Source of the DNA: a virus
Taxonomy: Duplodnaviria > Heunggongvirae > Uroviricota > Caudoviricetes
DNA length: 46,119 nt
Direction: 5' to 3' (one strand)
IMG/VR virus record: IMGVR_UViG_3300037087_000772
Span: 64,001 to 110,119 of that record
This document shows positions 1-46,119 of this stretch, one piece after another. Each line of letters opens with the position of its first letter. The stretch's first letter is position 1. A program made the position numbers and the translations under genes. The notes below the pieces were generated by a model. That model saw only the letters and a list, made by a program, of their open reading frames with translations, was not told the DNA's origin and did not search any database.

Positions 1-441
1 TGCCACTCCCTCAATCATATTATCCAATAATGATTCAAAATAAAGCTCATATTTTTTTAAATTTTTCCTTTTTATTTGCTGAAGTTTATTTTTAAGTACA
101 TTTTCTAAGGCGGATTTAATTTCCGATTTATCTGATGTTTTTATAATATAAGATGATACCCCGGCCCCAAACATTTTATTTTTCCAAATCACTGAATCTT
201 CACAAGTAAAGATAGCAATTGGAATATCTGGATATGCATCTTTTAGGATTTCTGTATTTTCAACTGGATCAGTTTCGTTCAACAACAAATCTAATATAAT
301 AATATCAAATTTTGATGAATCTAAATTTAATGCCCCCTCAAGGGTTAATGATGAAAACACAATTTCAGCAAAATCTTTTGTTAGAGTTTTAATACCAGAG
401 ATCGTAACTGGATGGTCATCTATAACTAATAATCTTATCAT
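1..441 (-). CDS. Response-regulator receiver (CheY-like/NarL-type) domain protein, truncated at window edge
   Basis: Hand-translated, absent from ORF track: MIRLLVIDDHPVTISGIK...FDIIILDLLL...IAIFTCED...GVSSYIIKT; DD, phospho-acceptor D, T and K present; open to base 1. Confidence 0.8.
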   Translation of the reverse strand, partial: MIRLLVIDDHPVTISGIKTLTKDFAEIVFSSLTLEGALNLDSSKFDIIILDLLLNETDPVENTEILKDAYPDIPIAIFTCEDSVIWKNKMFGAGVSSYIIKTSDKSEIKSALENVLKNKLQQIKRKNLKKYELYFESLLDNMIEGVA

Positions 442-497
442 TTTTAATATGAACCCACTTTTTCAAATATATATAAAAAAAGCAATCCAATAATTTT

Positions 498-1232
498 ATG
501 AATTTGGTTGGAATAGACATATCGGTTAATAGTACTGGATTATCAATACTTAGAAATGATGAAATAATTTTATTTAATTTCACCACCACCAAAAAGAGTT
601 ATGTGTGGATTAAAAAAACTTTAGAACATATAGATTTCGAGTTTATTAATTACACTCATCCAGATATAAAGAATTATAGTGAGAAAGAAATAATAAAACT
701 GAGAGAATTCGACAAAGTATCTGATATGATTTTCAATAAAGTATATGGTAATATTGATAAGAGTAAAAAGACTTATATATGTATTGAAGGTTATAATTAT
801 GGATTGAAAAATACTAATTCAATCATCGATATTGTTACTTTAACCACAATGATTCGTAAGAAATTATATGATGGAATTCCTAATCTTGAACAAATTCTCA
901 TTTTGGCACCAACTTCTATAAAAAGTAAAACCTGTGAGATGGTATATGGGTCAACAACAGTTGAAAAAGTTAATAAAAAAGGAATTAAAAAAGTAACCAA
1001 AACTATAAATAAAAGTCCTGATAATATAACAGGTGGAAAATTTGAAAAACATGATATGTTGAAAGCCATCATTGATTTCGACATTGATATTAAATTGACC
1101 AGTTTCTTAAAAGAAAATAAAGATGAATTATTATCCCATAAGAACATACCAAAACCGTTTGATGATATAATTGATTCTCTATTTATTTTATTAATATTGA
1201 AAGATATCATCAAACAGAAAACAATTTTGTGA
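498..1232 (+). CDS. RuvC-like (RNase H fold) Holliday junction resolvase/nuclease
   Basis: LVGIDISVNSTG, YICIEGY and C-terminal DDIIDS acidic motifs. Confidence 0.65.
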   Translation: MNLVGIDISVNSTGLSILRNDEIILFNFTTTKKSYVWIKKTLEHIDFEFINYTHPDIKNYSEKEIIKLREFDKVSDMIFNKVYGNIDKSKKTYICIEGYNYGLKNTNSIIDIVTLTTMIRKKLYDGIPNLEQILILAPTSIKSKTCEMVYGSTTVEKVNKKGIKKVTKTINKSPDNITGGKFEKHDMLKAIIDFDIDIKLTSFLKENKDELLSHKNIPKPFDDIIDSLFILLILKDIIKQKTIL

Positions 1233-1272
1233 TTTTAATATATAACCCCATAGAAAAATTATTCACTATTAA

Positions 1273-2235
1273 ATGTTTGATGCTTATGATTCTTATAATA
1301 ACTTAACTGATATTGCTTTCATTCCAAGATACAATTGGAAATTGAATGAAAGTACCAATATAATTACGGAAGCCCAAATGAATAAAGATTTAGTACCGGG
1401 TTTTCCCATCAATAAATTGATGAAATTCACTCCTCAAATGGATAATAAATTAGAACCATTACTTATTAAGGCAATTCAATATGGAATGGCATTAACAATA
1501 AGTTACAGGGGAGATAAGGATAAATGGCGTGGTGGTCGTATTCGTACCATCTATCCAATGGCCCTTGGTGTGAATCATAATACAAAGAATAAATTATTAA
1601 GAACTTTTCATGTCGAGGGATGGTCTGTTCATAAAAGAAAAGAAGTTAATGACGAATGGAGATTAATGAAAACTATGAACATAATGTCAATAATGTTCAC
1701 TGGAAATTTCTATCGAATGGCTCCAGCTGGTTATCGTCTTAATGATAGAGCTATGACAGAACGAATGATTTGTCAGGCTGATTTTTCAACTATTAGAAGA
1801 AATCAACAAACCCTTATTAATGAGAAAAAAATTGAGAAGGTTGTTGAAACCGAACCAAAGAAAGTTCAAATCTCTAATCTAAATAAAACTTTAAATCTCA
1901 AAAAACCATTCGAAGGATTTGATAAAAAGGATCTCGAAAAACTTGAAATCACTATTTTAAAATCCATATTATCCAAACCAGAAAATAATTATGTTGCTAT
2001 TGTAGGGGTCAGAGGAATTAAAGATCATAGAACCAGATTATTCACAAAAGAAAGTGGTGGAACAAGAGAAATGGGTAATTATTTAGTTCTTAGATATTTA
2101 ACAAAATCATCATCAAATAATACTAATTTGATAGAAACTTCTGTTCAAGCTCAAGATCAAGTTGAAAGACCATGTTATAATGTGGATGGAAAAACAGAAT
2201 TTCCATTATTCAAATTTGATGGATTTATAAAATAA
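1273..2235 (+). CDS. Protein with WYL-like domain
   Basis: LTISYRG...RIRTIYPMALG...LLRTFH...WRLMKTMNIMSI pattern. Confidence 0.5.
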   Translation: MFDAYDSYNNLTDIAFIPRYNWKLNESTNIITEAQMNKDLVPGFPINKLMKFTPQMDNKLEPLLIKAIQYGMALTISYRGDKDKWRGGRIRTIYPMALGVNHNTKNKLLRTFHVEGWSVHKRKEVNDEWRLMKTMNIMSIMFTGNFYRMAPAGYRLNDRAMTERMICQADFSTIRRNQQTLINEKKIEKVVETEPKKVQISNLNKTLNLKKPFEGFDKKDLEKLEITILKSILSKPENNYVAIVGVRGIKDHRTRLFTKESGGTREMGNYLVLRYLTKSSSNNTNLIETSVQAQDQVERPCYNVDGKTEFPLFKFDGFIK

Positions 2236-2277
2236 ACTTCTATTTTTTAACTTAATATATTAAAATAAAAACCAATT

Positions 2278-2604
2278 ATGATAAATTTACATTTTTTAAA
2301 CAAAAAGGAATTTTTTGTAGATGAAAATAATGTGCTAATAACAGAAGAAAGAGAGAAAGAATATAAATCAAAAGGGGAAAATCCCCTTGTTAGTCATATC
2401 TTTATGGGTTCATATAAATGTGATACTGTGATAGATCTTCTCAAACTTATACAAAATATTTGTGTAGATGAATTTAAAGATGTTTATATTTACGATCAAT
2501 CTACATTGGAAAATTTCTATTTTGCCACAAGAGATGATCTTTCTGGTTATGAAAATCTTATCAATAAAGAACGATCAAATAGATTAAAAGAAATATTAAA
2601 ATAA
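2278..2604 (+). CDS. Hypothetical protein
   Basis: 108 aa ORF with AAACTT-N16-TATAT upstream. Confidence 0.55.
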   Translation: MINLHFLNKKEFFVDENNVLITEEREKEYKSKGENPLVSHIFMGSYKCDTVIDLLKLIQNICVDEFKDVYIYDQSTLENFYFATRDDLSGYENLINKERSNRLKEILK

Positions 2605-2856
2605 TTATTTTATACGGGTAATTTTATAAGTTCTTTGGATATATTCATCTCCAATCTCAGCAAATTCTCCCCAATCAGTAATAGTTTCATCCCATTTATC
2701 ATCCAGAACGGTTTCATCTTTCAATTTTTCTTCTAATTCGGGTAATTCTTCCAAAGAATATTCATCGGTATATCCACGACCAGTTAAATCTTTTAAGAGA
2801 AATAATTTTTCTCCATCAATATCTTCATTTATAAAATCTTTATATCTCTTAATCAT
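2605..2856 (-). CDS. Small acidic protein with N-terminal CTS-like motif
   Basis: Begins MIKRYKDFINE. Confidence 0.6.
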   Translation of the reverse strand: MIKRYKDFINEDIDGEKLFLLKDLTGRGYTDEYSLEELPELEEKLKDETVLDDKWDETITDWGEFAEIGDEYIQRTYKITRIK

Positions 2857-2872
2857 TTTAATTATGTTATTT

Positions 2873-3559
2873 TTACAAATTTACACTGAGATAGCCATGT
2901 CCATATCCAACCTTTTTATTCCAATTTTCAATAGCTTTTCTGGCCTGTTCTTTAATTTTTGAATTTGTTAATAAATTCCTTCCCTCGTTTGTTATTGATC
3001 TGTTTTTTGCTAATAATCCTTTTTTAATTAATCTATCATAAAATTCATCTTGTAATTTTGGTCGTGCAAATGATTTCAAACTTTTTGAGGCGATTAAGAT
3101 TATCAATTCTTCATCAGTTATATCCTCAGATTTCGATGTATCTGGTAGCATCAATTCGGATTTTGGTCCAGTATGAATTATAACTCTTTGTGGATAAGAA
3201 CCATAAACAACAAGTATCATTCCCTCTGGAATTTCAAGAGTTCCACTTTTTTTCTGACCTTCAATATAACCTTGTGGTGAATCAGATTCCCATCCACTTC
3301 TTGTGACAATATTTCCAACGGGAACTGCATTATTATTGGTAAGTCTAAAAAATTGATAAGTTTCACGATCAGCATCATGCCACGGCATACCAATTGTTAC
3401 AGGCTTTCCAGATTGATCCAATCTATATTGTTGAATGTTCTTACCTGATATTTCTTTAGCCCAGTCACGAATTCCGTCTGGAATATTTTTTACCGATAAA
3501 AAAATATCACTTGAATAACTTTCCTTAATAAATTCGATAAAAGATTTTAAATTTTTCAT
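2873..3559 (-). CDS. Hypothetical protein with CTS-like motif
   Basis: Start reassigned to MKNLKSFIEFIKE (ATG 3559), just after stop of the upstream gene. Confidence 0.6.
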   Translation of the reverse strand: MKNLKSFIEFIKESYSSDIFLSVKNIPDGIRDWAKEISGKNIQQYRLDQSGKPVTIGMPWHDADRETYQFFRLTNNNAVPVGNIVTRSGWESDSPQGYIEGQKKSGTLEIPEGMILVVYGSYPQRVIIHTGPKSELMLPDTSKSEDITDEELIILIASKSLKSFARPKLQDEFYDRLIKKGLLAKNRSITNEGRNLLTNSKIKEQARKAIENWNKKVGYGHGYLSVNL

Positions 3560-3563
3560 TTTT

Positions 3564-4574
3564 TCATTCCTCTTTTTTCTTTTCATTTGCTGGTTTGAAT
3601 CTCCATTTAAACCAATAATAATTGTTTTTCTCGATGTAATAGGTTTTATCTTTTATTTTTAACACAATGAAAGGATCATTATTTTGATCTTCGTTGTGTC
3701 CTAAGACTTCAACTATTTTCCCTTCTTTTAAAAAGAATTGTCTACCCATTTCATCTCGAACAGGATTATTGTCCTTCAAATTTATATAAAGAGCTGATTC
3801 TGGTTTAAACCATTTAACCAATTTTTTATACAAATAATTGTTCAATTTTAAAAAATACTCTCTATCAATATAAGGATAACGAGATTCATTCAATAATTCA
3901 GGACAGGTTAAGGCTGGTGGTTTATTCAAACCATTAAAATTTTTAAAAGCTCCGAAAAATTCTTCTTCATTAAATTCAAAAGACAGATAAACATCAAGTT
4001 TTAAAGATTCATTCTGAACCATCCTTAATATCTTCATATTTTTATAATTAACACTATCTTCAAGGAATATATCACTTCTTTTATTGAACCTCGGATCATT
4101 GAATAAATCTTTGGCCATTTTCTGAGACATCTGCATTAATTTATTAGAAGTTCCGGCTGAACGAGCATATTGATCAACATACGGTCTATTATCATCACTA
4201 TAAATAGATAAACTTGGATCTTGAGCAAATCCATAACCCGGACCAAATGGTGTTTGAACTTCTCCACCCATTAAGTATTGATTGAACTCAGATGATTCTA
4301 CTATAATAAAATCCATAAAATCTTCAAATTTTGTAATCATTTGTTCATCTATTTTTTCGAATTGAATCTGTTGATCTTTTAATTTTCCAAGTTGTGTAAG
4401 ATTAACGGTCTCAATATCACCAATTTTCTCCGCACTTCTCATATAACACAATCTTTTTAAAATAATAGACAATTGTTTCTTCTTAGCTTCTTCTGATTGT
4501 GGTGAACCAATACCACCACCATCCCATCCATTAGGATATCCTGTAATCTTTATTTTAAATGTTGTCTTACCCAT
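3564..4574 (-). CDS. Hypothetical phage protein with internal CTS-like motif
   Basis: Start reassigned to MGKTTF below a TATATA element; internal MITKFEDFMDFIIVE at 4340. Confidence 0.55.
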   Translation of the reverse strand: MGKTTFKIKITGYPNGWDGGGIGSPQSEEAKKKQLSIILKRLCYMRSAEKIGDIETVNLTQLGKLKDQQIQFEKIDEQMITKFEDFMDFIIVESSEFNQYLMGGEVQTPFGPGYGFAQDPSLSIYSDDNRPYVDQYARSAGTSNKLMQMSQKMAKDLFNDPRFNKRSDIFLEDSVNYKNMKILRMVQNESLKLDVYLSFEFNEEEFFGAFKNFNGLNKPPALTCPELLNESRYPYIDREYFLKLNNYLYKKLVKWFKPESALYINLKDNNPVRDEMGRQFFLKEGKIVEVLGHNEDQNNDPFIVLKIKDKTYYIEKNNYYWFKWRFKPANEKKKEE

Positions 4575-4643
4575 AATTTTCTTTATATATAAATTTTGTA
4601 TTTTCACTTTTTAATATATACTAAAAATAAAACAAGTCAACAA

Positions 4644-6533
4644 ATGATACAACTCAATAATTTAACACCATTTGAAGAATTCAAAAAAATGTATGAGGCT
4701 GTTAATCTTGGAACTGAGTTCAGTAATACAACAGGTCTAAAAGAATCTCTCCTTGGTAGAGGTATATTTGGTTTATTCAGAATGATTAAAAAAGGAATAA
4801 ACGCCGTAAGATTAGAATATTTTAAAAGAAGATTAGAAAATGAATATTTGGCCGGATTATTGAGATATTGTAAAACCAACAATATAGATTTAAAAAATCC
4901 ACAAGCACTGAGTGACGAGGGAAAGAATGTTGCTAAACAATCATCGGAAGTAGAACAACAGAGAGATCAGGAAATGAAAGAACTTTTAAATGATATTTTA
5001 TCTATCAAATTCGACACTCCAGATTATAAAAAGATTTTAACCGAAACAAAAAATGAAATTAACAAAAATATCACTGAAATTACATCATCTGGATATAAAT
5101 TAGATCAAAGTGATCAAGATTTAATTGAACAATTTAAAAAAGTAAATGAATTAATAGATAGTATTACAATTATTTGTGATAATTTTATATCCTTAAAAAC
5201 AGAATATAAAGAAGAACATATTACAAATATTATCAATTCAGTAAAGAAAATGAAAGTAGATGGATTGAATTACACGGCTTCTGGAAGTGAAAAAGCCCTA
5301 TTAGACACTCACAAAGCAGAACAAGCTGTTCAGAATTTATTGTCTGAATTAAATGCTGTTACTAAAACAACTGAAAGTATTCTTAATGAAAAAGTAGGGA
5401 ATAGTCCAGTTGGTATTGATTTTATTCTTGGTGATGAATTATCAACAGAGGGTGTTGGGGAATTTTTAAACAAACAAGGTGTTAATAATGTTAATGATAT
5501 AAATTTTGTACAGTTATCTAAAGTTTTTAATGATAAAATGAAAGAAAATGCCACTAAGCATGTGAATCAAAACGCCATTATGAGAGTTCAACATGGTGTT
5601 TCAGCTATAATATATCATAAAACTACAACCCCAGATGATAGAGGTATGAATCCGGGAACAGGTGGTGGGATAGATACAGCTCAACCAACTGCACTTTATA
5701 AACCATGGCAAATAAAAGTTCAAAAAATATTGGGAGAATTTAGTCCATTTTTAAATGTTACAGCGATTGATCCATTCAAATTAAATATGTCAAATTATAA
5801 TTTAAGTGAAGATCCCGGAAGTAAGAAACTTAAATCTGAAGATGAAAAGACAAAAGAGATGGATAGATTGTTCAAAATTTCAAAACTTGGACCAACAGTT
5901 GGTATTACCGAAGATTTGAAAAAATTCGGAATGATAAGATTATTTAGATCTGGTAAATTTTATGGACCTGTTTTTAAATTAGAAGAAACAAAAGGTCAAA
6001 GAGTTTACGAATATGTGGGGAGTGTGAACATAGATAATATTAATAAGGATTTAGAAACACTTAAAAAATTAGATGATCCTAATACACAAAAATATGAAAC
6101 TCCATTTGGATCTAAAACAAAAAACGGTCTTGTTCCTGAATTTTTATCAAAAATAATACATGAAAAACAGACAATGAACTCGAAAGATTTAGTCGGGGTT
6201 TATTTTATTTTTGAAAACATTATTTCTTCACCATCAAGTGGTGAACATAGAACAAATAAAGCTCGAATTTTCTTCCTTTATTTCAAACATGGTGCCGGAA
6301 AAACATTTACCAGTACAAATATTCCAGAATTTGAAATATATGGTTTAAATAAAGATGGAAGTAATATGATAAAAATTGATTTGACAAAATTAAATTCAAT
6401 TGAGCCATTTGAGGTCGGTGTGGGTCAAACTTTTGAATTTTCCGATGAATGTCCACTTAAAAAAGATTTCTCAACACAAATAAATAATGTTGGTGTAAAA
6501 TTCCTTGACTTATCAGGAGTTAGTTATAAATAA
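4644..6533 (+). CDS. Large hypothetical protein, possible virion protein
   Basis: Start MIQLNNLTPFEEFKKMYE after TTAATATATA (4611-4620); about 630 aa. Confidence 0.6.
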   Translation: MIQLNNLTPFEEFKKMYEAVNLGTEFSNTTGLKESLLGRGIFGLFRMIKKGINAVRLEYFKRRLENEYLAGLLRYCKTNNIDLKNPQALSDEGKNVAKQSSEVEQQRDQEMKELLNDILSIKFDTPDYKKILTETKNEINKNITEITSSGYKLDQSDQDLIEQFKKVNELIDSITIICDNFISLKTEYKEEHITNIINSVKKMKVDGLNYTASGSEKALLDTHKAEQAVQNLLSELNAVTKTTESILNEKVGNSPVGIDFILGDELSTEGVGEFLNKQGVNNVNDINFVQLSKVFNDKMKENATKHVNQNAIMRVQHGVSAIIYHKTTTPDDRGMNPGTGGGIDTAQPTALYKPWQIKVQKILGEFSPFLNVTAIDPFKLNMSNYNLSEDPGSKKLKSEDEKTKEMDRLFKISKLGPTVGITEDLKKFGMIRLFRSGKFYGPVFKLEETKGQRVYEYVGSVNIDNINKDLETLKKLDDPNTQKYETPFGSKTKNGLVPEFLSKIIHEKQTMNSKDLVGVYFIFENIISSPSSGEHRTNKARIFFLYFKHGAGKTFTSTNIPEFEIYGLNKDGSNMIKIDLTKLNSIEPFEVGVGQTFEFSDECPLKKDFSTQINNVGVKFLDLSGVSYK

Positions 6534-6536
6534 ATA

Positions 6537-7028
6537 ATGATAAATATGATATTAGATTATGACAATTTTTTAAACGAGATAAACACTAATCAACAACCAG
6601 TAGCAGCTAAACCAGCACCAGTTGCCAAACCAGCCACACCAGTTGTTGCTAAACCTGTGTCGACTACTAAACCAGTTGTTGCTAAACCTGTTTCTAAATC
6701 CGTAGAACAACCTAAACCCGTAGAACAACCTAAACCCGTAGAACAACCTAAACCCGTAGAACAACCTAAACCAGTTTCGAAACCTGTAAATCAACCTAAA
6801 CCTGTCACATCCAATCAACAACCGAAACCGACTATAAATAATACAGCTGACGTAGAAAAAAAGATTTTAACACATATAACGAACTTATTCGATACCATTA
6901 AAAAGAAAATATCTGGGAAAAAAGAACCCACAACTCCTGAACAAACTAAGGAACAACCAAAAGAGCAACCGACTGAACAAACTAAACAACAACCAACTGA
7001 ACAAAAACAAGAAACACCAATATTATGA
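6537..7028 (+). CDS. Pro/Gln/Lys-rich low-complexity protein with CTS-like motif
   Basis: MILDYDNFLNE followed by PVAKP, PVEQPK and EQPK/EQTK repeats. Confidence 0.6.
   Translation: MINMILDYDNFLNEINTNQQPVAAKPAPVAKPATPVVAKPVSTTKPVVAKPVSKSVEQPKPVEQPKPVEQPKPVEQPKPVSKPVNQPKPVTSNQQPKPTINNTADVEKKILTHITNLFDTIKKKISGKKEPTTPEQTKEQPKEQPTEQTKQQPTEQKQETPIL
6700..6772 (+). repeat. Coding 18-bp tandem repeat, 4 exact copies (PVEQPK)
   Basis: ccgtagaacaacctaaac starting at 6700, 6718, 6736, 6754. Confidence 0.95.
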
Positions 7029-7408
7029 TAACGAAATTTCAAGATTTTCTCAATGAGGATAATGATATTCAAAAAAGAATATTGGATAGAATAAATAGGG
7101 AATTTGATAAGATAAGGTCAAAAATGCCACCAAGAGAAGAACAATCAAGTCCACCAGAAAAGATAGAACCTGAGAAAAATAAAGAGGGGAAAAAGGTCTC
7201 AAAAGCAAAAGAACCAAAACTCAAACCAGAAGAATCAAGATTTGATGATAAAAGATTAGATGATGCCTTTATTGCCCTGAAAGCTATGGGATATACCGAA
7301 AAGGCAATTATTGAATTTTTGAATAGGATAGAATTAGAAACGACTGATACAGCCGATAGTATTGTTGAGTATGGTGTTAGTAACGCTAAAAAGGTTCATT
7401 TATTCTAA
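7025..7408 (+). CDS. CTS-motif protein with RuvA domain III-like C-terminus
   Basis: MITKFQDFLNE; C-terminal LDDAFIALKAMGYTEKAIIEFL...DSIVEYGV. Confidence 0.55.
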   Translation: MITKFQDFLNEDNDIQKRILDRINREFDKIRSKMPPREEQSSPPEKIEPEKNKEGKKVSKAKEPKLKPEESRFDDKRLDDAFIALKAMGYTEKAIIEFLNRIELETTDTADSIVEYGVSNAKKVHLF

Positions 7409-7409
7409 A

Positions 7410-7445
7410 AATTTTTTTATTTCAATAAACTTTCGTACCTTTGTA
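7410..7445 (+). promoter_or_regulatory. Bacteroidota primary-sigma-type promoter (-7 TAnnTTTG)
   Basis: AATTTTTTTATTTC-N9-TCGTACCTTTGTA; same layout at 28052-28087 and 30132-30167. Confidence 0.65.
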
Positions 7446-7465
7446 TGATATTTTTTCATAATATA

Positions 7466-7720
7466 ATGAACTCAGAATTAAAAAGAAGGTTTTTCCTTCA
7501 GAAAATTGAAGATTTCAAATCAGATAATTGTCAACCATATCCGACAGTTATTTGTGAAATGGAGCGATCTAATATTATTGAAATAATAAGAAAAAATGTT
7601 CTTTTTTCAACTATAATGAAACCGTGTACTTCATCTAATTTTAATCCAGAAGTAAAAGAAGTATTAGGAAAAGCATCAAATGACTTTGGTGATTTATATA
7701 TTTTAGTATATCCGAATTAA
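7466..7720 (+). CDS. Hypothetical protein
   Basis: Start moved to MNSELK because ATG 7445 abuts the -7 element. Confidence 0.45.
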   Translation: MNSELKRRFFLQKIEDFKSDNCQPYPTVICEMERSNIIEIIRKNVLFSTIMKPCTSSNFNPEVKEVLGKASNDFGDLYILVYPN

Positions 7721-8454
7721 TCCTCAAATTTTTCGATCCCAATTACATTGTATTTTCCATCCTCTTTCAGAGTAATTTCATTTTCATCTGGAAAATATAA
7801 GTTATTTATAATAGTTTCATTTACATCTATTTGATCTTTTGTTGTTTCTATTTCAACAATGAATCCGTTGTGATCTTCATTCGCCATTATTGAATTCAGA
7901 AAATCATGATCTATATCTCCTTTTCTTGTAACATAATGTACACCCAATTGATGCTGTTTAATTTTACTTTCATCTTCCACATCAAGATATCTGAATAAGT
8001 GTAACTGACTTGGAATATTCTTGAATCCTATTGGATAATTTAATTCTGTTTTATCCAAACAATTCTGAATACTTTGTTCGGCTGTCCAACCCACTTGACT
8101 ACTATCGGTTAAAGTTGCCATTATTTTTTCCAAATCCAGTTTGGTTATATTACCGAAAGATTTTACAGTATGTTTTTTTGGTTCTTTTAACAATATAGGA
8201 ACATCACTTTTTTTGATTATGAAATCATATTCAAAATAATCGAATTTTCTATATTTTATCTTATTCAGTTTGAATTTGGTTCTCAATATTCCGGCATTTT
8301 CCCTACCATTTGTGAATATCAAAACTTCATCATTCTTTAATCTATTTAAATATTTTCCCCAATTCTTTTTTACATCACTATAAGAATAAATAGTAAATCC
8401 ATCTTTCTCTTTTGCTTCATTAATAAAATTTTCAAATAGTAATAAATATTTCAT
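7717..8454 (-). CDS. CTS-motif protein with C-terminal ADP-ribosyltransferase-like fold
   Basis: MKYLLLFENFINE; LFRYL...LGVHYVT...PDENEITL resembling ART R / beta2 / E-x-E elements. Confidence 0.5.
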   Translation of the reverse strand: MKYLLLFENFINEAKEKDGFTIYSYSDVKKNWGKYLNRLKNDEVLIFTNGRENAGILRTKFKLNKIKYRKFDYFEYDFIIKKSDVPILLKEPKKHTVKSFGNITKLDLEKIMATLTDSSQVGWTAEQSIQNCLDKTELNYPIGFKNIPSQLHLFRYLDVEDESKIKQHQLGVHYVTRKGDIDHDFLNSIMANEDHNGFIVEIETTKDQIDVNETIINNLYFPDENEITLKEDGKYNVIGIEKFED

Positions 8455-8458
8455 GATG

Positions 8459-8496
8459 ATATATATTAAAAGTGGTTTGTGAAATTAATATATAAC
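8459..8496. promoter_or_regulatory. Divergent pair of TAATATATA elements (putative late promoters)
   Basis: ATATATATTAAA and TTAATATATAAC between divergent genes starting 8454 and 8515; same layout at 4583-4620, 33541-33580, 36245-36282. Confidence 0.55.
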
Positions 8497-8514
8497 GAAA
8501 AACAATTCTTTCTC

Positions 8515-8937
8515 ATGAAAAATCTAAAAACATTCATTGAATTTATAAATGAAGCTGATGCGAAAACTGCTTTAAATGTAATAGGTAGTAAAGAACAGCA
8601 GAAAACAGATGTCAATCAAGATAGAAAAACTCCTGAGGGTGAGAAAGAACAAAAATTTCAACAGAAAACTAAAAATCAGGCACTCACCAGAACAGATGAA
8701 TTAGAAAAAGCAGCTAAAGACATTGATACCAGACAACAGACAGCCAACAAAAGAATGGATGATATAACATTAAAACAAGATTTATTACCAGATGATCCAA
8801 ATAAAAGGAAAGAGTTTTTAGATTCCACAAAGAATGATCTAAAAGATGTTGAGGGAGAACTTAATAACGCGGAACAACAAAGAAAATCACTTCAAAAACA
8901 AAAAGATAGGATCAAAAATAACTTTTTAAAGAAGTAA
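8515..8937 (+). CDS. Coiled-coil protein with CTS-like motif
   Basis: Start MKNLKTFIEFINE (ATG 8515); charged helical C-terminus. Confidence 0.6.
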   Translation: MKNLKTFIEFINEADAKTALNVIGSKEQQKTDVNQDRKTPEGEKEQKFQQKTKNQALTRTDELEKAAKDIDTRQQTANKRMDDITLKQDLLPDDPNKRKEFLDSTKNDLKDVEGELNNAEQQRKSLQKQKDRIKNNFLKK

Positions 8938-8982
8938 GTTCTACTACATTTAATATATAACTAAAAACACCCCATCTAATTA

Positions 8983-11900
8983 ATGGCTAAAATAGACGAA
9001 AAATATGTAGAATCCCTAAACAATTATAGCAAGTCGTTGGAACAAGTGGTCGAACTTTTGCAACAACAGGTTAAGAATAAGGATACAGATATTGTTGAAA
9101 CCATGCTAAAAAATATGGATGGTGATAAATTAAAAAAGATAGTTGATGACCTTAAAGAAATAAACGAAACCTCAAAGAAAATTGAATCTAAACAAGATAA
9201 GATTTTACAAGAGATAAAAGACATAAAGAAACAAAAGGAATCTGGAATGTTTGGTCAGGTTTCAGATCCGAAAAATAAAAATAAAATAGTAGATGGAATT
9301 AAAGTCATCGGTTTGATAGCCGGTGGAGTTTTAGCAATCGGGTTAGCTTTTAAAATTATTGGTCGTGTGGATGTTCTTTCTGTTATCGCTTTAGGTTTAT
9401 CTATCTCGGTTATGGTGGCCACATTTGCTTATGTCAATGAGAAAATAAAAGAACCCGACATTAAGAAAACATCTCTTATAGGTGGAATGATGATTATTGT
9501 CGCTTCCGCTATAACTGTTTCCAGTTGGATATTAAGATCAGCTGCCCCAATAAGTTTGAGAACGGCCCTATCAATAACATTCACATCATTGGCTGTTGGA
9601 AGTTCAATATTCATGATGTCTAAATTAATGGAAAAAACAAAAATAACTCCAAGAGTAGTATTTGGATTCTTATTATTACCATTCTTAGCTCCAATTGTTT
9701 CGATGGCCATAGTTACATCAAGTCATATATTATCAATGACTAAACCATTAGACATGAAGATTGTTGGGAGTGTTCTATTCACTTCATTAGCCCTTGGTAT
9801 CGCTCTTTATGGAATGACCAAGGCATTATCTCAATTAACATGGAAAGGGGCCTTAATCGCTATGTTAGGAAAGGGGGCTATATTAACTATTTTAATTGGT
9901 GCCGTCGCTGGTGGAATTGTTCTCGCTTCTTGGTTATTTAGTAAAATATCTCCAATATCATTAATGCAAGGGGTTACGGCTATTTTCGTAGCGGTAACAT
10001 TAGGTATTACTCTATTCTTAATGAGTAAGGTTATGAAATATGTACAACACATGACCCCAGATAAAGCTGTAACAGTCGGATTAGTGATGTTGGCAATAGC
10101 TGGTGTTATACCAGTTGCCAGTTGGTTATTGAGTAAAACAGAAGTATTCTCATATTCCTTTGCACTTAAATTGGCTGTTACAGGGTTGGCTATTGGAATT
10201 GCTATATTAGCTATATCACCATCTTTCTACATCTTAAAGAAGGCTGGTATAAAATACGAAGATATTTTAAAACTTGGATTGACCGCCATCGCGATAGCCG
10301 CTGTAATTGTGGCTATAAGTCATATATTACCTCTCGGAAATTATACAGGACCATATCCGGGATGGGAATGGTCTTTGGAAGTTGGATTATCATTGGCTGT
10401 TTTCGGTGGAGCAATGTATTTGATTAGTAAATTTTCTGACCCTGTAAAAATGGCACTTGGTGGTCTTGGAGTTTTAATGATATCTGCTACAATTATGTTA
10501 TCAAGTTGGGTTCTTTCAGCTGGTAATTATGATAAATATCCAAAATTAGAATGGTCAGAAGGAGTGGGATTGTCATTAGTGGCTTTTGGTGGTAGTATGG
10601 CTTTATTAGGATGGATGTTTATGAGTGGAGTTGGAATCGCGGCTTTTGCACTTGGCGGACTTGGTGTTTTAATGGTATCAGCAGCAATTATGTTATCAAG
10701 TTGGATTCTTTCTGTTGGTAAATATGGAACATATCCAGATTTAGAATGGTCTAAGGGAGTTGGTCTTTCATTAGTAACATTTGGGGTAAGTATGTCCTTA
10801 TTAGGATGGATGATTCTTGGATCATTTGGATTAGGAATGGGTGCTTTGGCTCTTGGTACTATCGGTACACTCATGGTAGCCAATACCATTGTTGAAGTTT
10901 CTAAAATAATATCAAGAGGAAATTATACAAGAGGTCCTGATGCTAAATGGGCAGCTGGTACTGGTTTATTCATTACAACTGTTGGTACATCTATGATGTT
11001 ATTAGGTGGATTAGTAATGGGAACATTGGGAATGGGAATGATCGCTTTATTAATCGGTAGAGAAGCCACATACATGATAGCTAATACAATTGTTGATATA
11101 TCTAAGGCTTTAGCTGGTGGTTCATACGGTTCGATTATCCCTTTAGATTGGGTGATATCTACTGGAATGTTGATAACAACGGTGGGAGCATCAATGTTAT
11201 TAATGGGTTCTATGATAATGGGGACATTGGGTCTTGGTTGGTTAGCACTTAAAATCGGATCAGCTGGAACATATTTGATAGCAGATACAATTGTCAGAGT
11301 ATCTAAAAAATTATCAGAGGGTGTCTATAAAGGTGGTCCAACAGTAGAATGGGCCAAAGGAGTACAAGCTACTATTTTTGCATTCACTGGAACTATGACA
11401 GGATTAGATAGAATAAGTGATAAAGATTTTAGTTTATTGTCGAAATTAGGGGATTCAATAGTTGATTTTCTACAAAAAATAGATAGATATACTGGAAAAA
11501 GTAATATTCCTGAAATATCAACTAATATTGGTATGTTGGTTAAAAATTTACCATCAAGAGGGGTTGGATCTGAATTGGAATCAGTCGCTAATTCTATAAT
11601 GAAAATATCAAATGCGGGATTAACAACGGCAAATGCCATTGATAGTTTATCGAGATCATTAAAACATTTGGATGACACTTTGAGGGGTACAGATATGGAA
11701 AGTTTCCAGAAGTTGGCAAAATTCTCAAGTACATTCACTACTATTTCATTAATAGATGATATGAAATTACAAAAAGCCATTGATACGATTAAAAATAGAA
11801 GTCTTGATATAACAACCGTTATAGATGATAATTCTTCAAGATTTACTAATGTAACAGTTCCATATGCACCGGGAACAGTTCCTACTATCAACTCTCCGTT

Positions 11901-12063
11901 CTTAGATACAGATAAATTGTATGATCCATTGAGTGATTTAGTTTCATATAATAAAAATATAGATAAAAATATTCAAGAATTATTGAAAATACAGAAAGAT
12001 TCTGTTGATAATTCTGGAGATTATACTGTGAGTTCAGCTTCAAGAATAGGTAATCGTTCCTAA
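8983..12063 (+). CDS. Probable tail tape-measure protein
   Basis: 1026 aa; coiled-coil N-terminus; long Ala/Gly/Ile/Leu-rich core with repeated GxYxxxPxxxWxxGxGL units; TAATATATAA upstream. Confidence 0.6.
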   Translation: MAKIDEKYVESLNNYSKSLEQVVELLQQQVKNKDTDIVETMLKNMDGDKLKKIVDDLKEINETSKKIESKQDKILQEIKDIKKQKESGMFGQVSDPKNKNKIVDGIKVIGLIAGGVLAIGLAFKIIGRVDVLSVIALGLSISVMVATFAYVNEKIKEPDIKKTSLIGGMMIIVASAITVSSWILRSAAPISLRTALSITFTSLAVGSSIFMMSKLMEKTKITPRVVFGFLLLPFLAPIVSMAIVTSSHILSMTKPLDMKIVGSVLFTSLALGIALYGMTKALSQLTWKGALIAMLGKGAILTILIGAVAGGIVLASWLFSKISPISLMQGVTAIFVAVTLGITLFLMSKVMKYVQHMTPDKAVTVGLVMLAIAGVIPVASWLLSKTEVFSYSFALKLAVTGLAIGIAILAISPSFYILKKAGIKYEDILKLGLTAIAIAAVIVAISHILPLGNYTGPYPGWEWSLEVGLSLAVFGGAMYLISKFSDPVKMALGGLGVLMISATIMLSSWVLSAGNYDKYPKLEWSEGVGLSLVAFGGSMALLGWMFMSGVGIAAFALGGLGVLMVSAAIMLSSWILSVGKYGTYPDLEWSKGVGLSLVTFGVSMSLLGWMILGSFGLGMGALALGTIGTLMVANTIVEVSKIISRGNYTRGPDAKWAAGTGLFITTVGTSMMLLGGLVMGTLGMGMIALLIGREATYMIANTIVDISKALAGGSYGSIIPLDWVISTGMLITTVGASMLLMGSMIMGTLGLGWLALKIGSAGTYLIADTIVRVSKKLSEGVYKGGPTVEWAKGVQATIFAFTGTMTGLDRISDKDFSLLSKLGDSIVDFLQKIDRYTGKSNIPEISTNIGMLVKNLPSRGVGSELESVANSIMKISNAGLTTANAIDSLSRSLKHLDDTLRGTDMESFQKLAKFSSTFTTISLIDDMKLQKAIDTIKNRSLDITTVIDDNSSRFTNVTVPYAPGTVPTINSPFLDTDKLYDPLSDLVSYNKNIDKNIQELLKIQKDSVDNSGDYTVSSASRIGNRS

Positions 12064-12120
12064 TATTTTATAAACAAACCTCGGATTTTTGATATATAAT
12101 TCAAAAAAGATTTTCTATAT

Positions 12121-12549
12121 ATGTTTAGAAAAATAAAAAATTATTATACCTATCGTAAAATTATCAAACAGAATCTACCAACATTAACATCGAGATATAA
12201 TTTGAAGTTTGATCCCGTTTATGGAAGATTATGGACTGTTTTTAATTTACCATTAGAAAATCATGAAACTGTTCGTAAATATGGTTATCGTTATCTGGAT
12301 GATCAGGTAAAAAAGTATATCAGTTCATTACAAATATATTTCTGGGATATTGGTCTTGGTGAATTAATATCAATAAGAAAAACAGATATGATTGATACGG
12401 TCAATGTCTTAATTGTTTTTCGATATAAATATCACGGATCTCAAACACTCTTATATACAGCTATAATTTTAGCTTCTATCATAGGTGGAAGCATATTAAT
12501 CGGTGGATTAGTAAAATTGATGATCTTTTTGTTCGGATTGATTTTTTAA
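12121..12549 (+). CDS. Hypothetical protein with C-terminal transmembrane segment
   Basis: C-terminal hydrophobic LLYTAIILASIIGGSILIGGLVKLMIFLFGLIF. Confidence 0.55.
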   Translation: MFRKIKNYYTYRKIIKQNLPTLTSRYNLKFDPVYGRLWTVFNLPLENHETVRKYGYRYLDDQVKKYISSLQIYFWDIGLGELISIRKTDMIDTVNVLIVFRYKYHGSQTLLYTAIILASIIGGSILIGGLVKLMIFLFGLIF

Positions 12550-12551
12550 TA

Positions 12552-12785
12552 ATGGAATACACAGAGGAAAATATTTTTGATTGGTATAATTTACAACCAA
12601 TTGATAACCCTTTATCAGAATGTTTCGGATGTGAAGCTAATATGTGTGATTATGGTTCAAGAATACCATATTGTACTATGGATCAATACGATTATAAAGC
12701 TGGAAATTGGAAACCCAATTTTGAAGATTCTGTGAATAGATGGAGAGAAATGAAACTTAATGAAATTTTAAACGAAGAATCTTAA
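12552..12785 (+). CDS. Small hypothetical protein
   Basis: 77 aa with CxxC...C...C. Confidence 0.45.
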   Translation: MEYTEENIFDWYNLQPIDNPLSECFGCEANMCDYGSRIPYCTMDQYDYKAGNWKPNFEDSVNRWREMKLNEILNEES

Positions 12786-12831
12786 ACTTTTAATTTTAGT
12801 AGGAATATAAATTTAAAAATAATTTTCAATT

Positions 12832-13296
12832 ATGGCAGAATTACAAAAAACAAGTGAAGATGTTATTCAATATTTTGAAAACATAGAAAAAAATTTAGCA
12901 CATGCTTTTGATGTGAAGTATGTCTTTGTGACAAATGACAAATCAAAGAAGTTAATTAAGGTAAGTAAATTATCAGATCCGTTTTTATTTTTATTGAACG
13001 CTCATATTTTAGTTACTTTCAATGAAAAATTCTTTGAAAATTTCGATGACCAAGAAAAAGAAATTCTTATAAGTCAGGAATTGGATAAAATTGAATGTGA
13101 TGCTGAAAAAGGTCAAGTAAAAATAAATTCCAATCCGTTAATTTCGACTTCAAGTGGAATCATTGAAAAATTCACCTTGGAACTTGTCAAAAACGCTAAT
13201 AAATTAGAACGAGAATATTTGGCACAATTAAAAGAAAAGGAAAAAGAAGAAAAGGCCGCTAAAGGTGGTGGGAAAAAAGGTAGAAAAAGATTCTAA
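12832..13296 (+). CDS. Hypothetical protein, possibly degenerate phage metallopeptidase-like
   Basis: ILISQELDKIECD resembles HExxH context without the His residues; weak. Confidence 0.4.
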   Translation: MAELQKTSEDVIQYFENIEKNLAHAFDVKYVFVTNDKSKKLIKVSKLSDPFLFLLNAHILVTFNEKFFENFDDQEKEILISQELDKIECDAEKGQVKINSNPLISTSSGIIEKFTLELVKNANKLEREYLAQLKEKEKEEKAAKGGGKKGRKRF

Positions 13297-13317
13297 AATA
13301 AAATAAATAAGGAAATT

Positions 13318-13662
13318 ATGGAATACGAAATCGAATGGGAAGATGTCATGGAATATTTAGAAAAACATTCAATATCTTTGTCTGAAAAAGATAGTGTATT
13401 AGATGCTATTAATTACGACATAGATGATATTATTGAATATCTCGAAAATCATGATATATCGGATTCAGATACAAATGAAATATTAGAAGCCGTAGATCAC
13501 ACTTGTAAAGAGATTGTCGAAGAAGAACCATATGGTCTAAAATTACCAACTGAAAATTTAAATGATGAATGTAGATTCGATATCGTAAGAAATTTATACA
13601 ACAATTTAACCTTAGAAGAACTACAAGATATTGAAAATAAAATCAAGATAAGAATTATCTAA
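13318..13662 (+). CDS. Acidic hypothetical protein
   Basis: Duplicated MEYLEKHSIS / IEYLENHDIS unit. Confidence 0.5.
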   Translation: MEYEIEWEDVMEYLEKHSISLSEKDSVLDAINYDIDDIIEYLENHDISDSDTNEILEAVDHTCKEIVEEEPYGLKLPTENLNDECRFDIVRNLYNNLTLEELQDIENKIKIRII

Positions 13663-13669
13663 AAAATAA

Positions 13670-14578
13670 ATGAATAAGAAAATGGAAGAGAAAGAATTAA
13701 AGGACTTCGCATTAACAGAAGGGGAATACAACAAATACAAAGACGCTGAAATTAAAACATCCTTAGAAGATCTTGAAAAATTTGATTTTTCGAGTGATGC
13801 TCAACTTAATTTAGATGAATATGCTGAAATGGTTCATCTTTTAGAATTAACTCAAAACCCAACCGAAGAAAAAAGAGAAGCTCTTAAAGCACAAGATGCT
13901 GAGAATGTTATCTTGAAAGAAGGAGAAAAATTTGTAGGGAAAGAAGTTGTCGAACAATTTGAAAAAGAAAGACAAAGACTAAAAGATTTTCTTCGTAAAT
14001 ACGAAGTAAATACCGAATTAGTCAAGAATATGAGTGAACCAGAAAAAAATAAACTTTATGAAATAGCCAATTTCTTATTCAGTAATTTTCAAAAGCTACA
14101 TAATAATTTGAACATTATATTTCCACTATCCATTGAAGAATTTAAATTTGTCAATGAGGTTATCACAAAGAAATTAGATTATGACAGGGATGGTTGTTTT
14201 CAAGTAAAAGAACTTAAAGAAACATATCTGAATCATTATCCAAAATTCATTAAGAGTGATGTTAATGTTACCGATATGGGAACTATAATCAACATCAATA
14301 CTCTTATGATTTTATATCACCACATAACCAGATATAAAGTTAAAGGAGCTCAAACTGAATTTGATTTATTCATCAGTATGGTTACAAAGATGGAAGAAAG
14401 ACTTATGTTATACAACGCTTATAAAATTTTAACAGAGAGATTGAGTCAAGAATTCGTGGTATGGGGTGGTGCAATTTCAGTAGATGAAGAATCTGTTGTT
14501 GGTAATACTGGTCAACCACAAACTGAAGTTAAAGATGAATTAAAAGTAGTTGATGAAGTAACAGGAAAAGAAAAATAA
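13670..14578 (+). CDS. Hypothetical helical protein
   Basis: 302 aa ORF in co-directional cluster. Confidence 0.55.
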   Translation: MNKKMEEKELKDFALTEGEYNKYKDAEIKTSLEDLEKFDFSSDAQLNLDEYAEMVHLLELTQNPTEEKREALKAQDAENVILKEGEKFVGKEVVEQFEKERQRLKDFLRKYEVNTELVKNMSEPEKNKLYEIANFLFSNFQKLHNNLNIIFPLSIEEFKFVNEVITKKLDYDRDGCFQVKELKETYLNHYPKFIKSDVNVTDMGTIININTLMILYHHITRYKVKGAQTEFDLFISMVTKMEERLMLYNAYKILTERLSQEFVVWGGAISVDEESVVGNTGQPQTEVKDELKVVDEVTGKEK

Positions 14579-14663
14579 AATGACCGACACACTTTAACAC
14601 AATCAATTAAAGCTTTGACCCATATGGATTGAAGCTTTTTTTGTGTAAAACAAAATGAATTAG

Positions 14664-15122
14664 ATGAAAATAAAAGTAGTAAATAAATCAAACAATGAAT
14701 TACCATCATATCAAACCAGTGGATCGGCAGGAATGGATGTGAGGGCTTGGATAGAAAGTCCAATGGGAGAAGTCCCAATGATCATAAGATTAAAACCAAT
14801 GGAAAGAAAGATGATTCAAACAGGACTTTACTTTGAAATTCCAGAGGGTTACGAATTACAAATTAGACCTCGTAGTGGTTTAGCTATCAAAAACGGGATT
14901 ACTATTATCAATACACCCGGTACATTAGATTCTGATTATCGTGGAGAATTATGTATTTTATTAGTGAATTTATCAAATGAAATTTTCGAAATTAATAATG
15001 GAGATAGAATAGCCCAAATTCTTATTAAACAGTATGAGATTGCTGAATGGGAACAAGTAGAAACTCTTTCAAATAATACAGAAAGAGGTAAGGGAGGTTT
15101 CAATTCAACTGGAATTAAATAA
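14664..15122 (+). CDS. dut: Trimeric dUTP diphosphatase
   Basis: SAGMDVRA, IRPRSGLA, NTPGTLDSDYRGE, GDRIAQ, RGKGGFNSTG. Confidence 0.95.
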   Translation: MKIKVVNKSNNELPSYQTSGSAGMDVRAWIESPMGEVPMIIRLKPMERKMIQTGLYFEIPEGYELQIRPRSGLAIKNGITIINTPGTLDSDYRGELCILLVNLSNEIFEINNGDRIAQILIKQYEIAEWEQVETLSNNTERGKGGFNSTGIK

Positions 15123-15144
15123 TATATAAATAAAAAACATAGAT

Positions 15145-15543
15145 ATGATGAAAAAATTATTAATGTATATCGGAATCGTTCTTCTAATGATATTATCTTG
15201 TAGTAGTTGTAGTAAGGATACTGATGATAATGTAATTAGATCTTTACCACTTCAGAGTGGAATAATTACAGATTCAACAATCTGTGTTGATCTTACAAGT
15301 CTCTCAAATGTAACGGGAGTTAAAGTTATACTTCATTTATTACCATCCAAAGTGGATACTTTTACCTCAGTATTACTTTTTGGACAATTTAAAACTGGAA
15401 TTACTGGATGTGATACAACAGCAACTTCTGATTGTTCAGTATTTGAATTTTCTTTGAATATGAAAGAAATGAAAACAAAAGCATTATTTAGAGTAAAACC
15501 ATCGGATAATTATCAATCATATCGAGCAGAAGTCAACTATTAA
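15145..15543 (+). CDS. Putative lipoprotein
   Basis: MMKKLLMYIGIVLLMILSCSSC signal with lipobox Cys. Confidence 0.6.
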   Translation: MMKKLLMYIGIVLLMILSCSSCSKDTDDNVIRSLPLQSGIITDSTICVDLTSLSNVTGVKVILHLLPSKVDTFTSVLLFGQFKTGITGCDTTATSDCSVFEFSLNMKEMKTKALFRVKPSDNYQSYRAEVNY

Positions 15544-15589
15544 AACTTTAACCCATTTTTTCCATATAATATAAAAGAGAATTGATTAT

Positions 15590-16144
15590 ATGGAACATTG
15601 TAATTTTAGTGGTGGTGCAATTGGAAGTGATCTCCTTTTTGAAACTGAGGGTGAAAAATATGGAGTTAAAACAAGAGCATATTCTTTTTATGGTCATGAT
15701 ACTTCGTCAAAAAATAGATGGGTTCTCACATCTAAACAATTAGAAGAAGGATTTGACCATGTTAAAATAGCCAATAAATCCTTGAAAAGAAATATTACCA
15801 CAATATCATCTTATATTAAAAATTTATTAAGTAGAAATTGGTATCAGGTAAAAAATTCAATAGCTATTTATGCCATTGGAACTATTCAAGAAAATATGAA
15901 AATAGTTAATGGTGGAACTGGTTGGGCTTGTCAAATGGCTATAGATAATCATAAACCAGTTTATGTTTTTGATCAAAATAAAAATAGTTGGTTTATGTTT
16001 GATCTTAATAAATGGGAATTCGATAAAATGAATACAATTCCAGTATTAACAGAAAATTTTGCTGGTATTGGAACTCGTGATATAAATGAAGATGGAAAAA
16101 GGGCCATTCAGGAATTATATAAATCAAATTTAAAAATTAAATAA
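15590..16144 (+). CDS. SLOG-superfamily (DprA/YpsA-like Rossmann fold) protein
   Basis: SGGAIGSD, RNWYQV, GGTGWACQMA, KPVYVFDQ, FAGIGTR. Confidence 0.65.
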   Translation: MEHCNFSGGAIGSDLLFETEGEKYGVKTRAYSFYGHDTSSKNRWVLTSKQLEEGFDHVKIANKSLKRNITTISSYIKNLLSRNWYQVKNSIAIYAIGTIQENMKIVNGGTGWACQMAIDNHKPVYVFDQNKNSWFMFDLNKWEFDKMNTIPVLTENFAGIGTRDINEDGKRAIQELYKSNLKIK

Positions 16145-16235
16145 CAAAATGGGTTATTTATTAGGTTTTTTAATAGGAATAATTATTATTTTTTTGTTTT
16201 TGCTTTTAATGGAACATTTAGATGATAAATAATAA

Positions 16236-16637
16236 ATGAAATTTAGAACACACATACAAGCTAAATTATATTTAAAATGGATTAACTTTTGGTATCCTAT
16301 AAAATTTAAGTGGAAAGGTCAACATTTAAAAGGGAATCATTCTCGTATAATAAAAGAAGGTGAGATAAATGGTATAATGGATGATAATAAATATACCGTT
16401 TTTAAAGAATTTTGGACTCAGGAAATGATTGATGACCTAAAAAACATGAAAAGTATGGATGAAGTACTTGAAATGGAAACTGAAATAAATCATAATGAAG
16501 AAAGAAAACAAAAATTAGATTGGATGTTAGATGATAAGAAAATTGAACCAACTGAACCCACTCCTTTTGAATTATCAATAAGTAAAAAAATAAAAGAGAA
16601 TGCAGAGAAATATAGAAATGACAATTTAAAATTATAA
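16236..16637 (+). CDS. Hypothetical protein
   Basis: 133 aa, TAATG-coupled to next gene. Confidence 0.5.
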   Translation: MKFRTHIQAKLYLKWINFWYPIKFKWKGQHLKGNHSRIIKEGEINGIMDDNKYTVFKEFWTQEMIDDLKNMKSMDEVLEMETEINHNEERKQKLDWMLDDKKIEPTEPTPFELSISKKIKENAEKYRNDNLKL

Positions 16638-16924
16638 TGGAAGAAGAAAATGAAGAAATCAGAATAGCGAATTTCAAATTCCCTATTCTTTTGTATGAAT
16701 GGGATAGTAGGATATGGATGAATGATCCCGAAGATGATTATATCATAAAGAGAACATATGTTGATATTGATGGAGATTCTGGTGAAAAAGAAATATTTTC
16801 ATATAGGGAGGTTGAATGTGGTGATACAATAGAATTCGAAGGGGAGATATATCGTTTTCCATTACCGAAAACATCAAATCATATAAATATATTAATTGAT
16901 ATATTAAAAGAAGAATTTGAATAA
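16637..16924 (+). CDS. Acidic hypothetical protein
   Basis: 95 aa, coupled to previous ORF. Confidence 0.5.
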   Translation: MEEENEEIRIANFKFPILLYEWDSRIWMNDPEDDYIIKRTYVDIDGDSGEKEIFSYREVECGDTIEFEGEIYRFPLPKTSNHINILIDILKEEFE

Positions 16925-16954
16925 AAATAAGAACAATTTAAAGATTAGATTCAA

Positions 16955-17464
16955 ATGATAAACAAACGAGTTAAAATTGTTAGAGACACAGTATCACATA
17001 GAATCCCAATTGGAAATATTGTAAGAATTAAAAGTGAATACGATAAAACCATCAAAGGGAAAAAATGTTGGAATATTTTAGATTTAAACTGCTATGTATC
17101 AGAAGATGATATTGAAGTTTTATCTGAAGAAGAAGAAGAATTAAAAACACCCGTATTAATAAATGAGATCTTTGATAAGAACGAAAATAAAGATTTGAAA
17201 AAAGCCGATGATACATGGTTCGATTCTTACTCTGATACAATATTAAAAAGTGAAACTAAATCAACCAAAGAGAATAAATTTAAAAAAGGAGATAAAGTTT
17301 ATGCTCGAAATGTGACGGCACTGACACCCAATGGTACTCAAAATAAGGCCAAAGACGGTGTTTATTTCTTTTATGAAATTGCCAATAATAGAATTTGGTT
17401 AAGACGAAATGATAAAACTGACTTAAATGAATATTTTTGTCTTGAGAAAGATGTAAAAAAATAA
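16955..17464 (+). CDS. Hypothetical protein with two short beta-rich (SH3-like) segments
   Basis: KRVKIVRD...IGNIVRI and KFKKGDKVYAR; weak. Confidence 0.45.
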   Translation: MINKRVKIVRDTVSHRIPIGNIVRIKSEYDKTIKGKKCWNILDLNCYVSEDDIEVLSEEEEELKTPVLINEIFDKNENKDLKKADDTWFDSYSDTILKSETKSTKENKFKKGDKVYARNVTALTPNGTQNKAKDGVYFFYEIANNRIWLRRNDKTDLNEYFCLEKDVKK

Positions 17465-17611
17465 ACATGAAATTATCAAATAACAAAAAGGATCTGGATC
17501 AAGAATGGAAATGCTTACTTTCTGTTTATTCTAATTTAAATTGGGACGGAAGAAATATTGCAAAGAAAAGAATAAAGACAATCAGACTTAAATTAAAAAA
17601 AATTAATAAGA

Positions 17612-18058
17612 ATGGATAGTAAATTAGAAACAACAAGACATATTCTCAGGGTGAAAGATCTCCTGATGGAGTTTAGAGAAAAACTTCAACAAAGAGGTAT
17701 AGACCATGATGAATCAAAACTTCAAGAACCAGAAAAAACTGGATTTGATGAAATGACATATAAATTAAGTAGTATTACTTATGGAAGTGACGAATATAAA
17801 CAGATGTTAAAGGATTTAAAGCCAATCCTCGACCACCATTATGAAAATAATTCTCACCACCCAGAACATTATGAAAATGGTGTGGATGGAATGGACTTAT
17901 TGGATATTGTTGAAATGTTAATGGATTGGAGAGCATCAACAGAAAGACATTCTGATGGTGATATTCATAAATCTCTCGAAATAAATAAAGAAAGATTTCA
18001 TATGTCAAATCAATTATATAATATTTTAAAAAATACAATAAAGAACTTTAATTGGTAA
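17612..18058 (+). CDS. DUF5662-like HD-related protein
   Basis: HDESKLQEPE...HHYENNSHHPEHY...MDLLDIVEMLMDW. Confidence 0.7.
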   Translation: MDSKLETTRHILRVKDLLMEFREKLQQRGIDHDESKLQEPEKTGFDEMTYKLSSITYGSDEYKQMLKDLKPILDHHYENNSHHPEHYENGVDGMDLLDIVEMLMDWRASTERHSDGDIHKSLEINKERFHMSNQLYNILKNTIKNFNW

Positions 18059-18297
18059 AATACAAAGATTAATCTATTAAATGACACAAGAAGAATGTTA
18101 TTTCTATTTAGACATGGAAAGGATTTTTATACGACTTCATACAATTTTTGAACTCGGTGGTGATGGAAGTTTTATTGCCAAACAAAAATTATATATGTAC
18201 CAACAGTTATTTAAACCCGTATATTCAAATGGTGATGTGTATATTGATTTTTCTGGGTGTATTTGTTTTAATTAGTGTAATTAATAAAATTTAAGAA

Positions 18298-18546
18298 ATG
18301 ATAAAGATAACAGAAGAACAATACAATGAGGCAGTAAAAACAATTAAAAAATATCATCAACAAAAGAAAGAATTAGTTGCTGATAAATGTTCTCACAGGG
18401 GAGCTTGGATGATAGCAAATAAAGAACATCCCAATTCATTATCAAATAATTTTTATTGTCCAGATTGTAAATTGGCATTTACTACGACAAGATGTGAAAT
18501 TTGTAATGGAACTGGTGAATTTTATATCAAATTAAAAACAAGATAA
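18298..18546 (+). CDS. Small Cys-rich (zinc finger) protein
   Basis: CPDC and CEICNGTG motifs. Confidence 0.5.
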   Translation: MIKITEEQYNEAVKTIKKYHQQKKELVADKCSHRGAWMIANKEHPNSLSNNFYCPDCKLAFTTTRCEICNGTGEFYIKLKTR

Positions 18547-18547
18547 T

Positions 18548-18847
18548 ATGTCTGAAAAAATTATTGATGTTATAAAAGATGTTTATGACAGACCAGATCA
18601 AATTGAAGTACCAGTGTGGTATGATAGAGGTGGTGGATTAATAGTCCGTAGAGATGCTTTATCTCCAGATAATCCAGAACATACTTATAATTACATGAAA
18701 AATGTAATGAATGTTTGTCCAGAAGATTATGGTGTATTACATCCTGATACAGAAAAGTATAAAGATTATACCAAAGAACAATTAATGTCCCGTATAATCG
18801 AACTCGAAAAAGAAAACAGATATTTATCAAATAATATCTATCCATGA
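18548..18847 (+). CDS. Hypothetical protein
   Basis: 99 aa in tightly packed + strand run. Confidence 0.45.
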   Translation: MSEKIIDVIKDVYDRPDQIEVPVWYDRGGGLIVRRDALSPDNPEHTYNYMKNVMNVCPEDYGVLHPDTEKYKDYTKEQLMSRIIELEKENRYLSNNIYP

Positions 18848-19224
18848 TAAAATACGAAGATTTAAATATAGGGGATATAATTCTTATCCCAAAAGGAACA
18901 GCAATTTGGAGTATCAAATTACAACAAACAATTGTGTTGTATAATGATATTATGACTAAAATAACACATACAACATATGATAATGGATCTATTTTTGTTA
19001 TGCCACAAATAAAAATAGCTCCAATAATGTATATAGATTTTAGTTACGACAAGTCAAAAGAATTGACTCCATCTCCCATAACTCCCGAATATGTAGATGA
19101 CGAAACATTTGGTGAACTTCACTATGGATATGATCCAGAAATATATACGAACAATAATAGAAATTTAAATTTGAAAAATATTTTAAATGAACTTGGTACA
19201 GAACAAGATACATTAAATATATAA
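18844..19224 (+). CDS. Hypothetical protein
   Basis: ATGA overlap with previous gene. Confidence 0.45.
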   Translation: MIKYEDLNIGDIILIPKGTAIWSIKLQQTIVLYNDIMTKITHTTYDNGSIFVMPQIKIAPIMYIDFSYDKSKELTPSPITPEYVDDETFGELHYGYDPEIYTNNNRNLNLKNILNELGTEQDTLNI

Positions 19225-19236
19225 GAATAAAATGTT

Positions 19237-19608
19237 ATGACAGAAAACAAAAAAAACCTTATTAGACAATTAATGTATCTAAATGGTTCTATTAATTCAC
19301 AGCATGAATTCATTCAGAATGTAATAGAAACGATTAAGGGGGCTGTTCCCGAAATTGAACACATTTCCTTGGCTGACATCGCAGAAGATGTCCTGAACGA
19401 GATAATACCCCTCTATGACAAATATTTCACTGAAGAACAATTACAGGAATTATATGATTTCTTTTCAATAAGAGCATTTTATTTCAAGAATGTTCTTCAA
19501 ATAAATCAAGAAAGTTTTAATATCGGAGAAAAAATAGGAGAAATAGTATCACAGAGAATTAATGAATATAAACAACAACAATTAAAAAAAGAAGAAAATG
19601 GAAAATAA
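19237..19608 (+). CDS. DUF2059-like protein
   Basis: LYDKYFTEEQLQELYDFF. Confidence 0.5.
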   Translation: MTENKKNLIRQLMYLNGSINSQHEFIQNVIETIKGAVPEIEHISLADIAEDVLNEIIPLYDKYFTEEQLQELYDFFSIRAFYFKNVLQINQESFNIGEKIGEIVSQRINEYKQQQLKKEENGK

Positions 19609-19981
19609 ATTTATTAAACTACCAATATCTGGTAGAAGAATTAAGAAGTCCGAAATCGTCTATTACAATAAAGATGGAATAAGATTGTACTATCGTTTAA
19701 AACACAGAGCCGATAGTATTTATATTAATTATTCAACAGAAGAAGATATACAAGCTGATCTTAAAAAATTCGATGAGATATATTTCGATTCGGAAAGAAA
19801 AGGACTTGATGAACCTATAAGAAAGATTCTTAGTCAATTTTTCATTGATATTTATTCGGATGTGAGAAATGATGGTAAATTATTAGGAACAGACGATATA
19901 CTTGAAAAATTAAATAAGTCCGAAAAAGTGAACGATAATGTTCAAAAAATAAAAGAATTATTTTATGGGAAAACTGATTGA
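19598..19981 (+). CDS. Hypothetical protein
   Basis: 127 aa overlapping both neighbours. Confidence 0.45.
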   Translation: MENKFIKLPISGRRIKKSEIVYYNKDGIRLYYRLKHRADSIYINYSTEEDIQADLKKFDEIYFDSERKGLDEPIRKILSQFFIDIYSDVRNDGKLLGTDDILEKLNKSEKVNDNVQKIKELFYGKTD

Positions 19982-20423
19982 TAAATTTATTGATGAAGAA
20001 TTCTTTCTAAGTAATTTTTATATTAGTCCAATAATTTATAAAGGAAAAGAATATAAAACCGTTGAACATGCTTTCCAAGCATCAAAAGCTGATAACGAAT
20101 CGGAACATGAATGGATTCGTAATATGGATACTCCCGGAAAAGCAAAAAGAAATGGTTCAGATCCACATAAAGTTCACCTGAGAAAAGATTGGGAAGAAAT
20201 AAAAGAGGATTTGATGTTGGAATTACTTCGAATCAAATTTTCAGATCCAGAATTATCAAAAAAATTAATTGATACAAAAAATTATATACTGGTTGAGGGG
20301 AATTATTGGCATGATAATTTTTGGGGCAATTGTACCTGTTCAAATTGTAGAAATATTGAGGGTCAAAATAAATTAGGTGAATTACTAATGAAAGTTCGAC
20401 AAGAAATTATTGATTTGTTGTAA
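19965..20423 (+). CDS. NADAR (YbiA-like) N-glycosidase / ADP-ribosylhydrolase
   Basis: FLSNFY, TVEHAFQASK, KF, LVEGN-WHDNFWG, GQNKLGELLMKVR. Confidence 0.9.
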   Translation: MGKLIDKFIDEEFFLSNFYISPIIYKGKEYKTVEHAFQASKADNESEHEWIRNMDTPGKAKRNGSDPHKVHLRKDWEEIKEDLMLELLRIKFSDPELSKKLIDTKNYILVEGNYWHDNFWGNCTCSNCRNIEGQNKLGELLMKVRQEIIDLL

Positions 20424-20430
20424 ATTTCTT

Positions 20431-20886
20431 TTACCATATAATTTCATTTAAATATTTTCTTCTAATAGATTCAAAAAATAACCACCTTCTATCACTCATT
20501 TGAACTAATTTACTAAAAGGATCAACATAGATATATTGTTCATAAACATTGTTCAATTCATCTTCATATATCATTTTAAGGCTCATCCTTTCTCGAACCA
20601 AAAGGGAACTGATGTTTATTTCTTCTATTTCATTAATATTCATTGAGGTCTGCTTAATATAACATTTCTTTCCATTTATTGTGAATAATGAAAGATCTCC
20701 ATTTATATTTAATTTATATAAATTTGATTTTATTTTTTTAATGTCAAAATCCAAAGACATTTCTGTTTTAGACATAACCCTGTTATTATTATCTTTACTA
20801 ATTATGAATTCTCCTGATTTTTTATCTAATAGAAATAATCTAACTGATGTTATGATTGATAAAATTAAAGCTATTATACTTATCAT
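20431..20886 (-). CDS. N-terminally membrane-anchored protein (cassette 1 cargo)
   Basis: MISIIALILSIITSVRLFLL; ATGA overlap with RHH-C stop. Confidence 0.6.
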   Translation of the reverse strand: MISIIALILSIITSVRLFLLDKKSGEFIISKDNNNRVMSKTEMSLDFDIKKIKSNLYKLNINGDLSLFTINGKKCYIKQTSMNINEIEEINISSLLVRERMSLKMIYEDELNNVYEQYIYVDPFSKLVQMSDRRWLFFESIRRKYLNEIIW

Positions 20887-21038
20887 AATTTTTTAATTTC
20901 TTTTTTAATCAAGTATTCGATATACTTTGATTTATTCACTTTCTTCTCTTCGCAAATCTTATTCAATATTTCATCCAATTCAATATTAACTGATATTGAT
21001 AAGCTTTTTTTCTTGTTTGTTATTTTTGGTCTACCCAT
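20883..21038 (-). CDS. RHH-like minigene C (51 aa)
   Basis: Hand-translated MGRPKITNKKKSLSISVNIELDEILNKICEEKKVNKSKYIEYLIKKEIKKL; near-identical copy at 44258-44410. Confidence 0.8.
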   Translation of the reverse strand: MGRPKITNKKKSLSISVNIELDEILNKICEEKKVNKSKYIEYLIKKEIKKL

Positions 21039-21090
21039 CGGATTAGGTTTTTTCTTATATATCTTGAAAATGGAGTTTGGTTTAAAAAAG

Positions 21091-21121
21091 AAATCCCCTC
21101 AGTATGAAATTGAGAGGATTT
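21091..21121. terminator. Stem-loop, probable intrinsic terminator
   Basis: aaatccCctca-N9-tgagAggattt downstream of 21152-21727. Confidence 0.55.
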
Positions 21122-21151
21122 CTAATAAATTGTAATAGTGTTTTTACTATT

Positions 21152-21727
21152 TTACCAACTATCTTTCTTTTCTGATTTTACTTTATTCATTGAAAGTTTT
21201 AGACTTTCTATTGTGGAATAAATTTGAATTTTGGCATCGTTTTTGATTTTATCCCATTGTTTTTGAGGTATATTCATTCCCTGTCCTGATTTTTCTTGTT
21301 GTAGGGGAATTTTACCTGATGTATTGTATTGATTTTCAAAATATAAATTATTAATTGTATATTTATATTTTCCATTTTTACACTGAACATTGATTGTGAA
21401 ATATCCATAACCTATCATATACAGCCCCCCTATAAAAACATTTGGATGTTGATTTACAGGAACACAACCATTTCCTACAATTTTCCCCAAATCTTTGTCT
21501 GAAATTTGAATAACAGATTTGGCTGAATTGAATGTGTTAGCTATCCAATCCTGTAATTGAGAATATAATTGGTCTTTTGTAATTGAGGAATCTACAATTA
21601 TGATATTTGTGATTTCTCCTATTATCCATTGTTTTTCAAAAGATTCATCATTTGAATTAAAAACATCTTGTGCATTTATACTGACTGTACAAATCAATAT
21701 TGAAAATAAAACAAATAGTTTTTTCAT
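21152..21727 (-). CDS. Exported DUF4468-like protein (cassette 1 cargo)
   Basis: Signal peptide ending NAQ; TKDQLY...WIANTFNSAKSVIQ..DKDLGKIVG...CKNGKYKY. Confidence 0.6.
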   Translation of the reverse strand: MKKLFVLFSILICTVSINAQDVFNSNDESFEKQWIIGEITNIIIVDSSITKDQLYSQLQDWIANTFNSAKSVIQISDKDLGKIVGNGCVPVNQHPNVFIGGLYMIGYGYFTINVQCKNGKYKYTINNLYFENQYNTSGKIPLQQEKSGQGMNIPQKQWDKIKNDAKIQIYSTIESLKLSMNKVKSEKKDSW

Positions 21728-21766
21728 AATTTTGTTGTTTTAATTGTTATTTTATAATGATATTTT

Positions 21767-22195
21767 TTAAAAATTAAATTTAAGACCGTTTCCATCTGTT
21801 ACTAAACTATATTTTTTATTCTTACTTTGTTGAATAATAATACCAGCCTGATTTATTTGATGAGAACCAATAAAAAAACATACTATGCTCGATATAAAAA
21901 ATCCACCAGATACACCAATTAATAATTTTCTATATGTATCATTTTGAACTATTTGACTATGTGTTTTCCCATCAAAAGTAAAAGCTATGCTAATTCCACT
22001 CAAAATAGAAAGTGAAAAACAAACACCAGCTCCTGTGAAATTCTGGCCAGCCTTGTGTAGATAATATCCTTCATCCTTTAATTGTAAATTATTTGGATTA
22101 ATTTTATTATCCTTAAAATATCTTTGTAAAGGAGTTTGTGCGTTTAAACTGACTGCACAAATCAATAGTGTGATAATTAATACAATTTTTTTCAT
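21767..22195 (-). CDS. Exported/membrane protein (cassette 1 cargo)
   Basis: Signal peptide MKKIVLIITLLICAVSLNAQ; two further hydrophobic helices. Confidence 0.6.
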   Translation of the reverse strand: MKKIVLIITLLICAVSLNAQTPLQRYFKDNKINPNNLQLKDEGYYLHKAGQNFTGAGVCFSLSILSGISIAFTFDGKTHSQIVQNDTYRKLLIGVSGGFFISSIVCFFIGSHQINQAGIIIQQSKNKKYSLVTDGNGLKFNF

Positions 22196-22234
22196 AATTT
22201 TGATGTTTTTACAAATTTAATCAATTTTCTTGAA

Positions 22235-22303
22235 TAAAAAAATTAAAATATGTGAAAATGGAAAAATATAAAAAAATTAAAATATGTGAAAATGGAAAAA
22301 TAT
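22235..22303 (+). repeat. 34-bp tandem duplication in divergent promoter region
   Basis: taaaaaaattaaaatatgtgaaaatggaaaaata at 22235 and 22269. Confidence 0.95.
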
Positions 22304-22344
22304 GACTTTTCAACATTAATATATACTACTAAAAAGACACACAT

Positions 22345-22506
22345 ATGAAAAAACCGATAACAAAAAGAAAAATATCACTCAGATTAGACACTGAGATTTG
22401 TGAATTCTTAGAAGATAATTTTGAAAACAAATCCAGATATATTGAGTATTTAATATATAATGACATTAAAGATTGTGGTTTGTTAGAAAAAGAAATCATC
22501 CTGTGA
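22345..22506 (+). CDS. RHH-like minigene A (53 aa)
   Basis: Hand-translated MKKPITKRKISLRLDTEICEFLEDNFENKSRYIEYLIYNDIKDCGLLEKEIIL; TTAATATATAC upstream; paralog at 43619-43780. Confidence 0.8.
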   Translation: MKKPITKRKISLRLDTEICEFLEDNFENKSRYIEYLIYNDIKDCGLLEKEIIL

Positions 22507-22507
22507 A

Positions 22508-23390
22508 ATGAAACTTAAATGTGTATATGTTTTTTTAGATCATAGAAAGCCGGGAAATTATGTTTATGATAATTTGACATTCGATTACGAACCAATATAT
22601 GTTGGAAAGGGGTGTTTGAATAGACCACAAAGACATAAAGTACGATACAAAAAAGAAGTCAATAGATTCTATTCTAAATTAAAATCCATTGTCAAAGAAA
22701 CAAATGAGTTTCCAAATTATGTCATTATTCGAAAAGATATATCTGAATTAATAGCCAACAATCTGGAAATAGAATACATCAAAAAGATAGGAAGAATTGA
22801 AAATGGTGGAACTTTAACTAATATGAGTGATGGTGGTGAAGGTCAATCTGGATTTGTATTTTCAGAAGAAACCAAGAAAAAAAATGTCTCTTAAAAGAAA
22901 AGGAAAAAAATTAGGGCCCATGTCAGAGGAAGTTAAAAAAAAGTTATCTGAATCAAAAAAAGGTAAATATTGTGGGATAAACTCTGGAATGTATGGTAAA
23001 AAAATGTCTAAAGAATCAAAAGAAAAAATAAGTTTGTCGAGAAAAGGAAAATATTTTGGTATAAACAACCCCAACTATGGTAAGAAAATGTCAGAAAAAT
23101 CAAAAAAGGTTATTTCAGAAAAGAATAAAGGGAAATTATCTGGTGATAAACATCCAAATTACAAAAATCTGAATCATATAAATGTTGTAGTGAAGGACAC
23201 TTGGGAATTAACAGATATAAATGGTAAAACAATAATAATACAAAGTTTAAGTAGATTTTGTAATGAAAATAATTTAAATGCTTGTTGCATGAGAGATATT
23301 TTTTATGGTAAACAAAAATCGCCACATAGAGGATGGACAAAAGTAATCAAATTAACAAATAATGTAAAAAATAAAAAAGATCAGAAATAA
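22508..23390 (+). pseudogene. GIY-YIG-like homing endonuclease with NUMOD3 repeats, frameshifted at an A8 run
   Basis: CVYVFLD...IYVGKG...R...LTNMSDGGEG then SEExKKKxSxxxKGK repeats; one fewer A at 22877-22884 joins the two ORFs. Confidence 0.75.
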
Positions 23391-23411
23391 TCTGACCTTT
23401 TTTATTTAAAA

Positions 23412-25319
23412 TTATTTTACTTCAGTGAATTCTACATCCTGAACATCCTCTGGTGGTTGTTTTGGTCCTTTTTGAGTTTCACCAGATGTATTCTGTTGTT
23501 GAGTTGTTTCACCACCCTGACTCTGTTGGTACATTTTCGTAGAAATAGAATTCCACTTTTCATTCAGTTCGTTTGTAAGACTATCAACTGTTGGAATGTC
23601 CTTTATGGAATGTGCCTGTCTGAGTTTATCAAGAGTTTCCTTTAATGTAGTTCTATCACTTTCAGTTAATTTCTCTCCAAAATCTTTGATGTTTTTTTCA
23701 CTCTGGAAAATTGAGGCATCTGCTTTATTAAGTTTATCAATATCATCCTTTTCTTTCTTGTCCTTTTCTTCATTTTCCTGAGCTTCCCTTTTCATCCTTT
23801 CAATTTCATCCTTGGATAAATTTGAAGAACCTTCAATACGGATATTCTGTTTCTTCTGAGTTGCTTTGTCAACAGCCAAGACTTCGATGATACCGTTCGC
23901 GTTGATATCCAACGAAACACTGATTTGCGGCACGCCTCGTGGTGCTGGTGGTAATCCATCCAATATAAATTTTCCTAAGGATTTATTATCCTTAGCCATT
24001 GGACGCTCCCCTTGAAGAACATGAATCTCTACGGATGGTTGATTATCAGCGGCCGTTGAAAAAACTTCAGTTTTTGATACTGGAATTGTAGTATTAGCTT
24101 CAACCAATTTTGTGAATACCCCACCGAATGTTTCAATTCCAAGTGAAAGAGGGGTAACATCAAGTAATAAAATATCCTTTACTTCACCACCAATAATACC
24201 AGCTTGGATGGCTGCTCCAACGGCAACGGCTTCATCAGGATTAACTGATCGGTTTGGTTCTTTTCCGAAAATACTTTTAACAAGTGTCTGAACGGCTGGA
24301 ATTCTTGTTGAACCACCGACCAAAACGATTTCATCCAGTTCTTCTTTTTTCAAACCACTATCCTCAAGGGCTTTTCTTGAAATAGGAATCAATCTCTGGA
24401 AAATAGGATCACAAATTTGATCGAATTTGGCTCTGTTAAGTTTTACAACCATGTGTTTAGGAACACCATCAATCGGCATTATATAAGGTAGGTTGATTTC
24501 TGTTTCAACAGAAGAAGAAAGTTCAATCTTAGCTTTCTCGGCTGCATCTTTTAATCTTTGGAGTGCCATCGGATCTTTCTTTAAATCCACACCACCATTT
24601 TCTTTTCTGAATCCCTCATTCAACCAATCTACAATAGCATCATCAATATCATTACCTCCAAGGTGGACATCACCATAAGTTGATTTCACCTCAAAAACAC
24701 CTTCACCTGATTCAAGAACAGACACATCGAATGTACCACCACCAAAGTCGAACACAACAATCTTCATATCCTTGTTCTGTTTGTCCAATCCGTAAGCGAG
24801 AGCTGCGGCCGTTGGTTCATTTACTATCCTTTCAACTTTGAAACCAGCGATTTCACCAGCCTCTTTAGTCGCCTGTCTTTGTTCATTATTAAACCAAGCC
24901 GGAACAGTAATAACTGCTCTGTCTACGGTTTGACCAAGATAATCCTCGGCTGTTTTCTTCATTTTTTGAAGAATCATTGCACTGATTTCCTGAGGGGTGA
25001 AATCTTTACCATCAATACTGACAACAGGATTACCATTACTTGCCCTTTTAACAGGAAATGATACCCTTTTGATTTCATCGGTCAATTTTTCGTATTTCTC
25101 ACCCATGAATCTTTTAATGGATGATATTGTTCTTGGACTGTTAGTTACCTGTTGACGGCGAGCTGGTGCTCCTACTTTTCTTTCACTATCAATGAAAGCT
25201 ACAATACTCGGTGTGGTTCTTTGTCCTTCACTGTTTGCGATAATAACGGGAACTCCGCCTTCCATTACAGCAACGGCACTAAAAGTAGTTCCTAAGTCGA
25301 TTCCTACAATTTTACTCAT
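23412..25319 (-). CDS. dnaK: Hsp70 chaperone DnaK, Bacteroidota-like
   Basis: [77 protein letters not shown]. Confidence 0.97.
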
Positions 25320-25403
25320 AAATAATATTCCTTTCTTATTTTATATGTTTTTGATTTAAGATTGTTTCAATTATTATACCATTGACAGATGTATGTCATT
25401 CTG

Positions 25404-25628
25404 TCAGATTAGTTCTCTTTCCACTTCTTTTTCTATCTTCTCGACTTCTTCTTTTGACAGTCCAAGAACTTTCTCTACCAGTTTCAATCCATAATTTCTC
25501 TGGAGTACTTCCTGATAATCGGGTTCATCCCATGCCATAACGGACAAATCCCCATATTGGCTTTTCATTTTCTTTATCCAAATTTGATAAAGCCTAATTT
25601 CTTCTTTGTAACTTTCTATTGGTGTCAT
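25404..25628 (-). CDS. Hypothetical protein
   Basis: 74 aa ORF. Confidence 0.45.
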   Translation of the reverse strand: MTPIESYKEEIRLYQIWIKKMKSQYGDLSVMAWDEPDYQEVLQRNYGLKLVEKVLGLSKEEVEKIEKEVERELI

Positions 25629-25655
25629 ATTTTTTGTTATTTGAATTTCATTTTA

Positions 25656-25991
25656 TCATTCATTATTTATCCATTCATGTCCACAGACTAAACAAGTTAC
25701 TAATCTACCCCAACTACTGGTTTTAGGATGTTCACAAGTTTCGTTTTTTGAATTTTCAAAACCTTTTGTTATTTGAACTTCAGTTCCTTTCGGAAAGTAC
25801 ATACTTTTTACACAATAATTCATTTGAGGCAAAGTATATTCCACTTCAATTATATCTCCATTCTTCACAAGTTCATCAAGAACATCGGTAATATTCTGAT
25901 CTGGTTCATTATTGGTCATGAATCTTACGACAATTTCAGTTGCTTTAATCGGGCCAAACTCGTTTACTATTTCAATTATTTTTTCTCTCAT
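25656..25991 (-). CDS. Winged-helix-like protein with C-terminal zinc ribbon
   Basis: IIEIVNEFGPIKATEIV...LDELVKNGDI; CEHP...CLVCGHEW. Confidence 0.5.
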   Translation of the reverse strand: MREKIIEIVNEFGPIKATEIVVRFMTNNEPDQNITDVLDELVKNGDIIEVEYTLPQMNYCVKSMYFPKGTEVQITKGFENSKNETCEHPKTSSWGRLVTCLVCGHEWINNE

Positions 25992-26087
25992 ACTTCACTT
26001 TTTCTTAATATAATAAAAAAATCAATAAAAAAAAAAGAAAATGAGTTTTTTACTTTAATATATAATAGAAAAAATAAAAAACGACAT

Positions 26088-27203
26088 ATGGAAATTACCA
26101 CGAGAGACATCAGAATAGCTTTCTACGAATTAGGAAGAATCTTAGAAAAATTAAACAACACTGTTTTATTAATCAATGAAAAATATGGTGAAAATCAGGG
26201 GAAACTTTTTGAAGCTGGTTTCTGGGATAGATTGAAAACTGGTGCTGGAAAAGTGGGATCAGCAATTGGTGGAGCAGCAGGATCAGTAAAGAATATAGGT
26301 ACAACCGCCGTAGACAGAACAAAACAAGCCGTATCAACAGCTATAGATAAAACAAAACAAGTCGCCACTTCAGCTTATGATAAAGGAAAACAATTAGGTC
26401 AACAAGCAGTTACAGCAATTGGTGAAATCGCTAATAAAGTCGCTGGATATTTTTCTCAAGCTTTTCAATGGATCTCAGAACAACCTGAAGCTTTCTGGAA
26501 CAAAGTAAAAGAGGGATGGGATAATGTAGCTGATCAAATAGCTAAAATGAAAGAAACAGCAGGTGATAAATTCCAATTAAATGTCGGTTTAATTCTCGAA
26601 GATATAAACAAGAAATTATGTAAGAAATTAAGAGAACTAACAAATGATAAACAAATGGGTGCTTATGCAATCGCAAGAAAAAGACCATCAGATTTTAAAG
26701 GTAAATACGCTAAATTCAAAGGAACATTTCAAGCAGTAGGTCAAGAATTGGTAAAGAGTAAATACGCCGCTGCTAAGGAATTCGGTCAAAAATTATTGGA
26801 TTCACTTGAACAAGGAGCAGAAGATGTATTCTATTTCACATTAGGATTGATTTTAGTACCTTTTTACGCTGTTGGTTGGGTAGCAAAGAAATTAATGGTT
26901 TTGGGTATTGATTTTGGTCATGTTGTAGAAGAATTCATTAAAACAGCCAAGGTAGAATTACCTGAGGTTTGGAGTGAGTTTAAAGGTGGAGTTAAAACTG
27001 GTTATCAAGAAAAAACAGAACCAGCTACAGTTCCAACAACTGAACCAGCAGCTCCTGTTACACCAGCCCCAGCTACTGAAAGAACAATTTTAAGATTTGC
27101 TGATTTTGTTAATGAAAAAAAGAAATTGAAAAAGAAAGACAGAGAAAAAGGAAAAATATGTGATGATTGTAAAAAATTTCCATGTGAATGTCCAACTGAA
27201 TAA
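26088..27203 (+). CDS. Amphipathic-repeat protein with hydrophobic segment, possible ejected virion protein
   Basis: Start MEITTRD after TTAATATATAA; 11-mer repeats; VFYFTLGLILVPFYAVGWV; internal ILRFADFVNE; terminal CDDCKKFPCEC. Confidence 0.6.
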   Translation: MEITTRDIRIAFYELGRILEKLNNTVLLINEKYGENQGKLFEAGFWDRLKTGAGKVGSAIGGAAGSVKNIGTTAVDRTKQAVSTAIDKTKQVATSAYDKGKQLGQQAVTAIGEIANKVAGYFSQAFQWISEQPEAFWNKVKEGWDNVADQIAKMKETAGDKFQLNVGLILEDINKKLCKKLRELTNDKQMGAYAIARKRPSDFKGKYAKFKGTFQAVGQELVKSKYAAAKEFGQKLLDSLEQGAEDVFYFTLGLILVPFYAVGWVAKKLMVLGIDFGHVVEEFIKTAKVELPEVWSEFKGGVKTGYQEKTEPATVPTTEPAAPVTPAPATERTILRFADFVNEKKKLKKKDREKGKICDDCKKFPCECPTE

Positions 27204-27208
27204 AACAA

Positions 27209-27234
27209 AAAAAACCCGAAACTTCGGGTTTTTT
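27209..27234. terminator. Bidirectional intrinsic terminator
   Basis: aaaaaacccgaa-ac-ttcgggtttttt between convergent genes. Confidence 0.8.
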
Positions 27235-27265
27235 CTTGCGTCAAACTAAAAACAAAAAATGAAAA

Positions 27266-27529
27266 TCACGATAGAAAAAATTCTTTATTTCTTTTAATGG
27301 CTCTTACCAATCCGATGATTAATCCTATAACCAGACTGAAATAGACCCATTGTAACATTATAAATCCAAGATATTGATACCATTTGTACCAGATAGAAAT
27401 CAATTGGAAATAATTTATACCGAATAATTTTGTCGTGATAAACCAGTTGAAATATGTCAGTAAAAACAGAAGTGGTAAATAAGTTATTAGAATCTTAAAT
27501 ATAACCACAAATTTCTTATTGAGTTCCAT
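27266..27529 (-). CDS. Small two-TM membrane protein
   Basis: Start MELNKKF; two hydrophobic helices; overlaps end of L31. Confidence 0.55.
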   Translation of the reverse strand: MELNKKFVVIFKILITYLPLLFLLTYFNWFITTKLFGINYFQLISIWYKWYQYLGFIMLQWVYFSLVIGLIIGLVRAIKRNKEFFLS

Positions 27530-27794
27530 TGTTTCCTTCTTTCTTAATGAATTTCTGATACTTCGTTTTGTACTTATCAACTCTACCAGCAGTATCAATA
27601 AGTTTCATTTTACCCGTAAAGAAAGGATGTGATGTATTACTTATCTCCAACTTAATCAAAGGATATTCCACTCCATCTTCCCATAAGATAGTATCTTTGG
27701 TTTGAGCGGTAGATTTGGATAAAAAAGAATATCCATTCGACATATCTTTAAAAACGACAACCCTGTATTCTTTTGGGTGAATTCCTTTTTTCAT
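27516..27794 (-). CDS. rpmE2: 50S ribosomal protein L31 type B (no Cys), Bacteroidota-like
   Basis: MKKGIHPKEYRVVVFKDMS...YPLIKLEISNTSHPFFTGKMKLIDTAGRVDKY. Confidence 0.92.
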   Translation of the reverse strand: MKKGIHPKEYRVVVFKDMSNGYSFLSKSTAQTKDTILWEDGVEYPLIKLEISNTSHPFFTGKMKLIDTAGRVDKYKTKYQKFIKKEGNNGTQ

Positions 27795-27811
27795 TTCAAT
27801 AACTATTAATA

Positions 27812-28024
27812 TTAACCATAAAACTGTACTAAACGCATCACTTCTTCCTGACAATCGGGATCTTCCATTGCTCTCCTCATTCTTTCATCAAAATAATCAT
27901 GAAACATAAACTGATCATTTTCTGATGATGGGGGATACACTTCGTTTAAACCATTATTGATTCTCTGAATTGCTTCAGATGTCGGTTTCGAAATGGGTTT
28001 CTGGTTTTTGGTTGATTTTTTCAT
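27812..28024 (-). CDS. Hypothetical protein
   Basis: Start MKKSTKN downstream of TAnnTTTG promoter. Confidence 0.5.
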   Translation of the reverse strand: MKKSTKNQKPISKPTSEAIQRINNGLNEVYPPSSENDQFMFHDYFDERMRRAMEDPDCQEEVMRLVQFYG

Positions 28025-28051
28025 TTGTATGTTCCTTTTTAAGTTTGACAA

Positions 28052-28087
28052 TACAAAGGTACGATTGATTTCTGAGATAAAAAAATT
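28052..28087 (-). promoter_or_regulatory. Bacteroidota primary-sigma-type promoter
   Basis: Minus strand AATTTTTTTATCTC-N9-TCGTACCTTTGTA. Confidence 0.65.
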
Positions 28088-28096
28088 AATGTCTTA

Positions 28097-28471
28097 TTAT
28101 TGAAAATATTTATTATCTTTAATACACCATTCAATTGCAAGAGCAAGGATTGAAGTATCTGGACCGTGGTCTCTACCCTTATACCAGTTAATAAGTTTGT
28201 CGAACTCTTCTTTGGTAAATTTTAGTTCATCAATACACCTTTTAACAGCATCGTATGTTTGTGGAATAGATACAATGTTTCCGTATTGTTCCATTCCTTT
28301 GAAACGGTACATTCCTGTTTCCCCTAATTTGTCGTGTTCTTCTTTAAGGATAATTTCAAAAATTTCCATCATTCCAAAGAATGAATCACGACCACCGAGC
28401 CTATCAACTGTCATAATTTGACGGCTCATATTTAAGATTTTGAGTAAAGGATTTTCTTTTGTTTCGTTCAT
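28097..28471 (-). CDS. Hypothetical protein
   Basis: 124 aa ORF. Confidence 0.5.
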   Translation of the reverse strand: MNETKENPLLKILNMSRQIMTVDRLGGRDSFFGMMEIFEIILKEEHDKLGETGMYRFKGMEQYGNIVSIPQTYDAVKRCIDELKFTKEEFDKLINWYKGRDHGPDTSILALAIEWCIKDNKYFQ

Positions 28472-28641
28472 TTTCTTTCTTTCTGATAATTACCATATAT
28501 TTTCTTGGCCATTGAACATCCTATCGTGTGATGTAGCATCCAAATATAACCATTTCCGCATGATTCCTTACACATTGGACATTTTTCTGTTTTCTCTTTC
28601 TTTGTGTTCATCTTTTTTATATTAAAAGAGTAGAGTGGGGA

Positions 28642-30108
28642 TTACCACCTACGAAGTTTTCCCCACACTACCATTAACTTAGTTTTGATACTTGGGTTCA
28701 ATTCACGATTTAACCACAGTTTAGCACCCTTTAAAGTGGTAAATTCGAGGTTATCCTGAGCTTCATCTGCCTTCTTCAAGATTTCACCGAACTTCAATCC
28801 CGGCTTCATCCCGATTTCAATCAGATGGCGACCCATCAGAATGGACTTCCTCTGTTCAGTTGTAACATGGAGTGTCTTTGCGAGATTCCATACTTCCTCG
28901 ATTTCAGTCCTAACTTTAAGAATCCTTTCTTCATCGACATTATCCCTACCCAGAGCATCAGCCTCAATAACAAAGAGTAAATCCTTGATAGTAGACGGAT
29001 GAATGTTCTTAGAAAGTCTCAGAAGAGCTTTCTTCCTACTACTCAGTCCGTTGATTGAAAAGATGTTGACATGAGCCAAATGGAACTTAATCAGTTTTAC
29101 AATCTGTTCGACCAACACTGGTTTAATTCCAATCCTGTTAAGGATTTCTTCAGCCATCACAGCACCTAATCCCTCATGACCCTTACTTGTAACACAAATT
29201 CTACCACCCTTTTCTTCATGTTCGGTAGTTTGTGGTTTTGCGATATCATGAAGTAACATGGTAAACATGAACTTGGCTCTTTCATCCTCGACAATTCCCT
29301 CTCTTTCACAAATACTCAACATCCTTTTCATGGTCAGTTGGGTATGCTTTTCAACATCACCCTCTGGGTGCCAAATCGGGTCTTGTTCAGTATCTTTCAG
29401 AAGTCCAAGTTCAGGAATAACGACCATAGAACCACTTTCACGAAGAAAATCAAAAATCAGTTCAGGGTGTTTTCCCTTAATTGCCCATTTCATGAATTCT
29501 TCGGATAACCTTTCTTTCGGAAGATGTTTCAGTTCTTCAGACATTTCCCTCATGACCTCAAAAGTTTCAGGTGCCACAGTAAATCCAAAACGGGATTGAA
29601 ACTGTAAACCCCTCAGAACCCTAAGAGAATCTTCCTTAAACTTATCAGAAGTATGACGAATGATACCATTCTGTAAATCTTCCAGACCGTTAAAGAAGTC
29701 AAAAAGGATATTGTTAATTGGGTCGAAACCCAGAGCGTTCCATGTAAAATCCCTACGGAGAGCGGCTTCTTCTTTGGTCATTGGTTCGAAACTAACTTCG
29801 AAATCCTTATGACCAACACCAAGACGATTTTCCTTACGAGGTACGGAAAAATCACATTCCAAATTATCTTTTTTGAATTTCAAAATACCGAAACTCTTAC
29901 CTACGGAATCAACCTTTCCAAGACGGGAAAGAATCTTATCAAGTTGTTCGACAGTACATCCATGCACTTCAATATCAATATCTTTCGGATCAATTTCCAT
30001 AAATTTATCACGGACACATCCCCCGATCAATACGGGTTCAAATCCATTTTTACGGAGTTCCTGAAGAATCGAAATTAATATGTTATCGGTGAATGTGATG
30101 TTCGTCAT
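28642..30108 (-). CDS. cca: tRNA nucleotidyltransferase (CCA-adding, class II) with HD domain
   Basis: LIGGCVRD, DIDIE, RRDFTWNAL, DSLRVLRGLQF, WHPEGDVEKHT, LLHDIAKP. Confidence 0.88.
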   Translation of the reverse strand: MTNITFTDNILISILQELRKNGFEPVLIGGCVRDKFMEIDPKDIDIEVHGCTVEQLDKILSRLGKVDSVGKSFGILKFKKDNLECDFSVPRKENRLGVGHKDFEVSFEPMTKEEAALRRDFTWNALGFDPINNILFDFFNGLEDLQNGIIRHTSDKFKEDSLRVLRGLQFQSRFGFTVAPETFEVMREMSEELKHLPKERLSEEFMKWAIKGKHPELIFDFLRESGSMVVIPELGLLKDTEQDPIWHPEGDVEKHTQLTMKRMLSICEREGIVEDERAKFMFTMLLHDIAKPQTTEHEEKGGRICVTSKGHEGLGAVMAEEILNRIGIKPVLVEQIVKLIKFHLAHVNIFSINGLSSRKKALLRLSKNIHPSTIKDLLFVIEADALGRDNVDEERILKVRTEIEEVWNLAKTLHVTTEQRKSILMGRHLIEIGMKPGLKFGEILKKADEAQDNLEFTTLKGAKLWLNRELNPSIKTKLMVVWGKLRRW

Positions 30109-30131
30109 TTATCTATTTTTAAATTTGACTC

Positions 30132-30167
30132 TACAAAGATACGATCTTTATGCGAGATAAAAAAATT
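30132..30167 (-). promoter_or_regulatory. Bacteroidota primary-sigma-type promoter
   Basis: Minus strand AATTTTTTTATCTC-N9-TCGTATCTTTGTA upstream of cca. Confidence 0.65.
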
Positions 30168-30198
30168 TATATATAAAGAAAATTGAGTTATTTTCTCT

Positions 30199-31146
30199 AT
30201 GATTATTACTGAATTCAACAAATTTAACAAAAGGAATGTGGTGAGCTTCGATTTTGATGGAGTGCTTCATTTAAGTATGATTCCCGGCACGATCCATCCT
30301 GCTGATTGGATCAATTATAAGACATGGATACCGAGTAAAAAATTACACGGAATTTTAAAAAAAGAACATCAGAATGGTAATAAAATAATCGTAATTAGTG
30401 CTCGTGATAAAAAATTTTATGATTTTAATAAACCAGATTTCAATTGGGACTCCCCACCATTAGACATGAAAAAGATCATGATGAAATTTATGAAATTATA
30501 TCAATTACCAGTGGATGATATAATTTTAACTGACAATGGTCCAAAAAAGCAAATTTTAATTGATATGAAGGCCATAAGACATTATGATGATAATATTGAT
30601 ATGGAACGAGAATTAAAAGATACTAATATTGAATTTGTATATGTTTATAATGATAAAATAGTAAGAAGAATTAAAAATAAAGGTAATAATATTTCTGAGG
30701 AAAAAATTATTGATAGTGAAACGATTGGGGAAATTCAAAAGCATATTGCTGATGGAACGAAAAATGACAAACCAATATTAACACCTGACGGTAAAAATGT
30801 GTATGTGATTCGAGCTGTTCAAAAAGGAGAATTTGATCATGTTATGAATAAAGGTGGGGTATCTGGAACATTCTGGGGAACTGAAATAAGTTATCGTAGT
30901 AATTATTATTTTATTAAACCAGATTCAGGATATGATAAAAGTTGGTCTTTTAGCCTTGACTTCAATCCAACCATTAGTAATTGGCCAGATGAACCTCGTA
31001 TTGAAAAACCAAATCCAAATTATAGACTACCAAACAAATTAATAGATCATTTTCAGGAAGTAGGTAGAAGAAGTGCCGTATCCTTAGAGGATATTTCCTA
31101 TATCTTAGATTCAAAAGGAGAAATTGTATATGATAAAGGAATTTAA
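30199..31146 (+). CDS. HAD-family phosphatase fused to a possible ART-like domain
   Basis: VVSFDFDGVLH, VISAR, RHYDDN; C-terminal YVIRAVQKGE...GTFWG. Confidence 0.65.
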   Translation: MIITEFNKFNKRNVVSFDFDGVLHLSMIPGTIHPADWINYKTWIPSKKLHGILKKEHQNGNKIIVISARDKKFYDFNKPDFNWDSPPLDMKKIMMKFMKLYQLPVDDIILTDNGPKKQILIDMKAIRHYDDNIDMERELKDTNIEFVYVYNDKIVRRIKNKGNNISEEKIIDSETIGEIQKHIADGTKNDKPILTPDGKNVYVIRAVQKGEFDHVMNKGGVSGTFWGTEISYRSNYYFIKPDSGYDKSWSFSLDFNPTISNWPDEPRIEKPNPNYRLPNKLIDHFQEVGRRSAVSLEDISYILDSKGEIVYDKGI

Positions 31147-31729
31147 AATATTTGAAAGTAAACAGATTGGTGTGTTATATCATTTCACTACTTTGAGTAG
31201 CCTTTTCGACATGATACTTCGAGCAAGATATGTAACAAGTGAGGAAAACAAAATATTTCTCAAATTCGGATATAAAACAAATATTTCTCTCAGTAGAAAT
31301 TTTAATATGAAATCATCAGAATTAAAAATTGAAAAACAATGTGTAAGAATAGTCATCAATGGAGATAAATTATCAAATCATTATAAAATTGAACCTTTTT
31401 CAGATCCAATATATGATAAAACTCGTTCAGAAAGAGAAGAAAGAATTATGAGAGGTAGAAGAGATGATGTCGCCGATATTACAAATTATATCATTCAAAT
31501 TGATGTTTTAAAAAATCCAGTATTAGCTGATCTTTATCCTTGGAAGCCTATTAATTCATACACTTTTTCAGATCCGAAAAATACTCAATTAAAAATAAGT
31601 GTATCCGAAACAGATGAAATCATTAGATTATATGAAATGTATTTGAAAGAAACCCTAAGATTTTTCGGTTTTTGTAAATTCAACTTTAAAATTAATGTAG
31701 TTGATAAAATGAATCCTGTTCGACTATGA
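31130..31729 (+). CDS. CTS-motif protein with ART-like fold
   Basis: MIKEFKIFES; LYHFT, ISLSRN, INGDKLSNHYKI, EREERI. Confidence 0.5.
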   Translation: MIKEFKIFESKQIGVLYHFTTLSSLFDMILRARYVTSEENKIFLKFGYKTNISLSRNFNMKSSELKIEKQCVRIVINGDKLSNHYKIEPFSDPIYDKTRSEREERIMRGRRDDVADITNYIIQIDVLKNPVLADLYPWKPINSYTFSDPKNTQLKISVSETDEIIRLYEMYLKETLRFFGFCKFNFKINVVDKMNPVRL

Positions 31730-32673
31730 TAACAGATTTTAAAATATTCGAAAGTAAAAATATACAGAATCTTTATCATATATTGGATACTGAAAAATTA
31801 TACTATGTCTTAAAGAATAACGAAATCACATCTTATAAATTTCACTATATATCAACCACGAGAAATAAAATGATGAATGGGTATACTGGTGATAACTCAA
31901 CTTCAATTTTTAAACTTGAATTGGATGGTCCGAAATTGACAGACAATTATAAAATGAAATCATTTCAAGACAGTGGGTGGGAACTTGGTACAGATAATGA
32001 AAGAACTCATTTTTATCATCAGGAATGGGAAGAACAAATACAAACCAATAAAATTAAAAACGCAAAAAAGTACATTGTCAAAATAATATTACTGAAAAAC
32101 AGGATAGATAGATTGAAAGATAGTTCATGGTTCGAAAATCATTTTAGTGAAAGAGGTAGAAAATCAAAATGGATAAATTTACCTGATATATTGAAAGACA
32201 TCATCGACAAATATAAAATAGAACTCTGGGTTCAGGATGGTTCAGTAATCAAAAAAGACGATGAATATGTAAATAGTATCATCAATTATGATGTCAGAAA
32301 AAAATATCATGGATTTGCTTTATATTGGAGGGGATATATTACCCAGAAAGATAGATTTGGTTATTTGGAAAAAACTTTACCATTGGATAAAAGAAATCCA
32401 AAAATAGAAAAACTGGTAGTCGGATATACATATGATAATCTCTGGGTGAAATCAAAATTAGATATATCAAAGAATCTTATAAAAAACAGACCAAAAATAT
32501 TCAAAGCGGAAGCATCATTAAACATCTTCAATTTCGAATATGATGAAGATGATATTCTCAAAAAAGAGGGTGATTTTATTCTTTTAAAACAAGGTAAATT
32601 AAAAGAAATAGATCCAATTCAGAAATATGATTACGCTTGGGATAGAGAAATGGTACTCGATACAGAATTTTAA
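31726..32673 (+). CDS. Paralogous CTS-motif ART-like protein with C-terminal extension
   Basis: MITDFKIFES; LYHIL, ISTTRN, LDGPKLTDNYKM, EWEEQI. Confidence 0.5.
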   Translation: MITDFKIFESKNIQNLYHILDTEKLYYVLKNNEITSYKFHYISTTRNKMMNGYTGDNSTSIFKLELDGPKLTDNYKMKSFQDSGWELGTDNERTHFYHQEWEEQIQTNKIKNAKKYIVKIILLKNRIDRLKDSSWFENHFSERGRKSKWINLPDILKDIIDKYKIELWVQDGSVIKKDDEYVNSIINYDVRKKYHGFALYWRGYITQKDRFGYLEKTLPLDKRNPKIEKLVVGYTYDNLWVKSKLDISKNLIKNRPKIFKAEASLNIFNFEYDEDDILKKEGDFILLKQGKLKEIDPIQKYDYAWDREMVLDTEF

Positions 32674-32781
32674 TCCCAAAAAGTTTGTTTTTTCATATTT
32701 TTTTCGTAATATATAATACTTTATTTTAAAAAATAAATCCAATGTTTTATGGACTGACAAAATAATGATTAAAAAAGAGAA

Positions 32782-33159
32782 ATGAAAAAAAACGGATTTG
32801 GACCTCATTTGATGTTAGATTTAAATGAGTGTAATGTAGATAAGTTGAACGATTACAAATTCATTTTTGAGTTGTTGAACACCATTCCTGATAGAATTGG
32901 GATGACAAAAATAACACAACCCTATGTGTTTCCATATTCTGGGTTAGTTCCTGAAGATGAAGGAATAACTGGAATAGTAATAATAGCAGAAAGTCATATA
33001 AGTATACATACATTTCCAAAAAAGAAATATGTTTTCATTGACATTTTTTCATGTAAATACTTTGATCTGGAAAATATAAAGCAAGAACTAATCAAGACAT
33101 TTGAATCTAAAAAGTTTCATGTTCATTTCACCGAAAGAGGTAAAGATTTTCCGAGATAA
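32782..33159 (+). CDS. speD: S-adenosylmethionine decarboxylase proenzyme
   Basis: FGPHLMLDL, GITGIVIIAESHISIHTFP, FIDIFSC; E-S self-cleavage site. Confidence 0.92.
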   Translation: MKKNGFGPHLMLDLNECNVDKLNDYKFIFELLNTIPDRIGMTKITQPYVFPYSGLVPEDEGITGIVIIAESHISIHTFPKKKYVFIDIFSCKYFDLENIKQELIKTFESKKFHVHFTERGKDFPR

Positions 33160-33519
33160 TTATTTCTTCAATTCATCACCCAAACCATAAAGAAGATAAA
33201 CCTGAGATGTATTATTAAAAAAAGCGTTAGGGTCCATTACATCACTATCACCTTGATTGATGACTGTACCAGAAACATCTACCGTTCTTTTTAATTCATT
33301 TAGTTTATCTTGGGATTCTTTAGTTTGTTTATCCCATTCGTTTGGTCCCTGATTACTATATTTTTCATAATCAGGATAATAATCGTCCTTATTCTGATAT
33401 CCTGATGCATCACGAACCCTGATATCAAACCCATTTACATTTTCAGATTCATTCACATTTTCATATGGTTCTCTGTGAATGTTGAATCCGTTTGGAGAAT
33501 AATTGTAATAATCTTCCAT
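33160..33519 (-). CDS. Hypothetical protein
   Basis: Start MEDYYNY; TAATATATA upstream on minus strand. Confidence 0.5.
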   Translation of the reverse strand: MEDYYNYSPNGFNIHREPYENVNESENVNGFDIRVRDASGYQNKDDYYPDYEKYSNQGPNEWDKQTKESQDKLNELKRTVDVSGTVINQGDSDVMDPNAFFNNTSQVYLLYGLGDELKK

Positions 33520-33599
33520 AGTATTCACAGTTATTTTCTTTCTATATATTATTTCGGAATGATCCTATTTTATATATACAAAAAAACATAGATTATTTT

Positions 33600-34280
33600 A
33601 TGAAAAGAATAGATCCAACAAATACAACATTGATTAATGATTATAATAAAGAAGAAAAACTTACCGAATTAGAATTTTTAAGAAATGATGTTAAAGACTT
33701 ATTAGATGAAATGGATGATTTTCCTACTCCACCACCTGATTTATTACCGGGACTAAATTTAGAACGACAAACACACGATTACGAAAGAGATTTGGAATTA
33801 ATAAAAGAAGAAACCAAAGAAACTCTTGATTGTATATCGAGTTTATATCTTGATGACGAAACAATGCAAAAGAAAAACATATCAAATATTATCCGAAATG
33901 ATGCGGAAACAATTTGTACCATAAAATTTTCAATCGAATGTGCCAAACGTGGTTTAGTTTCTTGTATGAAACAATTAGATGCCGGAACAACTAACGCTGA
34001 AATGTATATGGCTGTTAGTGCTTTTCAAAAGGAAATTCGAGATAGTAGTAAAATGAATTATGAACTCGTAACAAAAATGAAAACATTTTATAAAGAATTA
34101 AGAACCGAATTAAAACAAGATAATTTGAATATATCTGGGGATTCACTTTCTGATCATCCACAACCTAAGATTGGTTCAAAAGAAAACGAGGGTTTATTTG
34201 TGTTCGATCCAAAATTAATAGATGATATTTTGGAAGAACGCAAAAAAAATCCCACCCTTTTAGATGGTGGGACTTTTTAA
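33600..34280 (+). CDS. Hypothetical coiled-coil protein
   Basis: 226 aa; TTTATATATAC upstream. Confidence 0.55.
   Translation: MKRIDPTNTTLINDYNKEEKLTELEFLRNDVKDLLDEMDDFPTPPPDLLPGLNLERQTHDYERDLELIKEETKETLDCISSLYLDDETMQKKNISNIIRNDAETICTIKFSIECAKRGLVSCMKQLDAGTTNAEMYMAVSAFQKEIRDSSKMNYELVTKMKTFYKELRTELKQDNLNISGDSLSDHPQPKIGSKENEGLFVFDPKLIDDILEERKKNPTLLDGGTF
34250..34272. terminator. Hairpin at convergent gene junction
   Basis: tcccacc-N9-ggtggga flanked by A and T runs, inside last codons of 33600-34280. Confidence 0.55.
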
Positions 34281-34286
34281 AGAATT

Positions 34287-35105
34287 TTAATCATTATCAA
34301 GATTAGAATTACCATGACTATCAACACTTGGTTGTACTCTTTCATCATCTTTTATACCATATCTATTTGGTCTCCCTTCTGATTTTATTGATGAATATTT
34401 ATCAGGATATAAATATTTAACAAAATCTTCATCTTTAAGGGTATCTACTGGTATTTTAGGATATTCATATCCATATGTATCATTTGCGAAATATTTCTTC
34501 TCCTTATGATTAATATCAATAACACACAAACCTAAGTCGTTATACTTATAATTAAATAGCATTAATTTTTCTTTTTTGCCTCTTATATAGAAAGTTATGG
34601 TTATACCATTTACTCCCTCATTCCTGACGAGCGGAGATACTTCCGATGAACCGACAATATTTTTTAATCTTTGTCCTAATTCCTGAGCATATGTAATAAT
34701 TTCACTATCTTTCATTTCTACAAATTTCTCAAATGTTTTTGATTCATATCCTCTATCCACTACATTGATTAATGTATCTGGACTTCCAGCCTTACCAGAT
34801 GGATCAAATATTTCTGGTTCTACATCATATTCAGAACCAAGATATAAAGTCATAAAAATTCTGAATCCCGTTATATGTTCGATTAATTCATCAACAACTT
34901 CTTCTGGGGTATCTGTTACATTACTCATAAGATATTCTTTCAATTCTTCATTGGTAGAATCCTCGTCATTATTAACAATCTCCATCAACATATCCCAATC
35001 AGCTAAATTAGAATATTTCTTTTTAAATTCAGTAACCCATTGTAAAAATTCCTCTTTTTTTGGAATATCACTTCTTTCATTGATGAAATCTTTAAATCTT
35101 TTCAT
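34287..35105 (-). CDS. CTS-motif protein
   Basis: MKRFKDFINE; internal SKTFEKFVE. Confidence 0.6.
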   Translation of the reverse strand: MKRFKDFINERSDIPKKEEFLQWVTEFKKKYSNLADWDMLMEIVNNDEDSTNEELKEYLMSNVTDTPEEVVDELIEHITGFRIFMTLYLGSEYDVEPEIFDPSGKAGSPDTLINVVDRGYESKTFEKFVEMKDSEIITYAQELGQRLKNIVGSSEVSPLVRNEGVNGITITFYIRGKKEKLMLFNYKYNDLGLCVIDINHKEKKYFANDTYGYEYPKIPVDTLKDEDFVKYLYPDKYSSIKSEGRPNRYGIKDDERVQPSVDSHGNSNLDND

Positions 35106-35114
35106 TCTTATTAA

Positions 35115-35435
35115 TTATTTTTTTGGTCCATTCAATACAAAATCAGAAAACTTGGTAAAAACTTTTGGCTTATTATTTTTATTACCTTTTTTACTTTTCT
35201 TACTTTTTTTTCTATCTAATTTATCAAAACGATCACCCATATCATAAGCTGCTCTATCCCCACTTCCGACAGTACCAGATCCACCTTGCCAAACTGAACC
35301 CGGAAGTGAACCGACTTGAGCTGTTGTTATATTACCCATTCCATTGATATTGGCTGTAGCAAAAGCTGTACCACCTCCACCGTCTCCATCTTCATTTAAC
35401 TTTATGTATTCACTATATTTTATAATTTTTTCCAT
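35115..35435 (-). CDS. Gly-rich CTS-motif protein
   Basis: MEKIIKYSEYIKLNE; C-terminal VFTKFSDFV. Confidence 0.55.
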   Translation of the reverse strand: MEKIIKYSEYIKLNEDGDGGGGTAFATANINGMGNITTAQVGSLPGSVWQGGSGTVGSGDRAAYDMGDRFDKLDRKKSKKSKKGNKNNKPKVFTKFSDFVLNGPKK

Positions 35436-35438
35436 GTT

Positions 35439-35666
35439 TTACTTTTTAATTTCTTCAACACTGAAATCGTGTAAATAATTTGTTCTTTTAAATTCACTTG
35501 CCTCTCCTCTTGTTTTAAATTGTTTTGCATCTTTCTTAGACTTTGAAGTAATAATATGATCTTTCATCATAATTTCTTGAAAATATGTATTATCTTTATC
35601 TTGCAAAACAAAAACTAATTTATCTTTCTTTTCTGTGAATTCTTCGAATAATTTGATGTATTTCAT
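35439..35666 (-). CDS. Small CTS-motif protein
   Basis: Start MKYIKLFEEFTE (ATG 35666). Confidence 0.55.
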   Translation of the reverse strand: MKYIKLFEEFTEKKDKLVFVLQDKDNTYFQEIMMKDHIITSKSKKDAKQFKTRGEASEFKRTNYLHDFSVEEIKK

Positions 35667-35692
35667 AATATTTTGTTTATTTTTAGATGTCA

Positions 35693-36223
35693 TTATCTCC
35701 ATGTTGTTTGATTTTCCCAATATTTTTTATTTAATTTGGTTATTGATTTTTTTTCTTCACCAGATTTACCAAAATTTATTACTTTCACTTTATCACCTTC
35801 TCTTGCTAAAACACGATATTTATGTTTACCTTTTCCCTCATATTTCTTCGGATGATTAAACCCCGGAAAAGTTTCATTCCTATATTTTAAACCATGAGCC
35901 AAACGCTCAACATCTACACTCTCTCCCTCTGTTAATAGAGATTCTTCCATTTCTTCACCACCTTCCATATATTCATGTCCATCTAATTCGAAACCATGTT
36001 TTTTTGCGTATATATCCGCGTGATAATAAACATGATCAATCCCACTACCGTTTCCTATTAATTCTTCTACGCTGTCATATTCTGGTAGTTGACCATTTTC
36101 TTTACACCATAAATCATAATGATATAACCAATGTTCCAAGATGTTATCAGGTATTAGACCATAATCTACCTCGTAGTAATCACTCTCATTAATAAATTCT
36201 TCATATTTCTTAATTCTTTTCAT
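35693..36223 (-). CDS. CTS-motif protein, acidic N-half and basic C-domain
   Basis: MKRIKKYEEFINE; C-terminal FPGFNHPKK...VLAREGDKVKVINFG. Confidence 0.6.
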   Translation of the reverse strand: MKRIKKYEEFINESDYYEVDYGLIPDNILEHWLYHYDLWCKENGQLPEYDSVEELIGNGSGIDHVYYHADIYAKKHGFELDGHEYMEGGEEMEESLLTEGESVDVERLAHGLKYRNETFPGFNHPKKYEGKGKHKYRVLAREGDKVKVINFGKSGEEKKSITKLNKKYWENQTTWR

Positions 36224-36302
36224 GGTATGTGAAATAATTTTCTGTTATATATTAATTTCTAACAGTGATTTTTTATATATACCTAAAAATAACTGACACT
36301 AA

Positions 36303-36878
36303 ATGAAAAAAGGATATGTTAAACTTTTCGAGGAATTTATTGATGCCGACTATGATATGCAGAGAATTATAAAAGAATTGGAAAAAAGAGCCAATCATTG
36401 GTTCGAAAAAGGTGAACTATCAAAAGATGCCCAATTGGTTGATATTAAACAAACAGAAACGGCAATCTCCACAAGAAAAAGTTTAGTGGTCGAATTCAAT
36501 GATAATGAATTTTATTATCAAGTGATTATAAGGGTAAATATAGAACACATGGATAAATGTGAATTAATAATTAAAAAATACAATCCAAATGCAAAAGATG
36601 GTGATACTTTAAAATTAGAAGATCAATTAACATTAACTGGTGAAGATAGTATTGATGTGAATGATATAAAAGGAAAATTCATACTTGATAAGATATCGGA
36701 ATTAAATGGAAAAAGTAAAAATCCAGATGAAAATGATATAGATATTCCAAAAGAACCAGAACCACCAGAACAACCAGCTCCAGAAACACCACCTGAAGGT
36801 GAAACACCACCTCAATCACAAGCACCACCACAAACTCAGGGGGGTCCACCTGCACAAGAGGCCCCACCATCATTATAA
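36303..36878 (+). CDS. CTS-motif protein with Pro-rich tail
   Basis: MKKGYVKLFEEFID; PEPPEQPAPETPP tail. Confidence 0.6.
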   Translation: MKKGYVKLFEEFIDADYDMQRIIKELEKRANHWFEKGELSKDAQLVDIKQTETAISTRKSLVVEFNDNEFYYQVIIRVNIEHMDKCELIIKKYNPNAKDGDTLKLEDQLTLTGEDSIDVNDIKGKFILDKISELNGKSKNPDENDIDIPKEPEPPEQPAPETPPEGETPPQSQAPPQTQGGPPAQEAPPSL

Positions 36879-36893
36879 AAATAAAAACTTAAC

Positions 36894-37382
36894 ATGAATA
36901 TAGTTTGTTCATCCTTAGTTGCAAGAAACTTTGAAAAAGTAAAAGAATTTAAAAGAGATTTAGGATTTACTCTAAGTCAAGATGTAAAAAATGGAAATGG
37001 TCCTATGAGAACAATATTCAAAATAAGAGATCCCTTTGTTAGACATTATTTTGAAATTTATGGGTTTTATCCTAATAAAAATGGGACTATTGGTAAAATA
37101 GGAATTTATATAGATCCGAAGGTCTTGAATGATAAATTAAAATTGTTCGATGATGATAAAGAATTTGTTTTCGAATTTGATTCGAATATTGAGAATGTAA
37201 GGGCCTATCTTTCAAAAGTTATCGGAGATATTGAATCTGGTACAGTAAAAGCTAAAGATATTGAAGTTAATACCGATGGTAGTATTGAATTCTATGTTGA
37301 TCCTAATTTACCACCAGAACAATATATGGAAGAATTCCTGAAACAGAAAAAGAGAATGGAAGAATTAAATTTATTAAAGTAA
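36894..37382 (+). CDS. Hypothetical protein
   Basis: 162 aa, TAATG-coupled to next gene. Confidence 0.55.
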   Translation: MNIVCSSLVARNFEKVKEFKRDLGFTLSQDVKNGNGPMRTIFKIRDPFVRHYFEIYGFYPNKNGTIGKIGIYIDPKVLNDKLKLFDDDKEFVFEFDSNIENVRAYLSKVIGDIESGTVKAKDIEVNTDGSIEFYVDPNLPPEQYMEEFLKQKKRMEELNLLK

Positions 37383-37682
37383 TGGAAACCAAAAAATTAC
37401 ATACCAAAAAAGATGCTGATTCTGTATTGGAACTTATACAAGAAAACATCTCAAAAGAATCAACATTAATTGGTGGTTTTGGTAAAGGTAAAAAAAACAT
37501 CTCACCATGATATTGATATACTTATCCCAAATAAAAAATTCAATTCGACATTAAAAAACAAATTAAAAAAATTATTGAACACTAAATCGGTTGAAAATAC
37601 AGATTGGGGTGGATGGTATTTTAACGACACAGATTTTGGTGATATTGATATATTTCACACAACAAAAGATTTTGAATATTAA
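37382..37682 (+). pseudogene. Minimal nucleotidyltransferase (Pol beta fold), frameshifted at an A8 run
   Basis: Removing one A from 37490-37497 gives METKK...LIGGFGKGKKTSHHDIDILIP...GDIDIF. Confidence 0.6.
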
Positions 37683-37698
37683 AAAATAATTAAAATGT

Positions 37699-37899
37699 AT
37701 GGATAATATAAATTATAAAGATAATGTAGAAGAAGTAATAAAAGAAATGGAAGATAATGCAAAAAACATCGAAAGTTTCAAAGTAATTACAGAAATTATT
37801 TCAGTCCAAACACCAAAAGTAGAAAATTCTGAGAATGGAACTGCTTATGTTGATAATAATTTAAATGGTATGGGTAACATCGTGAGTCCTCAACCTTAA
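37699..37899 (+). CDS. Small hypothetical protein
   Basis: Ends GTAYVDNNLNGMGNIVSPQP, like a segment of 35115-35435. Confidence 0.4.
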   Translation: MDNINYKDNVEEVIKEMEDNAKNIESFKVITEIISVQTPKVENSENGTAYVDNNLNGMGNIVSPQP

Positions 37900-37953
37900 T
37901 TAAGAATATTTTTTGGTTTTTAGAATCAATATATATAAGAAAAAACACATCTT

Positions 37954-38667
37954 ATGTCAGTAGAGCAATTAGACCTTTCAACATTAGTACAAGCTAATTT
38001 TCCAGAAAGCGAATATTACAAAATAGAAACTCCTAAAAATCAGATACTTATACATCATACAGTATCAGGGCCAAACGCCAATGGTGTTATAAATTGGTGG
38101 ATTCAAGATCCCGGTAGAGTAGCTACCCATTTTATAGTAGATGGAAATGGTACTATCTATCAATTATATAGTAGTAAATATTGGGCACATCACTTAGGAA
38201 TTAAAAGCACTTTTTTACAGCAACAGGGATTCTCTGATTATGGAACAAGAAATGTTTTATTAAATCAAAGTTCCGTGGCCATAGAAACTTGTCGTTGGGG
38301 TGGATTAATAAAAGACGCTAATGGTTTTCATCCTTCATTATGGGATGCAAACTCAGGTAAAGAAATCGGAAATCCGAAAATAGTGATACCACCAGAAAAT
38401 GTAGTTACATTCAATTCACCATTTAGAAGTTATCAATATTTTGAAAAATACACAGACCAACAGATAACATCTCTTATGAAATTGGTTAATTATCTTTGTG
38501 ATAAATTTGACATTCCAAAAGATTACAACCCCGGAATGTGGGATATATCAAAAGATGCATTAGGTGGTAAGCCGGGAATTTGGACTCATGTTAGTTATCG
38601 TCCAGATAAAAGCGATATGTGTCCACAACCTGAATTGATAAGTGCATTACAATCACTATCCATGTAA
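37954..38667 (+). CDS. N-acetylmuramoyl-L-alanine amidase (Amidase_2), probable endolysin
   Basis: ILIHHT, THFIVD, WAHHLG, SVAIE, WTHVSYRPDKSDMCP. Confidence 0.85.
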   Translation: MSVEQLDLSTLVQANFPESEYYKIETPKNQILIHHTVSGPNANGVINWWIQDPGRVATHFIVDGNGTIYQLYSSKYWAHHLGIKSTFLQQQGFSDYGTRNVLLNQSSVAIETCRWGGLIKDANGFHPSLWDANSGKEIGNPKIVIPPENVVTFNSPFRSYQYFEKYTDQQITSLMKLVNYLCDKFDIPKDYNPGMWDISKDALGGKPGIWTHVSYRPDKSDMCPQPELISALQSLSM

Positions 38668-38723
38668 ATTTTAAAACTATAATCATTTGGATAAATATAA
38701 TTTCCAAAAATAATTATTTTCTT

Positions 38724-39029
38724 ATGAAGAAAGATAATTTTTGGCCTTATAATTTTGATATTCTACAAAAGACAAAACCAGTAGAACACTTGGTCGAATG
38801 TGGAAATCTGGAAAAATCTGGTAATGGATTCGAAAAAAATTCTTTTGTGACCCTATCTGAACAAATTAAAATGTTGAATAAAAATGCAGAAGAAATATTA
38901 TCAACATTAAATAAAAATGTACAAGAAATGACATCAACAAACGAAATAGAGTGGAGGAAAAAGGATATAAATGATAAAAAAGATTATGAATATTTAAAAA
39001 ATTACTCCAATATATTAGACATACTATGA
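38724..39029 (+). CDS. Hypothetical protein
   Basis: AAACTA-N16-TATAA upstream. Confidence 0.45.
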   Translation: MKKDNFWPYNFDILQKTKPVEHLVECGNLEKSGNGFEKNSFVTLSEQIKMLNKNAEEILSTLNKNVQEMTSTNEIEWRKKDINDKKDYEYLKNYSNILDIL

Positions 39030-39433
39030 GATGTAGAAGATTGAAACAAAATAATTTTGAAGATTGTAAAATAATCTTTGATGAAATATTTGATACTAAT
39101 GACTTCGAAGCGGAATGGACTTTGATGATGAAATATGGAAGAATATATGGATTGTATGATAAGAATATATTAATTGGTTTTTGCAGTTGGGTTCATTTTT
39201 CTGAAGATGACTATATAACTTTATGTAATTTAACTATTAAAAAAGATCTCTGGAGAAAAGGTTTCGGAACAAAAATAATTAAATATGTCATGAGTAAGAA
39301 AAAAGGAAAATCATTGCTCGTACAAACAAATGCCAAAGAATTTTTTGAAAAACTCAACTTTAAAATAACTACCGATTTCGAAGATGATGAAACTCAGCCA
39401 TACAGATATATTATGAAATATTTGGAAAAGTAA
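39026..39433 (+). CDS. GNAT acetyltransferase
   Basis: LCNLTIKKDLWRKGFGTKII, AKEFFEKLNF. Confidence 0.8.
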   Translation: MRCRRLKQNNFEDCKIIFDEIFDTNDFEAEWTLMMKYGRIYGLYDKNILIGFCSWVHFSEDDYITLCNLTIKKDLWRKGFGTKIIKYVMSKKKGKSLLVQTNAKEFFEKLNFKITTDFEDDETQPYRYIMKYLEK

Positions 39434-39470
39434 AATATTTTTCGTAATATATACAAAAAACAGAAAATAC

Positions 39471-39935
39471 ATGGATACGACTTGTGGAATTTATCTAATA
39501 AATAAAAACAATCAAATACTTTTGGTACACCCAATTAATGCTCCTAAATTTATATGGTCTATACCAAAAGGTTTAATGGATAAGGGTGAAACTTATTTAG
39601 AAACAGCTTTGAGAGAAACCTTTGAGGAAACCAATATTAAAATTGATATGCATTCTTCAACCATTAAAAGAATTATGGAGTTTGAAATGGTCAAGTATAG
39701 AAAAACCAAAAAACAGCTCAAGTCATATGCCTTAATAGTCAACGATGATTTCTCTGGTATTACCTTAAAGTGTACAAGTACATTTAAGAACAGGGATGGT
39801 ATAAATGTACCAGAAAATGATTTAGTTCAATGGTATCCATTAGAATTTAAATCAGATCCACAATATTCACATATTCAGCTTCATGAATCTCAGGAAACCA
39901 TTTTAGAACTTTTAGTCAAAAAGTTAACAGATTAA
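39471..39935 (+). CDS. NUDIX hydrolase
   Basis: WSIPKGLMDKGETYLETALRETFEETNI Nudix box. Confidence 0.85.
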   Translation: MDTTCGIYLINKNNQILLVHPINAPKFIWSIPKGLMDKGETYLETALRETFEETNIKIDMHSSTIKRIMEFEMVKYRKTKKQLKSYALIVNDDFSGITLKCTSTFKNRDGINVPENDLVQWYPLEFKSDPQYSHIQLHESQETILELLVKKLTD

Positions 39936-39984
39936 TTTTTTTATTTCAATATTTTTCGTTATATTCATTTTAAATTAAAAAATC

Positions 39985-40524
39985 ATGATGATATCACTAA
40001 TGAAATCGAAGCTTCACAACATTCCAGTTACAGAAGCCAATCCAAATTATATGGGGTCTGTTACCATAGATGAAGATTACATGGATGATGTTAATCTCAT
40101 TGAAAACGAACAAGTACAAGTCCTGAATAAGAATAACGGTGAGAGAATATGGACCTATGTAATCAAAGGTGAAAGAGGAAGTAAAACCATTGGAATAAAT
40201 GGTCCAGCTGCACAGAGATTCACTGTCGGTGATAAAATTATCATTATATCATATGCTATAATGGATTATGAAACAGCTAAGAATTTTAAACCTTTAATTA
40301 AAATGTTCGAATCTCCTGATGATTTGATAAATTTAAGACTTAATGAGGAAAACTTGACTAAACCATATAAAGAACATTTAGAATCTGAAAACTTGACTAA
40401 GCCATATAAAGAATATATAGAATCTTTTAAAAAATTCGAGAAAGATGTCACTTCAACAAAAGAAAAAGCTATCGAATTTTTACAATCAATTGGTTATTTA
40501 CCATATGAAACAACAGAAAAATGA
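39985..40524 (+). CDS. panD: Aspartate 1-decarboxylase with C-terminal extension
   Basis: MKSKLH, NYMGSVTID (G-S cleavage), NGERIWTYVI, INGPAA, GDKIIIISY. Confidence 0.92.
   Translation: MMISLMKSKLHNIPVTEANPNYMGSVTIDEDYMDDVNLIENEQVQVLNKNNGERIWTYVIKGERGSKTIGINGPAAQRFTVGDKIIIISYAIMDYETAKNFKPLIKMFESPDDLINLRLNEENLTKPYKEHLESENLTKPYKEYIESFKKFEKDVTSTKEKAIEFLQSIGYLPYETTEK
40348..40425 (+). repeat. 39-bp in-frame tandem duplication in panD tail
   Basis: ENLTKPYKEHLES / ENLTKPYKEYIES at 40348 and 40387. Confidence 0.9.
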
Positions 40525-40883
40525 GTGTTCGAATGATTAAAACTGAGATTGATATTCTATTTAGTGGGGACAAGTTATCAATTAAAGACCTCAAAAAGAA
40601 ATTAAAAGTTCCGATTAAAACATTAGTCGAATATGATGAGATTGCCAAACTTGGTCGTTATAAAAACAAACCATCTCCATACGGTTTAGGTGTGTTAACA
40701 GTTGATAATACTAAACTTGGAAAAATTTTGAGTGTTCTGGTAAATAACTTCAAAGTTTTACAAGAAAGTGGAGTTGATAGAATTTTTCTTTCGGTAAAAT
40801 TGGGTAACAAAAATTTCTTCTTATCGTTTGATGATTTAATAAAACTAACTATGTTAAATGCCGATATTGAAGTTTGGAAATAA
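40521..40883 (+). CDS. Hypothetical protein
   Basis: ATGA overlap with panD. Confidence 0.5.
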   Translation: MSVRMIKTEIDILFSGDKLSIKDLKKKLKVPIKTLVEYDEIAKLGRYKNKPSPYGLGVLTVDNTKLGKILSVLVNNFKVLQESGVDRIFLSVKLGNKNFFLSFDDLIKLTMLNADIEVWK

Positions 40884-40891
40884 CAAAAAAA

Positions 40892-41146
40892 ATGAGTATA
40901 ACAAGAAAAATATTATTGATTATAATAAGTTCACCTCTTTTTATTTTGGGAATATTATGGGGTTTAATGACAGCTTGCCTATTACCAGTAGTTTTACCTT
41001 TTTTATTTTTAGTAACAATAATACTGGTAATCAAGAAAGATGAGGATGCTTATTCTGATTTTTGGGGATTTCTATGTATGTGGTGTGGATTAGGTTTTTA
41101 TATTTATTTTGATATGGTTTGGGATTATGAACTTTTTGATTTTTGA
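40892..41146 (+). CDS. Small membrane protein
   Basis: Start MSITRKILL; long hydrophobic stretch. Confidence 0.5.
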   Translation: MSITRKILLIIISSPLFILGILWGLMTACLLPVVLPFLFLVTIILVIKKDEDAYSDFWGFLCMWCGLGFYIYFDMVWDYELFDF

Positions 41147-41166
41147 TTTGGTTTGATTTTGGTTCG

Positions 41167-41195
41167 AAAATGGGGGTGTTTGTCATCCCCATTTT
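41167..41195. terminator. Bidirectional terminator-like hairpin
   Basis: aaaatggggGtg-N5-caTccccatttt between convergent genes. Confidence 0.7.
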
Positions 41196-41199
41196 TGTT

Positions 41200-42816
41200 T
41201 TATTTCAGAATCTTTATTGCATCAGTAAACCACCTTGGAAAATAATTTGTCTTTTTTAATACATCAGAAAAACAACTATCTAAAATAAAGGTATGACCCC
41301 AATCTGTATCAGATCTAACCACACGTCCATAAGCTTGCATAATTTCTATACAAGTTGTGTAATCGTACCATTTTTTATTACTTCTCTGTCTGGCTTTAAT
41401 TTTATTACTACTTATATTCGGATATGGCACCTTTAATAAAATTTGAAAGCGCGATAATTCATCGTCTAAACTTATTCCAGTGGTCATGGAAGGAGAGACT
41501 ATTACTTTATTGTCATTATTATTTATAAATCCTTTATAGATTTTTTCTCTATCTTCTGTCTCGTGAAATATCAATCTATCACTTTTAATCGAATTTTTTA
41601 TCCAATTCGCCAATTCATAATTTGTTGTATGAATTATTCCATTATTTTTTTCATATTTTTTTAATATATTTTCTATAACGGGTATTTGATTTTGAAATGT
41701 CAATTCTTTAAGATTATAAGTCATTTTACCGATATTCTTCGTATAATACAAAGGTCTATTTTCTAATGGAAATGTAGAATCTAAAGAATAAAAATCTGTT
41801 AGTTCAAGTGGTAATCCATTTATATAACAAAACATTTCTCGATCTAAGATTGTACCACTCATGAATATGACATGATCATAATTACACCATATATATTCAT
41901 TCAAATAATCATAACCCCAAATTGGTTCGATAAGAAGTTCTAAATTTTTTTCTTTATTATAAACTCTATCCAAAGACCAGTTTTCCGGATCTTTCTCATA
42001 TTTTTCTAATATAGTTTCAAACTTTTTTAACTGACTTGATGTATAAGTGTAATATTTAGTATATTCTTTTACAGCTTCGTCTGAACCATCTGATATAGCA
42101 GTTTCAAATTTACTATTTAAAGCCTTGACTTTTGGAAGAAAATCATCAGCTAAAAAAGTCATAAATTGTTTTATCGATGTAATTTTTATGAATTTTTGTT
42201 TATAAAATTCAATCTCAACCAGTTCCATTCCATATTTTTTAAGTAACTTGGCACTTAGTTTAGTGGATAAAAAGTCACAAAACACAGATTCAAAGGTTGT
42301 TGCTTCATCGCAAATTAATACATTACTACCTCTTTGTTTAATTATTGTGGGTTGATACATTGAAAGACTATTGAACATATGAAAATTCGTAATACCCATT
42401 TCTGAACCAATCCACACTTTTTTAGCAAAATCATAAGGACAGGAAGTACATTTTGTTTCCAAAATATTATTAAGTTCTTTCCCCTCTTGACAGTTACAAC
42501 TATGTTGTTCACATCTGTAATTTGATTGTCCTTTTAAAACTTGTATAAAATCGAAACTTTCTTTATATTGTTCTTGGAGAAGCTTACTATTTGTAATGAT
42601 GTCAAATTTAGCATTTTCATCTACATTATTGCGATACCAATTAGCAAACATTGTAGTGAAATACGATTTTCCACTTCCTGTGGGCATTCCAAGTAAAAAA
42701 AATTTATGACCGGAATTTATACCCTTTTTAAGTTTTTGTAAAATTTCAATTTGTTGTGATCTTGGTTTCATCTCCATTGGGAAATGAATATCTATCTTAC
42801 CATCTATATTTATCAT
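41200..42816 (-). CDS. DinG/Rad3(XPD)-like SF2 helicase
   Basis: RSQQ, PTGSGKS, Cys cluster, LICDEAT, FMSGT, KVPYP, QAYGRVVRSDTDWG. Confidence 0.85.
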   Translation of the reverse strand: MINIDGKIDIHFPMEMKPRSQQIEILQKLKKGINSGHKFFLLGMPTGSGKSYFTTMFANWYRNNVDENAKFDIITNSKLLQEQYKESFDFIQVLKGQSNYRCEQHSCNCQEGKELNNILETKCTSCPYDFAKKVWIGSEMGITNFHMFNSLSMYQPTIIKQRGSNVLICDEATTFESVFCDFLSTKLSAKLLKKYGMELVEIEFYKQKFIKITSIKQFMTFLADDFLPKVKALNSKFETAISDGSDEAVKEYTKYYTYTSSQLKKFETILEKYEKDPENWSLDRVYNKEKNLELLIEPIWGYDYLNEYIWCNYDHVIFMSGTILDREMFCYINGLPLELTDFYSLDSTFPLENRPLYYTKNIGKMTYNLKELTFQNQIPVIENILKKYEKNNGIIHTTNYELANWIKNSIKSDRLIFHETEDREKIYKGFINNNDNKVIVSPSMTTGISLDDELSRFQILLKVPYPNISSNKIKARQRSNKKWYDYTTCIEIMQAYGRVVRSDTDWGHTFILDSCFSDVLKKTNYFPRWFTDAIKILK

Positions 42817-42836
42817 TCATATTTTAGAAAAAAAAT

Positions 42837-43619
42837 CTATTTTAGTTTATAAAATTTTCTAATTTTTCTTCTTATTGGTGAACCAATTCCACCCGTTTTG
42901 TTCTTATTTAATATATTCCATCCATTATTTATATATTTTTGAACATATTCTTCCTCTTTGATTTTTGATTTTTCTACATCAATATAGTCAGTTAATTGTA
43001 TTCTATTTGGTTGAGAATTTGTTTCTTTAATATGCTTATAAACAGGTCCACTTTTCATATGATAAGAATGTCTCACATTTAAATTAAAAGTCAATCCGAC
43101 ATAAACAAAATTGTCTGTAAATTCATAGGAATATATACATCTATTGAATAAATCTCCTTGAATTAAATGAGTACATAAGATTAACCAATTATTTTGTAAA
43201 CATAATTGATATGCCCTCGATGAATAAATACTAAATCCTATCCTACTTTCATACTTTAATGATTCATTTATACATTTTTCTTTTGTCCAATAATTTCTCA
43301 ATTTTTTAGGTTTCATGTGAGAACAAACATCATCCAACCATTTTTCTTTTTGACATCTACTATAAACTCCCGGATTTTCATTAAAAAAATCAATTCTTCT
43401 ATTATATTTCAATGCTTCTTCTTTACATTTTTCTTTTGTCCATTTTAAATTATATGGGGTTGGTCTATTCATATGTGAACAGACATCATTTAACCAACCA
43501 TTAACATAAGCACTATTATAAGATGACCCGGAATTTTTCTGATATTCGAATCTACTCCCATATTTTAATGCTTCATCTTTACATTTCTCTTTCGTCCATT
43601 TGAAATTGTGTGGTTTCAT
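42837..43619 (-). CDS. Homing endonuclease with KWTKEKC repeats and C-terminal GIY-YIG domain
   Basis: Three W-T-K-E-K-C repeat units then CIYSYEFTDNFVYVGLT...R...H...E...GWNILN. Confidence 0.8.
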   Translation of the reverse strand: MKPHNFKWTKEKCKDEALKYGSRFEYQKNSGSSYNSAYVNGWLNDVCSHMNRPTPYNLKWTKEKCKEEALKYNRRIDFFNENPGVYSRCQKEKWLDDVCSHMKPKKLRNYWTKEKCINESLKYESRIGFSIYSSRAYQLCLQNNWLILCTHLIQGDLFNRCIYSYEFTDNFVYVGLTFNLNVRHSYHMKSGPVYKHIKETNSQPNRIQLTDYIDVEKSKIKEEEYVQKYINNGWNILNKNKTGGIGSPIRRKIRKFYKLK

Positions 43620-43780
43620 TACAAGATGATTTCTTTTTCTAATAGTCCACTTTCTTTGATATCTTTATATATTAAATATTCGATATATCTGGATTTGTTT
43701 TCAAAATTATCTTCTAAAAACTGATAAACCTTTATATCTAAGGTCATTGATATTTTCCTTTTTGTTGTTGGTTTTTTCAT
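43619..43780 (-). CDS. RHH-like minigene B (53 aa)
   Basis: Hand-translated MKKPTTKRKISMTLDIKVYQFLEDNFENKSRYIEYLIYKDIKESGLLEKEIIL; TAATG overlap with endonuclease; 42/53 identical to RHH-A. Confidence 0.8.
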   Translation of the reverse strand: MKKPTTKRKISMTLDIKVYQFLEDNFENKSRYIEYLIYKDIKESGLLEKEIIL

Positions 43781-43896
43781 AATAATCGAAGTGTTTTTAT
43801 AGTATATATAAAGTTTTTAAAATCATATTTTTTCTATTTTCCATATATTTTAATTTTTTTATTCAAGAAAAATGATTATATTTGCCAAAAATTATT

Positions 43897-44178
43897 ATGA
43901 AAAAGATTGTAATGTTATTCGTTACTACGATTCTAATCAGTGTCAGTTTAATTACATTATTCGTATCATGTAGTCAAAGTGCTTCTGAAAAAGAGATGTT
44001 AAATAGTTTAGAATTGAAGAAAAGTTATCTCAGGTTAGAAAATTTGATGAATGAATCTAAAAGTGAGTTGTTCTTCTCACGAGGAGAAAGAGACTCAGCT
44101 CAATTCTATGAGATAAAATCTCTTAAAATAAACATGGAATTAAATAAAATAGAACAGGTAATTAAAAAATATAAATAA
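43897..44178 (+). CDS. Putative lipoprotein (cassette 2 cargo)
   Basis: Start MKKIVMLF...LFVSC; TATATTTG at 43877-43884. Confidence 0.6.
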   Translation: MKKIVMLFVTTILISVSLITLFVSCSQSASEKEMLNSLELKKSYLRLENLMNESKSELFFSRGERDSAQFYEIKSLKINMELNKIEQVIKKYK

Positions 44179-44257
44179 ATGATAACTCGTGAGTAAAATG
44201 TCTTTCTTTTAAAAACCAAACTCCATTTCCAAGATATATAAGAAAAAACCTAATCCG

Positions 44258-44410
44258 ATGGGTAGACCAAAAATAACAAACAAGAAAAAAAGCTTATCAA
44301 TATCAGTTAATATTGAATTGGATGAAATCTTAGATAAGATTTGTAAAGAGAAGAATGTGAATAAATCAAAGTACATCGAATACTTGATTAAAAAAGAAAT
44401 GAACAAATAA
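44258..44410 (+). CDS. RHH-like minigene D (50 aa)
   Basis: Hand-translated MGRPKITNKKKSLSISVNIELDEILDKICKEKNVNKSKYIEYLIKKEMNK; 44 of first 47 aa identical to RHH-C. Confidence 0.8.
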   Translation: MGRPKITNKKKSLSISVNIELDEILDKICKEKNVNKSKYIEYLIKKEMNK

Positions 44411-44411
44411 C

Positions 44412-45131
44412 ATGACATTAACTATCATCTCTATCATATTATCGATTGTTTTATTTTTTATTAGCTTATCAATATCAATTCTATTATTTATTATTCGTCC
44501 TATTTTTGATGAATTAACAAAAATTTCCAGAAGTTATAATAATTTTTTTGAAGATGAATTTCATCATCCTCTTTCCTTCGATTATAAAAATGGAGGAAAA
44601 ATAACAAATATTTATCAAAAAATAACAATAACCAACCACAATTTTGATAGACCTTTAGAAAAAATAGAATACATAGATAAATTGAAATTGGGTTTATTTT
44701 ACAGTGAAGAAGAAAGAAAAAGTAGTAAAATAATTGAAGATTTGAATACCATAAGAAGAAGATTAGAATTAGAAATAGTGTGGCTTAAATATGATGAAGA
44801 ATCTAATGAAATTTTAAAAAGATATAAAAGTATTGATTTTGAAATTAAAAAACTCCAATATACTGCATCTAAAAAAGATAGAAATTTAGCTTATAATGAA
44901 ATAGATGAAATTTACAATAAAAAAAAAGAAGATGAATTTTTCATTTTGAATAATGATTGTAGATTTACTGGACTCATTTCTGATTGTGAAGGAAATATAA
45001 AACATTCTGAAAGAAAATTCGAATTCGAATTTAAAAGATTAACAAGAATTGATGTCTTATTTGATAAGTATCCCAAACTTAAATTATTTTGGCTTTTTAT
45101 GGTATATCCAAATTCGAAATATTTTGACTAA
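44412..45131 (+). CDS. N-terminally membrane-anchored protein (cassette 2 cargo)
   Basis: MTLTIISIILSIVLFFISLSISILLFII; starts 1 nt after RHH-D stop. Confidence 0.6.
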   Translation: MTLTIISIILSIVLFFISLSISILLFIIRPIFDELTKISRSYNNFFEDEFHHPLSFDYKNGGKITNIYQKITITNHNFDRPLEKIEYIDKLKLGLFYSEEERKSSKIIEDLNTIRRRLELEIVWLKYDEESNEILKRYKSIDFEIKKLQYTASKKDRNLAYNEIDEIYNKKKEDEFFILNNDCRFTGLISDCEGNIKHSERKFEFEFKRLTRIDVLFDKYPKLKLFWLFMVYPNSKYFD

Positions 45132-45142
45132 AATAACTATTT

Positions 45143-45805
45143 TTATTCTTCTTCAAAAGATTCTAAAGCATTTAATTTTGTTGAAAGTTCATCATATTCA
45201 CCAGAAAGTTTGGTCGCTTCATCTGTATCCTTATCCATATGACGTAATAATTCGTCAATTTCTAAAAGTCTATTCCAAATTTCTTCCTTGGTTTCGGGAT
45301 TCAATTTATCTTCATTCAATTTTGTAAATTCATTGAATGACATTATTTTTCTTTTTTCTGTTATTTTTTCACCCTGAGGAACACTTTCATCTTTTGAGGG
45401 GGTTTCCTTTTTAGGTTTTTCCTCTCTTTTCACATCTTTATCTATTTTCACATTGTAAAATTCCCCCCCGAATATTTTCCCACTTTCAATTCGGCCATGA
45501 TGAAATTTTCCATCATAAATATGTCCTGCTTTGAATATACCATTGTACCAAGTACCATTATACCAAACTCCATCTTCCCAAGTTCCGTATTTCCAAACCC
45601 CATCACGAAAAACACCATATTTCCATGTTCCATTAAAAAATGTACCTGAATTGAAAATAAAATGTCGTTGAGTTATTTCGATCCTAACTTCTTCTACCTC
45701 ACAATCTAAAAACCATTGGAATCCTTCTTTAATAAGAATTTCATCAATCTTATATTGTTCAGTATAAGTTTTTTTATTATATTTTAGTTCTTTGTATCTT
45801 TTCAT
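45143..45805 (-). CDS. G-x-(W/F)-x-x pentapeptide-repeat protein with internal CTS-like motif
   Basis: GTFFNGTWKYGVFRDGVWKYGTWEDGVWYNGTWYNGIFK...; IMSFNEFTKLNE near C-terminus. Confidence 0.6.
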   Translation of the reverse strand: MKRYKELKYNKKTYTEQYKIDEILIKEGFQWFLDCEVEEVRIEITQRHFIFNSGTFFNGTWKYGVFRDGVWKYGTWEDGVWYNGTWYNGIFKAGHIYDGKFHHGRIESGKIFGGEFYNVKIDKDVKREEKPKKETPSKDESVPQGEKITEKRKIMSFNEFTKLNEDKLNPETKEEIWNRLLEIDELLRHMDKDTDEATKLSGEYDELSTKLNALESFEEE

Positions 45806-46119
45806 TATATTCCAAAATAATGTTCTATTTGATCTTTTATATCTTCGATATCACCTTCTATTCCATGTTTATCATCATTTGGAAAACTAAGTACATCACC
45901 AGTTGGGAAATCAAAAATTTTATATTCCCAATCCCCTATATTATCATTTACATCGAATTGATATTCTGTTTCATCGATAGATATTACACCGATCCATCCA
46001 CCTAATCCAGCATTTTGTAAGTTCACAATTTTTACACCGTGTATCTTTTCTAACTCCTGAATTTCATCTTTTGGACTATATCCAGATTGCTCATTTACAA
46101 ATTCTTTGAAAGTTTTCAT
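45805..46119 (-). CDS. CTS-motif small protein (start at window edge)
   Basis: MKTFKEFVNE. Confidence 0.55.
   Translation of the reverse strand: MKTFKEFVNEQSGYSPKDEIQELEKIHGVKIVNLQNAGLGGWIGVISIDETEYQFDVNDNIGDWEYKIFDFPTGDVLSFPNDDKHGIEGDIEDIKDQIEHYFGI

Follow-up and report, generated by a model that had tools for sequence, protein, structure and literature searches.

Tagged genes in the window

The window, a 46,119-nt stretch of a 110-kb viral record, contains sixteen genes whose products begin with related peptides of about 10 residues, the same peptide that T4 uses for loading proteins into the head and then clips. All 16 peptides start with ATG at the coordinates and on the strands given here (ORFs of 75–629 aa), and all tags begin at the initiator Met, at the extreme N-terminus. 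The consensus is M-(K/I)-x-[F/Y]-x-x-[F/Y]-[I/L/V]-x-E, acidic and aromatic in character. On the minus strand, a promoter-like box TTATATATA (4584–4592) heads the run 4574–2605, which consists of an untagged 336-aa gene and two tagged genes: 2873–3559 (228 aa), which begins MKNLKSFIEFIKE, has an alternative ATG nine codons upstream at 3586 and gives only a weak, sub-threshold Pfam match, and 2605–2856 (83 aa, MIKRYKDFINE), the last of the run. A second box, TAATATATA (4612–4620, plus strand), lies ahead of the run 4644–7408. Its first gene, 4644–6533 (629 aa, beginning MIQLNNLTPFEEFKKMYE), is weakly tagged, and no relatives of it were found in viral contigs. It is followed on the same strand by 6546–7028 (160 aa), where MILDYDNFLNE leads into a Pro/Ala-rich linker, and by 7025–7408 (127 aa, MITKFQDFLNE). 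Two boxes at 8460–8468 (minus) and 8486–8494 (plus) form a divergent pair between the tagged genes 7717–8454 (minus, 245 aa, beginning MKYLLLFENFINE) and 8515–8937 (plus, 140 aa, beginning MKNLKTFIEFINE, then Ala).

The box at 30167–30175 (plus) precedes the run 30199–32673, all on the plus strand. Gene 30199–31146 encodes a HAD-like protein (315 aa, motif DFDGVLH) with the degenerate tag MIITEFNKF. The proteins of 31130–31729 (199 aa, MIKEFKIFES) and 31726–32673 (315 aa, MITDFKIFES) are paralogues, the first assigned to an ART-like family and the second with a predicted ADP-ribosyltransferase fold in its N-terminal domain. The minus-strand run 36223–34287 lies behind a box at 36246–36254 (minus) and holds four tagged genes. 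It is headed by 35693–36223 (176 aa, beginning MKRIKKYEEFINE) and continues with 35439–35666 (75 aa, beginning MKYIKLFEEFTE, another ATG 12 codons upstream), 35115–35435 (106 aa, beginning MEKIIKYSEYIKLNE, then a Gly-rich linker) and 34287–35105 (272 aa, MKRFKDFINE), for which no homologue was found among 5.8 billion proteins. Divergent from this run, the plus-strand gene 36303–36878 (191 aa, beginning MKKGYVKLFEEFID) follows a box at 36273–36281 (plus). The last gene, 45805–46119 (minus, 104 aa, MKTFKEFVNE), shares its first seven residues with T4 IPI; a TTATATATA box lies about 20 nt upstream, just outside the window.

The original prediction, that about 16 unrelated proteins share the peptide, holds for all 16 positions and is modified in two respects. 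Three tags are weak: neither 4644 nor 30199 has a clean aliphatic-x-Glu end, and the tag at 36303 ends F-I-D. The window also contains 15 unrelated families rather than 16, because the 31130 and 31726 proteins are paralogous. The part of the record upstream of the window adds nine tagged genes, and one more follows just beyond the window's end; over the record, 25 of 176 genes are tagged (about 14%, or one gene in seven). The aromatic pair, three residues apart, is found in 19 of 25 anchor-aligned tags, and the aliphatic-x-Glu processing site (positions 8 and 10) in about 20 of 25; the tags at 30199, 4644 and 36303 lack it or have an atypical form.

Enrichment and portability of the tag

The strict motif [FY]xx[FY][ILVM]xE was scored in the first 20 residues of the 176 genes. 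Fifteen N-termini match, whereas shuffling of the same residues predicts 0.64 (Poisson p about 5e-16; maximum of 5 matches in 2000 shuffles) and windows at internal Met predict 1.03. Internal occurrences outside the scaffold repeats number only about 6 in some 33,000 residues. These counts bear on the explanation that the peptide is an artefact of composition or translation, in which AT-rich codons (K, F, I, N, E) accumulate after starts. The base composition is 29% GC and every consensus residue does have AT-rich codons, yet the shuffles place the motif well above compositional background. In IMG/VR, M-K-x-F-K-x-F-I-N-E found at least 118 matches and a scramble with the same codons 1. The two controls effectively refute the artefact, which we consider extremely improbable. 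Among the IMG/VR matches listed, 118 of 120 are at ORF starts without an upstream in-frame ATG, A or S most often follows the Glu (at P1'), and the bodies behind the tags fall into 43 unrelated clusters, mostly from T4-type genomes; Gp23 is present in 8 of 9 near-complete tag-bearing genomes. As a positive control, the regular expression picks the IP-locus genes of a 170-kb T-even-like genome (about 6 tagged), one of which begins MKTFKEFINE followed by A.

Synonymous codons vary between tags, so selection acts at the protein level and the tag is not a DNA repeat. Apart from the one paralogous pair, the bodies of the tagged proteins are mutually unrelated, and tagged and untagged members coexist in two families; in the HAD-like family of the 30199 gene, most homologues are fully tagged and one is untagged. 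The tag is thus portable, as had been proposed, and the claim that housekeeping enzymes do not carry it is borne out by DnaK, L31, a dUTPase-like protein, a helicase, a NUDIX protein and an amidase, all without the motif. When the tagged bodies were compared by BLASTP with T4 IPI, IPII, IPIII, Alt, gp67, gp68, gp22 and Inh, no match fell below E = 0.08. The tagged proteins show no excess basicity over the other proteins, in which respect T4 IPII and IPIII differ.

The promoter-like box has the consensus T[AT]ATATATA and lies upstream of 11 of 24 tagged genes versus 19 of 152 untagged genes (p = 3e-4), a significant association that agrees with the proposal that tagged genes or gene runs follow promoters. 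The same box also stands ahead of structural-region genes, and we infer that it may be a late promoter used during head building. Tagged genes are concentrated in variable regions and follow this common box, some as divergent pairs, and one tagged pair is paralogous. Such an arrangement would be expected if the shared start were kept by cassette recombination at the DNA level, or by descent of one fast-evolving family, rather than by a function of the peptide. This explanation appears quite improbable, since similarity between tagged genes ends at the box, tag codons differ from gene to gene, and the bodies have different folds here and belong to many unrelated clusters in other viruses.

Head genes, protease and scaffold

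The genome is that of a giant phage of 0.6–0.74 Mb, of which the record is a fragment; the host is probably a member of the Bacteroidota. The record contains a T4-type head module with homologues of gp23 (capsid protein, Pfam Gp23, 1.4e-27), gp20 (portal, Portal_T4, 1.2e-64) and gp21. The prohead protease gene that processing of the tags would call for is present, between the portal and capsid genes. Its gp21-type domain matches phrog_207 at 8.4e-25 and Pfam S77 at 23.9–26.5 bits, just under the 27-bit cut-off; an HMM of the domain recovers gp21 in a T-even-like genome (6e-5), and the His (EFDHP) and Ser (VSSRAAG) motifs are conserved. The capsid protein has a propeptide with a conserved H-x-x-H-I-N-E.

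Protease and scaffold are fused in a single protein of 818 aa. The C-terminal scaffold part repeats a 14-residue unit about 11 times in tandem, each copy with Y-x-x-Y-[IV]-A-E, which is the tag motif. The repeats show the motif, with 8 of 9 strict matches within this protein, and are conserved in six relatives. Since the core carries tandem copies of the tag motif, a tag resembles one loose scaffold unit; IKYSEYI in the tag of 35115–35435 is identical to one scaffold repeat. Asn is favoured at P2, before Glu, in the tags and Ala in the scaffold units, so the two motifs are alike, not identical.

An M16-family peptidase gene lies beside the structural genes and the record also encodes DnaK, and M16 enzymes strip N-terminal presequences in other systems. 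The peptide might then direct proteins to a destination unrelated to the head, for instance to one of these two phage proteins (M16 peptidase, DnaK), to a membrane or to a compartment. We regard this as improbable: the tag matches T4 at all four functional positions, which points to the head, its motif recurs in the protease-scaffold protein and co-occurs with Gp23 capsids in other viruses, and it lacks the basic amphipathic character of a presequence.

Enzyme-like proteins among the tagged genes

The AF2 model of the 31726–32673 protein has a pLDDT of 90.2, with a disordered leader. VIA-align relates it to Tpt1 (Z 9.2), KptA (7.7) and DarT (7.2) within a range of 9.2–7.1, nearly all of the top 50 being ART folds, and Foldseek gives weak matches to the same ART families. 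By this predicted fold, the protein is a predicted member of the ADP-ribosyltransferase superfamily and a candidate enzyme. In its family of 72 members, H18 and E102 are invariant and Y17, S43, T45, R46 and E100 near-invariant, while Pfam ART matches are sporadic and sub-threshold only. The leaders of the family peak at 9–10 residues, with I/L/V/M at P3 in 81% and A/S/G at P1' in 69%. Such conservation is better matched by a cleavage site than by shared descent alone, and argues further against recombination or descent as the source of the tag.

The scaffold repeats and the enzyme folds pull in opposite directions on a further explanation, that the head protease and the core do read the tag but that the majority of tagged proteins serve only transiently in the core or in assembly, as T4 gp67, gp68 and gp22 do, and are degraded and expelled. 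The scaffold is itself made of the tag motif, T4 core proteins are likewise gp21 substrates, and many tagged proteins are small helix-rich ORFans without an enzyme domain. However, enzyme-like folds occur in at least two of the tagged families (ART and HAD-like) and make little sense in a disposable scaffold, the tagged proteins mostly have a single N-terminal site rather than many internal ones, and in T-even phages the same tag marks injected internal proteins. We consider this explanation unlikely for most of the tagged proteins, some of which could nevertheless be degraded core components and not injected cargo.

Proposed role of the tag

The reading that we favour, with a probability of about two in three and on the strength of sequence comparison, is that the peptide is a T4-type capsid-targeting sequence (CTS) joined to a prohead-protease site, and that the cargo is packaged, clipped and injected. 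The original interpretation is supported in that all its parts that can be checked in silico hold; packaging, docking, cleavage after Glu, retention in the virion and injection are steps that we infer. During head assembly, the T[AT]ATATATA box would drive most of the transcription of the tagged genes. Through its two aromatics, three apart, a tagged protein may dock onto the prohead core, which would be the repeat-bearing C-terminal part of the protease-scaffold protein. The gp21-type serine protease would then cut after Glu in scaffold units and tags alike, destroying the scaffold and freeing the cargo inside the head, from where it would exit with the DNA at infection. With about one gene in seven bearing a T4 head-loading peptide, the phage probably carries a large ready-made protein kit into its host.

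A wider and more doubtful possibility is that huge Bacteroidota phages of this lineage use the CTS as a general loading system, with a tag that mimics the scaffold unit and some 100 or more proteins injected. Any protein gaining the 10-residue tag would co-assemble with the scaffold, and the fused protease would cut all units together, releasing the protein inside the head. Extrapolating from 25 tagged genes per 110 kb over 0.6–0.74 Mb gives an order of 100 or more pre-made injected proteins. If true, the packaged host-takeover proteome would exceed by far anything described for tailed phages and would include nucleic-acid-directed ART-fold enzymes. Use of the tag on about 14% of genes would mean that the huge genome and capsid partly serve to carry a large, fast-evolving effector set. 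In uncultured T4-type phages, proteins that may be injected, such as anti-defence and takeover factors, could also be picked out by the tag with a simple rule at sequence level, giving a list otherwise beyond the reach of metagenomic data. A scaffold made of the motif points to a specific way in which the tag, whose binding partner is undefined even in T4, could dock, and as the tag is nearly identical to that of T4, the idea is testable in T4 and E. coli without culture of the megaphage.

Comparison with known systems

A few T4 proteins carry the CTS, and they counter host defences as they are injected. The capsid targeting sequence borne by T4's internal proteins was reportedly described by Mullaney and Black in 1996. 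In the T4 record AF158101, IPII and IPIII begin MKTYQEFIAE followed by A, IPI begins MKTFKEF..ITE followed by A, and the gp23 site is FGSFLTE followed by A. Reviews of the CTS of IPI, IPII and IPIII are PMC9026906 and PMC3012670. According to PMC9026906, targeting depends on residues 4 and 7 and processing on residues 8 and 10, with gp21 cutting after L/I-x-E. Record and review agree with the original statements on the T4 internal proteins, namely their first residues and removal of the peptide by gp21 after Glu. No paper describing such tags in huge phages was found in the open-access literature.

The tags share with the T4 CTS their place at the initiator Met, a length of about 10–19 residues, aromatics at 4 and 7, an aliphatic at 8 and Glu at 10, up to the identical MKTFKEF of IPI and the 46119 gene. 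Both are found on unrelated proteins in variable loci, together with a gp21-type protease and a gp23/gp20-type head. They differ in scale, with 25 tagged genes in 110 kb here versus about 6 in the 170-kb T-even-like genome, in the preference for Asn rather than Ala before Glu, in bodies unlike the T4 IPs, and in a probable Bacteroidota host and a genome of 0.6–0.74 Mb; the present system is known from sequence alone. Compared with T4 gp21, gp22, gp67, gp68 and gp23, the protease domain is homologous, with conserved His and Ser motifs, and the capsid protein has a homologous N-terminal propeptide, K-W-x-P-[IL]-L-E, with cleavage expected after aliphatic-x-Glu. The scaffold is different: here it is fused to the protease and has its 11 or so repeats, whereas gp22 and the scaffold of a 170-kb T4-like phage have no such repeats. 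T4 Alt, an ADP-ribosyltransferase that is packaged in the head and injected, likewise combines an ART fold with an N-terminal head-protease propeptide (31130 and 31726 here), but the predicted fold here is nearest to the nucleic-acid-directed Tpt1/KptA/DarT clade, without sequence similarity to Alt. In phiKZ-like jumbo phages, a protease related to gp21, with cleavage after Glu, matures many proteins of the head interior (PMC9026906). The ejection or inner-body proteins of phiKZ, 201phi2-1 and SPN3US thus resemble the present system in protease and in cleavage after Glu (S/A-x-E in theirs). Their propeptides, however, are long and varied, without a short common N-terminal address, whereas here one T4-type tag of about 10 residues is reused.

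Tag conservation and enrichment

All 16 tag peptides of the original prediction lie where it placed them, on the same strands, and each starts with ATG and opens an ORF of 75–629 aa (16/16). Three of them, in the genes starting at 4644, 30199 and 36303, are weak. The consensus M-K-x-F-K-x-F-I-N-E is aromatic at positions 4 and 7, aliphatic at 8, and ends in Glu at 10. Nine further genes of the record, outside the window, share a start of this type, and one additional tagged gene lies within 10 kb past the window end. One of the nine, a 439-aa tagged gene, occupies record 32210–33529 on the minus strand; its start, MLYSFSEFLNE, is at codon 131 of a 569-codon frame (record 32210–33919, minus strand), 16 nt behind a promoter box. 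From the sequence, this longer frame is probably over-called and MLYSFSEFLNE is probably where the tagged gene begins.

The strict motif [FY]xx[FY][ILVM]xE was derived from T4, not from the phage's own data. Fifteen genes have it among their first 20 residues, against a mean of 0.64 when the same N-terminal residues are shuffled (2000 trials, maximum 5; p ~5e-16), and the predicted enrichment over shuffled controls is thus borne out. In a second control, using windows at internal Met, 1.03 matches are expected. Inside proteins the motif appears about 6 times in roughly 33,000 residues, scaffold repeats excepted. The tag codons vary synonymously (TTT/TTC, ATA/ATT/ATC, GAA/GAG) and nucleotide similarity among tagged genes stops at the promoter box; selection is therefore on the peptide, and the tag is not a DNA repeat.

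Association with a promoter-like box

Many tagged genes or gene runs had also been said to follow a promoter. The box T[AT]ATATATA, counted if it lies 9–60 nt upstream of a gene, precedes 11 of 24 tagged genes versus 19 of the 152 remaining genes (odds ratio 5.9, p = 3e-4), in agreement with that claim. Most tagged genes without their own box belong to a run in which an earlier gene has one. In two places, at window 8455–8514 and 36224–36302, back-to-back boxes separate a pair of divergent tagged genes, an arrangement that reads as a compact bidirectional promoter. The box is also found upstream of structural-region genes and may plausibly be a late promoter.

Source genome

The record is 110,119 bp long with 29% GC, the window being its bases 64001–110119, and its completeness is 23% (CheckV). 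A simple gene call counts 176 genes in it. Proteins of the record recur on two longer contigs, of 736,551 bp and 597,284 bp, and the record is therefore part of a 0.6–0.74 Mb phage genome. In size this is like the huge Bacteroidetes-associated phages (Al-Shayeb et al. 2020, PMC7162821). The window also encodes lipoprotein-type signal peptides, which would fit a Bacteroidota host. Other genes in this region include, judged from their N-terminal sequences only, a full-length DnaK/Hsp70-like gene (635 aa, window 23412–25319, minus strand) and a ribosomal protein L31-like gene that begins MKKGIHPKEY (window 27516–27794, minus strand). About 5–8 kb past the right end of the window, an 807-aa protein (2353–4776 of locus L172) has precomputed Pfam matches to Vault_3 and MVP_shoulder and is apparently vault-like.

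Tagged bodies

The prediction of about 16 unrelated tagged proteins holds for the bodies behind the tag, with a correction in number. When the first 20 residues are removed, 31130 and 31726 alone are linked by BLASTP, and the window thus has 15 unrelated families, not 16. No tagged body has a significant Pfam domain; weak sub-threshold matches in the window (PhdYeFM, wHTH and DUF3450) were not relied upon. No resemblance was found between the tagged bodies and T4 IPI, IPII, IPIII, Alt, gp67, gp68, gp22 or Inh. The search for related loci returned no relatives of the 629-aa (4644) and 272-aa (35105) proteins, and a search of 5.8 billion proteins gave no homologue of the latter. For neither the 629-aa protein nor the 245-aa protein (8454) did the ESM Atlas give a usable lead on function. 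An argument that the tagged proteins bind DNA like the T4 IPs was dropped because they are not more basic than untagged proteins (isoelectric point not above that of untagged, p = 0.36).

Two families show that the tag is portable. The HAD-like protein 30199 contains the motif DFDGVLH. Of its eight homologues, five carry clear tags of varied sequence (e.g. MITYNEFLLE, MRTFAEWLLE), two have only a degenerate aromatic-pair start, as in the window copy, and one begins right at the domain, untagged. The linkers between tag and domain differ across the family. In the 397-aa homologue P0004, a domain of ~230 residues with YYYHFTDNKNLPSILKNGLIP is inserted between the full tag MITYNEFLLE and the HAD-like domain. 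Its motif resembles the L-Y-H-x-T start of the ADP-ribosyltransferase (ART)-fold family, so this protein looks like a fusion of two tagged cargo domains.

The second family, that of gene 31726, has 188 cluster representatives. Among the 150 representatives listed are 131 with the domain near the N-terminus; in 113 of these a Glu stands 3–9 residues ahead of the conserved L-Y-H. Two residues before this Glu, I/L/V/M is found in 81%, and directly after it A/S/G in 69%; leader length peaks at 9–10 residues. The AlphaFold model of the 31726 protein, built with 72 sequences, has a pLDDT of 90.2 and leaves the first 10 residues unstructured. In this model, residues ~8–175 are predicted to adopt an ART fold, with Tpt1/KptA and DarT as the closest structures (Z 9.2, 7.7, 7.2). 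ART folds make up nearly all of the 50 best structural matches; Foldseek gives the same families, with weak matches, and Pfam ART matches are sub-threshold and confined to single members. One well-tagged member is the sole gene on its contig of 670 bp. For a 166-aa gene upstream of the window, which begins MIKKFKIFEE, hmmsearch with the ART-family profile finds no match. An hhalign match of this protein to the family is circular and no evidence of membership, since the protein is already part of the alignment.

Head genes and a scaffold built from the motif

The prohead protease gene, proposed as a check on the tag, was found upstream of the window as a gp21-type domain within an 818-aa protein. 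This protease-scaffold protein is encoded at record 43698–46154 on the minus strand (3698–6154 of locus L004), 17.8–20.3 kb upstream of the window. Also upstream of the window are the major capsid protein (record 41764–43593; Pfam Gp23, 1.4e-27), the portal (record 46613–48310; Portal_T4, 1.2e-64) and a T4-type head-closure protein gene. The protease occupies the first third of the 818-aa protein, about residues 1–240 (phrog_207, 8.4e-25), and its Pfam S77 score, 23.9–26.5 bits, is slightly below the 27-bit cut-off. An HMM of the domain retrieves gp21 in a T-even-like genome (6e-5) and in another 170-kb T4-like genome (4e-10), and its His and Ser motifs, EFDHP and VSSRAAG, align with GELNHP and GVSSRG of gp21.

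The protease is followed by a coiled region and then by a tandem array of ~11 units (residues ~320–470), each 14 residues long and built around Y-x-x-Y-[I/V]-A-E; eight of the units match the strict tag motif. One unit contains IKYSEYI, letter-identical to a stretch in the tag of gene 35435. The protein goes on with an acidic linker rich in Pro, Glu and Thr and ends in a C-terminal domain that is conserved. The repeats are kept in six relatives at 71–79% identity. T4 gp22 and the scaffold of a 170-kb T4-like phage, in contrast, have no such tandem repeats. Ordinary T4-like phages encode protease and scaffold in separate genes, whereas here they form one fused protein. The capsid protein begins as in T4 with K-W-x-P-I-L-E, and its likely maturation site is the conserved H-x-x-H-I-N-E found at residue 47. 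Complex prediction with residues 1–480 of the protease-scaffold protein and the 104-aa tagged protein (46119) scored 0.00, which gives no answer either way.

A 368-aa M16 (insulinase/pitrilysin-type) peptidase lies behind a promoter box at record 57425–58531, plus strand (L004 17425–18531), and adjoins structural genes. To our knowledge, phage head regions do not usually encode a second protease from a family that removes presequences.

The tag in other viruses

When M-K-x-F-K-x-F-I-N-E is searched as a DNA pattern, at least 118 stretches in IMG/VR match it, against 1 match for a scramble of the same ten codons and 20 for a nine-codon scramble. Among the matches listed, 118/120 have no upstream in-frame ATG, 58 have Ala or Ser right after the Glu, and the bodies behind the tag form 43 clusters; of their 110 complete ORFs, 105 reach 50 aa or more. 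Also among the matches listed, a Gp23 capsid gene is present in 13/39 tag-bearing records of ~20 kb or more, including 8 of the 9 with a completeness of at least 90%; the 13/39 compares with 1/10 scramble-control records, which is the expected direction with a control too small for significance alone.

As a positive control, the strict motif picks six genes in the T-even-like genome, including an IPIII homologue and genes of the IPII and IPI loci, one of which begins MKTFKEFINE|A. Its density per 100 kb is 12.7 here versus 3.5 in that genome and 7.1 in another low-GC megaphage fragment; with the curated tag set it is about 23 in the phage record. The 170-kb T-even-like IMG/VR genome G014 has, besides the IP loci, a 76-aa ORF with the start MLLKFKQFLYE (112496–112726) that is like a capsid-targeting sequence (CTS). 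A 54-aa ORF of G014 with the CTS-like start MKTYKEFIKE (18096–18260) looks like T4 gene 61.1. In the open-access literature, the range of our search, we found no description of such tags in megaphages.

Comparison with T4

Some of the tagged proteins may be disposable core parts and not cargo. The simplest reading is that the phage has the capsid-targeting and processing tag of T4 and puts it to far wider use, and that the scaffold of its lineage is made of the same motif. By homology with T4, tagged proteins would dock on the scaffold, be cut after the Glu of the tag, be retained in the head and be injected.

The T4 starts given in the original prediction are confirmed in AF158101: IPII and IPIII begin MKTYQEFIAE followed by Ala, and IPI begins MKTFKEF, with ITE|A at residue 19. 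In the same entry the gp23 maturation site is FGSFLTE|A and gp22 begins MLKEQLIAE|A. The first 10 residues of IPIII are enough for head incorporation; residues 4 and 7 are the main targeting determinants, and 8 and 10 serve processing (PMC9026906). Cleavage by gp21 follows L/I-x-E, and IP propeptides are 10–19 residues long (PMC9026906). The same work anticipated that the CTS may be a general means of capsid protein loading in T4-like phages (PMC9026906). An ART-fold enzyme behind a head-protease leader, as modelled for 31726, would recall T4 Alt, without sequence relation to it. The first seven residues of T4 IPI are identical to those of gene 46119 of the phage.
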